Part shown: one piece after another, positions 1 through 64,000 of the stretch
Numbering within the stretch: the first letter of the stretch is position 1
Layout: every line of letters starts with the position of its first letter
From: Actinomycetes bacterium
GTDB lineage: Bacteria; Actinomycetota; Thermoleophilia; BMS3ABIN01
DNA: 64,000 bases
Assembly (NCBI GenBank): GCA_021791195.1
Contig: JAJYXB010000013.1
Span: 3,697 to 67,696, forward strand
Direction: 5' to 3'
The notes under the pieces: generated by a model
The model's input: the letters and a program-made list of their open reading frames with translations, nothing else
Told to the model about the DNA's origin: nothing
Databases searched by the model: none
Program-made: the position numbers and the translations under genes

Positions 1-981
1 AAAATCGATCACATCCGCCAGCGAACCGCCATACTTGCGCTTCAGCTGCTCCAGCAAATCGAGCCTCTCCTCGACGGCTGCCAGCCGCTGCGGATCCATC
101 TCCACGGATTCCGAGTAATCCCGCGCCGACCGTCCGGCTTCTTCCAGCTCATAAATGCATTCAAATAATTTTCCCGAGATCCCGTCAAGTTCATCGTCGA
201 TGCCCGCCGCTTGCCGCAGTTTTGACCCGCAATCTGACAGATGGTCAATCAGGCTCTCCCCGTCTCCGCTGGTGCCGAGCAAGGCCGCCAGCGCCGCTGT
301 TGACTCCCTCAGCTGGTCCGCCTGCAGCAGCCGCGCGCGCTCGCGCGCCAGCTCGTCATCTTCCCCCGCAACCGGCGCCGCCGCCTCGATCTCGGCGATC
401 TGGAACCGGAGCAGTTCCGCCTCGCGCCGGCGCGCCTCGGATTCGGCGCCCAGTTCCTCCAGGCGCGCGAGCAGCGCGACGCGGCGCTGGTAAAGCAGGC
501 AGTATTCATCCCGCAGCCGGAGCAGGCGATCTCCGCCGTAGCTGTCAAGGATCTCCAGCTGGTGCGAGGCCATCATCAGCCGCTGCTGCTCATGCTGGGC
601 GGAGAACTTCAGACAGCGTCCGGCAAGGCGGCCCAGGACGGCCAGACTGACGGCATGACCGGCGACGAAAGCGCGGCTGCGGCCGTCGCGCGCGAGGCGG
701 CGGCGGACGATCAGTTTACCTCCGTCAGGAACATCCACCTCGCCGTCCAGGTCGGCGAAGAAATCATCCGGCAGGGAGAATACCGCTTCGACGGAGGCTT
801 CCGCGGCGCCGGGCCGGATCAGGCCGGTGCCCGCCCTGCCGCCCAGGAGCAGCAGGATCGCGCTGGCGAGGATGGTTTTGCCGGCGCCGGTCTCCCCGGA
901 GATCACGTTCAGTCCGGGCGCCAGCTTCAGGCGCGCGCTCTCGATCACCGCGAGGTTCTCGATGTTGAGTTCCACCAGCAT
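1..981 (-). CDS. recN: DNA repair protein RecN (N-terminal part; runs off the left edge)
   Basis: Not in the ORF track. Reverse complement from ATG at 981 reads MLVELNIENLAVIESARLKLAPGLNVISGETGAGKT (RecN Walker A); it follows nadK as in the conserved tlyA-nadK-recN order. Confidence 0.93.
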   Translation of the reverse strand, partial: MLVELNIENLAVIESARLKLAPGLNVISGETGAGKTILASAILLLLGGRAGTGLIRPGAAEASVEAVFSLPDDFFADLDGEVDVPDGGKLIVRRRLARDGRSRAFVAGHAVSLAVLGRLAGRCLKFSAQHEQQRLMMASHQLEILDSYGGDRLLRLRDEYCLLYQRRVALLARLEELGAESEARRREAELLRFQIAEIEAAAPVAGEDDELARERARLLQADQLRESTAALAALLGTSGDGESLIDHLSDCGSKLRQAAGIDDELDGISGKLFECIYELEEAGRSARDYSESVEMDPQRLAAVEERLDLLEQLKRKYGGSLADVIDF

Positions 982-993
982 GAACCGGTACCC

Positions 994-1851
994 CTATGCG
1001 GAGGGATGGATGAACTTGTCCCGCAGGCGGCGGTGAAAATCCGAACCCGGGACCTGGACCAGCCGTGCTTTCCGGGAGGAGATGGCAACCGACAGACCTT
1101 CGCCCGCCGGAAGTTGCGAGCTGCTGCGGCCGTCGACGCAGATCTCGACGGCGGCGCTGTGCGACTCGTTGACGATCGTCAGCCGCTGCTCCGGACCCAT
1201 CACCAGCGGCCGGAAGCGCAGCGTGTGCGGCGCCACGGCCGAGAGGATGAATGCCGCCAGGCCCAGCGACAGGAGCGGCCCGCCGTTGGAAAGGTTGTAG
1301 GCAGTCGATCCGGCCGGCGTAGAGACCACCATGCCATCGCAGGAGATGGTGTCCATCTGCACGCCGTCGACCGCATACCCCAGCCGCACTACCGATCCGG
1401 CTACCGGCTTGTGTATGACCACATCGTTGACTGCCAGGTTGCAGGCGCCGTGATGCTCAAGCTCCAGCAGGCTCAGCTCCATCAGGTTGAAGCTCCCTTC
1501 CAGCACCTGCTTCAGCCGGTCGGGAACATCAGCGGGCGACAGCGCGGAGAGAAACCCCACGCGGCCGAAATTAACGCCCAGCACAGGCGTGCTCATATCG
1601 CGGTAATGGCTGAAAGCGCGCAGGATGGTGCCGTCCCCGCCGAGCGCCAGGCAGAAGTCGACCGGCTCATCCGCGAGCGCAGGGACGATCGTGGCCAGCC
1701 CGGATTCCCGGGAGATCGCGGATTTTTCCGCCTCCCGCTCGGGAATGACAGCTTCGATGGAGAGCTCCCGGCAGAGCCGGAGGATTTGCATAAAAGCCGC
1801 GTTTGTTGCTTCGATGCGGCGATGAGTGATGACTGCGATTTTCTTGACCAG
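994..1851 (-). CDS. nadK: NAD(+) kinase
   Basis: GGDGT, NFGRVGFL, ND and TPAGSTAYNLS motifs. The frame extends upstream of ATG 1791 to a CTG at 1851 preceded by AAGGAG. Confidence 0.93.
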   Translation of the reverse strand: MVKKIAVITHRRIEATNAAFMQILRLCRELSIEAVIPEREAEKSAISRESGLATIVPALADEPVDFCLALGGDGTILRAFSHYRDMSTPVLGVNFGRVGFLSALSPADVPDRLKQVLEGSFNLMELSLLELEHHGACNLAVNDVVIHKPVAGSVVRLGYAVDGVQMDTISCDGMVVSTPAGSTAYNLSNGGPLLSLGLAAFILSAVAPHTLRFRPLVMGPEQRLTIVNESHSAAVEICVDGRSSSQLPAGEGLSVAISSRKARLVQVPGSDFHRRLRDKFIHPSA

Positions 1852-1941
1852 CTGTTTCTCCTTGAGATCAGCGGGCTGTTATCCGGCCTGTTTACTGTTG
1901 ATGACCTGCCGGGACCGGGCATGCGCCGCGGTACCTGCCGG

Positions 1942-2856
1942 TCAGAGCCTCTGCCGGCCGAAAAGATGGCCGCCGTGCGCCTGAAGCACCCTGTCGACGA
2001 CTTCGTCGATAACCTGGTCCTTGTCGATCTCGGGGTAGGAGCCGGCTCCGGTCATGGCCTCCAGCGGACCGGCGTCGCGCAGGTGCATCAGGTACTCGAC
2101 GTTGCCTTTGGGCCCCCTGACCGGAGATTCGACCAGGCCGCGCACGCTCAGGCCCAGGCGCCGGACATGGTCCCAGAGGCTTTGCAGCACTTCGCGGTGC
2201 ACCGCCGGATCGCGGACGACGCCGCCCTTGCCGACCTTCTGCCGCCCCGCCTCGAACTGCGGCTTGACCAGGGCGACGATATCGTATCCCGGTGACAGAC
2301 ATTTTATCACAGCGGGCAGGACTTTCTTCAGGGAGATGAAGGAGAGGTCAAGCGCCGCCAGCGCCGCCGGCTCCGGCAGATCCTCGCACTTGAGAAAGCG
2401 GATGTTGTAGCGCTCGATGACGGTCACGCGCGGGTCCTGGCGCAGGCCCCAGTCCAGCTGCCCATAGCCGACATCCACGGCGATCACCCGCGCCGCGCCG
2501 TTCTGCAGCAGGCAGTCAGTGAAGCCGCCGGTGGAGGCGCCTGAGTCGAGCGCTGTCTTGCCGGCCGCGTCGAGATCGAAGGCCTCAAACGCACGCTCCA
2601 GCTTGTAGCCGCCGCGGGATACGTAAACGGGATCCTCGACCACCTCGACCTGGACGTCGGCCGCCACCTGGCGGCCGGCCTTGTGCTCCGCACTGCCCTC
2701 GACCAGCACCAGTCCGGCGAGGATGGCCGCTCCCGCCTGGGAGCGCGTCGAAAACATGCCCCGCTCGACGAGGATAGTGTCGAGCCGGTGTCTGGGCTTC
2801 TTGAGCGGGCGCCGCGGCGGCGTCACGCGGCCCGGTTTTGGCGGTTTTTTCTTCAA
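1942..2856 (-). CDS. tlyA: TlyA family rRNA 2'-O-methyltransferase
   Basis: S4-like RLDTILV domain, YVSRGGYKL, GASTGGFTD, DVGYGQL, VKPQFE and GPKGNVEY. Likely TTG start at 2856; the track start of 2955 overlaps dxs. Confidence 0.93.
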   Translation of the reverse strand: MKKKPPKPGRVTPPRRPLKKPRHRLDTILVERGMFSTRSQAGAAILAGLVLVEGSAEHKAGRQVAADVQVEVVEDPVYVSRGGYKLERAFEAFDLDAAGKTALDSGASTGGFTDCLLQNGAARVIAVDVGYGQLDWGLRQDPRVTVIERYNIRFLKCEDLPEPAALAALDLSFISLKKVLPAVIKCLSPGYDIVALVKPQFEAGRQKVGKGGVVRDPAVHREVLQSLWDHVRRLGLSVRGLVESPVRGPKGNVEYLMHLRDAGPLEAMTGAGSYPEIDKDQVIDEVVDRVLQAHGGHLFGRQRL

Positions 2857-2884
2857 GACCCTCCCCCTCCCGGCCGGTTTGCCC

Positions 2885-4852
2885 TTATTCTTCCCCCGAT
2901 GCCTTGCGCCGCTCCGCGGGTATGATCTTCTCTCCCAGCAGCTTCCCGGCCACAAAACCCGCCACCGCTTCCGGCGACAGGCCAGCTTCCTTCAGCAACT
3001 GGTTGCGGTTGCCGTGAGGGATGAACCGGTCCGGCAGCGCGAAACGGCGTACCGGGCGCGACTCCTCGGCGAACAGATCCGTCACCGCCGAACCAAAACC
3101 GCCGGTGATGGTCCCTTCTTCCACGGTCACAACCAGCTCGTGTTCCGCCGCCAGACTACGGATAAGCTCCTCATCAAGTGGCTTGACGAAGCGGGCGTTG
3201 ACCACCGTCGGCCGCAGTCCATGCCGCTCCACCAGCAAACGGGCCGCGCGCCGGCAGATGCCCACGCCGGTGCCGATGCCCAGCAGCAGCGCACCCTCGC
3301 CGCGGTCGATAATATCCGCCTTCCCCAGCGGCAGCTCCTGGAAACTCTCCGGCATGGGAACCCCGCGTCCCGGCGCTCTCGGGTAGCGGACCGCCACCGG
3401 CCGGCCGAGTCTCAGCGCCGTGTAAATCATGTGCTGCAGCTCCGCCTCATCCGCCGGCGCCATCACTGTCATGCCCGGCACCAGCCGCAGGTACGCCATG
3501 TCGAAACAGCCGTGATGCGTGGGGCCGTCGTCGCCAACCAGGCCGGCGCGGTCCAGCGCAATAACCACCGGCAGCTCCTGCAGGCCCACATCCTGCACCA
3601 GCTGGTCGAACGAGCGCTGCAGAAAAGTCGAATATATCGCCACCACGGGCTTCATGCCGCCGATAGCGAGGCCGGCCGCGAAAGTAACCGCATGCTCTTC
3701 GGCGATGCCGACGTCGAAGAACCGTTCCGGGAACTCGCTCTCGAAATGACTCAGGCCAGTGCCGCTCGCCATGGCGGCGGTGATGGCGGCGACGCGCTCG
3801 TCTGTGCGGGCCACGCGCGCCAGGCCGCGGCCAAAAGCTTCCGTGTAGGTAATCGGACCGGGTTTCTTGATCGCCTCACCGGTGCTGACGGTGAACGGCG
3901 CGATGCCGTGGAAAGCGTCCGGACGCGCCTCAGCCGGCTCATAGCCTTTGCCCTTGGTCGTCTTGATATGGATGAGCACCGGACGCTCGATCTCGATCGC
4001 GGCGCGGATGCTGCGCCTGAGCGCCTTGATGTCATGACCGTCGATGATGCCGACGTAAGCAAAACCCAGCTCCTCGAACAGCATCCCGGGCACGAGTAAG
4101 GCCTTCATGCTTTCCTTCAGCGACCGCATGCCGCCGCGGATGCCGGGAATGCGGTCGATGCCATGCTCCAGCTCTTCGCGCAGTTTTGAAAGGGTCGGGT
4201 CGAGCCTGAGCCGGTTCAGGTACTGCGAGATGGCGCCCACATTGGGCCGGATCGACATCTCGTTGTCGTTGAGGATGACGATCAGCGGCGTGCGCAGATG
4301 CCCGGCCTGGTTAAGCGCCTCGTAGGCGATGCCACCGGTCAGCGCGCCGTCGCCGATGACGCAGGCGACACGGCCGCTCCCGGCGTCTGCCGCCACCTTC
4401 GCCGGTTCATCCGCGCCGGCGCCCTCTTCCCCGGCGCCTTCGCCGCTGCCGGTAGCGATTCTGATCGCTTCGGTGATGCCGACCCCGTAACTGATGGAAG
4501 TGGAGCTGTGGCCCGTGCCGACAATGTCATGCTCCGACTCGGCCGGGCTGGGAAAGCCCGAGAGCCCCCCGTGCTGGCGGATGGTGTGAAAGCGGTCGCG
4601 CCGGCCGGTGATGATCTTGTGCGCGTAACACTGATGGCCTACGTCCCAGATGATCTTGTCATGAGGACTGCTGAGGACACTGTGCAGCGCGATGGTGAGC
4701 TCGACGACGCCGAGGCTGGGCGCCAGGTGCCCGCCGACTTTGGATACGGTGTCGATCATGAAGCCGCGGATCTCTTCAGCGAGAACCTGGAGTTCGCGGT
4801 CGTTGAATCGCCTGAGGTCAGAAGGGGAATTGATTTGCTCGAGAAGTGACAA
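2885..4852 (-). CDS. dxs: 1-deoxy-D-xylulose-5-phosphate synthase
   Basis: GGHLAPSLG, WDVGHQ, GDGALTGG..EALN, FDVGIAEEHA and DRAGLVGDDGPTHHG. Confidence 0.97.
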   Translation of the reverse strand: MSLLEQINSPSDLRRFNDRELQVLAEEIRGFMIDTVSKVGGHLAPSLGVVELTIALHSVLSSPHDKIIWDVGHQCYAHKIITGRRDRFHTIRQHGGLSGFPSPAESEHDIVGTGHSSTSISYGVGITEAIRIATGSGEGAGEEGAGADEPAKVAADAGSGRVACVIGDGALTGGIAYEALNQAGHLRTPLIVILNDNEMSIRPNVGAISQYLNRLRLDPTLSKLREELEHGIDRIPGIRGGMRSLKESMKALLVPGMLFEELGFAYVGIIDGHDIKALRRSIRAAIEIERPVLIHIKTTKGKGYEPAEARPDAFHGIAPFTVSTGEAIKKPGPITYTEAFGRGLARVARTDERVAAITAAMASGTGLSHFESEFPERFFDVGIAEEHAVTFAAGLAIGGMKPVVAIYSTFLQRSFDQLVQDVGLQELPVVIALDRAGLVGDDGPTHHGCFDMAYLRLVPGMTVMAPADEAELQHMIYTALRLGRPVAVRYPRAPGRGVPMPESFQELPLGKADIIDRGEGALLLGIGTGVGICRRAARLLVERHGLRPTVVNARFVKPLDEELIRSLAAEHELVVTVEEGTITGGFGSAVTDLFAEESRPVRRFALPDRFIPHGNRNQLLKEAGLSPEAVAGFVAGKLLGEKIIPAERRKASGEE

Positions 4853-4854
4853 CG

Positions 4855-5721
4855 TTATCTCTGCCGCTCGTATATGTAATTGGTGATTCCGGCCAGCGCG
4901 GCGGTTTTGCCGCCGATGCGGTCCAGCGCCGCCAGTGCCTGCCGGTACGACCCGAGGGCCAGCTGCTGGGCTGCCTCAAGACCGTGGACGCTGACATAGG
5001 TGCTTCGCTCCAGCCGGGCGTCGGTGCCCGCCTGCTTGCCGAGAACCGCTGTCTCCCCGATGACATCCAAAATATCGTCTTTGATCTGAAATAGCAAACC
5101 CAGCTCGGCCGCGAAATCGCCAAGCAGCTCGAGGGTGCGCGGGTCCACGCCGGCAAGCAGGCCCCCGGCGCGCACGCAGGCGACGATCAGCCTGCCGGTC
5201 TTGAGCGAGTGCAGCAGCCTGAGCGACTGGTCGTTCCAGGCCTCGCCGGAAACGTCCAGATACTGGCCGCCGACCATCCCCCGGACGCCGGTAGCCTCCG
5301 AGATCTCCCTGACGACTGCCAGCGTCACCGCGGGCGCCGCCTGCTGCTGCTCGCAGATGAGCCGGAACGCCTCCGCAAACAGGGCGTCACCGGCCAGAAT
5401 GGCCACGTTCTCTCCAAACCGGACATGGCAGGTCGGCTGGCCGCGCCTGAGATCATCGTCATCGAAAGCCGGCAGGTCGTCGTGGATGAGCGAATAGGTA
5501 TGGATCATTTCCAGCGCCGCCGCCGCCGGCAGCATCTGCTCCGGCTCCAGGTCGAAAGCGCCGCCGGTAGCCAGCAGCAGCACCGGCCGGATGCGCTTGC
5601 CGCCGGCCAGCAGCGAGTAACGCATCGCCTCGGTCAGGTGAGAGACCAGGCGGTCTTCACCGAAAACAAGCTCGTTGAGGTAGCGGTCCACGCGCGCCGC
5701 CAGATCCTCGGGATAGGTCAA
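4855..5721 (-). CDS. ispA: Polyprenyl diphosphate synthase (FPP/GGPP synthase)
   Basis: GGKRIRP, SLIHDDLP..DDDDLRRG and FQIKDDILD. Confidence 0.93.
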   Translation of the reverse strand: MTYPEDLAARVDRYLNELVFGEDRLVSHLTEAMRYSLLAGGKRIRPVLLLATGGAFDLEPEQMLPAAAALEMIHTYSLIHDDLPAFDDDDLRRGQPTCHVRFGENVAILAGDALFAEAFRLICEQQQAAPAVTLAVVREISEATGVRGMVGGQYLDVSGEAWNDQSLRLLHSLKTGRLIVACVRAGGLLAGVDPRTLELLGDFAAELGLLFQIKDDILDVIGETAVLGKQAGTDARLERSTYVSVHGLEAAQQLALGSYRQALAALDRIGGKTAALAGITNYIYERQR

Positions 5722-5727
5722 CTGCGC

Positions 5728-6054
5728 TCAGTCCTCCCGCGGCGGGTCCTGGGGCAGCTCCAGCTGCTGGCCGCCTTCCTCGGAACCGTAAACAACATCC
5801 TGTACCGCCTGCTCCAGCTGCTGGCTGCTGCTCAGAGCCAGCTCGTTAGCCTCGGTCAGCAGGCGCACCGACTCTTCCCAGTCGGTATTCCCCGCCTCCA
5901 GCTGCCGCACGATCGTTTCCATCCGGTCGATCGACTGGGTCAGACCGCTGAGCGTCTCTTCCAGCGCCCGCGTCAGCCCGGCGTCTGCTGCCCCGCCGGG
6001 GACGGCGGCGGCGCTGCCGCCCGCTTCCTGAAAGACTTCACCGTCTTCATTCAT
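5728..6054 (-). CDS. xseB: Exodeoxyribonuclease VII small subunit-like protein
   Basis: From ATG 6054 (ATGA overlap with nusB stop); METIVRQLEAGNTDWEESVRL resembles the XseB LE.IV..LE.G..LEES pattern; sits before ispA. Confidence 0.7.
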   Translation of the reverse strand: MNEDGEVFQEAGGSAAAVPGGAADAGLTRALEETLSGLTQSIDRMETIVRQLEAGNTDWEESVRLLTEANELALSSSQQLEQAVQDVVYGSEEGGQQLELPQDPPRED

Positions 6055-6539
6055 CTCTGGCCTGCCTCCTGGACTATTTTTGCGAGAATGCCGTTCACCA
6101 GGGAACCGGCTTCCCGCGAGCAGAACCTTTTCGAGAGCGCCACCGCCTCGTCGATACTCACCTCGACGGGGATATCGGGCCGGTTGAGAATCTCGTACGC
6201 GGCGAGCCGCAGGATATTGCGCTCCAGCGCCGCCAAACGGTGCGCCGGCCATCCTTCCGAGGCGGCGTCGATGGTCCGGTCCAGCTCGTCGCGGGCGGCA
6301 AGCACTCCCTCGACATCCTCGCGCGTGAAACTGTCGGCCTCGTGACCGGTCTCGGCCTTGAGGTTTTCCAGCAGCTCCTCGATCCCGCCGCCGGTCAGGT
6401 CCTGCTGGTAGAGGACAACCATGGCGTCGCGGCGCGCCTGCCGCCGGGTCACGGCCGCCCCGCCCTGCCGCCCGGCGCCTTTTTCAAACTCTGGATCATT
6501 CATGACATTCCGATGGTCCGCAATTGTCTGCCGATCCAA
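6051..6539 (-). CDS. nusB: Transcription antitermination factor NusB
   Basis: RRQARR..LYQ, W...RL...ERNILRLA.YE, IDEAV.L.K and LVNGIL. Exact start uncertain. Confidence 0.95.
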   Translation of the reverse strand: MDRQTIADHRNVMNDPEFEKGAGRQGGAAVTRRQARRDAMVVLYQQDLTGGGIEELLENLKAETGHEADSFTREDVEGVLAARDELDRTIDAASEGWPAHRLAALERNILRLAAYEILNRPDIPVEVSIDEAVALSKRFCSREAGSLVNGILAKIVQEAGQR

Positions 6540-6594
6540 CCCTTATTCTGCACGGTTGCGCGACATTTGTAACGCCGCGGGCGGTCCAGCCCGC

Positions 6595-7947
6595 TCAAGC
6601 TATGCCCAGCCTGGCGGCATTTGCCTCGATGAACGCGGTCGACGGAGCCCCGTGCGCGAAATCGTCGCATTGGAGGATCGCGGAACAGAGGGCCTTGTTG
6701 GTGACCACCCCTTCGATGACATATTCATCGAGCGCCCTCAGCGCCCTGCTGATCGCCGCCGGCCGGTCGCTGTCCCAGACGATCAGCTTCGCCAGCAATG
6801 AATCGTAAAAAACCGGTATCTCGTAACCCTCGTAAAGATGCGAGTCGACCCGCACACCGGGGCCACCCGGCGTCACGTAGCGGCTGATGCGGCCGGTATT
6901 CGGCCGGAAATCGTTGGCCGGATCCTCGGCGTTGATGCGCAACTCGATCGTGTGGCCGCGGGGCCTGACCGCGCCGGTCCGGTCCAGCAGTTCGCCGCGA
7001 GCGATGCGGATCTGCTCCCTGACGATGTCGACGCCGGTGGCCATCTCCGAGACCGGATGCTCCACCTGCACCCGGGTGTTCATCTCCATAAAGTAAAAAT
7101 TCTGCTGGTCGTCAACCAGAAACTCGATCGTGCCCGCGTTTTCGTAGCCGCAGGCCCGGCAGGCGGCGACGGCCGACTCGGCCATCTTCTGCCGCGTGGC
7201 GTCGTCCAGCAGCGGCGAGGGTGATTCTTCCACCAGCTTCTGGTGGCGACGCTGCACCGAACAGTCACGCTCCCCCAGAGTCAGCACCGAACCGGACTTG
7301 TCCACCAGTACCTGCACTTCGACGTGATGCGGGTTGAGCACGGCTTTCTCCAGGTAGATGGTGCCATCGCCAAAGGCCGTCTCGGCCTCACCCGCCGCCA
7401 TCAGGAAGCTGTTCTCCAGCTCCGCCTCGGCGCTCACCAGCCGCATGCCCCGGCCGCCGCCGCCGGCAGCCGCCTTGAGCATCACGGGATAGCCGAACTC
7501 CGCCGCCAGCCGCGCGGCTTCGGCCGCACCGGCGACCGCGCCGTCCGAGCCCGGGATCACGGGGATGCGAGCCTGCTTCATCGTCTGCTTGGCCAGCGCC
7601 TTGTCGCCCATCCGCCGCATCAGCTCCGCGCCGGGGCCGATGAACACCAGGTCGTTGTCCAGGCAGGCCTCCACGAAACCCGGGTTCTCCGCCAGGAAGC
7701 CATAGCCGGGATGGATGGCGTCGCAGCCGCTGATCCCGGCAGCGCCGATGATCGCCGGCACCCGCAGGTAACTGGCGGATGCCGGCCCCGGGCCGATGCA
7801 CACCGATTCGTCCGCCTCGCGAACGTGCAGCGACTCGCTATCGGCTTCGGAGTAGACCGCTACGCAGGGGATCTTCAGTTCGCGGCAGGCGCGGATCACC
7901 CTGAGGGCGACTTCGCCGCGGTTGGCTATCAGAATCTTGGAGAGCAT
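6595..7947 (-). CDS. accC: Biotin carboxylase (AccC / pyruvate carboxylase subunit A)
   Basis: ANRGEVA, HPGYGFLAEN, GGGGRGMR, RDCSVQRRHQK, EMNTRVQVEH and YDSLLAKL. Confidence 0.95.
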   Translation of the reverse strand: MLSKILIANRGEVALRVIRACRELKIPCVAVYSEADSESLHVREADESVCIGPGPASASYLRVPAIIGAAGISGCDAIHPGYGFLAENPGFVEACLDNDLVFIGPGAELMRRMGDKALAKQTMKQARIPVIPGSDGAVAGAAEAARLAAEFGYPVMLKAAAGGGGRGMRLVSAEAELENSFLMAAGEAETAFGDGTIYLEKAVLNPHHVEVQVLVDKSGSVLTLGERDCSVQRRHQKLVEESPSPLLDDATRQKMAESAVAACRACGYENAGTIEFLVDDQQNFYFMEMNTRVQVEHPVSEMATGVDIVREQIRIARGELLDRTGAVRPRGHTIELRINAEDPANDFRPNTGRISRYVTPGGPGVRVDSHLYEGYEIPVFYDSLLAKLIVWDSDRPAAISRALRALDEYVIEGVVTNKALCSAILQCDDFAHGAPSTAFIEANAARLGIA

Positions 7948-7980
7948 GGGCGGAACGGGAGATGCGGCGAAGCGGCCGGG

Positions 7981-9831
7981 CTATCCCTCGACCTCCGCAT
8001 CCTCGAACAGGTTCGCCGCAAGCGGCTCGATGTAGAACATCGGCGTACCGTATTCCACCGGCCGCGCATCCTCCACCAGCACGCTGCGGACGGTGCCATC
8101 CACCTCGGACGTGACCTCGTTCATCAGCTTCATCGCTTCCAGGATGCAGAGCGTCTGCCCCACCGCGACCTCGTCGCCTTCCTCCACGAACGGGTCGCTG
8201 GTGGGCGAGGCAGCGCGGTAGAATGTGCCGACCATCGGTGATTTGACTACAAAATAGCTATCTGGTACTGCCGGCTTGGCTGCCATGGCCGGCGCCGCCA
8301 CAGCCTCCCCGGGCGCCGCCTCCCCGCCTTTGCGTACGGTGATGCGGGTGTCGCCCTCCTCGATGGTAACTTCGGCAATGGAGGACTCCTCCACCGCCGC
8401 GATCAACTCCCTGATGTGATTTATATCCATGGCTGCTCCACCTGTCTGATCCGCTTCCTGCTCCTGTGTCAGGAAGACATCGTCTTCGACGCCATGCCGC
8501 CGCCGCTCCAGAAAGACGCGCGCGGTCGCAGGAAAGAGCGCGTACGTGAGCACGTCCTCTTCGTTGCGGGCCAGATCCCCGATCTCTTCAGCGAACCTGT
8601 CAAGCGTCTCGTCTATCAGCTCCGCCGGCCGGCAGGTGATCGGCTGCTCGTCTCCCAGCACCTTGTGCATCACCTCAGCGTTAACCGGACCGGGAGCCTG
8701 GCCGTATTTTCCCCTCAGATACGATTTCATCTCATCGGGCACGACCTGCCAGCGCTTGCCGGAAAGGACGTTGAGCACCGCCTGTGTACCCACGATCTGG
8801 CTCATCGGCGTCACCAGAGGCGGATAACCGACCTCCGCCCGCACCAGGGGGATCTCCTTGAGCACTTCCGGCAGCCGGTCAAGCGCGTTCTGCTCCTCCA
8901 GCTGACTCTCGAGGTTGGATATCATCCCCCCGGGAACCTGGTGGGAGTATACCTGCATGTGCGTGATCGAAGTAACTCCGCGCGAAAAACCGCCCCTCTG
9001 ACGCACCCCTTCGAAATATTTGGCGATCTCAAACAGCCGGTCCAGCTCCAGCTCGGTGTCGTAGGGGGTGCCGGTGAGCGCGGTCACCACCATCTCGGTG
9101 GCCGGGTTGGAGGCGCCGAAAGCCAGCGGCACGGTGGCGGTGTCGATGATGTCGGCGCCGGCCTCGATCGCCTTCAGGTAGGTCATGGGCGCCAGGCCGC
9201 CGATGTAGTGGCAGTGCACCTCCACCGTGAGATCGATCTCTTCCTTCAGCCGCCGGACCAGCTGCTCGCAGTGGAAAGGCGAGAGCAGCGCCGCCATGTC
9301 CTTGATGCAGATCGAGTCGGCGCCCATCTCGGCGAACCGGTGCGCCGTCTCCAGATAATGGTCCAGCGTGTGCACCGGACTGATGGTGTAGGAGACTGCC
9401 GCCTGGAAGTGCTTGCCGGCCTCCTTGATCGCCTCGGCCGCGACCTCGATGTTGCGGGTGTCATTGAGGGCGTCGAAAACGCGGAAGATATCCACGCCGT
9501 TCTCGGCCGCGTGCAGCACGAACTTGCGCACGATCTCGTCGCCATAATGGCGGTAGCCGACCAGATTCTGCCCCCGCAGCAGCATCTGCAGCGGCGTCTT
9601 GGGGCAGTGCTGCTTGATCGTCCGCAGGCGCTCCCAGGGGTTCTCGTTCAGGAAGCGCAGGCAGCTGTCGAATGTGGCGCCTCCCCATGCCTCCAGGGAA
9701 TAGAAGCCGATCTCGTCCATGCGCCCCAGGATCGGCAGCATATCGCCGGTGCGCATGCGCGTCGCCCACAGCGACTGATGCCCATCCCTGAGCGTGGTGT
9801 CGGTGATGAGGACGCGGCGTGCCTTGACCAT
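7981..9831 (-). CDS. Pyruvate carboxylase subunit B/OadA-type carboxyltransferase fused to an AccB-type biotin carrier domain
   Basis: DTTLRDGHQSL, EAWGGATFD, QMLLRGQN, QVPGGMISN and GYPPLVTP motifs; C-terminal EAMKLMNE biotinylation motif. Confidence 0.92.
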   Translation of the reverse strand: MVKARRVLITDTTLRDGHQSLWATRMRTGDMLPILGRMDEIGFYSLEAWGGATFDSCLRFLNENPWERLRTIKQHCPKTPLQMLLRGQNLVGYRHYGDEIVRKFVLHAAENGVDIFRVFDALNDTRNIEVAAEAIKEAGKHFQAAVSYTISPVHTLDHYLETAHRFAEMGADSICIKDMAALLSPFHCEQLVRRLKEEIDLTVEVHCHYIGGLAPMTYLKAIEAGADIIDTATVPLAFGASNPATEMVVTALTGTPYDTELELDRLFEIAKYFEGVRQRGGFSRGVTSITHMQVYSHQVPGGMISNLESQLEEQNALDRLPEVLKEIPLVRAEVGYPPLVTPMSQIVGTQAVLNVLSGKRWQVVPDEMKSYLRGKYGQAPGPVNAEVMHKVLGDEQPITCRPAELIDETLDRFAEEIGDLARNEEDVLTYALFPATARVFLERRRHGVEDDVFLTQEQEADQTGGAAMDINHIRELIAAVEESSIAEVTIEEGDTRITVRKGGEAAPGEAVAAPAMAAKPAVPDSYFVVKSPMVGTFYRAASPTSDPFVEEGDEVAVGQTLCILEAMKLMNEVTSEVDGTVRSVLVEDARPVEYGTPMFYIEPLAANLFEDAEVEG

Positions 9832-9835
9832 CGCC

Positions 9836-10399
9836 CTAGCCGCTTACCCTTTCCACGTACTCGCCGGTGCGGGTGTCCACTTTGACCACGTCGCCTACCT
9901 TGAGGAACAACGGCACGTTGACCACCGCGCCTGTCTCCAGCGTGGCGGGCTTGGAGCCGCCGCTGACGGTATCTCCCTTGACGCCCGGCTGTGTATCGGC
10001 GATCGCCAGCTCAACGAAGGTCGGCGGCAGCAGCTCGGCGGGGTTGCCATCGACTACCAGCAGCTCCACGTCCATGTTCTCCTTGACGAATTTGAGGCTG
10101 TCGCCGACCAGCGTCACCGGCAGCGACGTCTGCTCGTAGGTGTCATTGTCCATCAGCACCACTTCGTCCGGGGTCGAATAAAGATACAGCATCTTCTTGC
10201 TCTCGGTGCGCACGCGCCGGAATTTCTCACCTGCGCGGAATGTACGGTCCAGCACCGCGCCAGTGCTAATGTTCTTGATCCTGGTGCGCACGAAAGCGCC
10301 GCCCTTGCCGGGCTTGACGTGCTGGAACTCGACGATCGTAAAGGCCTGACCGTCGACCTCGATGCTCATGCCGTTTTTAAAGTCGTTTGTAGAAACCAA
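9836..10399 (-). CDS. efp: Elongation factor P
   Basis: FQHVKPGKGGAFVR, PGVKGDT and KPATLETG; TTG start after GGAGG. Confidence 0.97.
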   Translation of the reverse strand: MVSTNDFKNGMSIEVDGQAFTIVEFQHVKPGKGGAFVRTRIKNISTGAVLDRTFRAGEKFRRVRTESKKMLYLYSTPDEVVLMDNDTYEQTSLPVTLVGDSLKFVKENMDVELLVVDGNPAELLPPTFVELAIADTQPGVKGDTVSGGSKPATLETGAVVNVPLFLKVGDVVKVDTRTGEYVERVSG

Positions 10400-10510
10400 A
10401 TTTCCTCCGAGATGTAAACGTTAAAACAGGGGGGACGGAGAAGATTTTACACTAAAACCGCTAATCAGGGGAAGATGCAGGCAGCCCGCGCCGGATCGCG
10501 CACAATTTTC

Positions 10511-11608
10511 TCAGCGCAGGAAGATCAGCTCCCGGGGCGCAGTCGTCAGCGGAACGGACCGGCGGGCGCCGATGAGCACCGTATCCTCGATGCGGACGCC
10601 GCCCCGGCCTTCGAGATAGACGCCAGGCTCCACGGTCACGGTCATTCCCGCCGCCAGCGCGTCCCGCGAACGCGATGCCAGCACCGGTCCCTCGTGCGCC
10701 TCCAGGCCGATACCGTGTCCCAGCGCATGACCGAACTGCGGACCATAGCCAGCGGCGGCGATATGCCCGCGCGCGAGCGCATCCACTTCGGCGCAGGCAG
10801 TTCCGGGGCGGGCGGCCGCCGTGGCCAGCGCCTGCGCTTCCTGTACCACCCGGTAGACCTCTTCCAGCTTCGGCGGCAGCGGGCCGGTGGCGAAGGTGCG
10901 CGTGATGTCGGAGCAGTAACCTCCCACCGAGGCGCCCATATCGACCACCACCAGCTCGCCTGGGCGGATAATCCTTTCCGTGGGAACAGCGTGCGGCATC
11001 GCCGAGCGCGCTCCGGAGGCGACGATGATGGGGAACGGCAGCGGCCCGGAGCCGGCCTCGCGCATCGACCGCTCCAGCATCCAGGCGACCTGCAGCTCGC
11101 TGCTGCCAGTCACGCGCCGGCGGCGCAGCCGCGCAAGGGCCGCGTCGGCGATGCCGCAGGCCCGCCGTACGGCGGCCAGTTCACCGCGGTCCTTCACCTG
11201 GCGCAGTCGCTCCACGGCGCCGCCGCAGTCTTTCAGCTTCACACCCCTGAGCGCCTTTTTCAGCGCCCCGAACTGCGCCTGGCGCAGATGCCGCCCTTCG
11301 TAGCCGAGCGTTCCCAGCTTCAGCCTGCGGGAGCCCGCGTAGGCCGCCGCTCCCTCCAGGGCGGCTCCGCCGGTCACGACCAGGCGATAGCCCCTCACCT
11401 GCCGGGCTGCCTGGAGACGGTAACGAAAGTCAGTGAAGAAGAGTCTCTGCCTGGCGGTAATGAGCACGCACCCGGACGAGCCGGTAAAGCCGGTCAGGTA
11501 CCGGACGTTGGCCAGATGGGACACCAGCAGTGAATCGCATGGCAGCTCATTGAGCAGGTTGTGGCCACGTGCTAGCGCTGCGCGTTTGCGGTGCGTTCCG
11601 CCAGCCAC
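10511..11608 (-). CDS. Xaa-Pro aminopeptidase (M24B)
   Basis: DFRY, DMG...GYCSDITRT, HALGHGIGLEAHE, TVEPGVY and GGVRIED; conserved aroQ-pepP-efp order. Confidence 0.93.
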   Translation of the reverse strand: MAGGTHRKRAALARGHNLLNELPCDSLLVSHLANVRYLTGFTGSSGCVLITARQRLFFTDFRYRLQAARQVRGYRLVVTGGAALEGAAAYAGSRRLKLGTLGYEGRHLRQAQFGALKKALRGVKLKDCGGAVERLRQVKDRGELAAVRRACGIADAALARLRRRRVTGSSELQVAWMLERSMREAGSGPLPFPIIVASGARSAMPHAVPTERIIRPGELVVVDMGASVGGYCSDITRTFATGPLPPKLEEVYRVVQEAQALATAAARPGTACAEVDALARGHIAAAGYGPQFGHALGHGIGLEAHEGPVLASRSRDALAAGMTVTVEPGVYLEGRGGVRIEDTVLIGARRSVPLTTAPRELIFLR

Positions 11609-12027
11609 TCAAGCGCCTCCAGATAGCCGTCCAGTCCCTTGCCCGCGATCGTCAGGCTGCACACATCGCTGATCACGGAGTGCCGGCGCCATTCCTCGCG
11701 GCGGTGGGTATCGGATAGATGCACTTCCACCACCGGCGCCGCCACCAGCTCGAGGGCGTCATGGATCGCGTAGCTGTAGTGCGTCCACGCGCCCGGATTG
11801 ATGATCATTGCGTCCAGGATACCGCAGAGTTCATGGATCTTTTCCACCAGCTCGCCCTCGTGATTGGTCTGGAAGCAGAGGCAGTCGGAAAAACCTGCCT
11901 CCGCCGCCCGCACGCGCACGGCACTTTCCAGCTCTTCCAGGGTCAGCGTGCCGTAATGCTCCGGATCGCGGCGGCCGAGCATGTTCAGGTTGCAGCCATG
12001 TAGCAGCGCCAGTCTCATCGCCGACAC
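11572..12027 (-). CDS. aroQ: Type II 3-dehydroquinate dehydratase
   Basis: NLNMLGRRDPEHYG, QTNHEG, INPGAWTHYS and EVHLS. Confidence 0.95.
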   Translation of the reverse strand: MSAMRLALLHGCNLNMLGRRDPEHYGTLTLEELESAVRVRAAEAGFSDCLCFQTNHEGELVEKIHELCGILDAMIINPGAWTHYSYAIHDALELVAAPVVEVHLSDTHRREEWRRHSVISDVCSLTIAGKGLDGYLEALEWLAERTANAQR

Positions 12028-13118
12028 TATCCTCCCGCCACCAGACGCTCAACCTCCCGGCGAAGAGCGCCCGCATCGACATCACAGTTGATCACCGGCT
12101 CACCCAGGCGCTTGAGCAGCACCATGTTGGCGGACAGGTCATCGGCCTTCTTGTCGCTGGCCATCGCCGCCAGCACCTCGCCGGGATCGATACCCTCGAT
12201 CCTTACCGGCAGACCCAGCAATTCCAGCAGCGACAGCAGGCGGTCGCCGTATTCCTCGGGCAGCCCGAACTCCTGCTGCGAAAGCCTGACAGCGGCCAGC
12301 AGCCCCAGCGCCACCGCCTGTCCATGCGAATAGCGTTGGTAACCACCCGCCACCTCGATGCCGTGGCCGACCGAATGACCCAGATTTAGCACCGCACGCC
12401 GGCCATAATCGCGTTCATCCTCCGATACGATCCTGAGCTTGTATTCTATGCAGCGGCGCACGACCGGCTCGACATATGCCGTGTTAAGCGCCAGGAATTC
12501 CTGGTTGCCGATCTCGAAATTGTCGAAGAATGCGTCCCCCGTGAGCAGGCAGTATTTGACCACCTCCGCCAGGCCCTCGACCAGCTGATCCCGCGGGAGC
12601 GTTTTTAACAGCGCCGGATCTGCCAGCACCATGTCCGGCTGGTAAAAAGAACCGACGTAATTTTTTGCTTCCGGGATGTTGACCCCGGTCTTGCCGCCGA
12701 TGCTGCTGTCCACCTGCGAAAGCAGGCTGGTGGGCACCTGCATCAGCCCGATGCCGCGCATGTAGGTGCTGGCGACGAAGCCGGCCAGGTCGCCGACGAC
12801 GCCTCCGCCCAGGGCGCAGACGGCGTCCCGCCGGCGCGTCTTCAGCACGAACAGCCGCGAGTACAGTCCGGTGACCATCTCGAGGCTCTTGGCGCCCTCG
12901 CCCGGGTCGACGACGATCGTGCTGGTCTCCAACCCGGCAGCGGCGAATGAGGCTTCGGCCGCCGCCAGATGGAAGCCGGCCACGTTGGCGTCGGTGATGA
13001 TGACGACCTTGCCCCGCTTCCCCAGCGAACTCCACAGCCGGCCGGCGTCGGCCAGACCGCCTCTGCTGAGAAATACCGGATATTCCTTGCTCCTGGTGTT
13101 GGCAAGCAGCTGGATCAT
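12027..13118 (-). CDS. aroB: 3-dehydroquinate synthase
   Basis: GGGVVGDLAGF, PTSLLSQVDSSIGGKTGVN, LNLGHSVGH and HGQAV. Confidence 0.96.
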   Translation of the reverse strand: MIQLLANTRSKEYPVFLSRGGLADAGRLWSSLGKRGKVVIITDANVAGFHLAAAEASFAAAGLETSTIVVDPGEGAKSLEMVTGLYSRLFVLKTRRRDAVCALGGGVVGDLAGFVASTYMRGIGLMQVPTSLLSQVDSSIGGKTGVNIPEAKNYVGSFYQPDMVLADPALLKTLPRDQLVEGLAEVVKYCLLTGDAFFDNFEIGNQEFLALNTAYVEPVVRRCIEYKLRIVSEDERDYGRRAVLNLGHSVGHGIEVAGGYQRYSHGQAVALGLLAAVRLSQQEFGLPEEYGDRLLSLLELLGLPVRIEGIDPGEVLAAMASDKKADDLSANMVLLKRLGEPVINCDVDAGALRREVERLVAGG

Positions 13119-13648
13119 GCTATGCCAGCCACACCCAGGCGCCGCAGGACCATGACGATCTCGTCGGCAACGGTTTTGACATCATTTTCTTTTGTATCAA
13201 CGACATACCGGGCCAGCTCCAGATAAAGCTTCTCCCGCTGGGCATACAACCGCCGAAATTCATCCGCGTCGCGCGCCAGCGGCCGCGAAGAGCGGCGCGC
13301 GCGCGCGTAGGCGCGGTTCACGTCCTCGTCCAGGAGGAATACCAGAGGTTCGCACCGCAGGCGCTCCGCGACCGCAGGGATGGTGACGGCGCCGCCGCCG
13401 AGCGATACCACCGTGCCTTCCGATGAAACATCCGCTTCGTCAAGCAGCCCGAGGACAACACCCTCCTCCGCCCGCCGGAACGCGGCTTCGCCTTCCTGCT
13501 TGAAGATCTCGGCGATGGAAGCGCCTGCCTGCTCTTCGACCATCGGGTCGGCGTCAAAAAAATCCCATCCCAGACCGCGCGCCAGATAGTTGCCTACGGC
13601 GGTCTTGCCGCTCCCCATGAAGCCGATCAGAATCAGGGTTGGGGCCAA
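13115..13648 (-). CDS. aroK: Shikimate kinase
   Basis: GFMGSGKT, IF..EGEAAFR, GGG and RPL. Confidence 0.95.
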   Translation of the reverse strand: MAPTLILIGFMGSGKTAVGNYLARGLGWDFFDADPMVEEQAGASIAEIFKQEGEAAFRRAEEGVVLGLLDEADVSSEGTVVSLGGGAVTIPAVAERLRCEPLVFLLDEDVNRAYARARRSSRPLARDADEFRRLYAQREKLYLELARYVVDTKENDVKTVADEIVMVLRRLGVAGIA

Positions 13649-14820
13649 CTATCCCTCAGCCTCCTCAGATAGGCCAGATATGACCCTTTCATGTCTTCGA
13701 TGGAATCTCCACCCAGCTTCTCCATCATGGCACGGGCCAGCTCGATGGCCACCATCGCCTCACCGACCACCGCCGCCGCCGGCACGGCGCAGACATCACT
13801 GCGCTCCTTCAGCGCCGGCGCCGTCCTGCCGCTGGCGATGTCAACGGACTTCAGCGGCCGGGTCAGTGTGGGGATGGGCTTCATCGCGGCGCGGACGATC
13901 AGTGGCGCGCCGGTGGTGATGCCCCCCTCCAGGCCGCCGGCATGGTTGGTGCGGCGATAGTAACCCTTCCCGGGCCGGAAAAAGATCTCATCATGCACCC
14001 TGGAACCGGGCCTGGCCGCGGCGGCAAAACCATCGCCCACCTCGACGCCCTTGATCGCCGGGATGCTCATCAGCGCTCCGCCCAGCCGGCCGCCGAGCCG
14101 CTCCGGCCCCGAAGCATACGAGCCCAGACCGGGCACGAGCCCGAATACCGCCACCTCGAAGACGCCGCCCAGCGACTCGCCCTGCTTGCGCGCGGCGGCG
14201 ATCACGTCAGTCATCGCCTTTTCCCTGTCAGCGGCAAGCGTGCGTACCGGCGAGCCGTCCACTTTGCGGAAATCTTCCGGAACCAGCGATCGCCCGCGGC
14301 GGACGGCAACCTTGCCGATGCGTGTCACATGACTGAAAATCAGGACACCAAACTCATCCAGCAGCCGTCTGGCGATTGCTCCCACCGCCACACGTGTCGC
14401 TGTTTCCCGGGCGCTGGCGCGCTCCAGCACGCTGCGGATATCGCCCAGACCGAATTTCTCCGTACCGCAAAGGTCGGCATGCCCCGGCCGCGGCACCGTC
14501 AGCGGCTCTGCCCGTTTCCCCGCAGAGGCGGCGCCGGCACGCATCACTGTTTTCCAGTTCTTCCAGTCGGCATTGAGGATGCGCAGCCCGATCGGCGTCC
14601 CCAGGGTCTGTCCGTAGCGGACTCCGCTGGTAATCGTCGCCCTGTCGGTCTCGATGCGCATGCGGCCGCCGCGGCCGTAGCCGAGCTGGCGCCGCGCCAG
14701 GTCCCCATCGATATCGGCGGTCCCGAGCGCCAAACCGGCGGGGACGCCCTCGACGATCGCCATCAGCTCGGGGCCGTGCGATTCTCCGGATGTCGTATAG
14801 CGAAGATTCATGTCAATCAC
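13633..14820 (-). CDS. aroC: Chorismate synthase
   Basis: GESHG, RRQLGYGRG.RM, PRPGHAD, RASARET, N.AGGLEGG, MKPIPT and ERSD. Confidence 0.97.
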   Translation of the reverse strand: MIDMNLRYTTSGESHGPELMAIVEGVPAGLALGTADIDGDLARRQLGYGRGGRMRIETDRATITSGVRYGQTLGTPIGLRILNADWKNWKTVMRAGAASAGKRAEPLTVPRPGHADLCGTEKFGLGDIRSVLERASARETATRVAVGAIARRLLDEFGVLIFSHVTRIGKVAVRRGRSLVPEDFRKVDGSPVRTLAADREKAMTDVIAAARKQGESLGGVFEVAVFGLVPGLGSYASGPERLGGRLGGALMSIPAIKGVEVGDGFAAAARPGSRVHDEIFFRPGKGYYRRTNHAGGLEGGITTGAPLIVRAAMKPIPTLTRPLKSVDIASGRTAPALKERSDVCAVPAAAVVGEAMVAIELARAMMEKLGGDSIEDMKGSYLAYLRRLRDSWPQP

Positions 14821-14937
14821 GCCAGCGCTGTAACTTGCTAAAAATAATGCAGATGATGATTATCGCGCAAGCCGGACCCCGTCATGCCCGGACAAATCAG
14901 GCACCCGGCGCGGCCCCTGGCGACGGACGCGGCTGCG

Positions 14938-15528
14938 TTACTTGCCCAGCACCGTGCCGGTGGAGCCGGTGGAGCCCGTGGAGCCGGTCGAGCCCGTACC
15001 CGTCGGGACGCCGGTTGAACCGGTGCCCGCCGATCCCGTGCCCGTGGAAGCAGCCCCGGTCGATCCAGTGCCGGTGGAACCGGTGGCGCCAGCGCCCGCG
15101 CCGCCTGCGGAGCCTGGAACCGTACTGCCGGTGGAAGGGGATCCGGGCGATGTCGATGATCCAGTCGGCAGTGACGCCGAGCCCGGAGTCGTACTGGGGC
15201 CCGCCTGCATCTGCTGGACCCATGGATCCTTGCGGGTAAATACGTTAGCCCACATCGTCGAAGCCGTGCTGGAGTCGAGTGAGGAAGACGTCGACAGCGG
15301 CGGAGGCGCCGTGGGACGTGAGCCCGGAGTCCTCCCGGCAGGAAGAGAAGTGCTGGGCCGCGTGCCCGCCTGCGTCCCGGTGCCTGGCGACTGTTGCGGC
15401 GACGGTGACTGACTGCCGCACGATAGCGCCAGCGTCACGGAAACAACCAGCAGAACAACCGCCGCCACGCCGGCCACCAGGGGCGCGTGCTTGAAATTAT
15501 CAATTCTTCCCAAAATCTCGTCTAGCAT
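14938..15528 (-). CDS. Membrane-anchored low-complexity protein in the PilP/PilW position
   Basis: N-terminal hydrophobic segment, central FTRKDPW motif, Ser/Thr/Gly/Pro-rich tail; directly after pilO. Confidence 0.6.
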   Translation of the reverse strand: MLDEILGRIDNFKHAPLVAGVAAVVLLVVSVTLALSCGSQSPSPQQSPGTGTQAGTRPSTSLPAGRTPGSRPTAPPPLSTSSSLDSSTASTMWANVFTRKDPWVQQMQAGPSTTPGSASLPTGSSTSPGSPSTGSTVPGSAGGAGAGATGSTGTGSTGAASTGTGSAGTGSTGVPTGTGSTGSTGSTGSTGTVLGK

Positions 15529-15600
15529 TTTCTTACCTTACCCATTCACGGAGCGAACGAGCCGCCCACATTCCTGCCGGCGCTACCAGTCTGGGCCGGC

Positions 15601-16314
15601 CTACCTGCCACCGGACGCCCCGGCGCCGCTGGCGCTGCCCGGCGTTGTTGCCGCGCCGGCGCTGCCACTACTGCCTGGCGCAGCGGCGCCCGGCCTGGCC
15701 GTTGTCGGCGGAGTGGTCATGAAAACGTTGATGTCCATCGACAGCATGATATGTCCCGGTGTCACCTGTCCAGTCGACGAAACCGAAGGAAACTTGAAGC
15801 CGGAAACATCCGGCTGGCCGATCTTAATCGTCATGACGTTGATCAGACGGCCGCTGACGTTGACATCGCTGCCTTCCATCCTGGCATAATTCTCCACCCT
15901 GTACAGGAAATCGTTGACGTCGAAGAAGCCGCCTTCAATCTTCAGCGTCAGCGGGATAATCGTTGCGCCTGGGGTGCCGGCCACCGGAGCGCCCGGCTTG
16001 ATATCCATGAAGCTGACGCCGGCGTCGGTGGCGGTTTGCTGCAGCTCGATCATCAGCGACGGCAGCTGGCTGTCGGTCGGAATCAGCTTGTCCAGCTTGA
16101 TCAGGTCGCCCTCGGTCTGCTGGGCGGCCTTCCGCTGCTGATCGATTGTGGCCAGCTTCTTCTTGTTGTCCTGCAGCTTGGCGTTTTCGCTGGAGATGTT
16201 GCTCTGCAGAGTCGCGTTTTCATCGCGTTTCGGGCTGATGAGCAGGAAGTACCACGCCACGAGCAATACCACAACGACAAGGCCGATGAGAATGCCTATG
16301 TCGCGCTTTTTCAT
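15601..16314 (-). CDS. pilO: Type IV pilus assembly protein PilO
   Basis: N-terminal TM helix, coiled coil, LIP....LPSL...L...A...GV and G.F.....FL..VE...R; follows pilN. Confidence 0.85.
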   Translation of the reverse strand: MKKRDIGILIGLVVVVLLVAWYFLLISPKRDENATLQSNISSENAKLQDNKKKLATIDQQRKAAQQTEGDLIKLDKLIPTDSQLPSLMIELQQTATDAGVSFMDIKPGAPVAGTPGATIIPLTLKIEGGFFDVNDFLYRVENYARMEGSDVNVSGRLINVMTIKIGQPDVSGFKFPSVSSTGQVTPGHIMLSMDINVFMTTPPTTARPGAAAPGSSGSAGAATTPGSASGAGASGGR

Positions 16315-17093
16315 GGCGCTATCCCTCCGCCCGGCGAGGTTGGCGTGGTGATCGCCGGGCCGGCGGCGCCGCCAGGGTTAGCACTGGTGGTCGGCGTAGC
16401 GCCCGGTGTCGACGTGGTGCCGGCAGCCGGCGTGCTCGGCAGCGGCGTCACAGTCGCCGGCCCCGGCGCTGCCGAGGCCTGTCCGTTCTGCTTGAGAAAG
16501 GCGCCGATGCGAAAATGGATCGCCAGCGAAGCACCCAGTTTTTCCGTGTCGGCGCTGATCAGGGTGACGTTCTGCAGCGACGGCAGCAACCCCAGCCTGA
16601 TCAGGAATGTCGCCACGGAAGGCATCGCCGCATTGTCGGTATAACCCTCGATGGTGATGTCCGGCGCTGACGGAGTGCTCCCGGCGGCTGCTTTGGGGGC
16701 TGTGCCGCCGGCGGTCACCGGCGTGCCGCTGACCGAGGCATTCAGCGATGTCAGCCAGATATCCGAAGGGATGACGAACGAGATGTCATCCAGGATCCGC
16801 GACCAGCGGACCCGCTGATCGTACACTGTCTTGACGCTGTTGAGCTTGGCCTGCTTCTGGTTCTGGATATCCTGATACTGCTGCAGCTCCTGCATCTGTT
16901 TGCCCAGGCTGGCGTTGGTTTTCTGCAGATTGGCATATTCCTGCCGTGAATTGTCAACCTGGCTGCTGTAATAGTAATAAGTCCCGCCCAGGGCGGCCAG
17001 CACCAGCACCGCTCCCGCGACCGGGAAGATGAATATCTGGCGCCGGAACTCACGCGCCTGCTCTTCTTGGGGGACCAGATTGACTCTAGGCAT
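16311..17093 (-). CDS. pilN: Type IV pilus assembly protein PilN
   Basis: N-terminal RVNLVP (PilM-binding INLLP-type motif), TM helix, coiled coil and WS.IL..IS..IP..IWL. Confidence 0.9.
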   Translation of the reverse strand: MPRVNLVPQEEQAREFRRQIFIFPVAGAVLVLAALGGTYYYYSSQVDNSRQEYANLQKTNASLGKQMQELQQYQDIQNQKQAKLNSVKTVYDQRVRWSRILDDISFVIPSDIWLTSLNASVSGTPVTAGGTAPKAAAGSTPSAPDITIEGYTDNAAMPSVATFLIRLGLLPSLQNVTLISADTEKLGASLAIHFRIGAFLKQNGQASAAPGPATVTPLPSTPAAGTTSTPGATPTTSANPGGAAGPAITTPTSPGGGIAP

Positions 17094-19142
17094 TTATTCC
17101 TCGTCCTCCAGCGACAGGCCGATGGAGATCGCGAGCCGCGGCGCCAACGCACGGAGATCCTCGTCACTCAGACCCGATTTGTTTAAAGTCACCCTCGTCA
17201 GTGGATTGCCCATCTCCACGGTAAAGGGGAACACCTGCGACAGCTGCGCGTCCAGATTCGGCAGCATGGCGCCGCCGCCGCTCAACAGCAATTTTCCGAT
17301 CGGGATCGACTTCTCCTGCGACATATAATAATCGAGAGACCGGCGGATCTCGTCAGCCAGAGCCTCTGTCGTGATCTCCAGGGCGCGCTGCACGTTTTCC
17401 TCCCGGGTCCGCTCTTCAGGACCGCCGGGTTCGATCGTGGGCGGGAAAAGATCGGGCTCGTTCCGCTGTGGCGACGGCGGCTCACCGCCGCCCGCAGAAA
17501 GTCCGCTGGCGCCGAACGGCGACCCGCCGCCGGCGCCGCTTTCCGGCGGTCCGCCAGGCCCGGCCGGTTCACCCTCGCCCGGCATGTTCTCTCCCGAGAA
17601 AGGTGGAATGATCTGCGTGTCGGCCTCCGGCGCGCCCTCTGCGGCCGCAAGGTTCTCCCCGGAGCCCGCGCCTCTTCCCGGCGCCGGCAGCCCGATCTGC
17701 ACCTTCATCACTTCAGCATCAGCGAAGTTGATATTCAGCTGTTCCTGGACGGCCTTGGTAAAGTCGTCGCCACCAAAAGAGATAATGCGTGTAAACTGCG
17801 GCTCGCCGGCAACATCGACCACGAGATTGGTTACATCCGAAGCAATGTTGGCAACCGCGACCGCGGACCCGGCGGGAGAGCCTTCATCGAGGAAGCTCCG
17901 CGTCACCATCGACCTGAGCAGCGCGAACGCCTGCAGATCGACGCTGGCAACCTGCAGCCGCGCCTTTTTGATGGCGTTGATAAAATCCATCACCATGTTT
18001 TTCTGCGCCGCTACGACCAGGACTTTCTGCTTCTGCACGCCATCCTCATCGGTAAAGCTGCCGAGAATGTGGTAATCGAATACGGCTTCATCGATCGGGA
18101 TGGGGATGTAATCCTGCGCCTGGAACTCGATGGCAGAGCGCAGCTCCTTTCCGTCAAGCATGGGAAAGTCCAGCGACCGCACCACGATCTTCTGGTTCGC
18201 CAGCCCAAGGGAAACCTTCCTCCCTTTGATCTTGTAAGTCTTCCAGAACTCGCGGATGGCGAACGCCAGCCCTTCGACGTCGCGCACCTCGCCCTCCTGG
18301 ATGAGCCCTTCAGGCAGCGAGTCCAGCGCCACCTGCAGTATCATCGAACCGGAAGTCTGATGACGCAGCCGCACCGCCGTGACCGAAGAACGGCCGAGGT
18401 CGAGACCGACAGGACTTGTCCGGGAACCGAACCCGGCTCCGCCCTTTTTGGGATGCGCGGCCTTCTGCTTCGGGGGGGTTGGTTCTTTGGCTGCGGGTTC
18501 TTTCGTCTTTCTGGTAAACAGCGGTTTCCTCTCACGCCTGGGCTTGGCGGGTGGAACGGTATACGCTGCCGGCGCCCCTGCGGGCGCGGGCGGCCCGCTT
18601 GATGCCTTCTTTTTGGCGCCAAAAAGCGGCTTGCGCGGTTTCTTCTCACGCGGCGGTTTCTTCTCACGCGGCGGTTTTGCTTCACGCGGCATCTTCTGCC
18701 GCTGTTTTTTCTCCTGCGGCGGCTTGTCCTGCGCCGGCCGGGCGCCCTGTGCCGGAGCCGAGCCCTGAGGCTCCTTCGCCACACGCGGCCCCTTCCGGCC
18801 GAAAAGGCTCTTCTTCTCAGGCGGCGGCGTTGCCGTTGACGGGTTCTCGCTGCCTTCCTTTGCCTCGGCGGACGCCTGGTCTGCGGTCGGCGGCGGTGGC
18901 ACAAGCCGTTCAGGCTTGGCCTGCTTCGGCCGCTTTTCTCCCGGGAAAGGAGCCGATTTCAGCCGCTTCCCCTTCTTCCCCGATTTTTTATGCGTGGGCA
19001 TGGAGATGCCCTTGCCGCCGAAAAGTTTTTTTCGGGGCTTGGGAGGAAGCGGCGGCCGGACGTCACCACGCCCGGCGCCCGCATCGAGCGGTCCGCCAGG
19101 CGTTGCGTCTTTGCCTGATTTCTTCTTGAAGAAGCTTGCCAT
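17094..19142 (-). CDS. pilM: Type IV pilus assembly protein PilM with a long disordered N-terminal extension
   Basis: VGLDLG, IPIPIDEAVFDY, VLVVAA, EIRRSLDYY, LSGGGA and IGL; followed by pilN and pilO. Confidence 0.92.
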   Translation of the reverse strand: MASFFKKKSGKDATPGGPLDAGAGRGDVRPPLPPKPRKKLFGGKGISMPTHKKSGKKGKRLKSAPFPGEKRPKQAKPERLVPPPPTADQASAEAKEGSENPSTATPPPEKKSLFGRKGPRVAKEPQGSAPAQGARPAQDKPPQEKKQRQKMPREAKPPREKKPPREKKPRKPLFGAKKKASSGPPAPAGAPAAYTVPPAKPRRERKPLFTRKTKEPAAKEPTPPKQKAAHPKKGGAGFGSRTSPVGLDLGRSSVTAVRLRHQTSGSMILQVALDSLPEGLIQEGEVRDVEGLAFAIREFWKTYKIKGRKVSLGLANQKIVVRSLDFPMLDGKELRSAIEFQAQDYIPIPIDEAVFDYHILGSFTDEDGVQKQKVLVVAAQKNMVMDFINAIKKARLQVASVDLQAFALLRSMVTRSFLDEGSPAGSAVAVANIASDVTNLVVDVAGEPQFTRIISFGGDDFTKAVQEQLNINFADAEVMKVQIGLPAPGRGAGSGENLAAAEGAPEADTQIIPPFSGENMPGEGEPAGPGGPPESGAGGGSPFGASGLSAGGGEPPSPQRNEPDLFPPTIEPGGPEERTREENVQRALEITTEALADEIRRSLDYYMSQEKSIPIGKLLLSGGGAMLPNLDAQLSQVFPFTVEMGNPLTRVTLNKSGLSDEDLRALAPRLAISIGLSLEDEE
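18635..18690. repeat. About 3 copies of an 18-bp tandem repeat inside pilM encoding (K/A)KPPRE
   Basis: Repeated gcggtttcttctcacgcg units; protein reads AKPPREKKPPREKKPRK. Confidence 0.85.
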
Positions 19143-19255
19143 ATTCAGTTCATCGCGCGGCCAGCCGCACGCAAAGCCAGCCCCGTAAGGAGCTGTGGAT
19201 TAGTTTCGAGATTGGCATGACATATCCTTTTAACCTGGCTTCGAACGCCTGCGCC

Positions 19256-19285
19256 GTCTTCTTGCGCTGGGTCTTCTTGCGCTGG
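19256..19285. repeat. Perfect 15-bp tandem duplication in the trpC-pilM intergenic region
   Basis: gtcttcttgcgctgg x2. Confidence 0.9.
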
Positions 19286-19387
19286 GGATCGCCGCTGACG
19301 GCCGGAACGGAAAAACCTGGAAAATCGTTCCCCTTAACGGCAACAGCCGCCAAATACTTGAGCTCAGACTTGAGCTCGGATCCAAGC

Positions 19388-20176
19388 CTAGACCTGGTCA
19401 TGCAACAGCCTCCCGAGCGATTCAGCGGGATCGCTGCTGCGCATGAGCGACTCGCCAACCAGCACCGCCGCAACCCCGGCGGCGGCCAGACGCTTGACGT
19501 CCGCGGCATCCCTGATGCCGCTTTCGCTGACCACGGGCATCCCACTGGGGACAAACTCTATCAGATTTATGGTCGTATCCAAATCAACACTGAAAGTTTT
19601 CAGATCGCGGTTGTTGATGCCGATGAGGGCTACGCCGGCGTCGAGCGCGATGTCAAGCTCGGCGCGGTTATGAACTTCCACCAGGCATTCCAGCCCCGCC
19701 AGCGACGCCACGCTGAAGAGCTCGTTCAGCTCACGAAGACCAAGGGCGGCCACGATCAGAAGGATGGCGTCCGCGCCGGCAGCGGCGGCCTCCCAGACCT
19801 GGTAGGGGTCGATGATGAAATCCTTCCTCAAAACGGGCAGGCCGCAAGCTGCCCGCACCGCCACCAGGTCGGCAAGGCTGCCCTTGAAATGACGCTCCTC
19901 GGTAAGGACCGAGACCGCAGCGGCGCCGGCGCCCTCATAGGCGGCCGCCGTGGCGGCCACATCCACATCGGGATGGATGTCGCCCCGTGAAGGCGAGGCG
20001 CGTTTGATCTCGGCGATGACCGAGGTGCCAGGTTCGCGGACCGCGCCGATCAGCGAACGGCCATGCCGCGGTGCCGGGCGGACGCTGTCGCGCAGCGCAT
20101 CGAGGGGCCGTTCCAGTTTTCTCTTCGAGAGATCCTGCCTGGTAGTATTCAAAATCCTGCTTAGGAATTCGGGCAA
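19388..20176 (-). CDS. trpC: Indole-3-glycerol phosphate synthase
   Basis: IAEIKRASPS, SVLTE..HFKGS, LRKDFI, GINNRDL and SESGI. Confidence 0.97.
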   Translation of the reverse strand: MPEFLSRILNTTRQDLSKRKLERPLDALRDSVRPAPRHGRSLIGAVREPGTSVIAEIKRASPSRGDIHPDVDVAATAAAYEGAGAAAVSVLTEERHFKGSLADLVAVRAACGLPVLRKDFIIDPYQVWEAAAAGADAILLIVAALGLRELNELFSVASLAGLECLVEVHNRAELDIALDAGVALIGINNRDLKTFSVDLDTTINLIEFVPSGMPVVSESGIRDAADVKRLAAAGVAAVLVGESLMRSSDPAESLGRLLHDQV

Positions 20177-20185
20177 GAAACTTCC

Positions 20186-21223
20186 TTAGGGGGATGAGCT
20201 GGTGCGTGAGGCCTGGATGTAAGTATCGAGCTTGTTGCGGGCAGAGCCATTGTCAATACTATCGGCCGCCAACCGGACTCCTTCACTGATATTTTCAGCG
20301 GCCCCGGCGGCGTAAAGCGCCGCGCCCGCATTCAGCAGTACGATATCGCGCCGGACACCGGTCTCCCCGTCGAGGATGCTGGTCAGGATGCGGGCATTGT
20401 CTTCAGCGCTGCCGCCCCGGAGCATATCGCTCCCGGTGGCGGGCTCGAGTCCGAAATCGCGGGGCTCGATCGTGAATTTTTTGACGCCCGCGGGGCTGAC
20501 CTCGGCAACATCGGTAGGCCCGGTGATGGTGATCTCGTCCAGGCCGTCGCTGCCGTGCACCACCAGTCCGTGACTGCAGCCCAGGCGCATGAGCGCCTCG
20601 GCGATCACATCGACGTAGCGGACGTCGGAGACTCCGATCAGTTGAAAAGCGGCGCCTGCCGGATTGGTCAGCGGCCCGAGAAAGTTGAAGATGGTGCGCA
20701 CTCCCAGTTCGCGGCGTACCGGTATCACATGCTTCATCGCCTGATGGTGCAGTGGCGCGTACATGAAGCCGATGCCGGTCTCGCCGATCAGCCGGCCGAC
20801 GTCAGCGGGCGATATCTCCAGATCGGCCCCCAGCGCTTCCAGCACGTCGGCGCTGCCGCACTGGCTGGTGGCGCTGCGGTTGCCGTGCTTGGCCACGCTG
20901 GCATCGGCGCCGGCCACCACGAACGCGGCGGTGGTGGAGATGTTGAAGGTGTGCGACTTGTCGCCGCCGGTGCCGCAGGTGTCGATCACATCCTGGCTGC
21001 CGGCGTCGACCTTGAGCGAGAAGCGCCGCATCGTTTTAGCCAGGCCGACGATCTCCTGCACCTTCTCCCCCTTGGTGCGCAGGGCAACGAGAAAGCCGGC
21101 CGTCTGCACCTCGCTGGAGTTGCCGGACATGATCTGCTCCAGCACCGACGCGGCCTCGGCCTCGGTAAGGTCGATGCCCTCCGCGAGGCGGTCGATGGCG
21201 TATGTCAGAATCTCGTTTGGCAT
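20186..21223 (-). CDS. trpD: Anthranilate phosphoribosyltransferase
   Basis: DTCGTGGD, FNIST, KHGNR, GSADVLE, RTIFNFLGPL and DGLDE. Confidence 0.97.
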   Translation of the reverse strand: MPNEILTYAIDRLAEGIDLTEAEAASVLEQIMSGNSSEVQTAGFLVALRTKGEKVQEIVGLAKTMRRFSLKVDAGSQDVIDTCGTGGDKSHTFNISTTAAFVVAGADASVAKHGNRSATSQCGSADVLEALGADLEISPADVGRLIGETGIGFMYAPLHHQAMKHVIPVRRELGVRTIFNFLGPLTNPAGAAFQLIGVSDVRYVDVIAEALMRLGCSHGLVVHGSDGLDEITITGPTDVAEVSPAGVKKFTIEPRDFGLEPATGSDMLRGGSAEDNARILTSILDGETGVRRDIVLLNAGAALYAAGAAENISEGVRLAADSIDNGSARNKLDTYIQASRTSSSP

Positions 21224-21241
21224 GGCGTCTTTCTGCAGCTG

Positions 21242-21877
21242 CTAGCCTTCCTCTCCGATCTGCATATCGAGGAAATTCCTGAGGATCTCCCGGCCGGGCG
21301 CGGTCAGAATGCTCTCCGGATGAAACTGCACACCTTCCAGCGCCGCCAGCCGCCGGTGGCGGCAGCCCATGACGACATTATCTTCGGTCCAGGCGGTCAC
21401 TTCCAGTTCATCGGGAACCGGGGTGGCCAGCACCAGCGAGTGGTACCGCGTCGCCGTGAACGGGCTCTCGATGCCGGCGAATATCGTCTTGCCATCATGA
21501 AAGATCCCTGATGTCTTGCCGTGCACCGGCGCCTCGCCCCGGACGATGCTACCGCCGAAGACCTGGCCGATGGACTGGTGCCCCAGGCAGACGCCCAGCA
21601 GCGGGATCCGCCCGCCGAACTCCCGCACTACCGCCATCGAGACGCCGGCCTCGTTGGGCGTACACGGTCCCGGCGAGATAACGATGTGATCCGGAGCGCG
21701 TCCGGCGACGCCGGCCACGTCGATGCGATCGTTGCGAAACACCTCTACCTGGGCGCCGATCTCGCCCAGGAACTGCACCAGGTTATACGTAAAAGAATCG
21801 TAGTTGTCAATCACCAGGACGCGGCTCGCCCGCGCATTCCCCGGCTCCGGTTTCCTGGCAGCCGCCGTCATTCCCAC
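21242..21877 (-). CDS. trpG: Anthranilate synthase component II (glutamine amidotransferase)
   Basis: IDNYDSFTYN, SPGP, GVCLGHQ, RYHSL and QFHPES. Confidence 0.95.
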   Translation of the reverse strand: MGMTAAARKPEPGNARASRVLVIDNYDSFTYNLVQFLGEIGAQVEVFRNDRIDVAGVAGRAPDHIVISPGPCTPNEAGVSMAVVREFGGRIPLLGVCLGHQSIGQVFGGSIVRGEAPVHGKTSGIFHDGKTIFAGIESPFTATRYHSLVLATPVPDELEVTAWTEDNVVMGCRHRRLAALEGVQFHPESILTAPGREILRNFLDMQIGEEG

Positions 21878-23385
21878 TCCACCTGTTCCTGCGCCAGTTC
21901 GATGGCGGCAAACAGCGCCCGCGCCTTGTTGGCGGATTCCTCATATTCACGGGCCGGCACGGAATCAGCGACGACGCCGCCGCCAGCCTGCACGTAAGCG
22001 TTGCCGTCCTTGAGGACGATAGTGCGGATGCAGATGCAGGTGTCGAGCTCGCCGTTGAAGCTGAGATAACCGATAGCGCCGGCATACGAGCCGCGTTTGA
22101 CCGGCTCCAGCTCGTCGATGATCTGCATGGCGCGGATCTTGGGAGCACCGGAAACGGTGCCGGCGGGAAAGGCCGATTTCAGCGCGTCGGTGGCCTTAAG
22201 CCCCTCCTTCAGCCTGCCCACCACCACCGAGACGATATGCATCACATGCGAGTAATACTCGATCCGCATCAGGTCGACCACCTCGACCGTGCCGGGCTCG
22301 CACACGCGGCCCAGATCGTTGCGGCCCAGGTCCACCAGCATGATGTGCTCCGCCAGCTCCTTCTCGTCCGCCAGCAGGTCGTCGGCCAGGCGGCGGTCCT
22401 CCTCCGGCGTGGCTCCCCGCGGGCGCGTGCCGGCGATCGGCCGCGTCTCCACCCAGCCGCGGTTGACCTTGATCAGCGGCTCGGGCGAAGAGCCGACCAG
22501 AGCGAAATCAGTGAAATTTATGTAATACATGTATGGCGACGGATTAACCGTGCGCAGGCCGCGGTAGATACCGAACGGCGACACCTGCGTCTCGACCCGG
22601 AAGCGCTGCGACGGCACCACCTGGAAGGCGTCGCCCGCCTTGATGTATTCCCTGATCTTCTCCACCGCCGCCTCGAAACCGGCGCGCTCGAAATTGGAAT
22701 CGGGCTCGGCCACGGCGCCGCGCCGGTGGCTGGCAGCCGGCTTGAGCGGCTGCGACAGCAACCGTTTCAGCTCGCGCACGCGGCCGCAGGCGGCATCGTA
22801 GGCCTGCTCCAGGCCGGCGCCATCCTCCACCAGCACGTTGGCCAGCAGCAGGATGGTGTGCTTCAGGTGGTCGAAGATGACGATCGAGTCGGTGACGAGG
22901 AAGGCCATGTCCGGCAGCCCGAGCGTGTCCGGGTTCGGCGGCGGCAGCTCCTCGACCCAGCGCACCAGATCGTAGCCGAACAGGCCGACGGCGCCGCCGA
23001 TAAAGGGCGGCAACTGTTCCAGCTCGGGCGCGCGGTAGCGCGAGAGATATTCCCCGACGAAGCCGAACGGATCGTCGCTGGCCACCTCGGTGAGCGCGTC
23101 GCGCTCCTTCACCGTCATCTCGCCGCCGCTGAAACTGATGACCGCCCGTGGATCGCAGCCAAGAAAGGAATAGCGGCCGATGCGTTCGCCCTGCTCCGCG
23201 CTTTCCAGCAGGAAGGAGTTCTCCCTTGCGCCCAGCTTCAGGAACGCGGACACCGGCGTCTCCAAATCGGAGATGAAACTGTGGTACACGGGGATAAGGT
23301 TGTACTGCTTGCCCAGCGCCCGCACTTCTTCCAGCGAAGGGTGGATATCCAGCCCGGGCCCGGCGGCGGTCCCGGTTACTTCCAT
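21868..23385 (-). CDS. trpE: Anthranilate synthase component I
   Basis: [29 protein letters not shown] and [11 protein letters not shown]. Confidence 0.96.
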
Positions 23386-24005
23386 CGGCCCAGCAACTCC
23401 TGCTCCACCTCGGTGAGAGAAACTCCCTGCCGCGCCAGCAGCACGCCGACGTGGTAAAAGAGATCGGCGGCTTCGTAAATGACCTCATCGCGGTCGCCGC
23501 CCTTGGCCGCGACGATCAGCTCCGCGGACTCCTCGCCGACTTTCTTCAGGATGGCGTCGGTGCCCTTCTCGAACAAGCTGGTAGTGTAGGAGCCCGGCGG
23601 CATCAGGCGCCGGCGCTCGTCGATCAGATCGTAGAGGCGGGCCAGCGTCTCGTAGACAGCAGGCGTCAGCGGCTCGCCGCCGAAGGAACGGTGGAAACAG
23701 GTGTGCTCGCCGGTATGGCAGGCGGGGCCGCGCTGCTCGGCCAGGATCAGCAGCGTATCGATGTCGCAGTCATAGCGGAGCGACCTGACGAACTGGAAGT
23801 GGCCGCTGGTCTCGCCCTTGTTCCACAGCTTCTGGCGCGAGCGGCTCCAGAACCAGGTGCGGCCGGTCTGAATCGTCTTCTGGAGGGATTCCTGATTCAT
23901 GTAGGCCAGCATCAGCACCTCGCCCGTGAACCAGTCCTGCACGATCGCCGGAATCAACCCGCGGTCGTCAAAAGTGAGATCGGTTATGGAGATGGGATCG
24001 GACAC
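23376..24005 (-). CDS. hisIE: Bifunctional phosphoribosyl-AMP cyclohydrolase / phosphoribosyl-ATP pyrophosphatase
   Basis: [20 protein letters not shown], then KKVGEE and EAADL.YH. Confidence 0.96.
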
Positions 24006-24057
24006 GGGTTGATTCTACTAAACCCCGTGTTTTTATGGTAGCTGGAGCGGCCCCGCC

Positions 24058-24348
24058 TCAATCATTCGCAGCCGAAGGAACCTTCACGTAGCCGTCCCTG
24101 ATCGCCTGCGTCCGGCAGTGCGGACATATCACCACGGCGCTTCCTCCATCCGCGCTACGGAACAGATCGGTCCTTTCCCCGGTGAGGATGGTCCGGCCGC
24201 AACGGGCGCAGATATCCTGATAGAGCCGGGGTTTGATCTCGCGACGCTTCCCGGACAGAAGCGGCTTCTGATTGAAAGGATCGTTGTCGGCGTCGTAGTT
24301 GGAGATGTTCTTTTTAAAAAGCGTTCCCAGTCCGATCATGGCGCACAC
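24058..24348 (-). CDS. Small hypothetical protein with CxxC...CxxC (putative zinc ribbon)
   Basis: CARC and CPHC pairs; fills the gap between deoC and hisIE. Confidence 0.65.
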   Translation of the reverse strand: MCAMIGLGTLFKKNISNYDADNDPFNQKPLLSGKRREIKPRLYQDICARCGRTILTGERTDLFRSADGGSAVVICPHCRTQAIRDGYVKVPSAAND

Positions 24349-24429
24349 CCCGCTTTACATCGGCTAACAAGTCCGCATTTCTTGTTCCCGGAAGCATAGA
24401 AATTTAACGTGACCAGGGAAACGGCTCAG

Positions 24430-24457
24430 AAAAAAGGACGCGCCGTGCGCGTCCCTT
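24430..24457 (-). terminator. Intrinsic terminator after deoC
   Basis: Minus strand GGACGCGC-ACG-GCGCGTCC followed by TTTTTT. Confidence 0.85.
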
Positions 24458-24492
24458 CAAAACATTTTCCGGCCGCGGCGGGCCGGGCGCGG

Positions 24493-25194
24493 CTACTCCT
24501 TGTGCTCAGAAAATTCATTCATGATGTCAACCGCGTGGCTGGTGCCCAGCCGGGCGGCGCCGGCGTTGATCATCGTCTCGGCGTCCTCGGAGGTGAGGAT
24601 GCCCCCTGAGGCCTTCACGCCCAGGTTCTCGGAAAGCTCGTCGCGCAGCAGCTCGACATCAGCCACCGTGGCGCCCTGCGGCCCGTATCCGGTTGACGTC
24701 TTGACGAAATCGGCGCCGCCTTCCTCGATCATGCGGCAGGCCAGCTTCTTCAGCTTCTTGTCCAGATAGGCCGTCTCCATGATCACCTTGACAAGCACCA
24801 GGCCCTTGCCGACGTTGACGCTCTTCATCCGCACGGCGCGCACCACCGAGGTGATCTCGTCGCGCACCAGCCGGAAGTTGCCGGAGAGCATGGCGCCGAT
24901 ATTGATGACGAACTCCACCTCGTCGGCGCCGGAGCCTACCGCGTTCTCCGCCGCCCGCACCTTGGTGATGGTGGTGTCGCCGCCAAAGGGGAAGGAAACC
25001 ACCGTGCACACCTTGACGTCGTGGCTCTTAAGCAGCGTCGCCGCCAGCGGCACATAGCACGGGAAAACTACCACGGCCGCAAAATGGAATTTGCGCGCCT
25101 GTTCGCACAGGCGTTCGATGTCGGTGCGCGTCGCATCCGCCTTCAGCAGCGTATGATCTATGGTCTTTGCCAGTTCCTCGACTCTCAAGGCCAT
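24493..25194 (-). CDS. deoC: Deoxyribose-phosphate aldolase
   Basis: IDHTLLK, FPFG, KVIMET, ADFVKTSTG, VKASGGI and RLGTS. Confidence 0.95.
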   Translation of the reverse strand: MALRVEELAKTIDHTLLKADATRTDIERLCEQARKFHFAAVVVFPCYVPLAATLLKSHDVKVCTVVSFPFGGDTTITKVRAAENAVGSGADEVEFVINIGAMLSGNFRLVRDEITSVVRAVRMKSVNVGKGLVLVKVIMETAYLDKKLKKLACRMIEEGGADFVKTSTGYGPQGATVADVELLRDELSENLGVKASGGILTSEDAETMINAGAARLGTSHAVDIMNEFSEHKE

Positions 25195-25238
25195 CCGTAA
25201 AGCCTCCGGTATTCAGGTTTTGATTTCATGGGTGGAAC

Positions 25239-25247
25239 ATTATATCA
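25239..25247 (-). promoter_or_regulatory. Extended -10 promoter element upstream of deoC
   Basis: Minus strand TGaTATAAT about 45 nt before the deoC ATG, which has a GGAGG SD. Confidence 0.65.
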
Positions 25248-25295
25248 CAGGGCCCACCGGCGCCACCGCGCGACGCGGCCACATCGCCGCCGCGG

Positions 25296-26216
25296 TCACA
25301 ACCCCAGCTCGTCGAGCATACGCTCGTCGTCCCGCCACCTGCGTTTCACCTTCACCTTCAGGTCCAGGAATACGTGACAGCCGAGCAGGGCCTCGATCTC
25401 GCCGCGGGCGCGCTCGCCGATCTCCCTGATCATCTTCCCGCCCTTGCCGATAATGATTCCCTTCTGCGAGTCATGCTCAACCAGGATGACCGCCTCCACA
25501 TCGAACAGGCCGCCCCGCCGGCGCGGCTCCAGGCTCCGCACCTCGACCGCGAGCGCATGCGGCACCTCTTCGCGCGTCAGCCTGACGGCCTGTTCGCGGA
25601 TGAGCTCCGCCACCAGCCGCTGCTCCGGTTGATCGGTAATGACATCCTCGGGAAAAAACATCGGTCCCGGCGCCATGCGGTCCACCAGCGCCTGCTTCAG
25701 CTCCACAAGATTGTCCCCCCGGCTGGCGGAGATGGGAAACAGCTCCGCGCTCGCTCCCAGGGCGGCGGCGGCCTCCAGCTGCGGCAGCACCCGGCTGCCG
25801 GCGGCATCGATCTTGTTGAGCGCCGTGATCACGGGAGTGCCGGCGGCGAATGCGGCGCCGGCCACGAAGCTGTCCCCCGCGCCGATCTTTTCCGCCGCAT
25901 TCAGCACCAGGAGGATGAGATCGACCTCCGCCAGCGTCATGTTGACCGTAGCCTGCATCCGCTCAGTCATGCGGTCGCGCGGTTTCTGAAAGCCGGGCAG
26001 GTCCATCAGCACCAGCTGGAAACCGTCGCCGTTGACCACGCCGGCGATGCGGTTGCGTGTCGTCTGCGGCGTGCCGGAGACAATGGCGACCTTCTGCCCC
26101 ACCAGGGCGTTGACCAGCGTCGACTTGCCCACATTCGGCCTGCCGACCACCGCCACAAAGCCTGAGCGGAAGCCGGCAGCGGGAATCATGGCGCCGGTGG
26201 CCGGCGGCTGGCTCAA
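25296..26216 (-). CDS. era: GTPase Era
   Basis: GRPNVGKST, QTTR, DLPG, NKID, ISA and KH domain (IIIGKGG). Confidence 0.97.
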   Translation of the reverse strand: MSQPPATGAMIPAAGFRSGFVAVVGRPNVGKSTLVNALVGQKVAIVSGTPQTTRNRIAGVVNGDGFQLVLMDLPGFQKPRDRMTERMQATVNMTLAEVDLILLVLNAAEKIGAGDSFVAGAAFAAGTPVITALNKIDAAGSRVLPQLEAAAALGASAELFPISASRGDNLVELKQALVDRMAPGPMFFPEDVITDQPEQRLVAELIREQAVRLTREEVPHALAVEVRSLEPRRRGGLFDVEAVILVEHDSQKGIIIGKGGKMIREIGERARGEIEALLGCHVFLDLKVKVKRRWRDDERMLDELGL

Positions 26217-26761
26217 GCCGGGCCGTCCTTCAGCGCGGCGGCCAGCAGCAGCCGGTCGGCGCCCAGGCCATAGAAGTGCGGCATTTCGTCAACCACCCGA
26301 AAACCCCGGGCGCGGTAGAGCGCCAGCGCCGCGGCGTTGCCGGGATCGACTGTGACCAGGAGCCGCCGGAAACTTCCCTGACCGGCCAGCTGGCCGAGGA
26401 CGCCCTGCAGCAGCGCGCCGCCAAGACCGCGGCCGCGAAAACGCTCACGGACGTAGAGGCCGTCCATGTAAAGATCACCCTCCCGGCGGCAGCGGATCAC
26501 CTGCGCCGAGGCGACGGTCTCCCCTGCCAGCCTCCCCACAAACAGAAACCCGAAGGCGGCCACCACCGGCAGCTGCCAGCGATCCAGCGCCGCCTCGCCC
26601 AGCGACTCCCTGCCGTAACGCTCCAGTTCCTCCAGCTCCGCAGGCTCCAGCCGTTCAAGCAGGCTCACTGCCAGACTGCCTGGCTGCGCCGCGTCGATGG
26701 CGGCGCGCCCGAATAAGCGATGTGAGATCCGCATAACTCGCGCCCTGAAAGTCAATACCAC
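26213..26761 (-). CDS. GNAT family N-acetyltransferase (RimI-like)
   Basis: V...FRGRGLG and V...N.AA..LY...GF. Start uncertain. Confidence 0.85.
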   Translation of the reverse strand: MVLTFRARVMRISHRLFGRAAIDAAQPGSLAVSLLERLEPAELEELERYGRESLGEAALDRWQLPVVAAFGFLFVGRLAGETVASAQVIRCRREGDLYMDGLYVRERFRGRGLGGALLQGVLGQLAGQGSFRRLLVTVDPGNAAALALYRARGFRVVDEMPHFYGLGADRLLLAAALKDGPA

Positions 26762-27468
26762 AACTGGAACAGGAATGTCGTCACCAGTATCCCCAGAACA
26801 GCCCCGGCGAAAGCTTCCGCCACCGTATGGATGCCCGACTCCACGCGGCTCTGCGCCACCAGAAAAGCCATCAAGAACGCGAGCATCGAGAGCAGCAGGC
26901 CGTGTTCCAGCTCCAGAGAGGCGGAAACGTAGGTTATGGCGGTCCAGCAGGCAAAGGCGGCGGCGCTGTGGCCCGACGGCATGCCGCCGGAGAACGGCGT
27001 GCCGCGGCGCAGAACCGCCTTGCCCAGCACTGTCAGGAGGATGACCAGCACCAGCGCGATCACCGTCAGATGCGCCGGCGACTGCCGCACGTGGTTGAAC
27101 AGTTTCTCTGACGGCTGTTCCAATTTGTCAAAAAATATCAGGTAGGCGACCACCAGCGCGTTCAGCGCCGAGATCAGCACGGCGCCGGCGGCGACATCCT
27201 TGGCGATCTTCGCCGCCGGATCGAAGGAGGTGCCGAAGGTGTCGATTGCCGCCTCAACCGCGGTATTTATCATCTCCGCCACCAGCACGAAGCTGATGGT
27301 CACCAGCAGCACCGCCAGCTCCAGCCGCGAAAGATTGAAGAAGAGGCTGGCGATGATGACGGAAAACGCCACCGCGAAATGGATCTTCATGTTGCGCTGC
27401 GTCCTGAGCGTGTGGACGATGCCCTCAAAGGCCCAGGTGAAGCTTTTCAGCGTGCTGCGTCTATACAT
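26752..27468 (-). CDS. dgkA: Diacylglycerol/undecaprenol kinase fused to a PAP2 phosphatase domain
   Basis: SF..A.EG, E.INTAVE, AKIAKDVAAGAV; C-terminal MPSGHS and SRV..GIH. Confidence 0.92.
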   Translation of the reverse strand: MYRRSTLKSFTWAFEGIVHTLRTQRNMKIHFAVAFSVIIASLFFNLSRLELAVLLVTISFVLVAEMINTAVEAAIDTFGTSFDPAAKIAKDVAAGAVLISALNALVVAYLIFFDKLEQPSEKLFNHVRQSPAHLTVIALVLVILLTVLGKAVLRRGTPFSGGMPSGHSAAAFACWTAITYVSASLELEHGLLLSMLAFLMAFLVAQSRVESGIHTVAEAFAGAVLGILVTTFLFQLWY

Positions 27469-27937
27469 CTGAAGGTTTCCTCCGCAAACAAAGGTCCCTC
27501 ACCAGTTCGGCCTGGCGCGCCTCCATCTCCCCCTGGTCAACCTCGTGGTCCAGCCCCGCCAGATGGAGCATGCCATGCACCAGCAGCAGGCACAATTCAT
27601 CGTCCAGGCCGTGGCCGGCGGCGCCTGCCTGACGCTCCGCCACCTGCGGGCAGATGATGATGTCTCCCAGAAGGAGTGGCACATCCGCTGCCGCGGCTGG
27701 CGCCGCATTGCCTCCCTTGCCGGCATCCAGGGGAAAGGTCAGGACATCAGTGGGGCCGGAGTGTCCCATGTGGCCGCGGTTGAGTTCTTCCATCTCTGCC
27801 GGCCCGACATAAGTCACGCCCAGCTCGCCGCTGGCAAAGCCCAGCCGCGCCAGCAGCGCTTCAGCCAGCCGTTTCTGCTGCTGAAGGTCGATCGGCGCGC
27901 CGGAGCGATCCTGCACCAGGACTTCGACGCCGCTCAT
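27461..27937 (-). CDS. ybeY: rRNA maturation endoribonuclease YbeY
   Basis: PTDVLTF, LGDI and HGMLHLAGLDH. Confidence 0.95.
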   Translation of the reverse strand: MSGVEVLVQDRSGAPIDLQQQKRLAEALLARLGFASGELGVTYVGPAEMEELNRGHMGHSGPTDVLTFPLDAGKGGNAAPAAAADVPLLLGDIIICPQVAERQAGAAGHGLDDELCLLLVHGMLHLAGLDHEVDQGEMEARQAELVRDLCLRRKPSDV

Positions 27938-30138
27938 TGCCCGCCGCCGGCACCATGCGCCGGCCGCTGCGGCTTGCCGGACCTGGCGCCCGTGCGGGCC
28001 CTGGCGCTGACGGGCAAAGCGCTGCCCTCGCGCGGGCTCGGGTAGGCGATGCGCGTGGCGCTGAAACCGCGCAGGCTTTTCTCGAACACCTGGCGCACCT
28101 TGTCCAGGTCGCCGAATGTCATCTTGCTCTCGCTCAGCTGCCCATCCCGCAGCCGGTGGTCGAAGATGTCCCGGATGACCGTCTTGATGCTTTTCATGGT
28201 GGGATTCTTCAGCGAACGCACGGCAGCCTCCACCGAATCAGCCAGCATGATAATGGCCGCCTCGCGCGAAGCCGGTTTCTGCCCGGCATAACGGTAAGTC
28301 TCCTCGTCAACCGGCTGCGCCCCGGATGTCTCAATTGCCTTATGGTAAAAATATGCCAGCACAGTCGTGCCGTGATGTTCTTTAATGATGTCAAGGATCT
28401 CAGGCGGCAGGCCCTCATCCCGCGCCAGCCTGACGCCGTCGCGCACGTGCGCGGTGATCGCCAGCTTGGACAGGCCCGGCGTCAACCGGTCATGCGGGTT
28501 CTTGATATGAAACTGGTTCTCGATGAAATAGTCAGGCCGGTTCAGCTTGCCGATGTCGTGATAATAGGCCCCCACCCGCGCCAGCAGCGGATTGGCGCCG
28601 ATGGCCTCCGCCGCCGTCTCGGCGATGTTGCCCATGATGATGCTGTGGTTGTAAGTCCCCGGGGCCTTCATCATCAGTTCCTTCAGCAGCGGCCGTGTCG
28701 GATCGGCCAGCTCCAGCAGTTTCAGCGGCGTCGGCAGGTTAAATACCATCTCGTAGATGGTGATCAGGCCAAGGGTGGCAATCATCGAGAGAAAGCCGTT
28801 GCCCACTCCCCAGGCCAGCGCCGCGCCGGCGCGCGACCAGGAGCTCTGACCGATCTGGCTGGCGCCGATCGCCGTGACCACCACAACCAGCGAGGCGTAG
28901 ACGCCTGCCTTGAGCAGATCGCGCCGCTGCGTGACGTTGGTTACCAGAAATACGCCGGCTATGCCGCCCAGCAGGGCCGTGACGACAAACTGCGGGTCGG
29001 AGCCGCCCACCACGGCCAGGTCGATGCTGGTCAGCACCACCAGAAAAGCTGACAGGCGCGTCTGCAGCATCAGCGTCCCCAGCATCCCCAGCGCCGCCAG
29101 CGGCACAATCAGGGGTGACAGCGGCGCCTCTACCGAAACCCGCGCTATCCCCGTGAACAGCACCAGCAGCGAAGCGACGATGAACATCAGCGAGCGCGAG
29201 CCGCGTACGCGCTGCTCGAAACGGTTGATGTAAAGCGCCAGGATCAGCACCTCGATCAGCGCCAGCAGGCCGATGCCGGCGAGGGTGCCGAATCTGCCGC
29301 CCTGCTGGGCCAGCCCCAGAGCCTGCAACTCGCCGGCGATGTCCTGCGTCACCACCTGCCCCGGCGTGACGATCGTCTCCCCGTTCTGCACGGTGACCTC
29401 GGCAGGCTGGACCGCCGCCGCGGCCCTGTCCTTGGCCGCCTGGGTCTTTTCCGGACTGAGAACGTTGTTCGGTTTCAAATAAGCGCCGCCGACCTCCGCC
29501 GCCGCCGCAAGCTCCGGCGCCGAGAGTGGTCGCGTGCCGAGCACGGATTTGAGCCGGTCCTTGTCATTGGCCAGCGAATCCTGGGTGACGTTGCCTTCCA
29601 GGATCAGCTCCTCGCTGCTCAGCACCGCGCTTTTTACCGCGGCCAGGCGGTCAGGCGGCAGCGACGCCAGCGCCGTCAATGAAGCCTGGCTGATCTGTGG
29701 CAGCCCCGGCAGCGCCTGGATCCCCTTGACCGCCTGCGCCGGGTCGTATGGGGTCCCCGCCGCCTGGGCCGCCGCGCGCTCGCTGGTGACGATGCGCGAG
29801 ACGTTGTCGAAAAAATCGCCTACGTCATGCGTGACGCCGCGCAGCACCGTAGCATCGAAGGTATAAACGTTGGGGACCGCAGCCGCCGCCTGCTGGCGCT
29901 GCCGGTCGGTCTCGGCCTTGTTCTCGAAGGTGAGCGTCCGCGGCGCGCTGATGTAATCCTGCGCGACATCGCCCGCTTTCAGGTCGTACCGGCCCGGCAG
30001 ATAGGCGCTGCCCATCAGCACCCACAAGAGGATGAAGGTGATGCCGGCCAGGGCAATACCGTAGACCTTCAGGTCGATGGCGTTGAAGATGCGGCGCACC
30101 GCAAGGATGGCGCGTCCGAGGCGAGTTGGAGGGTTCAT
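27934..30138 (-). CDS. pgpH: 7TM-HD phosphohydrolase (PgpH-like, putative cyclic-di-AMP phosphodiesterase)
   Basis: Large extracellular domain, multiple TM helices, APGTYNHS, YYHDIGK, HHGT and MLADSVEAA; phoH-pgpH-ybeY order. Confidence 0.85.
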   Translation of the reverse strand: MNPPTRLGRAILAVRRIFNAIDLKVYGIALAGITFILLWVLMGSAYLPGRYDLKAGDVAQDYISAPRTLTFENKAETDRQRQQAAAAVPNVYTFDATVLRGVTHDVGDFFDNVSRIVTSERAAAQAAGTPYDPAQAVKGIQALPGLPQISQASLTALASLPPDRLAAVKSAVLSSEELILEGNVTQDSLANDKDRLKSVLGTRPLSAPELAAAAEVGGAYLKPNNVLSPEKTQAAKDRAAAAVQPAEVTVQNGETIVTPGQVVTQDIAGELQALGLAQQGGRFGTLAGIGLLALIEVLILALYINRFEQRVRGSRSLMFIVASLLVLFTGIARVSVEAPLSPLIVPLAALGMLGTLMLQTRLSAFLVVLTSIDLAVVGGSDPQFVVTALLGGIAGVFLVTNVTQRRDLLKAGVYASLVVVVTAIGASQIGQSSWSRAGAALAWGVGNGFLSMIATLGLITIYEMVFNLPTPLKLLELADPTRPLLKELMMKAPGTYNHSIIMGNIAETAAEAIGANPLLARVGAYYHDIGKLNRPDYFIENQFHIKNPHDRLTPGLSKLAITAHVRDGVRLARDEGLPPEILDIIKEHHGTTVLAYFYHKAIETSGAQPVDEETYRYAGQKPASREAAIIMLADSVEAAVRSLKNPTMKSIKTVIRDIFDHRLRDGQLSESKMTFGDLDKVRQVFEKSLRGFSATRIAYPSPREGSALPVSARARTGARSGKPQRPAHGAGGGQ

Positions 30139-30156
30139 GAATTAGCCGCCGTTCCG

Positions 30157-31110
30157 CTAGCGCTGCATTCCCGAATAGTTCTTGTAAGCCGCCACGATCT
30201 TCTGCACCAGTTTATGGCGCACGACATCCTTGCTTTCGAAGTTGATGAAAGCGATATCGGCGACTTCCCCGAGGATGTCAACCACCGTAGCCAGACCGGA
30301 GAAACGGATGTCCGGCAGGTCAACCTGGGTAATGTCGCCGGTGACGACCATCCTGGAGGCAAACCCGAGACGGGTGAGGAACATCTTCATCTGCTCGGGA
30401 CTGGTATTCTGCGCCTCGTCCAGGATGATGAAGGAATCGTTGAGCGTGCGCCCGCGCATGAACGCCAGCGGCGCCACCTCGATCGCGCCCTTCTCCATCA
30501 GCGAAGTGAGCCGGTCCGGTTCGATCATGTCGTAGAGCGCATCGAACAGCGGCCGCAGATAGGGATCGACCTTCTCCAGCATCGTCCCGGGCAGAAAGCC
30601 GATCTTCTCGCCCGCCTCCACCGCCGGCCGCGTCAGGATGATGCGGTTCACCTTCTTGCTGAGCAGCTCGCTTACCGCCATCGCCAGCGCCAGATAGGTC
30701 TTGCCGGTACCCGCCGGGCCGATGCCGAAGGTGATGCTGTGGCCCCGGATCGAGTCGATATATTTTTTCTGATTGATCGTCTTGGGTACGATGCGGCGGC
30801 CGCGGTGCTCCCAGACAACCTCGCTGTAGATCTCCGACGGCCGGCCCGCGCCGCCGTCCTCGGCCATCATCGAGCCGACCGAAGCCACGGTCTCGCCGTT
30901 GATCTCGTGCCCGGCCGCGATCAGCTCCACCAGCTCTTCGATCACGGCGCGGCCGCGCTCCACCCCGGCGTCATCGCCCTGCAGCGTGATGACGTTGCCA
31001 CGGATGCCGATATCGCAAGGCAGCCGGTCTTCCAGCTGCTTCAGGGTGGCGTCGTGTTCGCCCGCCAGCTCGGCGACGATAGTGTTTTCGTATTCCAGTG
31101 TTGTTCTCAT
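30157..31110 (-). CDS. phoH: PhoH family ATPase
   Basis: GPAGTGKT, RPAVEAGE, PLAFMRGRT, DEAQN and GD.TQ.DL. Confidence 0.96.
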   Translation of the reverse strand: MRTTLEYENTIVAELAGEHDATLKQLEDRLPCDIGIRGNVITLQGDDAGVERGRAVIEELVELIAAGHEINGETVASVGSMMAEDGGAGRPSEIYSEVVWEHRGRRIVPKTINQKKYIDSIRGHSITFGIGPAGTGKTYLALAMAVSELLSKKVNRIILTRPAVEAGEKIGFLPGTMLEKVDPYLRPLFDALYDMIEPDRLTSLMEKGAIEVAPLAFMRGRTLNDSFIILDEAQNTSPEQMKMFLTRLGFASRMVVTGDITQVDLPDIRFSGLATVVDILGEVADIAFINFESKDVVRHKLVQKIVAAYKNYSGMQR

Positions 31111-31153
31111 CCAAGACGATCTCTTAAGCGCCGGCCGACCAAACGCCGGCTGA

Positions 31154-31600
31154 CTATTGCAACCGCTCCCGCACCATGCCGCTGACAGTTTTTCCGTCAG
31201 CGCGTCCGCCCGCCCTGGCCATTACGGCCGACATCACCCTGCCCGTGTCCTTCGGACCGGCGGCGCCGGTCTCGGTGATGGCCGTATCGACCAGTGCCCG
31301 CAGCTCTTCTTCGCCCATCTCCAGCGGCAGATAAGTCTCGATCAGCCCGGCCTCGGCTTCCTCCTTGAGGGCCCGGTCCTCGCGGCCACCCGCGCGGAAA
31401 GCCTCGGCGGCCTGCAGCCGGCGCTTCTTTTCTTTCCTCAGCACGGCGGTCTCCTGCTGCTCGGTGAAAGGCCCGCCGGCCTCTTTGGCGCCCATCCTGA
31501 GCTCGCTGACGAGCATGCGCAGCGCCGCCAGACGCTCGCGGTCACGCGCCTTCATCGCTGCCACCATATCATTTTGCACCTTTTCGGTGATGCCCGCCAT
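31154..31600 (-). CDS. GatB/YqeY domain protein
   Basis: AMKA.D, K.R..A..F..GGR, E...I..YLP and ADGK. Confidence 0.92.
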   Translation of the reverse strand: MAGITEKVQNDMVAAMKARDRERLAALRMLVSELRMGAKEAGGPFTEQQETAVLRKEKKRRLQAAEAFRAGGREDRALKEEAEAGLIETYLPLEMGEEELRALVDTAITETGAAGPKDTGRVMSAVMARAGGRADGKTVSGMVRERLQ

Positions 31601-31944
31601 CAGAACCCCAGCGACTTTCCGGCGATCAGATGCCAGTGCAGATGCATGACCTCCTGGCCGCCGCCCTTGCCGATATTGGTGATCACGCGGTAACCGGAGT
31701 CCGCCACCTCCAGCTTCACGGCGGCGGCGACGATGAACTCCAGCATCCCCAGGCAGGATTCCGGCGTCAGCTGTGAGATCTCGTTCAGCGACGGGATGTG
31801 CTGCTTCGGCATCACCAGTACGTGCACCGGCGCCTTGGGGAACGCGTCACGGATGGCGATGAACCGGTCATCCTCCATCACCTTTTCGGATGGGATCTCT
31901 CCCGCGATGATGCGGCAGAATATGCAATCGTCGTTTTCGCTCAA
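31600..31944 (-). CDS. HIT (histidine triad) nucleotide-binding protein
   Basis: CIFC.I..GEIP, H.LV.PK.H and HLHWH. Confidence 0.95.
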   Translation of the reverse strand: MSENDDCIFCRIIAGEIPSEKVMEDDRFIAIRDAFPKAPVHVLVMPKQHIPSLNEISQLTPESCLGMLEFIVAAAVKLEVADSGYRVITNIGKGGGQEVMHLHWHLIAGKSLGF

Positions 31945-33203
31945 CCTTTGCCTCCTGATCCGGCATCAGCCGCCGTTTCGGCGCTGACTATTTTTCCCAT
32001 AATCATCTCTCCGGAAACGGATTCGGCCAGGACAGGAGCAAGCACGGCGCCAGTTTGTCCATCGGCCACAAATCTGGTGTAATCGGAGCTGTAACCGCTC
32101 ATCTGCCCCGGCCCCTTTCCGGACTCAAACAGGATTTCGCTCACCCGGCCGACTTTCCTTTGCCTGTGAGCCTGCCCCAGACGCCCGGACAGCTCGCGCA
32201 GGGCGCGGCTGCGCCGCTGCTTTTCCGCCGCGGGCACGGTGTCGTCCAGCACCGCCGCCTTCGTCCCCGGGCGCGAAGAATAGGTGAAGACATGCACTTT
32301 GGAGAACCCTGTCTCCTCCACGAACGCCAGCGTGCGCTCAAAGGCGCCCCGGTCCTCGGCGGGATAACCGGTGATGACATCCGTGGTCAGGTTTACTCCC
32401 GGCAGCGCCGCCCGCGCCGCCGCCACGGTACCGGCGAACTGCGCCGCGGTATAGCGCCGGCCCATCGCCGCCAGGACGCCGTCATCGCCGCTTTGCAGCG
32501 GCAGGTGCAGATGCCTGCCCACCGCGTCGCTGGCTGACATCGCCTCCAGCAGCGCTGGCGTGACATCCGTGACCTCGATCGAGCTCAGGCGCAGCCGCAT
32601 CAGCCCCGGCGTCTTCAGCAGCTGCCGGATCAACTCCGGCAGCGCCGCTCCCCGGTCGTTCCAGGCACCGAGGTTGATGCCGCTGAGCACGAGTTCCGGA
32701 AAGCCCTCGCGCACCCGGCAGTCCGCCTCTTCGAGCAAAAAGTCAAGCGGCACGCTGCGCGGCCTGCCGCGCACCAGCGGTACTACACAGTAAGCGCACA
32801 TGTTGGCGCAGCCGTCCTGGATCTTGAGAAAGAACCGCGTCCGCCCGGAAGCACCCGCGCGGCTTTCGGCGGCTGCGACGCGCCCGCCTGCCGCCGGCCC
32901 AGTAGCCTGATCGCCGCCCAGCACCTCGACCTGCCCGCCCAGGCGGCGGAAACTCTCAGGAGCCAGTCTGGCCGCGCAGCCGGTGACGAGCACCCGGCCG
33001 GCCGGCCCCACGCGGGCCAGCGCGCGCCGCACTTCCTTGCGCGACTGTTTCTCGGCCTCGGCGGTGACGCAGCAGGTGCCTACCAGTTCCACCGGCGCTT
33101 CCTTCCCCGGCCCCTGCCCCCGTTCCAGCTCGAGCCTGCCGGCGACCGCATGCGTATCGGCGAAATTGACTTTGCAACCGAGCGCGCGTACATCCATCTT
33201 CAC
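31941..33203 (-). CDS. mtaB: tRNA methylthiotransferase MtaB
   Basis: LGCKVN, TC.VT, KIQDGCANMCAYC and HLHLPLQSG. Probable GTG start at 33203. Confidence 0.88.
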   Translation of the reverse strand: MKMDVRALGCKVNFADTHAVAGRLELERGQGPGKEAPVELVGTCCVTAEAEKQSRKEVRRALARVGPAGRVLVTGCAARLAPESFRRLGGQVEVLGGDQATGPAAGGRVAAAESRAGASGRTRFFLKIQDGCANMCAYCVVPLVRGRPRSVPLDFLLEEADCRVREGFPELVLSGINLGAWNDRGAALPELIRQLLKTPGLMRLRLSSIEVTDVTPALLEAMSASDAVGRHLHLPLQSGDDGVLAAMGRRYTAAQFAGTVAAARAALPGVNLTTDVITGYPAEDRGAFERTLAFVEETGFSKVHVFTYSSRPGTKAAVLDDTVPAAEKQRRSRALRELSGRLGQAHRQRKVGRVSEILFESGKGPGQMSGYSSDYTRFVADGQTGAVLAPVLAESVSGEMIMGKIVSAETAADAGSGGKG

Positions 33204-33207
33204 ACCA

Positions 33208-33936
33208 TCACCCCAGGCTGCCGAAGCGGTTGAGGATGATCGCCGCCCCCACCAGCGCGGCGGTCTCGGTTCGCAGCAGCTGGCTGCCCAGCGAGGCGAA
33301 GACGGCGCCGGCCGCCCGCAACGCATCGATCTCAGCGGCGGCGAAACCCGCCTCCGGCCCCACCACCAGCGCCAGCCCTGGCGACACCCGCTCCAGCGCC
33401 GCGCTCAGCGGAGCGGCAGACGTCTCGGTAGCGAGCGCTATCACGGGGCCAGCGAATCCGTTCAGCCATGCATTCATTTCTACCGGAACATCAACCTGCA
33501 TCGGCAAGGCGCGCCGCGACTGCCCTGCCGCCGCCCGCGCGATCCGCCGCCAGCGCGCCAGTCTCGGCCCGGTGGCACGCGGCTCACGCCGCGCCGAAGA
33601 TTCCGAGTATACCGGTGACAGCCGCGTCACACCGATCTCGCTGAGCTTTTCCACCACCAGATCGAGCTTGCGCCCCCTGGGCAGCGCCTGGACGACGGTC
33701 AGCTCGGCCGTGGCCGCCTCCGTGGCCTCTTCTTCGCCCGCAAGCGCCTCCACCTGCCCGCCCACAGCCGTGATCCGGCCTTGAAAGACGCGCCCGTCGG
33801 CGCCGGCCAGTTCGACCGCGGCCCCCGTTTTCAGCCGCAATACGCGGGCGGCGTGAAAGGCATCGTCCTCCTCCAGGACGACACTCTGGCCGCCGTTTAT
33901 GGGATGGGAGAGGAAAAAACGATGGATATGCTTCAT
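33208..33936 (-). CDS. rsmE: 16S rRNA m3U1498 methyltransferase
   Basis: H..RVLRL, EK..E.G, GPEAGF and LG..LLR.ETA. Confidence 0.95.
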   Translation of the reverse strand: MKHIHRFFLSHPINGGQSVVLEEDDAFHAARVLRLKTGAAVELAGADGRVFQGRITAVGGQVEALAGEEEATEAATAELTVVQALPRGRKLDLVVEKLSEIGVTRLSPVYSESSARREPRATGPRLARWRRIARAAAGQSRRALPMQVDVPVEMNAWLNGFAGPVIALATETSAAPLSAALERVSPGLALVVGPEAGFAAAEIDALRAAGAVFASLGSQLLRTETAALVGAAIILNRFGSLG

Positions 33937-33966
33937 GTCAACCCCCAGCGCCGGGCGCTGCTGCTC

Positions 33967-35097
33967 CTAGCGGAACGCCGCCTTGATCTTCTCGAACAGA
34001 CCCTCGTCGCGGGCGTAGTTCTTTTCGCTGGTAAGTTCGTCGAACTGCTTCAGCAGCTTCTTCTGCTCGCCGCTCAACTCGCGCGGGACCATCACATCCA
34101 TGATCACTTTCAGGTCTCCATGGCCGCGGCCGCGCAGAGACGGCATCCCTTTTCCCTTGAGTACCCGGAGCTCTCCCGGCTGGGTCCCGGGCCTGACCTC
34201 CACCGTTTCATCGCCGGTCAGCGCCGGCACGGCAAGCTTCGCTCCCAGCGCCGCGTCCACCATCGTCAGCGGCAGATGATAGATGAGGTCATTGCCGTCA
34301 CGGATCAGCCGCTCGTGCTCCTTCACCGTCACCTGGACATAAAGATCGCCGGCCCTGCCGCCGCGCTCGCCGGCGCTGCCCTTCCCCATCAGGCGGATGC
34401 TCTGCCCGCTGGCGATCCCGGGCGGGATCTCGACGTTCTCATGCTGGCGCATGACCACAAATCCACGGCCGCGACACTCCTGGCAGGGCGTCTCGATGAC
34501 ACTGCCGGCGCCGCCGCAGTCAGAACACGCGCCTCTCTGGATGAACTGGCCGAACGGGGTCCGCTGCATCCGCTGGACCTGCCCGGAGCCGCCGCAGGCG
34601 GCGCAGGTCCGGCGCTCGGTGCCGGGTGCCGCCCCCGAGCCCTCACAGGCCTTGCAGGATGCCACGGCGTCGAACTCCACCTCCCGGCTGGCGCCGGCGG
34701 CGGCCTCTTCCAGGGTGAGCTCGACAGCGACGGCGATGTCCTGTCCCTTGACCGGACCTGCCTGCCCGCCGCCGAAGAATCCCTGGCCGAAGACGTCGCC
34801 GAAAACAGAATCGCCGAAGAATGAGCGGATGATGTCCTCGAAGGAAACCTGCGAAAAATCGGTGAAGCCGCCCCGCTTCAGGCCTTCATGCCCGTAGCGG
34901 TCGTACGTCGCCCGCGTCTCCGGGTTGCTGAGCGCTTCATACGCCTCGGCCGCCTCCTTGAACTTGGCCTCCGCCTCAGGGTCGTTTGCGTTGACATCAG
35001 GGTGAATCTTGCGGGCCAGCGCCCGGAACGCTTTTTTGATCTCGCGCTCATTCGCGGTGCGTGGCACCCCGAGTACTTCGTAATAATCACGTTTCAT
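33967..35097 (-). CDS. dnaJ: Chaperone DnaJ
   Basis: DYYEVLGV, HPD, G/F region and four CxxCxGxG repeats. Confidence 0.98.
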   Translation of the reverse strand: MKRDYYEVLGVPRTANEREIKKAFRALARKIHPDVNANDPEAEAKFKEAAEAYEALSNPETRATYDRYGHEGLKRGGFTDFSQVSFEDIIRSFFGDSVFGDVFGQGFFGGGQAGPVKGQDIAVAVELTLEEAAAGASREVEFDAVASCKACEGSGAAPGTERRTCAACGGSGQVQRMQRTPFGQFIQRGACSDCGGAGSVIETPCQECRGRGFVVMRQHENVEIPPGIASGQSIRLMGKGSAGERGGRAGDLYVQVTVKEHERLIRDGNDLIYHLPLTMVDAALGAKLAVPALTGDETVEVRPGTQPGELRVLKGKGMPSLRGRGHGDLKVIMDVMVPRELSGEQKKLLKQFDELTSEKNYARDEGLFEKIKAAFR

Positions 35098-35200
35098 CTA
35101 TAAATCCACTTCTTTCTCGATTGTCCGCCAAATACATAAAGACGCTGCAGGCAACGTCTCCCCGGGAATCGTCCGCCGCGCCACCGCGGCCGGCGCGATC

Positions 35201-36223
35201 TTAATTATAGATCTCTTCCACGTAACGGCTGAGCGACCTGGCCGTTCCTTCCACATTATTGATCACATTCCCGTAATCCATCCGCGTCGGCCCCAGGACA
35301 CCGACGGTCCCGAGATTGCGGTGACCGAGCCCGTAGTTGGCCGCCACCAGGCTCAGGTCCCTGAAAGCCGCGGCCGGCATTTCCCGGCCGATGAGCAGGT
35401 ATACCCGCCGCTCCATCAACGCCGAACGCAGCAGCCGCAGAATCTCTTCCTGCCGGTCGAGCAGTCCCATCAGGTGACCGATCTGCTCGGCGTGGCCCTG
35501 CTCCAGACGGGCAAAAAATCCGGAGACGCCGTCCAGATACAGGCTGCCGAGCCCATTGTCAGGCAAAGTGGTAAACGCCGGTGCAATCGCCAGCAGGAAG
35601 GCGGATTCAGATGCCGACAGACGCGCCCCCTCCAGGTGCAGCCGCAGCCGGCGGCTGCCAAGATCGACATTGCGCAGGCACTCGTTCAGATAGCCTCCCG
35701 CCCAGTCGACCAGGCCCGGATCCACCGGCGCGTCGAACATGAAAAGCTTTTTGGCGATGCCGCCCGAGGCGGTGATCGCTACGACCATCACCATATTCTC
35801 GTGCAGCCGGAGCACCTCGACATGCTTGATGGCCACGTAATCCTGTGACGGCGCCGACACCAGCGCCAGCAACCCGGTCGATTCCGCCAGCACGCTGGCC
35901 GAACGCTGCAGCGCCTCCTCAATCTCGGCGCCCAGATCATCCGGCTCCGCCGGCTGCCGCCTGCGCCGGCCTTCCTGAAAAAAGTGGTCGACATAGTAGC
36001 GGTAGCCCTTGTCGGTAGGCACCCTGCCCGCCGAAGTGTGGGGATGGTCGAGATAACCCAGCGCCTCCAGCCGGGCCAGCTCCGCCCGGATGGTCGAAGC
36101 AGAGACCCCGAAATCGCCCGAGCTGCACAAGCATTTCGAGCCTGCCGGCCGGCCGCAGGCGATGTGGTACTCGACCACGGCGATCATGATTTTTTCCAGT
36201 CTTGGTGTCAGCATACTCGACAT
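35201..36223 (-). CDS. hrcA: Heat-inducible transcription repressor HrcA
   Basis: SASTIR, HPHTSAGRVPTDKGYRYYVD and GVLGPTRMDY. Confidence 0.96.
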   Translation of the reverse strand: MSSMLTPRLEKIMIAVVEYHIACGRPAGSKCLCSSGDFGVSASTIRAELARLEALGYLDHPHTSAGRVPTDKGYRYYVDHFFQEGRRRRQPAEPDDLGAEIEEALQRSASVLAESTGLLALVSAPSQDYVAIKHVEVLRLHENMVMVVAITASGGIAKKLFMFDAPVDPGLVDWAGGYLNECLRNVDLGSRRLRLHLEGARLSASESAFLLAIAPAFTTLPDNGLGSLYLDGVSGFFARLEQGHAEQIGHLMGLLDRQEEILRLLRSALMERRVYLLIGREMPAAAFRDLSLVAANYGLGHRNLGTVGVLGPTRMDYGNVINNVEGTARSLSRYVEEIYN

Positions 36224-36235
36224 CGATCCATCCTG

Positions 36236-37390
36236 TTACGTCCCCGGGCCGCCACAGCCGGCGCGCTCCGCCGGCCGCCGCGGTTCCTCGATATTCCGCA
36301 AAAGGCGCGCACAGACTTCGTTGGCGACGAAGCGTCCGGCGCGCGTCAAACATATTTTATCACTGCCGGTCATGATGAATCCATTTCGGTGCAGGCTCTT
36401 TTCCTGCTCCAGATCGACCACAGCGGCAATTTCGCCGCGATCAGCGCCATGATCGCACCGCAAACCAAGCATCGCCCGCTCCCACAGCTTCAGCTCCGCC
36501 GTCAGATCCTCCGTCCTGCGAACATCTACAAACTTGCCGGTCCGGCCGATGTACCGCTCGAGATCGGGGATGTTTTGCCACCGCTTAAGTCCCACCGTAC
36601 TCCAGGCGCCGGCGCCCAGTCCGAGATAATCGGCCCCCGCCCAGTACCCGAGATTATGGCGGCACTCCCGGCCAGGCAAGGCAAAGTTGCTGGTCTCGTA
36701 CCAGCGGTATCCGGCAGCCTCGAGGATATCGACGACAATCTCGTAAAAATGGTCGCTTTCCGCGCCGGCCGCCTTCAGTTTGGCCTCCCAGCGCCGGGCG
36801 TACCCGCTGCCCGGCCTGATGGACAGTTCATAGCAGGAAAGATGATCCGGCTCAAGAGACAGCGCCGCGGCCAGGTCCTTTTCCAGCCCTGCCCGCGTCT
36901 GCCCGGGGATGCCGAAGATGAGATCCAGAGAGACGTTACCGTGCCCGGCCGCGCGGAGCGTCTTCATGGCCCTGGCGGCCTGCCCGGCGTCACCGGAGCG
37001 CTCCAGGTTCCGCCGCAAGCGCTCACTGAAACTCTGCACTCCCAGCGATATCCGCGTCGCCCCCGCGGCCAGCAGGGAGCCGGCCAGCGCCGGCGTCACC
37101 GTCTCCGGATTGGCCTCCACACTGATCTCGGCCTCCGCCGCGCACCGCCGCCGGACAGCCGCCAGCAGCCTGGCGAGCGGCCGCGCTCCGATGCGGGTAG
37201 GCGTGCCGCCGCCCAGATAGACGCTTTGCAGCGGCGCCATCAAGTCCGCGGCTTCCTCCAGCTCCGCGAGCAGCGATTCCAGGTATGCGGGCGCCCGCGC
37301 TTCCTTCCCGGACGTGGAATAAAAATCACAGTAACCGCAGCGGCGCGCGCAAAAAGGCAGGTGGATATATAAGTGAGCTACTCCGGACAT
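36236..37390 (-). CDS. hemW: Radical SAM heme chaperone HemW (HemN-like)
   Basis: LYIHLPFCARRCGYCDF, GGGTP, EANP, RISLGVQSF and YETSN...HN..YW. Confidence 0.93.
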   Translation of the reverse strand: MSGVAHLYIHLPFCARRCGYCDFYSTSGKEARAPAYLESLLAELEEAADLMAPLQSVYLGGGTPTRIGARPLARLLAAVRRRCAAEAEISVEANPETVTPALAGSLLAAGATRISLGVQSFSERLRRNLERSGDAGQAARAMKTLRAAGHGNVSLDLIFGIPGQTRAGLEKDLAAALSLEPDHLSCYELSIRPGSGYARRWEAKLKAAGAESDHFYEIVVDILEAAGYRWYETSNFALPGRECRHNLGYWAGADYLGLGAGAWSTVGLKRWQNIPDLERYIGRTGKFVDVRRTEDLTAELKLWERAMLGLRCDHGADRGEIAAVVDLEQEKSLHRNGFIMTGSDKICLTRAGRFVANEVCARLLRNIEEPRRPAERAGCGGPGT

Positions 37391-37511
37391 GACCCTGATG
37401 CTATCTGTTTGAGATTCAGCTTATATGCTATCATTGCAGGAAGCTTGTAGTCAGGCGTTCCCGAGTCAGGCGAGTGGCAATCAAGTCCCGTTAAATGATA
37501 TCGATTATCAA

Positions 37512-38585
37512 ATGAGCGATACGGTATCCGCAACCGACCTGACTGAGATCGGGCGGCAGCTCTTTGCCGGCGATCTCGTAAGGAGAAGTTACGACGTCCA
37601 CGGGATCGGTACCCGCCTGCTGACTGATTCAGCCGCGGTCGCGGCGGCGATTGACAGTTTTCTGTCTCCATTCGCATCCGGGAACAACGGCACAACCGGC
37701 GCCGGCATCGAAGTCTTCCTGTTTACCACGGATGAGCTAGATGAAAGGATGGCGGCGGTGCCACCAGGCGCGTCGCCGCTGTATGACTGGGGCCCGCTGA
37801 AGTTTTTTCATGCGGGGACGAGCCGTTTTCTGGAACTGGATACGCGAGCGCGCGCCCTGGCTGATGTCGAACATCGCCGCCTCGTGGGTTTTATCCGCCG
37901 GGATGCCCTCGACTCCGGCTGGCTGGTCTCGCATCAGATCTTCTACCCCCTTTGGGGGCAGCTGATGAAAGAGTGCGGGCTTTACCCGTTTCACGCCGCG
38001 GGGTTGACCAGGAACAATACCGGCCTGCTGCTGGCCGGCCGCAGCGGCAGCGGCAAGTCGACGCTGACGCTGCAACTGGTAAGGCGCGGCTACGGCTGTC
38101 TGGGCGATGACACTGTCTTCCTGCGGCAGACCGGCAGCCGGGTGGAAGCGCTGGCGTTTCCGGAAGAGATCAACGTGACCGAAGAGACGCGCCGGCTGTT
38201 GCCCGAGCTTGCGAAAGTGGAGAAGTTCACGGTAGATCCGCTGCGGGATAAAGCTTCGTTCGAGCTGGAGTCGCTGTTCCCGGCCAGCAGCGTCAGCCGC
38301 ACCGAGCCGGAGCTGCTTGTCTTTCCGGAGATCAGCGGCAAGGATGCCTCGACGCTGATGCCAGTGACCAGGACAGAAGCCCTGGCGCTGTGCATGCGAT
38401 TCGGCTTTTTTTTCGTAGACCCGTCGACGGCAGGGCGGCACTTTGAGATACTTTCGGTACTGGTCAGACAGGCCGCGTGCCACCGGCTCGAGGCTGGCCT
38501 CGACCAGCAGGAACTGGAGCGGACCGTGGAGTCCCTGGTTTCCACGGCCGGCGGCAACCGGTCACTAGACGAGGGTATGGCATGA
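37512..38585 (+). CDS. HPr kinase-related P-loop kinase (type found with lasso/PqqD loci)
   Basis: FHAAG...GLLLAGRSGSGKSTL (Walker A) and GYGCLGDD. ATG 37512 preferred; track start is 37425. Confidence 0.82.
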   Translation: MSDTVSATDLTEIGRQLFAGDLVRRSYDVHGIGTRLLTDSAAVAAAIDSFLSPFASGNNGTTGAGIEVFLFTTDELDERMAAVPPGASPLYDWGPLKFFHAGTSRFLELDTRARALADVEHRRLVGFIRRDALDSGWLVSHQIFYPLWGQLMKECGLYPFHAAGLTRNNTGLLLAGRSGSGKSTLTLQLVRRGYGCLGDDTVFLRQTGSRVEALAFPEEINVTEETRRLLPELAKVEKFTVDPLRDKASFELESLFPASSVSRTEPELLVFPEISGKDASTLMPVTRTEALALCMRFGFFFVDPSTAGRHFEILSVLVRQAACHRLEAGLDQQELERTVESLVSTAGGNRSLDEGMA

Positions 38586-38884
38586 TGCAAAAAAACAGTT
38601 TTTTGATCAAGGACAGCGACGTGCTGTTCACGTCCATGGGGGAAGACGCAGTCCTGCTGCACATCCAGCGGGGCGATTACTACAGCCTCAACCACGTAGG
38701 GGCACGCCTATGGGTCCTCGCCGACGGCAGCAAGAGCATAGCCGATCTTGCCGGCCTGATCACCGAAGAATTCGACATCACCCGGGAACAGGCGGAAGCC
38801 GATATCCTGGAACTTGCCGAGCAACTGCAAAAAGAGGGCCTGGTGACCGTAAGTGAAGCTCCTCAGGACTCTCAACCGGCTTAA
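38582..38884 (+). CDS. PqqD family protein / RiPP recognition element (lasso B1-like)
   Basis: 100 aa: GEDAVLL....GDYYSLNHVGARLW, L..EFD....AEAD....EQL..EGLV; ATG overlaps the kinase stop (ATGA). Confidence 0.92.
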   Translation: MMQKNSFLIKDSDVLFTSMGEDAVLLHIQRGDYYSLNHVGARLWVLADGSKSIADLAGLITEEFDITREQAEADILELAEQLQKEGLVTVSEAPQDSQPA

Positions 38885-39323
38885 AGATCCCCGCGATCTC
38901 TGGCTCTTCCTGCAAATCCTGACGACTCTGGTTATGCTGCCGCGGAGGATCCGGCGGCTGAGCCTTTTGGATCTGCTTAACCGGATGGACCCCGGTGTCG
39001 GGACCGGGCATCAAGACAGGTCGAAACTTGAGAAAACGGTAGGATTCGTGGATTCACTGCTGAAGTACCGCGTCTTCCGGCGTTACGGCAAATGTCTGCT
39101 ACGCTCGCTGCTGCTTTTCCGCTTCCTGCGCCGGCAGGGCTGGCCGGTCGAGATCCATTTCGGCGTCCGCCGGACCGCCGCGGAACCACCCGCCGACATC
39201 GACCCCATCCCCAACAGCCTCGGCATCACCGGCCATAGCTGGCTGGTGCTGAATGGGGAGCCGTTTCTTGAAGCAGAAAGTCACCAAAAAAACTTCGCCA
39301 CCACTTTTTTTTATCCTCAATGA
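38853..39323 (+). CDS. Lasso peptide B2-like transglutaminase-fold cysteine protease
   Basis: KCLLRSL...FLRRQG...IHFGV...GHSWL..G, the CLxRS / GV / HxW pattern of B2 proteins; directly after PqqD. Confidence 0.88.
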   Translation: MKLLRTLNRLKDPRDLWLFLQILTTLVMLPRRIRRLSLLDLLNRMDPGVGTGHQDRSKLEKTVGFVDSLLKYRVFRRYGKCLLRSLLLFRFLRRQGWPVEIHFGVRRTAAEPPADIDPIPNSLGITGHSWLVLNGEPFLEAESHQKNFATTFFYPQ

Positions 39324-41209
39324 AATTTTTCACCTTCAGCTCGCTTCGCAGGTTTTCCTATGCAATTCCTCCAGCCGCCGGTTTTTTCGCTGGCGCTGTA
39401 TTTGGTTCAGCTTTTACTGAGCCAAAACCTCATCTTAGCCCCGCGTTCATGCTTGTATCAGGATTTGTGGGCGCAGCTCTGCTGACTGCCCTTTGGCTGA
39501 CAGTTTCATTTCTCGTTGCCATCAAAAACGGTAAAGGTAAACTTGCTCGCCGATTAAGCGTTTGGTTTGGGGTTGGTATGTTGCCACTCATCTCCTTTTC
39601 CCCTTACCTAATCCATCGGTCGGGATTAAATGAGATATCTGAGGAATTGCCGCCGCTGGGCGCCCGCTACGCGGCTACCGCTTTGATGCTGTTATCACTT
39701 CTACTGATTTTTGTGCTGCTACGCCTCGTTCTGACCAGAGGAAAAAACAGCAAGATCTATCTGTTTCTAACTTCGCATCCTGTTTTAACACTTACGTTTA
39801 TGGCAATTGCATGGCTGGCTGTTTTTCTCCCCATGGATGTTCTCAAGAATCAATACATGCAAGTCACCACGGTCAACAGCGCGGCTTTTCACGACGGGAT
39901 GACCCATGTTTTTGACAGCCGTGGCTTCATGTATAGTTCATTGATTTACGGCAGCGGCGCCTCACTGTTCGCGGTCCACATCAACGCCGTTTTATTGCTG
40001 ATATTGCCATTATTCCGCCTTTGGCCAGACCCCCGATCGTTGCTATTTATTTCAGATGTGGCGCTTGCTGCGAGCGTGTTCCCTCTTTACCTTATCGCTC
40101 GCATGCATTTCACAAAAGGCCTGAGCCTGTTACTTGCCTTGATGCTGATATTACATCCCACGCTGACCGCGCAACCAGGCCGATCTGACTTTTCCGAACT
40201 CAGGTTCATGCCAGTCTTGTTCTTAACCGCCGTTTACTTATTTGAGAAGAAGCGATTCTGGTGGTTTATGGGTATTTGCGCGCTAATGATGACTATACGC
40301 GAAGACATGGGAATTTTCGTCGCCTTCTTCGGGATTTATGCTTTGATACGCCATTATCCACGAAGGTGGGTCCTGTCGTCCCTGGGTGCTGGACTCGCCG
40401 CATTTTTGTTTTTGGGAGCAGCCCTGCTCCCCCATCTTAGCCCAGGTGATAGCGCAATTCGCGTATCTGTCCGTTATTCCCACCTGGGCTCCAGTGGCAG
40501 CGATATCGTCAAAACAATCTTTTTCAGGCCCTGGAAGGTATTTCAGGCGGCTTTTGCAGGGCCTTCACACATTGGTGTAGCTTATGGCATTTTTCTCACA
40601 TTCGGGCTGGGCATTGCCTTCTTGTCAGGCGCGATAATACTTGCCATTCCTGCAGTTGCCGAACTAATGCTTCAAAATACAACTAATTTCGCAAACTTTA
40701 TGGCTCTACCGACTGTGCCAATCATGATGGTAGCCTTCATCTTTGGCCTCGACCGGTTTGATCGAATTGTCACGCGGCGTTGGAAAATTGACGCTGGCCG
40801 GGTTGCATTGATCACAGCAACCGTCATGTTCTTTTTAAGCATCTCTGCTTTCCATACCTGGTTCAATCCTGACATGTACCGGCCACGATACAATTACGAT
40901 GCCGCTATCAAGGCTTTTAATATGGTCCCTGACAACGCAAAATTGATGATGCCGGAATATATGCTCGCCGATGGCAAACCCAACCAGACATTAAGAGGTT
41001 TCCACCAGATCGTTTATCAAAATGAACTGAAAGGCAAATTTAATCTAACCGAAGATTACGTTATTATCGATCGACGTATTCCAAATCGAGATGCGAGAAA
41101 CCAATACTACCGAGGTCTGGCTGAAGTAACAAATTTATTAAATAACTCGAGTAACTTCACATGTGTATTTTCTCAAAACGATATCGAGCTATGGATTAGA
41201 AACCGGTAG
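39320..41209 (+). CDS. Multi-pass membrane protein, DUF2079-like (putative GT-C glycosyltransferase)
   Basis: Many TM segments; FAVH, P...LWPDPRSLL, DF.E and IREDMG motifs; ATGA overlap with the B2 gene. Confidence 0.65.
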   Translation: MKFFTFSSLRRFSYAIPPAAGFFAGAVFGSAFTEPKPHLSPAFMLVSGFVGAALLTALWLTVSFLVAIKNGKGKLARRLSVWFGVGMLPLISFSPYLIHRSGLNEISEELPPLGARYAATALMLLSLLLIFVLLRLVLTRGKNSKIYLFLTSHPVLTLTFMAIAWLAVFLPMDVLKNQYMQVTTVNSAAFHDGMTHVFDSRGFMYSSLIYGSGASLFAVHINAVLLLILPLFRLWPDPRSLLFISDVALAASVFPLYLIARMHFTKGLSLLLALMLILHPTLTAQPGRSDFSELRFMPVLFLTAVYLFEKKRFWWFMGICALMMTIREDMGIFVAFFGIYALIRHYPRRWVLSSLGAGLAAFLFLGAALLPHLSPGDSAIRVSVRYSHLGSSGSDIVKTIFFRPWKVFQAAFAGPSHIGVAYGIFLTFGLGIAFLSGAIILAIPAVAELMLQNTTNFANFMALPTVPIMMVAFIFGLDRFDRIVTRRWKIDAGRVALITATVMFFLSISAFHTWFNPDMYRPRYNYDAAIKAFNMVPDNAKLMMPEYMLADGKPNQTLRGFHQIVYQNELKGKFNLTEDYVIIDRRIPNRDARNQYYRGLAEVTNLLNNSSNFTCVFSQNDIELWIRNR

Positions 41210-41401
41210 TATTTGCAAAAGAACCTCTGAATAACGTATCAATCAAACCGGATTGACGACGCGATGAACCAAATATCTTTTGCTGTATTAGCCGAAAATA
41301 TTGGGCAATTCGCCCAGCAGAAAGGTCAAAGCAGAAGCTGAATATGTCGGTATAATTGGGACTTATAACCGGGTGCCCAAGTCAGCTCTGGTCGTCTGCC
41401 G

Positions 41402-43228
41402 TTAATTATTCGGATAGTGGACGGAATTTCCGTCTGAAGTTAAGCCCTGGCCCGAGAAACTTGTGCTGAAATTACTGATACCGTTCGGTACCTTCCACTG
41501 AACCGTGAAAGCCGCATTGCCGCCTTCGGCTACGCTGCCGACCTGCAATGGCATTTTTGTGACGCCGTAGGCACCGCCGGAACCCCGCACGCCGGTGATG
41601 GTCAGGGCATTGACACTACCTGGTCCGTGGTTATCAACGCGGAGATCAACGGTAATAATCCTGCTCTGATAGTCGCTAAAATTTGCCCAATAAGTTTTTG
41701 TTTGGGACAAACTTAGACTGGGGGCCGCGGTGACTGTCGACTTGTACTGGTCGGAAAGCGTTTTTGTAATATCAAGATATGTGCTGCCGTAATTCACGCT
41801 ATCCTCGATATGAGTATTTTCGTTGTACTCATTCCAGCTTGTGATCATGACCCAGTCTGGCTGGTTGTCAAGAACCGTTTGCCACATCTGCCGGTATGTA
41901 TCGCCACCATTGCGTGGAACTACTACGCCCGGTGAATTTAGCCGCGTTGTATCCTCACCCGGAACGACCGTTCCCATCCAAAGTTTGCGCTGAGCGGTGG
42001 GGTCGGTCATTAACGAATATGTTTTAGTTGCAACTGAATTGGTTGACATAAACCAGGGAATGTTTGTAAAAACCGACGGATTATAGGTATCCAATCCATC
42101 AAAAGCCGTCAAATACCTGGGGTCGACGCTGTCAGCCATATAGAAAGCGTCTATTCCCTTCGCGTGCAGATCATCGAATATCTGCTTCCACTGATCCGGA
42201 CTCAAGCCTCCATTGATGTTGGGATCGCGGCTTGTATTACCAGCCCAGTAAATAAATACCACCGGAACCTGCCTGACTGTGCCGTCAGGCATTTTCTTAG
42301 CCATTTTTAAATAGCTTGGGGCAGTTCCAAAGTTCTGAACGATGTACGTAATCCATTGTTCAAGATATGCTGGATCTGGCTTGCAGCTGGAGTCAGGCAG
42401 ACACGACCAGCTATGCTTTGCGTTTGCCACCCTTGTTTCCAGGTAAACTGCCACTTTGAAATCGTGGCGCTGATTGGCGACATCCAGAAGCGTTCTGAAC
42501 CGTGTGTCCGAATAGGTGCTCCCTGTACCCTGCCACGACGCGAGAAAGCCGTCGATGCCATGTGAGGTTGCTTCATTCACAATCCCATTTACGTCACTGA
42601 ATGATGCTGAATCGTAGGGCGTAACCGGCTTATCAATATGTATTGCATTCGGGTCTGTTGGCCAGGTGGTCCAGCTGTCAAGCTGGTACCAGGGATAGTA
42701 CACAGCAAACACATGTTTTGGCCCCATGCTGCCTATATTCAGTGGCCCATTTTGAGATTCGGCATTGCCGCCAATTGAAATCTGTGCCTGGTTTCCATCC
42801 GGAGCGGTATCATCCCCGCTCGCCAGCAAAACTGGGTTGCTCAGATTATTGACATTATAAATGTCCACATGAGTTGTTTCCCCCCATCCTTTGTCAATCT
42901 TCCACGTCCCGACCGTGGCAGTACCTGGGGTCACCAGTAGATCATATTGCACGCTGGCTCTGCTGCCAGCAACATTTTTACCAATAAAGACGCTGGTTGA
43001 GTCGGTCAGGGTATTTTGGGCATTGCCGGTCGTTAGAGAGCCTTTTGATGTGACAATTGTCTCACCCGCAGGCACCGTCAAACGACTCCAGTCAGATGTG
43101 GTCGTCATGACCACGCGTATTCGGTTCACCTGCTGCCCGGAATCATTCGCCGCGGCAAAAGCGCTGGTAACTCCACTGAAAACCAGCATGAAAGAGGCCA
43201 GGAAAAATATGACCAGCGTCCTTTTCAA
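41402..43228 (-). CDS. Secreted glycoside hydrolase, GH99/GH71-like, with accessory N- and C-terminal domains
   Basis: Signal peptide MKRTLVIFFLASF...AFA; HVFAVYYPWY, HGIDGF..SW and ITSWNEYNE.THIE (ExxE catalytic motif). TTG start at 43228 after GGAGGAG. Confidence 0.85.
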   Translation of the reverse strand: MKRTLVIFFLASFMLVFSGVTSAFAAANDSGQQVNRIRVVMTTTSDWSRLTVPAGETIVTSKGSLTTGNAQNTLTDSTSVFIGKNVAGSRASVQYDLLVTPGTATVGTWKIDKGWGETTHVDIYNVNNLSNPVLLASGDDTAPDGNQAQISIGGNAESQNGPLNIGSMGPKHVFAVYYPWYQLDSWTTWPTDPNAIHIDKPVTPYDSASFSDVNGIVNEATSHGIDGFLASWQGTGSTYSDTRFRTLLDVANQRHDFKVAVYLETRVANAKHSWSCLPDSSCKPDPAYLEQWITYIVQNFGTAPSYLKMAKKMPDGTVRQVPVVFIYWAGNTSRDPNINGGLSPDQWKQIFDDLHAKGIDAFYMADSVDPRYLTAFDGLDTYNPSVFTNIPWFMSTNSVATKTYSLMTDPTAQRKLWMGTVVPGEDTTRLNSPGVVVPRNGGDTYRQMWQTVLDNQPDWVMITSWNEYNENTHIEDSVNYGSTYLDITKTLSDQYKSTVTAAPSLSLSQTKTYWANFSDYQSRIITVDLRVDNHGPGSVNALTITGVRGSGGAYGVTKMPLQVGSVAEGGNAAFTVQWKVPNGISNFSTSFSGQGLTSDGNSVHYPNN

Positions 43229-43285
43229 CGCCACTCCTCCAAGTGTTTAATTATGCCGAAAAGGAAAACGCTTGGATAAAGCAGC

Positions 43286-43367
43286 CTCCTCCGGCAACCC
43301 GGCTAACTGCCTGGCGGCAGTCCCGTGGCTTTGCGCCCCCGCCTCGCGGCGGGTTTGCCCTGGAGCC
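43286..43367 (-). ncRNA. Cyclic di-GMP-I (GEMM) riboswitch
   Basis: Minus strand CUCC-AGGGCAAA-CCCGCC-GCGA-GGCGGG-GGCGCAAAGCC-ACGGGA-CUGCC-GCCA-GGCAG-UUAGCCGGGUUGCC-GGAG: GGCAAA and CGCAAAGC cores, GNRA-capped P2, P3 and a closing CUCC/GGAG P1. Confidence 0.9.
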
Positions 43368-43415
43368 TCTCCCTACAAATTGATTCGGCAGGCAAAAGGA
43401 AAGCTAAAGGTGGGG

Positions 43416-44561
43416 TTACTTCAAAGTGTCCAGATAGCTGTCAAACTTCTCAACGAAGCGGTCCCAATCATACTGCTGCACTTCTCGCGCGGCCGCTTCG
43501 CCCATTTTTCGTGTCAGGTCGGGATCACCAGCCAGCTTCGCCATAGCTTCGGCAAAAGCACCAGCCTCCGGTTCCACCAGAAAACCAGTGATCCCGTCCT
43601 TAACGCTTTCAGCGGGCCCGCCACGATTGACTGAAATCACTGGCTTCCCGAATCCCATCGCTTCGAGCGGAACCATGCCCCAATCCTCATTCAGGCTGGG
43701 AAAGAGCAGGCAGTAGCTGGAGGCATATATCTGTCGCAATTCCTCGTCGGACGGATTTCGCAGGAATATGACATCATTACCGGTTCCCGCACGGCTAACA
43801 AGACTTTGAAAATATTCCTCACTGCGTGGTTCGACAAGGCCCGCGATCCGAAGTTGAAAGTCGGCAAACTGTGGGCATTTTCGTTTGAATTCATGGAACG
43901 AATCGATTGCCAGCTCCACATTTTTGAACCATTTAATGCGCCCGGCGACCACGAAATATTTTTGATAATCCCATCTGGGCTTCATCAATGACGTGTCGAG
44001 GCCCGGATGCAATACTTTCACCTTCTCTGGCGGAGCAAGGCGAGCATTAATGATCCTTTTTCGCACCTCTTCGCTGTTGGCAAACGTGTAATAATAGTTC
44101 TTCCACGCCCGGGCATCCAAAAATCTGAATACGGCGGAAAAAAACAAGAAAGCGGGAGTCAGGTTCCTGTGATTTTCCAGATATCTCTTACGGGTGAACG
44201 GATCGTGAATGACTTTCATTGGCGTGTGACAATAACAAATTACCGGAACACTGTGGTTACGGAAAGTAATAAAATCTCCAAGCCCTTCTGAACTTACAAC
44301 CAAAGCCTGAAAACCGGCGAGATCGATTTTCTGTGTCAGAATTTTCAAGGCGGCACTGCTAACGGCAGAATATTTGCGACTGACCGGCACCCGGGAGAGT
44401 TCGACTATTTTCAGTTGTCTAAATTCAGGGTAAGTCTGTTCGGCGAAATAATGACTGGTAAAAATTGTCCAGTCATGCCGGCTGCGGCACGCCAGTTCGA
44501 GAATCGTCCGCTCCGCGCCTGACGTCAGATAAATCCATGGATAATATAGGGCGATCTTCAC
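43416..44561 (-). CDS. Glycosyltransferase family 4
   Basis: GAER, YCHTP, GRI...KN, EDWGMVPLEAM..GKPVI and GGP.E.V.DG.TG. Confidence 0.93.
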   Translation of the reverse strand: MKIALYYPWIYLTSGAERTILELACRSRHDWTIFTSHYFAEQTYPEFRQLKIVELSRVPVSRKYSAVSSAALKILTQKIDLAGFQALVVSSEGLGDFITFRNHSVPVICYCHTPMKVIHDPFTRKRYLENHRNLTPAFLFFSAVFRFLDARAWKNYYYTFANSEEVRKRIINARLAPPEKVKVLHPGLDTSLMKPRWDYQKYFVVAGRIKWFKNVELAIDSFHEFKRKCPQFADFQLRIAGLVEPRSEEYFQSLVSRAGTGNDVIFLRNPSDEELRQIYASSYCLLFPSLNEDWGMVPLEAMGFGKPVISVNRGGPAESVKDGITGFLVEPEAGAFAEAMAKLAGDPDLTRKMGEAAAREVQQYDWDRFVEKFDSYLDTLK

Positions 44562-45481
44562 ATTCTGGTCCCTGTCCGCCCACCGCGGGAAAACAGGCGC
44601 CTGACCTTATCCCAACCGGAACCGTGTCCGCGCGCTGCGTCAAGCATCCAGCCGACGGACTGAACTGCGTATCCAAGCAATAGAACGGCCTGAAAGACAA
44701 CAGTTGCCGGGCGGTTGTGATACTTTGAATAAAATGCGATCATGCCCTGCCTGACGGCGCCGACGGCCTTTCCTTTTTGTTTGCGCATGCTCCTGCCGGC
44801 ATAATGTTTGGCAACTGCGGCCGGCACGTAATACACCTTCCAGCCCGCCCGCTTCATCCGATAACACCAATCCACATCCTCGCAATACATGAAAACATCT
44901 GCGTCAAGAAGACCGACATCCGCCACCGCTTCTTTTCGTGCCATAAGAGCGCAGCCGCTGACCCATTCCACCAGCCGCACTTCCATATCATCCCTGTGCT
45001 CATAAAAACCCAGTGTCTTATCACCAACTTGCTGGCAAGCAGCTGGCAGGAAGAAATGAGCCAGCGCCGTTCTGATTGACTGATACCGTCCCTTGGAGCG
45101 CACCTGTAATGTTCCGTCTTCATTGATGACGCGCGGTCCGCAAATGCCCGCATCAGGATGGGCATCCATGAAATCAACCAGTCTCGGCAGCGAATGCTCG
45201 TAAAGGAGGGCGTCGTTGTTTAGTAGGAAATAATAACGGCCGCCGGCAAGCTCGATGGCCTGATTGTTTGCCCGTGAGAAACCAACGTTTTCGGTATTGC
45301 GGATCAGCATCGCTTCCGGGAATTCCGTAGCAACCATTTCGGCGCTTTCATCGGAAGAAGCATTGTCGACGACAATGGTTTCAACGCTTAGACCGCCTTT
45401 ACAATCCTGGATGCTTTTCAGACATCCATGCAGATACTCCCGAAGATTCCAGTTGACTACAATGACAGATACGTCGTACAA
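44558..45481 (-). CDS. Glycosyltransferase family 2 (WbbL-like)
   Basis: VIVVNWN, VVDNASSD, N.GF..ANN, LLNND and FMYCEDVDWC. Confidence 0.93.
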   Translation of the reverse strand: MYDVSVIVVNWNLREYLHGCLKSIQDCKGGLSVETIVVDNASSDESAEMVATEFPEAMLIRNTENVGFSRANNQAIELAGGRYYFLLNNDALLYEHSLPRLVDFMDAHPDAGICGPRVINEDGTLQVRSKGRYQSIRTALAHFFLPAACQQVGDKTLGFYEHRDDMEVRLVEWVSGCALMARKEAVADVGLLDADVFMYCEDVDWCYRMKRAGWKVYYVPAAVAKHYAGRSMRKQKGKAVGAVRQGMIAFYSKYHNRPATVVFQAVLLLGYAVQSVGWMLDAARGHGSGWDKVRRLFSRGGRTGTRM

Positions 45482-45510
45482 ACTATTTCCTTATTCCTAT
45501 TTCTTGACAT

Positions 45511-46182
45511 CTACAGGTGTAATCTATTATTTGACATTGGCTTTGAATAAACCATAAAGGACTTTGTTAAGCCTAAGAACTTCTCATTAACAATTATTGC
45601 CTCAGAAAAGAGCTCTCTCAACTCTTTGCCCGTTAGAAGCCTCACTGACTCCACAAGCTCCACAGCCGTTTGCAATTCCGGATTGTGCAATTTATAGCGC
45701 CTGCCAATATAATCAAATTTCAGAAGAGCAGTTTGTAATTTGTGTGGTAAATAATGAAACAGCGGCAGACGAAAATGAGTTTCAAACGGAAAGTAATAAT
45801 TCGGTGTTTGTAGAAAATATCCGCTACCAACCCTTTTGATTTCTTGAGCCATTCTACGTTGCTGCTTGAAATCGCCTACGTGCTCGATTACCGAATTAGA
45901 AAAGACAACGTCAAATTCGTTATCTTGGAATTCAGCCATGTCGCAAGCATCCCCGACATGGCTGGTGAACCGTGGATGAATCGTTTCAGTATCGGTTAAA
46001 TTAAGAAGCACGATCTCGAGGCGGTCTAGCTCCTCGGAATCGATAGCCTCCCAAAAAAAGCGAGTGCCCCCCACATCAAGCACCCGCAGAAATTTCCCTG
46101 TTTGTAAGAAGAGGGAAATAAATAGATTGAATCTTCTTTTTCTAAAGTCTGTTGATTTAAGCCGAATTCTTTTCACGTACAC
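45511..46182 (-). CDS. Class I SAM-dependent methyltransferase
   Basis: VLDVGG, GDAC, FDVVFSNSVIEHV and QTPN..FP.E.H. Confidence 0.85.
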   Translation of the reverse strand: MYVKRIRLKSTDFRKRRFNLFISLFLQTGKFLRVLDVGGTRFFWEAIDSEELDRLEIVLLNLTDTETIHPRFTSHVGDACDMAEFQDNEFDVVFSNSVIEHVGDFKQQRRMAQEIKRVGSGYFLQTPNYYFPFETHFRLPLFHYLPHKLQTALLKFDYIGRRYKLHNPELQTAVELVESVRLLTGKELRELFSEAIIVNEKFLGLTKSFMVYSKPMSNNRLHL

Positions 46183-46338
46183 ATGCCTTATCTCATTTAA
46201 GAGGATGATATCAAAATCTTGAAATTTTGGTTTTTCCCGCTCCTGAGCATGGATGGATGAATAAACTACTTGCCAGTAGAGAGTTACTCTTCACAGTGCT
46301 ATCATGCTTGAAGGACTAACCTTCCGTGGAGCCCCATT

Positions 46339-47514
46339 ATGTTCCCAAAAGGAGAAATGCTGAGCAATTTCATGCAGGACGCAAAAATTCTTGCAGGCAT
46401 TGTCTCGCGACGCGTTCTGACCGGCCCCCACTCCGTCCAAATTAGCATCGTCGACGCTTGCAATTACCGTTGCATCATGTGCTGGGAGCATTCCTCCGAA
46501 CTCAATGGTTTGGGCGCGGATCCCATTGCCCGCGATTATCATGAGAACAAGAAATATAAGAAGACCGTGATGGATCTTAAAGTCTTCAAGTCTCTTATTA
46601 CCAGTCTTGCCAGCAGCGGTACGGGTCATATCAGCCTGGCGGGCATCGGTGAGCCTCTCATGCACAAGCACATAGTCGAAGCGATCGCCTTCGCGCGGGA
46701 GAATGGCATCAAGGTCTGGCTCACCACGAACGGCTCACGGCTAAATCAGGATATCATGAAGGAGTTAGCCGCCTGCGGGCTTGAAGACATAAATGTCAGC
46801 ATCAACGCCGGCAATGCCGCCGAATACAGCCTTGTTCATTCCAATCAGAATAATTCGATGTATGATCAGATTATTGACCACCTGGTCTGGTTTAAGGGAT
46901 ATAAGCATGAACGTGGGCTGACTCAACCGCAACTCACATTGTCGAATGTAGTCTGCAATCTCAACTATCATCGCAGCGTGGAGATGATGCGGGCCGGTAT
47001 CGCCACTGGCGCCCGAAATGTCTTTTATCGTCCTATCGATGTTTACGAACAAACGCGCGACTTTGCCTTGTCTGACGCACATTTGGATGAGCTTCGAAGC
47101 TCATTCGCTGCCTGCGAAGACCTCGCGGACAGGCATGGAATTCAAACCAATATTTCCATGTTTGAAAAACTGCTCGCATTACGCGACACACAAACGATTC
47201 CCGCACCCTGCTTCGCCGGATGGGTGGCGCCCTTCGTGCTCGCTAACGGTGATGTAACATTTTGCTGCCTCAGCCGTGAAGTTCTGGGTAATCTTTCCGA
47301 GAGCTCTTTTGGAGATATCTGGTTTTCCTCTTCACGCCGCAGCCTGAACGAAACCGCTCTCAGGATGCATAAGACCCAGGAGGCGGTTCCGAACAGCCGC
47401 TGCCTCGGTTGCGAGCAATCCTTCCAGAACCTGAAGGTCAACCGGTTTCTCTGGCCCCTGCTTGGCAAAAGCAAGGCTTCAGGCACGGCGGCGGCCATGC
47501 GCCGGGCCGTTTAA
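46339..47514 (+). CDS. Radical SAM protein with C-terminal SPASM/Twitch-type domain
   Basis: CNYRCIMC, GEPL, TTNG; C-terminal C..GW...NGDV..CC...LGN....F..IW...C.GC. Confidence 0.92.
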   Translation: MFPKGEMLSNFMQDAKILAGIVSRRVLTGPHSVQISIVDACNYRCIMCWEHSSELNGLGADPIARDYHENKKYKKTVMDLKVFKSLITSLASSGTGHISLAGIGEPLMHKHIVEAIAFARENGIKVWLTTNGSRLNQDIMKELAACGLEDINVSINAGNAAEYSLVHSNQNNSMYDQIIDHLVWFKGYKHERGLTQPQLTLSNVVCNLNYHRSVEMMRAGIATGARNVFYRPIDVYEQTRDFALSDAHLDELRSSFAACEDLADRHGIQTNISMFEKLLALRDTQTIPAPCFAGWVAPFVLANGDVTFCCLSREVLGNLSESSFGDIWFSSSRRSLNETALRMHKTQEAVPNSRCLGCEQSFQNLKVNRFLWPLLGKSKASGTAAAMRRAV

Positions 47515-48686
47515 GGCTTTTTTCCCGCGATAGCTCCATACAGCTCTTCCATGCGGGAGACCATCAAGTCCGCCCTGTATTTGCGCTCCCATAGTTCCCG
47601 GGCAGCGACGCCCATTATCCGGCGGCGTTTTTTATCTCCCAGGAGCTGTTGGATTGCATTTGCCAGGCCTTTGGGGTCATGCGGCCGAACCAGCAAACCT
47701 GTCCGGTCCTGAATAACTATTTCCCTTACACCGCCCACTTCAGTAGCCACCATCGGCTTTCCTAGCATCGCAGCCTCCAGCAACGTCAGTGGCAACCCCT
47801 CGGACAGCGAAGGCAAGACAACCAAGTCAGATGCGGCCATGATCCCGAGGGCATCATTGCGTCTTCCCGCGACCAGTAATCTGCCGCCAAATTTTACGTC
47901 TTGTGCTCGCCGGCGGAGCTCCGCTTCCATGGGGCCCTCGCCTACAACCAGAAAATATGTCGTCTGGTCCTGACCGGCAATAATATCAATGGCATCCAAG
48001 AGGTCTTGAGAGCCCTTGTGAAAGGCTATCCGGCCAACACATATAACTACTTTGTCCGTTTCGCTTATTCCAAAATCCATCCTGATATCTTCAATAATAT
48101 TTTTATCAAGGTCGCAATCCTCGATGCCGTTGGGCACAACGATGATTTTGTTCCCGTTTATCCTTAATGTCTTAATGAGTTCGTCACGGGTAGCATCACA
48201 AACGGCGACGATTTTTTGCGAAAGCGAGGCAGTAAGTCTGTCTATGCCCCCGTACTGAACTTTCTTCATCAGACTCACAACGGCGCCCATTTCCTCTTCA
48301 TGACCACCACTGAACTGCCTCCAAGAGCCGTGCACGCTGGCGACCATCTGGTTGCGCCTTTTCATGGAAACAGCAGCCAGCACGGTAAAGAAGTGAGCGC
48401 GCGGCCCATGGGAGTGGATGATGTCTGGCTGAAAGGAGTCGATCGTTCTCTGCACATATCTGATGGCTCGCCAGGCCAGAAAAATGTTACGCTGCGCTTT
48501 CAGCTCAAGAAAAGGAGTGGCTCTGGTCGGAATTCCCACCGCTTCAAAATCAGCCAGGACCGGCCCGTCACACAAACTCAGCAGGCAAACTTCATGCCCG
48601 CGAGCCGCCAGGCATCTGGAAAGAGTTAGCGTATGTACCGGGAGCCCACCGTACTCAGCGTTGGCAATAACTTGCAGGATTTTCAT
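47511..48686 (-). CDS. Glycosyltransferase family 4
   Basis: GG...H, IIHSH, VPNGI, GRI...KG and SEGLP..LLEA...GKP.VAT.VGG..E. Confidence 0.93.
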   Translation of the reverse strand: MKILQVIANAEYGGLPVHTLTLSRCLAARGHEVCLLSLCDGPVLADFEAVGIPTRATPFLELKAQRNIFLAWRAIRYVQRTIDSFQPDIIHSHGPRAHFFTVLAAVSMKRRNQMVASVHGSWRQFSGGHEEEMGAVVSLMKKVQYGGIDRLTASLSQKIVAVCDATRDELIKTLRINGNKIIVVPNGIEDCDLDKNIIEDIRMDFGISETDKVVICVGRIAFHKGSQDLLDAIDIIAGQDQTTYFLVVGEGPMEAELRRRAQDVKFGGRLLVAGRRNDALGIMAASDLVVLPSLSEGLPLTLLEAAMLGKPMVATEVGGVREIVIQDRTGLLVRPHDPKGLANAIQQLLGDKKRRRIMGVAARELWERKYRADLMVSRMEELYGAIAGKKP

Positions 48687-48699
48687 CTGGGGGCAACCG

Positions 48700-50115
48700 T
48701 CAAGTCTCCACGCTCGCCAGCTTATACTGGCCGGCAGTTTCCAATTGCTCCTGTTCTTGCGTATTTGTCATGCGCGTGGCAGCTGCGACAAGCCCGGCCA
48801 TCGCCCAAAAATATGTCTGTGTGGCGCCGGCGCGAAACAGATTGTCTGTAATGCTTCCAAGCAGGTATGAAATTACAACTGCGATCATGACCAGCGCCAG
48901 TATTTTCAGTTGCGTGTCCTCGAATTTAAAATAAGACCTGACCGCGCCCCTGAAAACACCGAAGATGGCGGCCAGGTAACATCCCAAACCTATGACACCG
49001 CTGTCAACAAGCAGATGCACGTAATCATTATGCGGCATATAGTAGTATCCCAAGCCCTCTTCTGCGTACACCCCGTAGCTTCCAAGACCATTACCCACTA
49101 TTGGACTCGCATAGAACTTCGGCAACAGGTACCGCCACATCTCGACACGGAAAAACATGGAGCCCTGACCCTGGGAAAAGCCCAGCGCCTCCTGGAATCG
49201 CTCAAGAATACTGGGCACCAGGAGTAACAGGATAATAATTCCCACAGGTACAAGGAGCAGCATTTTTCTGTAGCGGAAGGATCCTACAACCAATAAACCG
49301 GCAACCAAATCGATCCAGGCCGCACGTGCATATGTGTAAATCAGCGAAAACAGCATGGCGCCGCACAGCACCACATAGACGATTCTTTGCCAGCGAACTC
49401 TGGTCTCAATCAGCAGAGGAATGCAAAGCAGCAGGATCATCATCAAATAAGTCGCATAGGCGTTAGGGTGAGGGAAGGCCGCAAAAATACGGTTGAACCC
49501 CGGCGTATCATGATTGCCTGTATCAGTCACGAATTGATAAACCCCCATCGCCAAAGGAGGAATCGTCGAAATCACAAGCGCCGCCAGCAGCATTTTTAAA
49601 TATCTTCTATTGGCAAACAGCTCCGCGATGAGGATGAACAGCACGATCGTACTGGCAGTGCCTACCCAATCCTTGAAACCGCTCATTTTATCTTCTGACA
49701 TCGTGAGCGTGACCGGCAGCGTGGCAAACAGGAAGATCAGCATGGGCCCAACCACTGAAACTTCCCATATCTTTACCTTATTGACAATAATGTAGATGAA
49801 GCCGCCAAAAAGAATTGCCGCACCCAAAACCCCCAGCATCTGCATGCTAAGGCCGCCCACTGAGATCCGGGTCGGGCCCAGAAAAGCCTCCATCAGCCCC
49901 CGAACGGCGATGTAAACAAGAATGAAAATGCGGATGTCAATCACAAAAAGCCCGGCGAGAATCAGCCCGAGCATCAGCCCAAAATAGGTCGCCGGATGGA
50001 GAAGGCCCAGCGCCAGTGGTATGAGCGCGGCGAGCGCAACGAAGACGATTAACGAAACAACGGGTTTAATATATGCCATGCTGGATATTTTCGGACCGGT
50101 CACACTCTCACCCAC
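48700..50115 (-). CDS. O-antigen ligase / Wzy_C family membrane protein
   Basis: Many TM helices; R....HPN, TYAR.AW, S...R..MW, P..G.GLG and PHNDY. Confidence 0.85.
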   Translation of the reverse strand: MGESVTGPKISSMAYIKPVVSLIVFVALAALIPLALGLLHPATYFGLMLGLILAGLFVIDIRIFILVYIAVRGLMEAFLGPTRISVGGLSMQMLGVLGAAILFGGFIYIIVNKVKIWEVSVVGPMLIFLFATLPVTLTMSEDKMSGFKDWVGTASTIVLFILIAELFANRRYLKMLLAALVISTIPPLAMGVYQFVTDTGNHDTPGFNRIFAAFPHPNAYATYLMMILLLCIPLLIETRVRWQRIVYVVLCGAMLFSLIYTYARAAWIDLVAGLLVVGSFRYRKMLLLVPVGIIILLLLVPSILERFQEALGFSQGQGSMFFRVEMWRYLLPKFYASPIVGNGLGSYGVYAEEGLGYYYMPHNDYVHLLVDSGVIGLGCYLAAIFGVFRGAVRSYFKFEDTQLKILALVMIAVVISYLLGSITDNLFRAGATQTYFWAMAGLVAAATRMTNTQEQEQLETAGQYKLASVET

Positions 50116-51732
50116 TCAGCTCAGATATCCCATTCCGCGAAGTTGTTCCTCAATCGCATCAGCCTCTTCCTGACTGTAAACATCATCATCGGCGGCTGAA
50201 CGCATGGATGTATCCTCGGCGTCACCAGAAACGGGATTCTTTGAAACAAAATCGTGCCTGAAGATTCCCGCCAGTACTTTGCCGTCCATGTGCTGCGGCA
50301 CCGGCAAACCCATTGAGTATAGAATAGTCGGCGCAGCATCGATTATTCGTGCATTTTCGACTCCACCAATTCCGATGTTCGGCCCGTAAGCCATGAATAT
50401 GCCGTCGGCATGATGAGCGCCATGTGGGTCTTCTGAACGGTCTTCAACCAGCGTTTTTCTCAAAATACCATCGTGAACATAACACCGGTAGTCGTCAAGA
50501 ACTGGCACCAGGTCCGGCGCAACCCACGCAAAGTCACCATGATAAAGTTCGTCCTTGAAACTGATTGAACTTACCAGCTCGATTCCATCGTGCGGATTGA
50601 TGAAACGTTTCAGTTTATCGGCAATCTCCCTGACAGTATTTTCATACTCGGCTCCCTGGGCTATCAGGCCATGTTTATCACGATCTACCAGGTTGATAAA
50701 CAACCCCTGCTCTCGCGAGTAGGCGGCTGACCTGCCCCAGTCAACGAGATTATTCATGCCGCGTTCCCTGAGCCGCCCGCCTAGCCCCGAGGACAGAAAT
50801 TTGACCATTCTGCCTGACCGCAACCGTTTGTATCCGGGCATCCACATCTGCTTTCCAGCACTTGCTAAATTAAAGAAGCCCTCGCTTTTAAGCCAGTTAT
50901 TCATGATAAATTCCGATCGCAGCTCCGTAAACCCGTGGTCGGAAATAATGAAAACATTCGTTTCATTGCCCAGCCCGGCAATAATATCACCGATGATTCC
51001 ATCCAGCATGCCGTACAGCTGCAGTATCTCTTTTCTGAACAGTTCACCCGTCCTGGTGTCATAAAGAGAGCATTTCTCATCCAGATATTTCCAGTAGACA
51101 TGCTGGAGGCGGTCAGGCGTGACAAAAACCATCATAACGAAGTCACAGGGGTGATGCTTCAGCATGTGCTGATACGCTGCCCGCCTGCCTTCCATTGATT
51201 TGCGCAGCGGCTTAAGCACATGCATATTGCCCGAATCATTCACAGGCACCACCGGCACATCGACAATATATTCAGTTTCCAGGGAACCAATCTCACCCTC
51301 CAGCGACTCAGGATATGTAAAGTTTCTTGACCGCTCGGGTGTCATCATTCCCGTGATCATGTAGCCATCGACTTTTTCGGGAGGATAAGTCAACGGCAGG
51401 TTTATCAAACCCGTGCTTATGCCATGGTCATTCAGGATCTGCCAGATCTTCTTGGAGCCCATGACCCTGGAGTTGGAAAGCTCGCGCCGCTTCGTAACTG
51501 GATTAAAGAAGGTAAAACCGTAGATACCGTGCTTCCCGGGATTGACCCCGGTATAAAAGGAACTCCATGCCGGCGGGGTATATGGAGGCTGTGTCGACTT
51601 CAATATTCCACAGCAGCTTTTAGCCAGAAGCTCAGCAAAATTAGGCATTAACCCACTAGCCGCCAGCGGTTTCAGCAGGTCAAAAGTTGCGCCATCGAGG
51701 CCGATGACGACCGTTTTCGGAACGGACTTTAT
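50116..51732 (-). CDS. Type I nucleotide pyrophosphatase/phosphodiesterase family protein (alkaline phosphatase superfamily)
   Basis: In-frame VVIGLDGAT lies upstream of the track ATG (51648); PPYTPPAWSS..TG.NPGKHG, DRLQH, SDHGF, H..DG and C-terminal LRGMGYL. Confidence 0.88.
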   Translation of the reverse strand: MKSVPKTVVIGLDGATFDLLKPLAASGLMPNFAELLAKSCCGILKSTQPPYTPPAWSSFYTGVNPGKHGIYGFTFFNPVTKRRELSNSRVMGSKKIWQILNDHGISTGLINLPLTYPPEKVDGYMITGMMTPERSRNFTYPESLEGEIGSLETEYIVDVPVVPVNDSGNMHVLKPLRKSMEGRRAAYQHMLKHHPCDFVMMVFVTPDRLQHVYWKYLDEKCSLYDTRTGELFRKEILQLYGMLDGIIGDIIAGLGNETNVFIISDHGFTELRSEFIMNNWLKSEGFFNLASAGKQMWMPGYKRLRSGRMVKFLSSGLGGRLRERGMNNLVDWGRSAAYSREQGLFINLVDRDKHGLIAQGAEYENTVREIADKLKRFINPHDGIELVSSISFKDELYHGDFAWVAPDLVPVLDDYRCYVHDGILRKTLVEDRSEDPHGAHHADGIFMAYGPNIGIGGVENARIIDAAPTILYSMGLPVPQHMDGKVLAGIFRHDFVSKNPVSGDAEDTSMRSAADDDVYSQEEADAIEEQLRGMGYLS

Positions 51733-51862
51733 TCCCCCACCACCTTCCCAATTACTAACTTAAGTAATTCTACCATGTATTCTTTGTTTTTCCTGAAAAT
51801 ATTTCCACATCAGCCACGGCAGTCGGCTCTGTAGGTAGCAAAATCACAGCCGGGAATCTGAT

Positions 51863-53446
51863 CTATGCGGTCTCCTTCACATTCCGGTTCGCCAGCTTCA
51901 TCCAGATCATGTTTATCAGCATCATGTCGGTACTATCAAAAACCAGTTTATATATCAACACTGCATAACACCCGGCAAAAGCAACGAAGCTCACCGCGAG
52001 ATTCCACGGATGGGGGGTCAGCTCTTTGAAAACAAGCGCCAGCAAAACCGACACCGCGGCTGCTCCGATAACTTTAAAATAACCGCTGGAAAACGGCTGT
52101 AACTTGAGCAGGGACCTGACGCCTGAATAAGAGCTCAAATTGAACAAGACCAGTGTGGCGCCTAAAGCCAGAGCTGCGCCAGTTGCTCCATATCTTGGTA
52201 TGAGTATCAAACACAATACAACGTCAGACAGGAAAGCCAAAATATTTATAAATAAAACTACGCGGGGTCGCCCGCACATGATCAAAGTGAAAGAAACCGG
52301 ACCGGAAAGGGCATCAAACATCTTCCCCATACACAGAACTATCAGAACTGTCGCTCCAGCCTGATATTGGCTGCCCATTACACTTAATGCCTGCTGAGGG
52401 TAAAGAGCCAGCGCCAAAAAAATGGGAAGACTAAGAGCGGCAATCCATTTTGTTACCGACCTCAGCAACCGTTCGAGGCGATCACGCTCACCTCGATTGT
52501 AGAAATCCGATACCAGTGGCGCAAACATGGTATTGAAAGATACCAGCACCATGGACCCGACAACGGCAAGACGCATAGCGATGCTATATATGCCGACTTC
52601 GTCAGCACTGCGAAAATGTCCCAGAAAAAGTGTATCGACCCAGAGCAGCATGATTCCGAGCAGCGCTGAAACAGCCAGAGGCGCCGAATAAGACACTAGC
52701 TGGCGCTGCCGGTATATACGTTTGAGATGCAGACTGAAAACCGGTTCAACCTTTTGCAGGAAATAAAAAGACATTATCAGTGCAATAACCAGAGCCGCGA
52801 TATAGGCGTGAACGACTCCGAGCAAACCCAGTCCGCTACCGAGAACACCAGCGCTCAAGATGAATTTCAACATCTGTTCGGTTGTATCCCTGCTATAGAC
52901 CTGGTACTTCATTTGACGCAGGCCTTGCGTGCTAGCATTAAAATACCTCGCTAGCACGTAGACAGGTATCGCAACCCCAAAACCCTTCATCACACCGGTC
53001 AGGCCCGGCTTGCTGAAGAGATCCACCGAAATCGGGGCGGCAAAAATGAATACCATTGAGCCCAGAACAATGGCAAACGGCACACCCATGGCTATCGCGC
53101 CGGCAATCGTCCCCCGCACCCGCTCCCTGTCACCCGCGCCATCATAGATAGCCACATAGCGCAAGATTCCCGTATCGAGACCCAGATAAGCAACCGTCCC
53201 CAGAATCGAGAATATTGTAAAACCAAGATAGTAGAGCCCGACATTTCCCGGGCTCAGGAACAGCGCCAGGAATACGGCATACAGGAAATTGAAGATCGTT
53301 CTGGAGACACTCCCGATCAGATTAATGCCCGTGCCGCTAACGATCTGTTTCAGATCGTCGATGTGTGTTCCGGAGCGAGCCCCGTGCTCACATTCGCCGG
53401 ATGGCGGACTGGTTTCTTCAGTGGATTCTGCAACATGTTTTTTCAT
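51863..53446 (-). CDS. Wzx-type oligosaccharide flippase
   Basis: Many TM helices; G.Y, D...LG......VGIY and P..S..Y pattern; glycan locus context. Confidence 0.88.
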   Translation of the reverse strand: MKKHVAESTEETSPPSGECEHGARSGTHIDDLKQIVSGTGINLIGSVSRTIFNFLYAVFLALFLSPGNVGLYYLGFTIFSILGTVAYLGLDTGILRYVAIYDGAGDRERVRGTIAGAIAMGVPFAIVLGSMVFIFAAPISVDLFSKPGLTGVMKGFGVAIPVYVLARYFNASTQGLRQMKYQVYSRDTTEQMLKFILSAGVLGSGLGLLGVVHAYIAALVIALIMSFYFLQKVEPVFSLHLKRIYRQRQLVSYSAPLAVSALLGIMLLWVDTLFLGHFRSADEVGIYSIAMRLAVVGSMVLVSFNTMFAPLVSDFYNRGERDRLERLLRSVTKWIAALSLPIFLALALYPQQALSVMGSQYQAGATVLIVLCMGKMFDALSGPVSFTLIMCGRPRVVLFINILAFLSDVVLCLILIPRYGATGAALALGATLVLFNLSSYSGVRSLLKLQPFSSGYFKVIGAAAVSVLLALVFKELTPHPWNLAVSFVAFAGCYAVLIYKLVFDSTDMMLINMIWMKLANRNVKETA

Positions 53447-53530
53447 GACCCCCGCCGCACAGCCAAAAAACGTATTTCATCGGCTCGTCCCGGAGGAGCT
53501 TCGCGATTCTGTTGCAAAAAAAGAGTCAGT

Positions 53531-54406
53531 CTAGGGAGCAGTCTTATTACTTCGGCGTCGATCCATAACGGCGGCGGCAATGATGCCGATAAGCAGACCT
53601 GCCACGGCCGCAACGACCCCAGTCTTGAGAAACGCCGGAGCAGCTTTCGAAGTTGGCACGACTGCGGGAGACATCACACTGAGGCTGTTTGCATCCAGCG
53701 CCTCATTAATCTGCATCCTGGCAATGATGTCTGAATATTGCTTGCGGGAATCCGTCAGGCCATTTACCTGGTCCTGCAGTTCATCGATGCGCGCATTGCG
53801 CGCGGCAACGTCCCCCCCTGTCTGCGTCTTTAGCTTCTCACTTTCATTCCTGACGGAAGCCAGCTTCTGATCGATAGGAGCGATTTGTTGTTTATTTACC
53901 TGATCGATAAATTGATTTGCAGCGTTTAAGTTCACTTTTTGTGCTTGCTCAATCAGTACCGTCGAGAGCGAATTCGCCGCATACATGGCTACGGCAGCAT
54001 TGTCGGAAGTGGCATCGATGTGAATCAAATCGTTGCCGTTGCCTGTCTCTGCCTCGCCTCTGGAGGAATAGCTGAAATTGATATCAGCCGCAGGAACCCC
54101 TAGCTGTGTCTGGACCTTGCTTTTGGCTTCATCAAAGACGCTCGCTGAGTCCAGCAATTTCAGATATGTCTGAGTCTGTGGCTGAATCGAGGAAGGCAGC
54201 GATTGCCGGCTGATTAAATTGCCCTGACCGGGATTCCCAAGCAGCGAATTCACCTGGCCCACCTCGAGCACGGCCGTCGCCTGATAATGCCGCGGCAGAA
54301 CCAGAAATACGACGATATCGACCAGTGCAAACAGCACCGCGACACCGAGTATGATCCATTTCCGCCGCCAGAGCCTGCTCATGTATTCTGCGAGTTCCAC
54401 TATCAT
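53531..54406 (-). CDS. Wzz/CpsC-like chain-length determinant
   Basis: EL.EY...LWRRKWII plus TM, Y.ATA.L, coiled coil, PA..P and C-terminal TM. Confidence 0.8.
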   Translation of the reverse strand: MIVELAEYMSRLWRRKWIILGVAVLFALVDIVVFLVLPRHYQATAVLEVGQVNSLLGNPGQGNLISRQSLPSSIQPQTQTYLKLLDSASVFDEAKSKVQTQLGVPAADINFSYSSRGEAETGNGNDLIHIDATSDNAAVAMYAANSLSTVLIEQAQKVNLNAANQFIDQVNKQQIAPIDQKLASVRNESEKLKTQTGGDVAARNARIDELQDQVNGLTDSRKQYSDIIARMQINEALDANSLSVMSPAVVPTSKAAPAFLKTGVVAAVAGLLIGIIAAAVMDRRRSNKTAP

Positions 54407-54463
54407 CTCCCTCTTAAATCGATTCCAGTTATTTTGATTACGAACCCTTTCGCGCCATTCATC

Positions 54464-55717
54464 CTAGTCAAATTTTGCCGGCTGTTTCAACAATCGCAGC
54501 GCTATCAGTACAGGGTATATGAAATAATATAGCTCAGAATGCCTTATCTTCGGCAGAACTGGATAATATTCTAAATACCAATCGACCTTCGGGAGTGCCC
54601 GTCGCAGAATTGCCACATACCGTTTTCCGGAATCATCGCGCATTATCCGCCAGAGCTCCAAAACCGGCTTCCGCTTCAGCTGCTGCATTTCCAGAATGTT
54701 ATTCCGCCGCGCCAGCTGTTCGAAAAACCTTGCTGTTAAATATTTTGGCTTTAAATTTGCAAGTGTAGCATTTGGCACTTCCGATAGCCCGCAAACCTCG
54801 CTGGTCAGAATAAGCGCATAATAAACAAATGTCTTCAGATGATAGCGGCTCACCCTTCTGGCAAAATTGTCCCAGTCCATTCCCGGCCCATAACGCCTGA
54901 CGACCTGCTCCACATCCTTAAACCAGATCAGGCGATTGCTGTCGTGGTGAGCAGTCATATGAACACATTGAAAGATGAGTGTATCTTCCGGAGACAGCGT
55001 TTTAATCGTGGTTCCGCCGACTTCTACCATCTTGGCAGACCGCCAGATTTCATCATAGTCAACCGCAATAGATGATTCGTGTGTGGGCAGATTGATAAGC
55101 TTCCAATGAAGATCGATCGGTAGCGAGCCTTCCTTTGCAAGGTGAACCTGGTTCTTGATCTTCCCTTTGCCCGTGAAGATGTCCGCCTTATCCTCAACCA
55201 GACTGTATCCGAGCGCGGTGAACGCATCAATTGCTCTGGCAATATCTTCTTTACGCACAAAATAATCCAGATCTCCAAAACTTCTCATGTTGTCCCGCTG
55301 ATAGACAACCTCATCAAGAACGGGCCCCTTGAACAAAATATTTTCAATGCCCAGCCTTGTCAGCTCTGAGGTTATAATCGCCACGTCCCTGTTAGCCATC
55401 GCTATCCGGGCAATTTGGGCAATCCGCACCTGACGTAATGTATTCAAAACCTCGCCGGGAACGTGCTCTTCCAGCGAACTCAGAGCTTCCTGGGCGTAGC
55501 CTATAACCCCGTGAAATGCCGCTTGGTCAACCAACCTGTGCCATTCAGCGGCTCGACAAGCGTCAATCAGCCTTACCCGGAGATCAACGTCTGTGTCGTC
55601 CGTACGAACACACTCAACCAGCAATCGTTCGGTGGGATCGAGCAATTCCGTCCGAAATAGCCGTTCTGATCTGTTGATTTCTGGCACCATCTTTGTATGT
55701 TTCTGGATAGAAGTCAC
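54464..55717 (-). CDS. Nucleotidyltransferase, NTP_transf_5-like (type associated with lasso/PqqD loci)
   Basis: FKGP.L...Y....R.FGDLD.FV, IDLHW.L and H...H....L.W..D. Confidence 0.85.
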   Translation of the reverse strand: MTSIQKHTKMVPEINRSERLFRTELLDPTERLLVECVRTDDTDVDLRVRLIDACRAAEWHRLVDQAAFHGVIGYAQEALSSLEEHVPGEVLNTLRQVRIAQIARIAMANRDVAIITSELTRLGIENILFKGPVLDEVVYQRDNMRSFGDLDYFVRKEDIARAIDAFTALGYSLVEDKADIFTGKGKIKNQVHLAKEGSLPIDLHWKLINLPTHESSIAVDYDEIWRSAKMVEVGGTTIKTLSPEDTLIFQCVHMTAHHDSNRLIWFKDVEQVVRRYGPGMDWDNFARRVSRYHLKTFVYYALILTSEVCGLSEVPNATLANLKPKYLTARFFEQLARRNNILEMQQLKRKPVLELWRIMRDDSGKRYVAILRRALPKVDWYLEYYPVLPKIRHSELYYFIYPVLIALRLLKQPAKFD

Positions 55718-55756
55718 GCCTTCCGTTGCAACGATGACGGCAGAACCTGGTATTCC

Positions 55757-57115
55757 CTAGCCAGCACTCATTATCCTGCTCGCCACATTTCTGATGGATG
55801 CCAGAGTTTCCTGTTCTTCGGGACCGAAAAAGAAAGCATCATCATAAGTATGCATGCCTGTCAAATGGCCAACCGGCGCAATCAACTGCGAACTCATGGC
55901 GCCTTTGAAATCATACCCCCGGTGAGGATCGACGACAAGATCAGGAGCAAGATCAAGCTGCGGGCCATGAAATAATTCAGCCCTCTGGTAAACACGTCTG
56001 ACCATGGGCTTTCCACCGTCAGGATCTTCAAGCTCCGCAAGGGATGATTGCAGCTTAGCTACAAGTTCATCACGTTCGCGGCCCGGCGCGACTGTGCCTC
56101 CAGGCTCTCTTCCCTTCAGGTTAATGTAGACTCGACCGGGATCCATGCAGTAAGCGGAGGTCTTTCCCGGATCAATGTCCATGATCGATCGCGGTTCAGC
56201 TGCTACAAATGAAAGGTAGCCTTCGCGCTCCAGCCAGCGGTTCAGAAAAACAAGCTTTTCGGCAGTACAGAAGCCGTGATCTGAAAGCATGTAAAATCGG
56301 GTGTCTTCAGGAAGCTCAGAAGCGAATTCGCCGATGATCGCGTCCAGGCGCCGATAGAACCTCAGGAACTCCCCGGAATAAACGGGGTCTCGCTCTTCGT
56401 AATGACGCCATAGGAAGTGGTGCAGCCGGTCTGTCCCAGTAAATACACACATAAAAAGATCCCATTTTTCCTGACGCCAGAAATGCAGCATTGCCGCGCG
56501 ACGCTTCTCCAGCGTACAGTGCAGATCTTCGATCAGCAAGTCAAGCGATTCCCGCCCCTTTGAGGCATCAACGTCAATCCGGTATCCCATGCGCCGAAGA
56601 TCTTCGAAGGCCTCGCGAGGATATGTCGCGCGATCGAGGTTCGGGGCAACAAATCCGGAAACGAGCACTCCATTCAGCGGCCTGGCAGGATAAGTCGATG
56701 GCACGTTAATCACACAGCAACGCTTTCCCTGGCGGCTCAAGCCATCCCAGAAGGGCTCAGCCTTGATATGACGGTAATTTGGGAAATACAGCTCATAAGT
56801 GCCCGGCTTCCGGTCTGTAAAACCGTAAATGCCGTGTTCGCCTGGATTTGTTCCGGTCATGAACGAGGTCCAGGCAATCGAGGAAATGGTCGGTATCTCC
56901 GTTTCCATCCTGACCAGACTGCCTTGAGCCGTAAGGGCGGCAATATTGGGAAGATTTCCGGCGGCGATTTCAGCATTGAGGAAGCTGAAAGGAGTACCGT
57001 CAAGACCTATTATGACGACACGTTGTTCCGCGACTTCATGGTAATCAGCACTGTTCACCTCGCCCACCGAATCCAAATACTCCGAATCTATCCCTAGTTT
57101 TTTTGAATTAAGCAA
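55757..57115 (-). CDS. Second nucleotide pyrophosphatase/phosphodiesterase family protein
   Basis: IIGLDG, P.ISS.AWTSF.TG.NPG.HG, TDRLHH, SDHGF and GMH. Start uncertain. Confidence 0.88.
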   Translation of the reverse strand: MLNSKKLGIDSEYLDSVGEVNSADYHEVAEQRVVIIGLDGTPFSFLNAEIAAGNLPNIAALTAQGSLVRMETEIPTISSIAWTSFMTGTNPGEHGIYGFTDRKPGTYELYFPNYRHIKAEPFWDGLSRQGKRCCVINVPSTYPARPLNGVLVSGFVAPNLDRATYPREAFEDLRRMGYRIDVDASKGRESLDLLIEDLHCTLEKRRAAMLHFWRQEKWDLFMCVFTGTDRLHHFLWRHYEERDPVYSGEFLRFYRRLDAIIGEFASELPEDTRFYMLSDHGFCTAEKLVFLNRWLEREGYLSFVAAEPRSIMDIDPGKTSAYCMDPGRVYINLKGREPGGTVAPGRERDELVAKLQSSLAELEDPDGGKPMVRRVYQRAELFHGPQLDLAPDLVVDPHRGYDFKGAMSSQLIAPVGHLTGMHTYDDAFFFGPEEQETLASIRNVASRIMSAG

Positions 57116-57185
57116 TTAATACCAAAGTAGTCATAGTGATTCAAAAGGATTTCACTCCAGGCAGAACCAAGTATCGATCGTAAAC

Positions 57186-58742
57186 CTAGTACGCCCCCCG
57201 CTTGCGGACGATCGCGATCAGCGTGCGCACCATGATCTTGAAATCCCACCTGGGCGTCCAGTTGGTGACGTACAGATAGTCGAGCTGCACCATCTCTTCA
57301 TAGGGTATATCACTTCTTCCCAGGATCTGCCATAAACCGGTGATGCCGGGCTGGACCATGTGGCGCATGTCCGCGGTGCCGAGGCATTTGCGCGCTTCCA
57401 TGACCGGCAGCGGCCGCGGCCCCACCAGGCTCATCTCGCCGCGAAATACGTTGATCAGCTGCGGCAGCTCGTCGATGCTGAGCCGGCGGATGATACGGCC
57501 GACCCGGGTGATGCGCGGGTCTTTTTTCATCTTGAATATCGGTCCGGTGGTCTCGTTAAGATCTGACAGTTCTTCCCGCAGGCTCTCGGCATCGACGTGC
57601 ATCGAGCGGAATTTAAAAATCTTGAATGATTTATGATTTTTCCCCATCCGTTCCTGTTTGTAAAAAACGGGGCCTTTGGAATCGAGCTTGATCAGAATGA
57701 TGGTCATTAAAAGGATCGGCGACAGAGCTATTGTCGCAGCGGTCGCGCCGATCAGATCCATCAGCCGTTTTGAGCCCCTGGCGATCCGGCCGTGACGGGT
57801 ATAGCGCGGCAGGCTGAGGATCGGCAGTCCCTCGACATCCTCGATCTCCACCCGGTGCGACAGCACTTCGAACAGCCGCGGGATGATGCTGACATCGACT
57901 TTCATCTCCTGGCATGCGTGGATGACACCAAGCAATAGCGGATGCGGCGTGCGCGTAAAGGCGATGATGACCCGGCTGATGCCATAATGTTCGACGATCG
58001 ACCTCAGCTCCGAAGGCCGGCCGAGCAGTTTCAGCTGGTTGTCTCCACCGGTCGCTTCCAGCTCTTTCGTATCGAGAAAACCGACGACGCGCAGGCCATA
58101 CTCGTGGTGCCGCTTCAGACGCCCGATCAGGCTGCGCCCCACCTCACCGGCGCCGACGACCAGGGTGCTGGTGCGGAATGGATTATGAAAGGACAAGCCA
58201 ACCCGCACGGCCGCCCGGGCCAGCGGCAGCATGAACATGAGCAGCAGCCAGGCGCTGAATACGAATACCCAGGTGGCGCGGCCCGTGGGATTGCCGCGGC
58301 TGGTCAAAGTCAGGAAAAAGAACATCAGCCAGGCGCCCACGGCCAGGGCGCCGATTGTCTGTGGCATTTCATCGAACGTGGAAACAGAGAGGCGGCGGAC
58401 CTCGCGCCGGTAGACACCGTAATAATGAAAGACCAGCAGCCAGATCGGTATCGTCGCCAGCCCCGTCCAGAGCATCCGGCTGGTGATCTGGCCCATCTGA
58501 TTGCCCAAGATGCTACCGAGGGATCCACTATCAACCAGGCTGGATGAAATATAATATGCGGCTATGACCGCGAGCGACAGCGAAAGGATATCGGTCAGGG
58601 GAATAATCAACGCGTGGACGGCGCGCAGCAATTGCAGCTCGCGGCGTGGAATCTCCAGCCCATCTTCATAGGGCAGAAAACTCCAGGAGCCGGAGAGTCT
58701 TTCCGGTAGCCCTTCAGTATCCGGATCCGGAGATTGGTCCAA
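57186..58742 (-). CDS. Priming polyprenyl-phosphate glycosylphosphotransferase (WcaJ/CpsE-like)
   Basis: N-terminal TM helices; VVGAG, KR.MD, KFRSM, DPRIT.VG, DELPQL.NV..GEMSLVGPRP and PGITG.WQ. Confidence 0.95.
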   Translation of the reverse strand: MDQSPDPDTEGLPERLSGSWSFLPYEDGLEIPRRELQLLRAVHALIIPLTDILSLSLAVIAAYYISSSLVDSGSLGSILGNQMGQITSRMLWTGLATIPIWLLVFHYYGVYRREVRRLSVSTFDEMPQTIGALAVGAWLMFFFLTLTSRGNPTGRATWVFVFSAWLLLMFMLPLARAAVRVGLSFHNPFRTSTLVVGAGEVGRSLIGRLKRHHEYGLRVVGFLDTKELEATGGDNQLKLLGRPSELRSIVEHYGISRVIIAFTRTPHPLLLGVIHACQEMKVDVSIIPRLFEVLSHRVEIEDVEGLPILSLPRYTRHGRIARGSKRLMDLIGATAATIALSPILLMTIILIKLDSKGPVFYKQERMGKNHKSFKIFKFRSMHVDAESLREELSDLNETTGPIFKMKKDPRITRVGRIIRRLSIDELPQLINVFRGEMSLVGPRPLPVMEARKCLGTADMRHMVQPGITGLWQILGRSDIPYEEMVQLDYLYVTNWTPRWDFKIMVRTLIAIVRKRGAY

Positions 58743-58850
58743 GCTTCCCTCTTCCAGCTTCAGGAACTGTGTGGTGCGAAAAGGTGCTCAGCATCACTGG
58801 GGAATATTTGGATGCTTCCAGAGAATACGCGCAACCTACCCCGCCAGTTT

Positions 58851-58879
58851 TTTATACACCAGGTTTGAAAAAATGTCAA
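58851..58879 (-). promoter_or_regulatory. Near-consensus sigma70-type promoter of the glycan operon
   Basis: Minus strand TTGACA-17 nt-TATAAA, about 110 nt upstream of the priming transferase. Confidence 0.75.
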
Positions 58880-58992
58880 CATTATGACTGTTTTGGTCAA
58901 GTTTAGACTGCGGCGCAAAGTTTCGTGGGTTTCCGCATGAAGCCGCCGGATCCGGCGCTGTTTTTGGACAGCAGCCGAAGCGGGAATTTAAA

Positions 58993-59046
58993 GGGACACC
59001 ACGCTACCAGCCGGCAGGAATGCCGTCAAAAAAAGCATGGTGTCCC
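58993..59046 (-). terminator. Long stem-loop after nfnB (probable terminator)
   Basis: Minus strand GGGACACCAUGCU...AGCGUGGUGUCCC followed by UUU, with an inner CGGCA/UGCCG hairpin, right after the stop at 59052. Confidence 0.65.
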
Positions 59047-59051
59047 CGGTT

Positions 59052-60536
59052 TTATACGGTGGCTTTCTCTTCCGCTGCCCTGATCTCTTCCTCTTCCTCT
59101 GCGGTCAGCAGCGGCTGTCCCTGGAGGTAGCGGTCAATCGAGCGGGCGGCGAGTTTGCCCGCGCCCATCGCCAGGATGACGGTAGCGGCGCCGGTGACGA
59201 TGTCGCCGCCGGCAAAGACGCCTTCCTTGCTGGTTGCCAGGGTATGCTCGTCGGCGACGATCAGACCCCACTTGTTGAGCTCCAGGTTTTCCGTGCTCTT
59301 GGTCAGCAGCGGATTTGCCCTGGTGCCGATCGCCATGATCACGGTGTCGACCGGGATGCGGGTTTCCGATCCTTCAACCGGCACCGGCCGCCTGCGGCCG
59401 CTGGCATCCGGCTCACCCAGCTCCATCTGGATCACTTCGATCTCCTCCACCCAGCCTTCCTGGTCGGCGATGATCTGGAGCGGGTTGGTCAGCAGATGGA
59501 AGTTGATGCCTTCCTCCTGGGCGTGATGCACCTCTTCGCGGCGGGCCGGCAGCTCATCCATCGAGCGGCGATAAATCAGATGCACGCTGGCGCCCAGCCT
59601 GAGCGCCGTGCGGGCCGCGTCCATGGCCACGTTGCCGCCGCCGACGACCGCGACGCGCGCGCCCACCTTGATCGGGGTGTCGTAATCGGGAAAGCGGTAT
59701 GCCTTCATCAGGTTGGCGCGGGTGAGGAACTCGTTGGCGGAATAGACGCCGTTGAAGTTCTCGCCGGGGATGTTCATGAACGCCGGCAGGCCGGCGCCGT
59801 TGGCGATGAAGACCGCATCATGTCCATTATCGAGCATCTGGTCAACGGTCATCGTGCGGCCGATGACATGGTCAAGCTTTATCTCGACGCCAAGGCTTTC
59901 GACATATTCGCATTCGCGCTGGACAATGTCCTTCGGCAGACGGAACTCGGGGATGCCGTAGACCAGCACTCCGCCGGGTTTGTGCAGCGCCTCATAGATA
60001 GTGACGTCGTAGCCCAGCTTCGCCAGGTCGCCGGCGCAGGTGAGGCCGGCGGGGCCGGATCCGACCACGCCCACCTTCCTGCTTTTCCTGGCAGGCACCT
60101 CCGGAGCGGCCGCCGCGCCCTGGGAGGCTTCCCAGTCAGCGGCGTAGCGCTCCAGGCGGCCGATGGCCACCGGCTCGTGCTTCTTGCCCATCAGGCAGAG
60201 CTTCTCGCACTGATCCTCCTGCGGACAGACGCGGCCGCAGACAGCGGGGAAGCTGGTCTTGCGCTTGAGGATAGCGATCGCTTCTGCCGGATCGTCTTCC
60301 TCCAGCGCCTTGATGAACTCGGGGATGTCGATGTTGACCGGGCAGCCGGCAACACACTTGGGCTTCTTGCACTGCAGGCAGCGGCTGGCTTCAATCAGCG
60401 CCTGCTCACGCGTATAGCCAAGCGAGACCTCGTCGAAATTGGTCGCCCGGACCTTCGGCTCCTGCTCCGGAATCGCCGTCCGCGGGATCTCGGTTTTTTT
60501 CACTTTTTTCTTTCCGCTTTCATCTACGCCAGACAC
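59052..60536 (-). CDS. nfnB: NfnB / GltD-like large subunit of electron-bifurcating transhydrogenase
   Basis: CLQCKKPKCVAGCP, CGRVCPQEDQCE, GSGPAGL, YGIPEFRL, GGGNVAMD and GGDIVTG. Confidence 0.88.
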   Translation of the reverse strand: MSGVDESGKKKVKKTEIPRTAIPEQEPKVRATNFDEVSLGYTREQALIEASRCLQCKKPKCVAGCPVNIDIPEFIKALEEDDPAEAIAILKRKTSFPAVCGRVCPQEDQCEKLCLMGKKHEPVAIGRLERYAADWEASQGAAAAPEVPARKSRKVGVVGSGPAGLTCAGDLAKLGYDVTIYEALHKPGGVLVYGIPEFRLPKDIVQRECEYVESLGVEIKLDHVIGRTMTVDQMLDNGHDAVFIANGAGLPAFMNIPGENFNGVYSANEFLTRANLMKAYRFPDYDTPIKVGARVAVVGGGNVAMDAARTALRLGASVHLIYRRSMDELPARREEVHHAQEEGINFHLLTNPLQIIADQEGWVEEIEVIQMELGEPDASGRRRPVPVEGSETRIPVDTVIMAIGTRANPLLTKSTENLELNKWGLIVADEHTLATSKEGVFAGGDIVTGAATVILAMGAGKLAARSIDRYLQGQPLLTAEEEEEIRAAEEKATV

Positions 60537-61369
60537 TGCGCATCACCCCGGCATTCCAAGTAAAGGTCGTATGATATTTTTTCCTGTTCCAGATACTGGC
60601 GCTGACGGGCCATCAGCTCGTCGAAATTCACCTGGTGGCCGTCGAACTCCGGTCCATCGACGCAGACAAACCTGGTCTCGCCGCCGACGCTGACGCGGCA
60701 GGCGCCGCACATGCCGGTGCCGTCCACCATGATCGAGTTGAGACTGACCAGCGTCTTCACCCCCAGCGCCTCGGTGGTCTTGCAGCAGAACTTCATCATG
60801 ATGCCGGGTCCGATGGCGTAGACAAGGTCGACGTCGCCGGTTTCGCAGAGTTCGTGAAGCGGCTCCGTGACCAGGCACTTGCGGCCGTAACTGCCGTCGT
60901 CGGTGGTGACGATCACCTCGTCGCTCACCTCTTTCATCTTGTCCTCCCAAAGCAGCAGGTGCTTGTTGCGCGCCGCCACGATCGAGATCACCTTGTTGCC
61001 CGCCTTCTTCAGCTCGCGGGCGATCGGGTAGACCGGCGCCACGCCGACGCCGCCGCCGGCACAGACCACGGTGCCGTAGTTCTCGATCTCGCTGGGGATG
61101 CCCAGCGGGCCGATGAAGTTGGCGATCGAGTCGCCGGCGTTCAGCGTCTGCAGCTGCCGCGTGGACTTGCCGATCGCCTGCACGACGATAGTGATCGTGC
61201 CCCTGTCGCGGTCGAAATCGGCGATCGTCAGCGGGATGCGCTCCCCCTCTTCGTTGATCCGTAAAACTATGAACTGCCCCGCCTGGGCGGCCTGCGCCAC
61301 CGCGGGGGCCTCGATGACCTGCATGTACACGTCATCCGAGTAATCGACTTTTTCCAGTATCTTGTACAT
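60524..61369 (-). CDS. nfnA: NfnA small subunit (PyrK-like FAD/2Fe-2S protein)
   Basis: GERIPLTIAD, GGGVG and MVDGTGMCGACR...CVDGPEF; paired with the GltD-like gene. Confidence 0.9.
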   Translation of the reverse strand: MYKILEKVDYSDDVYMQVIEAPAVAQAAQAGQFIVLRINEEGERIPLTIADFDRDRGTITIVVQAIGKSTRQLQTLNAGDSIANFIGPLGIPSEIENYGTVVCAGGGVGVAPVYPIARELKKAGNKVISIVAARNKHLLLWEDKMKEVSDEVIVTTDDGSYGRKCLVTEPLHELCETGDVDLVYAIGPGIMMKFCCKTTEALGVKTLVSLNSIMVDGTGMCGACRVSVGGETRFVCVDGPEFDGHQVNFDELMARQRQYLEQEKISYDLYLECRGDAQCLA

Positions 61370-61588
61370 CTGCCTCCTTCAACTCATCCCTGGATCAAAA
61401 TGATCAACTTGTCAAGTTTCCGTTACAAAAATATTGCCTGCCCCTGAAGCCAATCTGACAATCTCCAGAAGCTCATCCTCGATCAGATGAATGACCATTT
61501 TAATGGAAAAACGAGCATTTTAACATTTTGCCGGCGCCGGGCGCAGGGCGCTCTCCGGTGCCGGGCGTTCATGATGCCGGATGCCGGA

Positions 61589-62371
61589 TTATTTCAGCTC
61601 CGCGTCCGAGATCGAATAGAGCGCTTCGTCGCTGAGGTCGTTGATCAGCCTGACCGTGCGCATCATCTCCGGATCCTTGGCGTTAAGGATGGCAGAGGTC
61701 ATGCCGCAGGCGACGAGCATCGGCAGATAAACGCGCTCGATGGAACTGCGCAGCTCGTCGGGGGCGCCGTTGGAAACGTTGGAGAGGCCGCAGGTCATCT
61801 GCACCGGCTCCTCGAACAGCTCGCCGAGGCCCCGGACCACGTCCATCACCGGCACGGCGTGGTCCTGGGCGACGCCGATCGGCATGACGATGGGATCGAT
61901 CCAGATCTTCGAATTGGGGACGCCGGCCTCGTTGGCCGCCATGACCAGCTCGTAGGCGATCGCCAGCCGCTCGTTGGCGTCCTTGGGGATATGTGTCGAC
62001 ATTGTCAGGCCGATGATCTCGCATTCATACCTGGCCGCCAGCGGCAGGATGTGCGCCATCTTGTCCGGCTGGGCGCTGAAAGAGTTCAGCAGCGGCGGCT
62101 TCTTGCAGGCCTTGACGCCGGCTTCCATCGCCTCGTGATTGCTGGTGTCGAGACAGAGCTGCAGGTCGGAGACCTCCTGGATGATGTTCACCATCCACTC
62201 CATCAGCTCGGGGCCGCCCTTGCGCGCCGGACCCAGGTTGATGTCCAGCAGGTCGGCACCGGCTTCCGTGCATTCGCGCGCGAGCTTCTGGATCGGCTCC
62301 GGGTTACGCTCCTGCATCGCGGCGCCGATTGACTTGCTCATCACGTTGATGTTCTCAGCGATTGCCTTCAT
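61589..62371 (-). CDS. acsE: Methyltetrahydrofolate:corrinoid Fe-S protein methyltransferase (AcsE-like pterin-binding protein)
   Basis: From ATG 62371 after GGAGG: IAENIN, GAD.LDIN.G, LCLDT, NS, IDP, GLSNVSNG and AI.N. Confidence 0.85.
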   Translation of the reverse strand: MKAIAENINVMSKSIGAAMQERNPEPIQKLARECTEAGADLLDINLGPARKGGPELMEWMVNIIQEVSDLQLCLDTSNHEAMEAGVKACKKPPLLNSFSAQPDKMAHILPLAARYECEIIGLTMSTHIPKDANERLAIAYELVMAANEAGVPNSKIWIDPIVMPIGVAQDHAVPVMDVVRGLGELFEEPVQMTCGLSNVSNGAPDELRSSIERVYLPMLVACGMTSAILNAKDPEMMRTVRLINDLSDEALYSISDAELK

Positions 62372-62396
62372 TAAACCTCCTGTATTCTTTTGCCTG

Positions 62397-63302
62397 CTAT
62401 TTGAGGTGCGCGCGCCTGACGATCTCCGGCACGGCTGCTTCCCACTCGACCGCCATGATGTGCACGCCGGCCACGCCTTCGATCTCTTTGACCTCGTTGA
62501 TGACATCGACGCAAACCTGGATGCCCTCGTCCTGCGCATCTTCCGCCGCGGCCATCCGCTCCACGACCGCGTCAGGCACATCCATGCCGGCCACCCGGTT
62601 CTTCATGTACTTCGCCATGCCCGCGCTCTTGAGCGGCGCCACCCCGGCCAGGATGCGGCAGCCCTCGGTGACGCCCAGCTCCCGGCACTGGTGCATGAAC
62701 TCTTTAAACTTGTCCACGTTGAAAATGATCTGTGTCTGAACGAAGTCGACGCCGGCCTCGACTTTCTTCGCCAGCCGCAGGGCCCGGTACGGGAAGGGAT
62801 CGGCGTAGGGATTGGCGGCGGCGCCGATGAACAGCTGCGGGGTGGCGCCGGCGATCTCGTCTCCGTTCTGGAAAACCGGGCCGTCGCGCATGTCCCGCGC
62901 CATTCTGATCAGCGTCACCGAATCGAGATCGAAGACTCCCACCGCTTCCGGATGATTGCCGAAACTCTGATGGTCGCCGGTGAGGCACAGCAGGTTGCTG
63001 ATTCCCAGCGCCGCCGCGCCCAGGATGTCCGCCTGCATCGCCAGCCGGTTGCGATCGCGGCAGGTCATCTGCATTACCGGCTCCAGACCCTGGTCGAGGC
63101 AGATCTTCGCCGCCGCGGCGCTGGCCATGCGCACGATCGCGGTCTGGTTGTCAGTGATGTTGACCGCATCCACATGGCCCTTGAGGATGTTGGCCTTGTC
63201 GATGATCACCTGCGGATCGGCGTTCCTGGGCGGGCCAAGCTCGCCGGTGACGGCGAAACCGCCGGCATCCAGGATCTGCTTCAGATTCACGCCGCCGCTC
63301 AC
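62397..63302 (-). CDS. metF: Methylenetetrahydrofolate reductase catalytic subunit
   Basis: TGELGPP, NITDN, TCRDRNR..Q, LCLTGDH and KKVEAG..F.QTQ; GTG 63302 overlaps the metV stop. Confidence 0.93.
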   Translation of the reverse strand: MSGGVNLKQILDAGGFAVTGELGPPRNADPQVIIDKANILKGHVDAVNITDNQTAIVRMASAAAAKICLDQGLEPVMQMTCRDRNRLAMQADILGAAALGISNLLCLTGDHQSFGNHPEAVGVFDLDSVTLIRMARDMRDGPVFQNGDEIAGATPQLFIGAAANPYADPFPYRALRLAKKVEAGVDFVQTQIIFNVDKFKEFMHQCRELGVTEGCRILAGVAPLKSAGMAKYMKNRVAGMDVPDAVVERMAAAEDAQDEGIQVCVDVINEVKEIEGVAGVHIMAVEWEAAVPEIVRRAHLK

Positions 63303-63967
63303 GGCTTGAAGCCTTCCTTCTTCATCGTGCGTGGACCGCCGGAGTTGGAGACGTTCCACTTCTTCGGGCCAAGGATGCGCGCCAGCGTGTCAAGGTCACC
63401 CAGCGCCGCCAGCCGGTCGTAGATCTCCTGCCAGGCGCAGGGCACATCCGGCGAGATCTCGCAGCGGCCGTTCTGCGAGCCGCCGCAGGGTCCGTTGAGC
63501 AGCGTCTTGGCGCAGCGCGCGACGGGGCAGACGCCGCCGGTGAACCCGATGACGCAGAAACCACACGAGACGCAGTACTCGGTCCAGACATGGTGCTCCT
63601 TGACGTAGCCGATCATGTTTGTGTTCATCGCCGGCGCGACCCGTTTTCCCGGATAACGGACCGCGAGCCCCTGGGGGCCGATGCCGCAGGCGGTAGACAG
63701 CACCACGTCAGCCTGACCGACCTGCGCGCTGATGGAATCAAGATACTCGTTCTCGCACTGGCGCAGCACGGTGACGGTCTTAACGCTGCCCTCGATGCCG
63801 TCCCGGCGGCGCGCGATCCTGAGCTGCGCCGCCAGCTGCTCGGCCTCCTTCTCGCCGCCGCTGAGACTGACCGCGACGCAGGTGTTGCAGCCGACCACGA
63901 GCACGTGCCTGTGCGCGTCGGTCATGCGCCTGATCTCGTCAAAATTTTTACGTTCGGCTGTGATCAT
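63299..63967 (-). CDS. metV: Methylenetetrahydrofolate reductase small Fe-S/Zn subunit MetV
   Basis: GC..C....GG..E, RQC, ACG.G.Q and C..CG.C......CP...C.K.LLNGPCGG...G.CE.....CAW. Confidence 0.9.
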   Translation of the reverse strand: MITAERKNFDEIRRMTDAHRHVLVVGCNTCVAVSLSGGEKEAEQLAAQLRIARRRDGIEGSVKTVTVLRQCENEYLDSISAQVGQADVVLSTACGIGPQGLAVRYPGKRVAPAMNTNMIGYVKEHHVWTEYCVSCGFCVIGFTGGVCPVARCAKTLLNGPCGGSQNGRCEISPDVPCAWQEIYDRLAALGDLDTLARILGPKKWNVSNSGGPRTMKKEGFKP

Positions 63968-64000
63968 GATTCCGGTCCGGCCATCAGACTTTCGGTCTGC

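What the first reader, a model, noticed from the sequence alone, without database searches (positions are those of the whole stretch)
37512..55717. Lasso-peptide-type machinery without cyclase or precursor, inside a surface-glycan locus: candidate peptide/protein phospho-glycosylation system
Seen: an HprK-like kinase, PqqD/RRE and B2 Cys-protease (Cys and His intact) form an overlap-coupled operon. An NTP_transf_5 nucleotidyltransferase sits in the facing glycan operon next to wzz and wzx. The locus is bounded by housekeeping genes (hemW, nfnB), yet has no asparagine-synthetase-like cyclase, no ABC exporter and no YxxPxL-type precursor that I could find. Established: paeninodin- and pseudomycoidin-type lasso clusters use B1, B2, a cyclase and such a kinase to phosphorylate a C-terminal Ser, and the nucleotidyltransferase has been linked to further modification of that phosphate. 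Inference: the RRE/protease/kinase/NTase set has been repurposed to process a linear peptide or surface protein and couple it to lipid-linked glycan, or to activate a substituent for the glycan. This is the best candidate for an undescribed system in the window.
Basis: partly seen in the sequence, partly recalled or inferred. Interest (0 to 1): 0.88.

Follow-up and report, generated by a model that had tools for sequence, protein, structure and literature searches.

The report
Cyclase-less lasso-type peptide maturation genes
These genes look like the processing half of a two-locus system that trims, and probably phosphorylates and decorates, a many-copy family of small peptides encoded elsewhere in the genome, a relative outside the Bacillota of the linear phosphorylated peptides described there in 2026.

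Summary
An HprK/ScmC-type kinase (K1), a PqqD-type recognition element and a lasso-type B2 cysteine protease are translationally coupled. The same operon also holds a DUF2079 membrane protein that models as a GT-C glycosyltransferase. It sits beside hemW and next to a Wzx/Wzy glycan locus that carries NTP_transf_5. No cyclase, exporter or precursor lies in the window.

The module is conserved next to hemW in 12 of 12 related loci from 8 genera, so it is not a decaying remnant.

Precursors do exist, but elsewhere. A family of 40-60 aa peptides has a lasso/LPP-type leader (Y..P.L....N....T) and a core around an invariant Ser (class I FEC..WQCS). It occurs in 24 of 24 genomes of this taxonomic family (4-12 copies each, 8 here) and in 0 of 377 other genomes of the class. 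Copies flank a paralogous kinase (K2) in 10 of 11 genomes examined.

The cores cannot form a lasso ring, and one near-complete relative has no full-length asparagine-synthetase homologue.

The closest known system is the linear polyphosphorylated peptides (LPP) of Bacilli (Nat Commun, May 2026), which are also embedded in capsule loci. This system differs in using B2 instead of an SpI peptidase, GT-C instead of an exporter, two kinases, and precursors in trans. Phosphorylation and glycan coupling are inferred, not shown.

The parts
36236..37390 (-). hemW (radical SAM haem chaperone). Conserved left-hand neighbour, transcribed divergently from the module.
   Evidence: TIGR00539 at 266.7 bits, over its cut-off. 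Adjacent to the kinase in 12 of 12 related loci.
37512..38585 (+). K1: HprK/ScmC-family P-loop kinase. The ORF is open from 37425, but the conserved start is Met30 at 37512.
   Evidence: Found in 20 other genomes of the family at E<=1e-140.
38582..38884 (+). Stand-alone PqqD-type RiPP recognition element (B1-like). It is the only one in the genome.
   Evidence: PF05402 at 68.5 bits. Single copy. 69-81% identical in 11 orthologues.
38853..39323 (+). Lasso-type B2 transglutaminase-fold cysteine protease. It is the only one in the genome.
   Evidence: PF13471 and NF033537. Cys81, His128 and Glu140 are invariant in 12 sequences. Single copy.
39320..41209 (+). DUF2079 polytopic membrane protein with a GT-C glycosyltransferase fold. 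Fourth gene of the coupled operon.
   Evidence: PF09852 at 137 bits. AF2 model with pLDDT 79 and pTM 0.84. The 16 PDB matches with E<=0.001 are all GT-C enzymes: ALG12, STT3/OST, PglB and ArnT. Follows B2 in 9 of 12 loci.
41402..43234 (-). Secreted GH99/GH71/WbsX-like protein.
43416..45481 (-). GT4 (43416-44561) and GT2 (44558-45481) glycosyltransferases.
   Evidence: Orthologues at 56-67% identity in 5 related loci.
45511..46182 (-). SAM-dependent methyltransferase. In 3 related loci a methyltransferase is the fifth gene of the operon.
46339..47514 (+). Radical SAM/SPASM enzyme with no equivalog. Its role is open: it could modify the peptide or a sugar.
   Evidence: Orthologues in 4 of 12 loci, and a divergent one in a fifth locus.
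47511..53446 (-). GT4 (47511-48686), Wzy_C polymerase/ligase-type protein (48700-50115), type I phosphodiesterase-family protein (50116-51648) and Wzx flippase (51863-53446).
53531..54406 (-). Wzz chain-length determinant.
54464..55717 (-). NTP_transf_5 nucleotidyltransferase, the same Pfam family as the NTP transferases of kinase-type lasso clusters. Accessory to the module.
   Evidence: PF14907 at 184 bits. Single copy. Over the cut-off in 13 of 24 family genomes, and on the K1 contig within 2-30 kb in 11 of them.
55757..58742 (-). Second phosphodiesterase-family protein (55757-57115) and the initiating polyprenyl-phosphate sugar phosphotransferase (57186-58742).
   Evidence: TIGR03025 at 385.6 bits.

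Best explanation
The K1-PqqD-B2-DUF2079 operon is the trans-acting maturation half of a split, cyclase-less RiPP system derived from lasso machinery.

Proposed substrates: a lineage-specific, many-copy family of ribosomal peptides encoded elsewhere. This genome has 8. Two of them flank the paralogous kinase K2 on contig C8.
- Class I: leader ...REP-YAKPELVKH(D/E)NLK(D/E)IT, core FEC(P/A)xWQCSVxVP....
- Class II: the same leader type with an acidic core.

Proposed steps (all inferred):
1. PqqD binds the Y..P.L leader.
2. PqqD presents the leader to B2, which removes it next to the invariant Thr.
3. K1 and/or K2 phosphorylate a core Ser. The Ser of WxCS is invariant.
4. The linear product is then decorated by NTP_transf_5 or a methyltransferase where these are present, possibly by the radical SAM/SPASM enzyme, and by the GT-C protein DUF2079 using a lipid-linked sugar outside the membrane. 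The neighbouring Wzx/Wzy locus may supply that sugar.

Shown: the gene content, its conservation, the existence, coding nature and distribution of the peptide family, the lack of a cyclase, and the GT-C fold.

Inferred: every biochemical step, and the pairing of these peptides with this PqqD/B2.
For: Module and synteny:
- dnaJ-hrcA-hemW | K1-PqqD-B2-DUF2079 recurs in related loci: K1 and PqqD in 12 of 12, B2 in 11 of 12, DUF2079 in 9 of 12 (two of the three misses are contig ends), across 8 genera.
- PqqD is 70-81% identical to the window's copy, against 60-73% for dnaJ.
- B2 and DUF2079 stay adjacent even where they moved 21 kb from K1, in G036.

No cyclase:
- Full-length Asn_synthase hits in 24 genomes never lie on the K1 contig. 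The one same-contig hit is a weak partial one 212 kb away.
- G018 (98% complete) has no full-length hit at all.
- No archaeal-type SpI scores over its cut-off in the genome.

Precursor family:
- A lasso-leader regex fixed beforehand, which recovers the precursor of a true lasso cluster (L077) as a control, led to the family.
- Y, P, N, T and S are invariant in 36 aligned copies.
- Third-codon positions carry 6804 pairwise differences against 2535 and 2486 at positions 1 and 2, in 34 copies.
- The copy upstream of K2 has its own Shine-Dalgarno sequence and a terminator hairpin.
- At least 200 public cluster representatives exist, all called 'hypothetical protein'.
- One copy passes NCBI's lasso-leader model NF033521 (22.1 bits against a cut-off of 19).

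Distribution and linkage:
- The peptides occur in 24 of 24 genomes of family f1 and in 0 of 377 genomes of 11 other families. The K1/K2 profile is found at high score only in f1.
- Copies flank K2 in 10 of 11 genomes examined.
- PqqD and B2 are the only RRE and B2 in the genome.

Independent lineages:
- In another family (G226), a 23-aa leader-type ORF with SD and hairpin sits directly upstream of PqqD-kinase, next to a propeller protein and Wzx.
- G027 and G332 embed kinase + PqqD + NTP_transf_5 among GT2/GT4 genes, and none of the ORFs scanned there is a B2 or an Asn synthase.

Fold and precedent:
- DUF2079 models as GT-C.
- LPP BGCs of Bacilli (RRE + HprK-like kinase + NTP transferase + peptidase, no cyclase, inside capsule loci) give linear Ser-polyphosphorylated peptides. 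Their leader motif is YxxPxVLxHQxIxFETxxS (PMC13381572, sections 6 and 7).
Against: - No precursor lies next to PqqD/B2 in the window or in any of 14 K1-type loci. The pairing rests on co-distribution, which shared ancestry confounds, and on PqqD and B2 being unique in the genome.
- G054 (92% complete) has 7 peptide copies but no detectable B2.
- NTP_transf_5 is missing from 11 of 24 genomes, four of them 94-99% complete.
- Known kinases of this type act on a C-terminal Ser (lasso; PMC8498205) or on Ser3 (LPP). Here the invariant Ser is at core position 8-9, and class I cores do not end in Ser.
- No exporter was found at either locus.
- K1, PqqD and the radical SAM enzyme all score below the cut-offs of every named NCBIfam equivalog.
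- No expression or chemical data exist.
Confidence: 0.6

Rival explanations
1. This is an ordinary lasso peptide system whose cyclase and precursors simply lie elsewhere in the genome. The Cys-less AsnB homologue on contig C24 would serve as the cyclase.
For: Precursors with a lasso-type leader do lie elsewhere. One of the two AsnB homologues on C24 has Ser where the glutamine-hydrolysing Cys should be, and it sits beside a radical SAM/SPASM gene. True lasso clusters with a homologous kinase, B1, B2, a cyclase, NTP_transf_5 and an ABC exporter occur in the same class (L077; L067).
Against: By the lasso rule as I recall it, no core has Gly/Ala/Ser/Cys at position 1 together with Asp/Glu at positions 7-9 (alignment of 36 copies). 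G018 (98% complete) keeps K1, B2 and 11 peptide copies but has no full-length Asn-synthase homologue. The C24 homologues keep strong GATase domains (133-172 bits), whereas the real cyclase of L077 scores 37.6 bits. They sit among B12-radical SAM genes, not peptide genes. No exporter is present.
Confidence: 0.04
2. The operon has no link to the dispersed peptides. The kinase, PqqD and B2 instead regulate or modify the surface glycan, or a protein of the glycan machinery. The peptides are matured only by K2 and unknown factors.
For: The operon is always beside glycan genes and never beside a precursor. In other families, kinase + PqqD + NTP_transf_5 are interleaved with GT2/GT4 genes. No precursor was seen in those stretches by the loose regex.
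Against: Every characterised PqqD-type RRE binds a peptide leader, and B2 is a leader peptidase (PMC13381572, section 11). The genome encodes 8 peptides with exactly that leader type and no other RRE or B2. In G226 a leader-type ORF abuts PqqD-kinase. In Bacilli, the same gene set inside capsule loci acts on peptides.
Confidence: 0.15
3. The peptides are matured by this module into a secreted, cross-linked signal or antimicrobial RiPP. The two Cys would form a disulfide or a radical-SAM thioether, with Ser-phosphate. The neighbouring glycan locus would be coincidental, and DUF2079 would act as exporter or immunity protein rather than as a glycosyltransferase.
For: Class I cores carry two conserved Cys and a Trp. 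A radical SAM/SPASM gene recurs in the locus. The glycan part has about 50% G+C against about 61% for K1-B2, and it differs between relatives (types a and b), as a variable island would. No final glycosylated LPP product is known either.
Against: DUF2079 is translationally coupled to B2 and has a GT-C fold with conserved acidic motifs. NTP_transf_5 or a methyltransferase follows it on the same strand in 7 loci. The glycan association recurs in unrelated families and in Bacilli.
Confidence: 0.2

Closest known systems
Linear polyphosphorylated peptides (LPP) of Bacillota (Popov et al., Nat Commun 2026, PMC13381572; sections 6, 7 and 12 and passages read)
   Same: - Discrete RRE, HprK-like kinase and uncharacterised NTP transferase.
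- No macrolactam cyclase.
- Embedded in polysaccharide loci.
- Precursor leader with Y..P.(V/L)..H....T.
- Final product and role unknown.
   Different: - The leader peptidase here is lasso-type B2, not the SpI-like LppS. No archaeal-type SpI scores over its cut-off in the genome.
- No MsbA-like exporter; a GT-C (DUF2079) gene is coupled to the peptidase instead.
- Two paralogous kinases.
- Precursors are unlinked to the RRE and peptidase, and there are 4-12 per genome.
- The invariant Ser is at core position 8-9, not 3.
- The system looks vertically conserved across one Thermoleophilia-labelled family, whereas LPPs are patchy in Bacilli.
- The paper calls LPPs restricted to Bacillota.
Kinase-type lasso clusters (paeninodin; pseudomycoidin with NTP transferase; review PMC8498205, passages read)
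   Same: B1 (PqqD), B2, an HprK-like kinase and NTP_transf_5 are homologous. A YxxP leader with a conserved Thr near the cleavage site is shared.
   Different: There is no cyclase and no ABC exporter, and the cores are unable to form the ring. Known kinases of this type phosphorylate a C-terminal Ser, which class I peptides lack.
SynChlorMet cassette (ScmC/ScmD/ScmE/ScmF) and HprK-related kinase A / PqqD_rel_X (NCBIfam models; no paper found)
   Same: An HprK-like (Pfam 'ScmC') protein is paired with a PqqD homologue, and a radical SAM/SPASM gene lies nearby.
   Different: All scores are far below the cut-offs: ScmC 30 against 125, ScmD 31.5 against 100, ScmF 45.7 against 400, HprK_rel_A 51.6 against 200. 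There is no PqqD_rel_X match.
Mycofactocin pathway (composition recalled from my own knowledge; model names seen)
   Same: The logic is the same: peptide + PqqD-type chaperone + radical SAM/SPASM + peptidase + GT2 give a glycosylated peptide-derived product. The best NCBIfam hit of the GT2 here is MftF.
   Different: It is not a member: MftF scores 70.7 bits against a cut-off of 280, and the mycofactocin radical SAM model 31.7 against 265. The precursor, peptidase and kinases are different.

Membership tests
Lasso peptide biosynthetic system | B1 (PqqD RRE) and B2 (Cys protease) | tested here: met
   PF05402 at 68.5 bits. NF033537 at 36.9 bits, over its cut-off of 33. Cys and His invariant.
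Lasso peptide biosynthetic system | Asn-synthetase-like macrolactam cyclase in the cluster | tested here: not met
   None in the window. No full-length hit on the K1 contig in 24 genomes, and none at all in G018.
Lasso peptide biosynthetic system | Precursor with a YxxP leader and a ring-competent core (small residue at position 1, Asp/Glu at positions 7-9; rule recalled) | tested here: not met
   The leader motif is present, but no core among 36 aligned copies is ring-competent. The control precursor in L077 is ring-competent.
LPP (linear polyphosphorylated peptides) | Discrete RRE + HprK-like kinase, no cyclase, inside a polysaccharide locus | tested here: met
   Definition taken from PMC13381572, section 6.
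LPP (linear polyphosphorylated peptides) | SpI-like (SipW-type) leader peptidase LppS | tested here: not met
   No such gene at either locus. TIGR02228 has no match over its cut-off in the genome, and its two weak hits lie on other contigs.
LPP (linear polyphosphorylated peptides) | MsbA-like exporter LppD | tested here: not met
   No ABC domain among the ORFs scanned at the K1 and K2 loci.
LPP (linear polyphosphorylated peptides) | NTP transferase LppN | tested here: inconclusive
   PF14907 lies 17 kb from K1 here. It is present in 13 of 24 family genomes. Homology to LppN itself was not tested because no LppN sequence was at hand.
LPP (linear polyphosphorylated peptides) | Precursor motif YxxPxVLxHQxIxFETxxS | tested here: inconclusive
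   Read by eye against alignment A5: Y, P, the hydrophobic pair, H and T align in class I; F-E and Ser3 do not.
LPP (linear polyphosphorylated peptides) | Polyphosphorylation of a core Ser | not testable with these tools
   Needs mass spectrometry.
SynChlorMet cassette / HprK_rel_A system (NCBIfam) | Scores over the equivalog cut-offs | tested here: not met
GT-C glycosyltransferases (for DUF2079) | GT-C fold | tested here: met
   All 16 PDB matches with E<=0.001 are GT-C enzymes, with TM 0.37-0.49. A sequence profile finds no solved relative.
GT-C glycosyltransferases (for DUF2079) | Lipid-linked donor and catalytic acidic loop | not tested
   Invariant D290/E293 and R327-E328-D329 exist, but their place in the model was not examined.

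The most novel reading that the evidence does not exclude
The mature peptide would be a phosphorylated linear peptide that the GT-C enzyme DUF2079 (or the Wzy_C protein) joins to lipid-linked sugar or glycan made by the neighbouring Wzx/Wzy locus. That would make a ribosomal peptide-glycan conjugate of the cell surface. It would be the missing end product that could also explain why LPP and paeninodin clusters sit in capsule loci. The many dispersed precursor genes would diversify that surface molecule.
Probability: 0.15. Interest if true: 0.88.

Novelty: new variant of a known kind. Interest (0 to 1): 0.64.

Why it matters
- It extends cyclase-less, lasso-derived linear peptide systems beyond the Bacillota, where the only paper on them places them.
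- The same logic can run with the ancestral B2 protease, with the maturation genes and the precursors at separate loci, and with many precursors per genome.
- It names a previously unannotated peptide family. At least 200 public representatives are all called 'hypothetical protein'.
- It ties that family to a conserved GT-C gene. This gives a concrete, testable route to the unknown final product and to the unexplained link between these RiPPs and surface-polysaccharide loci.
- Genome-mining tools that require a precursor or cyclase next to the RRE would miss systems of this layout.

Tried and rejected
Searches that gave nothing usable:
- The search for related loci with the kinase alignment in genome contigs gave no confirmed relative: 600 pattern matches, none confirmed. 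I used the genome search instead.
- Complex prediction of K1 (residues 30-386) with PqqD returned 'no answer' (score 0.10, mark 0.32). It is no evidence either way.
- The look-up of sequencing runs for the K2/precursor locus listed 17 runs from 5 studies and no RNA holder.
- Sequence-profile searches of PDB found nothing significant for DUF2079 (best E 0.059) and only E 0.7 factor XIII matches for B2.

Leads for a precursor or substrate inside the locus that failed:
- A search for conserved small ORFs in 13 K1-type stretches gave only out-of-frame shadows of known genes among the clusters that I could see; the output was cut in the middle.
- The window's intergenic gaps are 57-214 bp and hold no conserved ORF.
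- The 25-aa ORF at 41264-41341 ends in Ser but is absent from relatives.
- A YxxP in the N-terminus of the window's DUF2079 is not conserved; that region is just the first membrane helix.
- The C-terminal Ser of the phosphodiesterase at 50116-51648 was noted and not pursued.
- The strict lasso-precursor regex found no ORF of 20-110 aa genome-wide. In stop-to-stop frames it found one hit (C15:72717), which I did not take for a precursor.

Literature searches with no relevant paper:
- PqqD + transglutaminase + kinase + exopolysaccharide;
- DUF2079;
- PF14907 (the one paper listed, on phosphonate biosynthesis, was not opened);
- HprK-related kinase A, TIGR04352 and TIGR04353;
- SynChlorMet, 0 occurrences;
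- 'linear polyphosphorylated' found only the one LPP paper.
Supplementary data of that paper were not seen. They may list non-Bacillota or B2-containing members.

Full report
WHAT IS IN THE WINDOW

Between hemW (36236-37390, -) and an nfnB-like gene (59052-60536, -) lie two parts.

The first part is a four-gene operon on the + strand:
- K1, an HprK/ScmC-type P-loop kinase (conserved start at 37512, end 38585);
- a stand-alone PqqD domain (38582-38884);
- a lasso-type B2 transglutaminase-fold protease (38853-39323);
- a 629-aa DUF2079 membrane protein (39320-41209).

The junctions are ATGA overlaps, or a 32-nt overlap between PqqD and B2.

The second part is a Wzx/Wzy-type glycan locus on the opposite strand: a GH99-like protein, GT4, GT2, a methyltransferase, GT4, Wzy_C, a phosphodiesterase, Wzx, Wzz, NTP_transf_5, a second phosphodiesterase and the initiating phosphotransferase. 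One radical SAM/SPASM gene sits among them on the + strand.

G+C falls from about 0.61 to about 0.50 between roughly 39 and 58 kb.

It missed DUF2079 as part of the coupled operon.

THE MODULE IS NOT A REMNANT

The genome is 2.15 Mb in 27 contigs and 97.5% complete. Relatives carry 'Thermoleophilia bacterium' MAG labels.

A kinase profile finds K1-type genes at E<=1e-140 in 20 of the 23 other genomes of its taxonomic family f1. It also finds a second, paralogous kinase (K2, 36-39% identical) in most of them, including this genome at C8:99039-100037.

I fetched 12 K1 loci from 12 genomes of 8 genera. Counts:

| Feature | Loci |
|---|---|
| hemW next door | 12 of 12 (one with a 2-kb insertion between) |
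| PqqD | 12 of 12 |
| B2 | 11 of 12 |
| DUF2079 | 9 of 12 (two of the three misses are contig ends) |

PqqD is 70-81% identical to the window's copy, more conserved than dnaJ at 60-73%. Cys81, His128 and Glu140 of B2 are invariant.

Downstream the loci diverge:
- In three, a methyltransferase is the fifth gene, followed by GT4, GT2 and a radical SAM/SPASM gene as in the window.
- In four, NTP_transf_5 directly follows DUF2079 on the same strand.
- In G054 the order is K1-PqqD-NTP_transf_5. In G036, NTP_transf_5 likewise lies 1.7 kb from K1.

NTP_transf_5 scores over its cut-off in 13 of 24 genomes. It is always single-copy, and in 11 of them it lies on the K1 contig within 2-30 kb. It is linked but dispensable.

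NO CYCLASE

Full-length Asn_synthase hits in the 24 genomes never fall on the K1 contig. G018, 98% complete, has none, yet it keeps K1, B2 and the peptides.

The two AsnB homologues of this genome lie on contig C24 among B12-radical SAM genes, with strong GATase domains. One has Ser in place of the catalytic Cys. I note this but cannot connect it to the module.

PRECURSORS EXIST, ELSEWHERE

I scanned the genome with a lasso-leader regex fixed beforehand. As a control it recovers the precursor of a canonical cluster I found in another family (L077: B1-kinase-B2-A-C-NTP_transf_5-ABC).

The scan gave 17 loose hits. Three resembled one another. Following these through the family exposed a peptide family:
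- Class I: M...REP-YAKPELVKH(D/E)NLK(D/E)IT-FEC(P/A)xWQCSV(V/T)VPPPPA.
- Class II: the same leader type (Y.RPEL.KLGNV.D(V/L)T) with an acidic core (FDDSGW..S..).

Evidence that these are real genes:
- In 36 aligned copies Tyr, Pro, Asn, Thr and one core Ser are invariant.
- In 34 class I copies the third codon position carries 2.7 times the differences of positions 1 and 2.
- The copy upstream of K2 has its own ribosome-binding site and a terminator hairpin.
- One class II copy passes NCBI's lasso-leader model.
- Public databases hold at least 200 representatives, all called 'hypothetical protein'.

Where they are:
- A profile of the family matches 24 of 24 f1 genomes, with 4-12 copies each, and 0 of 377 genomes of the other 11 families of the class.
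- This genome has eight copies, on contigs C8 (two), C25, C14, C9, C27, C19 and C15. None is on the window's contig.
- Class I copies flank K2 in 10 of 11 genomes examined. The eleventh locus ends 0.9 kb from K2.
- No copy occurs in the window or in 14 K1-type loci.

The K2 locus also holds large secreted beta-propeller proteins and a Gly/Thr-rich lipoprotein-like gene.

HOW IT MOST LIKELY WORKS

PqqD and B2 are the only RRE and the only B2 in the genome, and the peptides carry exactly the leader type these proteins recognise. The simplest reading is a split system:
1. PqqD presents the leaders to B2 for cleavage at the invariant Thr. The cut could fall after Thr-x as in lasso peptides, or after Thr as in LPP; this is undetermined.
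2. K1 and K2 phosphorylate a core Ser. The invariant Ser of WxCS is the obvious candidate.
3. Accessory enzymes decorate the product.

The cores cannot form a lasso ring (ring rule recalled), so the product is linear or cross-linked by other chemistry.

DUF2079 models with confidence (pLDDT 79, pTM 0.84). All 16 of its PDB matches with E<=0.001 are GT-C enzymes, among them the peptide-glycosylating STT3 and PglB. It is translationally coupled to B2 and stays with B2 where the pair has moved. This makes an extracytoplasmic glycosylation step plausible. Neither the donor nor the acceptor is shown.

INDEPENDENT SUPPORT FROM OTHER LINEAGES

- In G226 (another family), a 23-aa leader-type gene directly precedes PqqD-kinase, beside a propeller protein and a Wzx flippase. 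No B2 or cyclase was seen among the neighbouring ORFs I scanned.
- In G027 and G332, kinase, PqqD and NTP_transf_5 are interleaved with GT2/GT4 genes.

COMPARISON WITH WHAT IS KNOWN

A review (PMC8498205; passages read) confirms two points:
- HprK-like kinases phosphorylate the C-terminal Ser of paeninodin-type precursors.
- An NTP transferase adds hexose to the phosphate in pseudomycoidin.

The closest system is the LPP family (PMC13381572, May 2026; sections 6, 7 and 12 and passages read):
- The clusters lie inside capsule loci of Bacilli.
- The precursor motif is YxxPxVLxHQxIxFETxxS. Cleavage is after Thr and Ser3 is polyphosphorylated.
- The NTP transferase was inactive in the heterologous host. 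The end product and role are unknown.
- The family is stated to be restricted to Bacillota.

The present system shares that logic and part of the leader motif. It fails the defining peptidase and exporter features, and it differs in layout, copy number and phylogenetic behaviour. I therefore file it as a new variant of that kind, not as a member.

CAVEATS

- The pairing of the peptides with this PqqD/B2 rests on uniqueness, motif fit and a co-distribution that shared ancestry alone could produce.
- G054 lacks a detectable B2.
- There are no expression data (one search listed no RNA holder), and the complex prediction gave no answer.
- All chemistry is inferred.
- The supplementary tables of the LPP paper were not available to me.

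Noticed in passing
G000 contig C8:98117-98239 and C8:102152-102271 (locus L054 8618-8740 and 12632-12772), outside the window: Two class I precursor genes flank the paralogous kinase K2 (L054 9498-10544). Between and around them lie a 958-aa YVTN beta-propeller protein, a 193-aa Gly/Thr-rich lipoprotein-like ORF and a 627-aa secreted protein. The two large proteins share a C-terminal 'LQYNVPSGVS.F.TS' stretch. GGDEF, DedA and BacA genes follow.
   Followed up: partly
G000 contig C24:~76-92 kb (loci L005 and L006), outside the window: A cluster of four B12-binding radical SAM genes, a radical SAM/SPASM gene, two AsnB homologues (one with Ser in place of the catalytic Cys), a methyltransferase and a PMT_2 GT-C gene. 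Its function is unknown. The AsnB pair recurs in most family genomes.
   Followed up: partly
L077 (G271:C3) 8601-15889: A canonical kinase-type lasso cluster in another family of the class: LuxR regulator, B1, kinase, B2, a 64-aa precursor ending in Ser, cyclase, NTP_transf_5 and an ABC-2 exporter. I used it as the positive control.
   Followed up: yes
L067 (G137:C1) ~12300-12700: Three tandem small ORFs with YE.P.V leaders and cores AAGxSxxD, which would be ring-competent. They lie near a kinase hit and an NTP_transf_5 gene and are probably a multi-precursor lasso cluster.
   Followed up: no
L052 (G226:C135) 11393-11464: A 23-aa gene (MRPYVKPRLMRLGLLRQLTRFSF) with a strong Shine-Dalgarno sequence and a hairpin lies directly upstream of PqqD-kinase. 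This is a minimal cyclase-less unit whose 'core' is only about 4 residues long.
   Followed up: partly
window 39000-58000: G+C drops to about 0.50 from a genome level of about 0.61. The drop starts near the B2/DUF2079 junction and ends at the phosphotransferase gene. The glycan part also differs between relatives, as expected of a variable surface-glycan island at a fixed site.
   Followed up: partly
window 41264-41341 (+): A 25-aa ORF ending in Ser lies just after DUF2079. It is not conserved in any related locus.
   Followed up: yes
genus g1 genomes G054, G036, G018, G030 and G042: DUF2079 has 2-4 paralogues per genome. In G054 one paralogue lies on the same contig as the AsnB pair, about 10 kb away.
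   Followed up: no
G000 contig C25:572-661 (locus L085): A 29-aa ORF has the leader motif but almost no core. It sits in an AT-rich stretch beside an XRE-type gene and a gene that looked AbiEii-like to me. I read those two neighbours from their translations by eye; no family search was run on them. It is probably a decayed copy.
   Followed up: no
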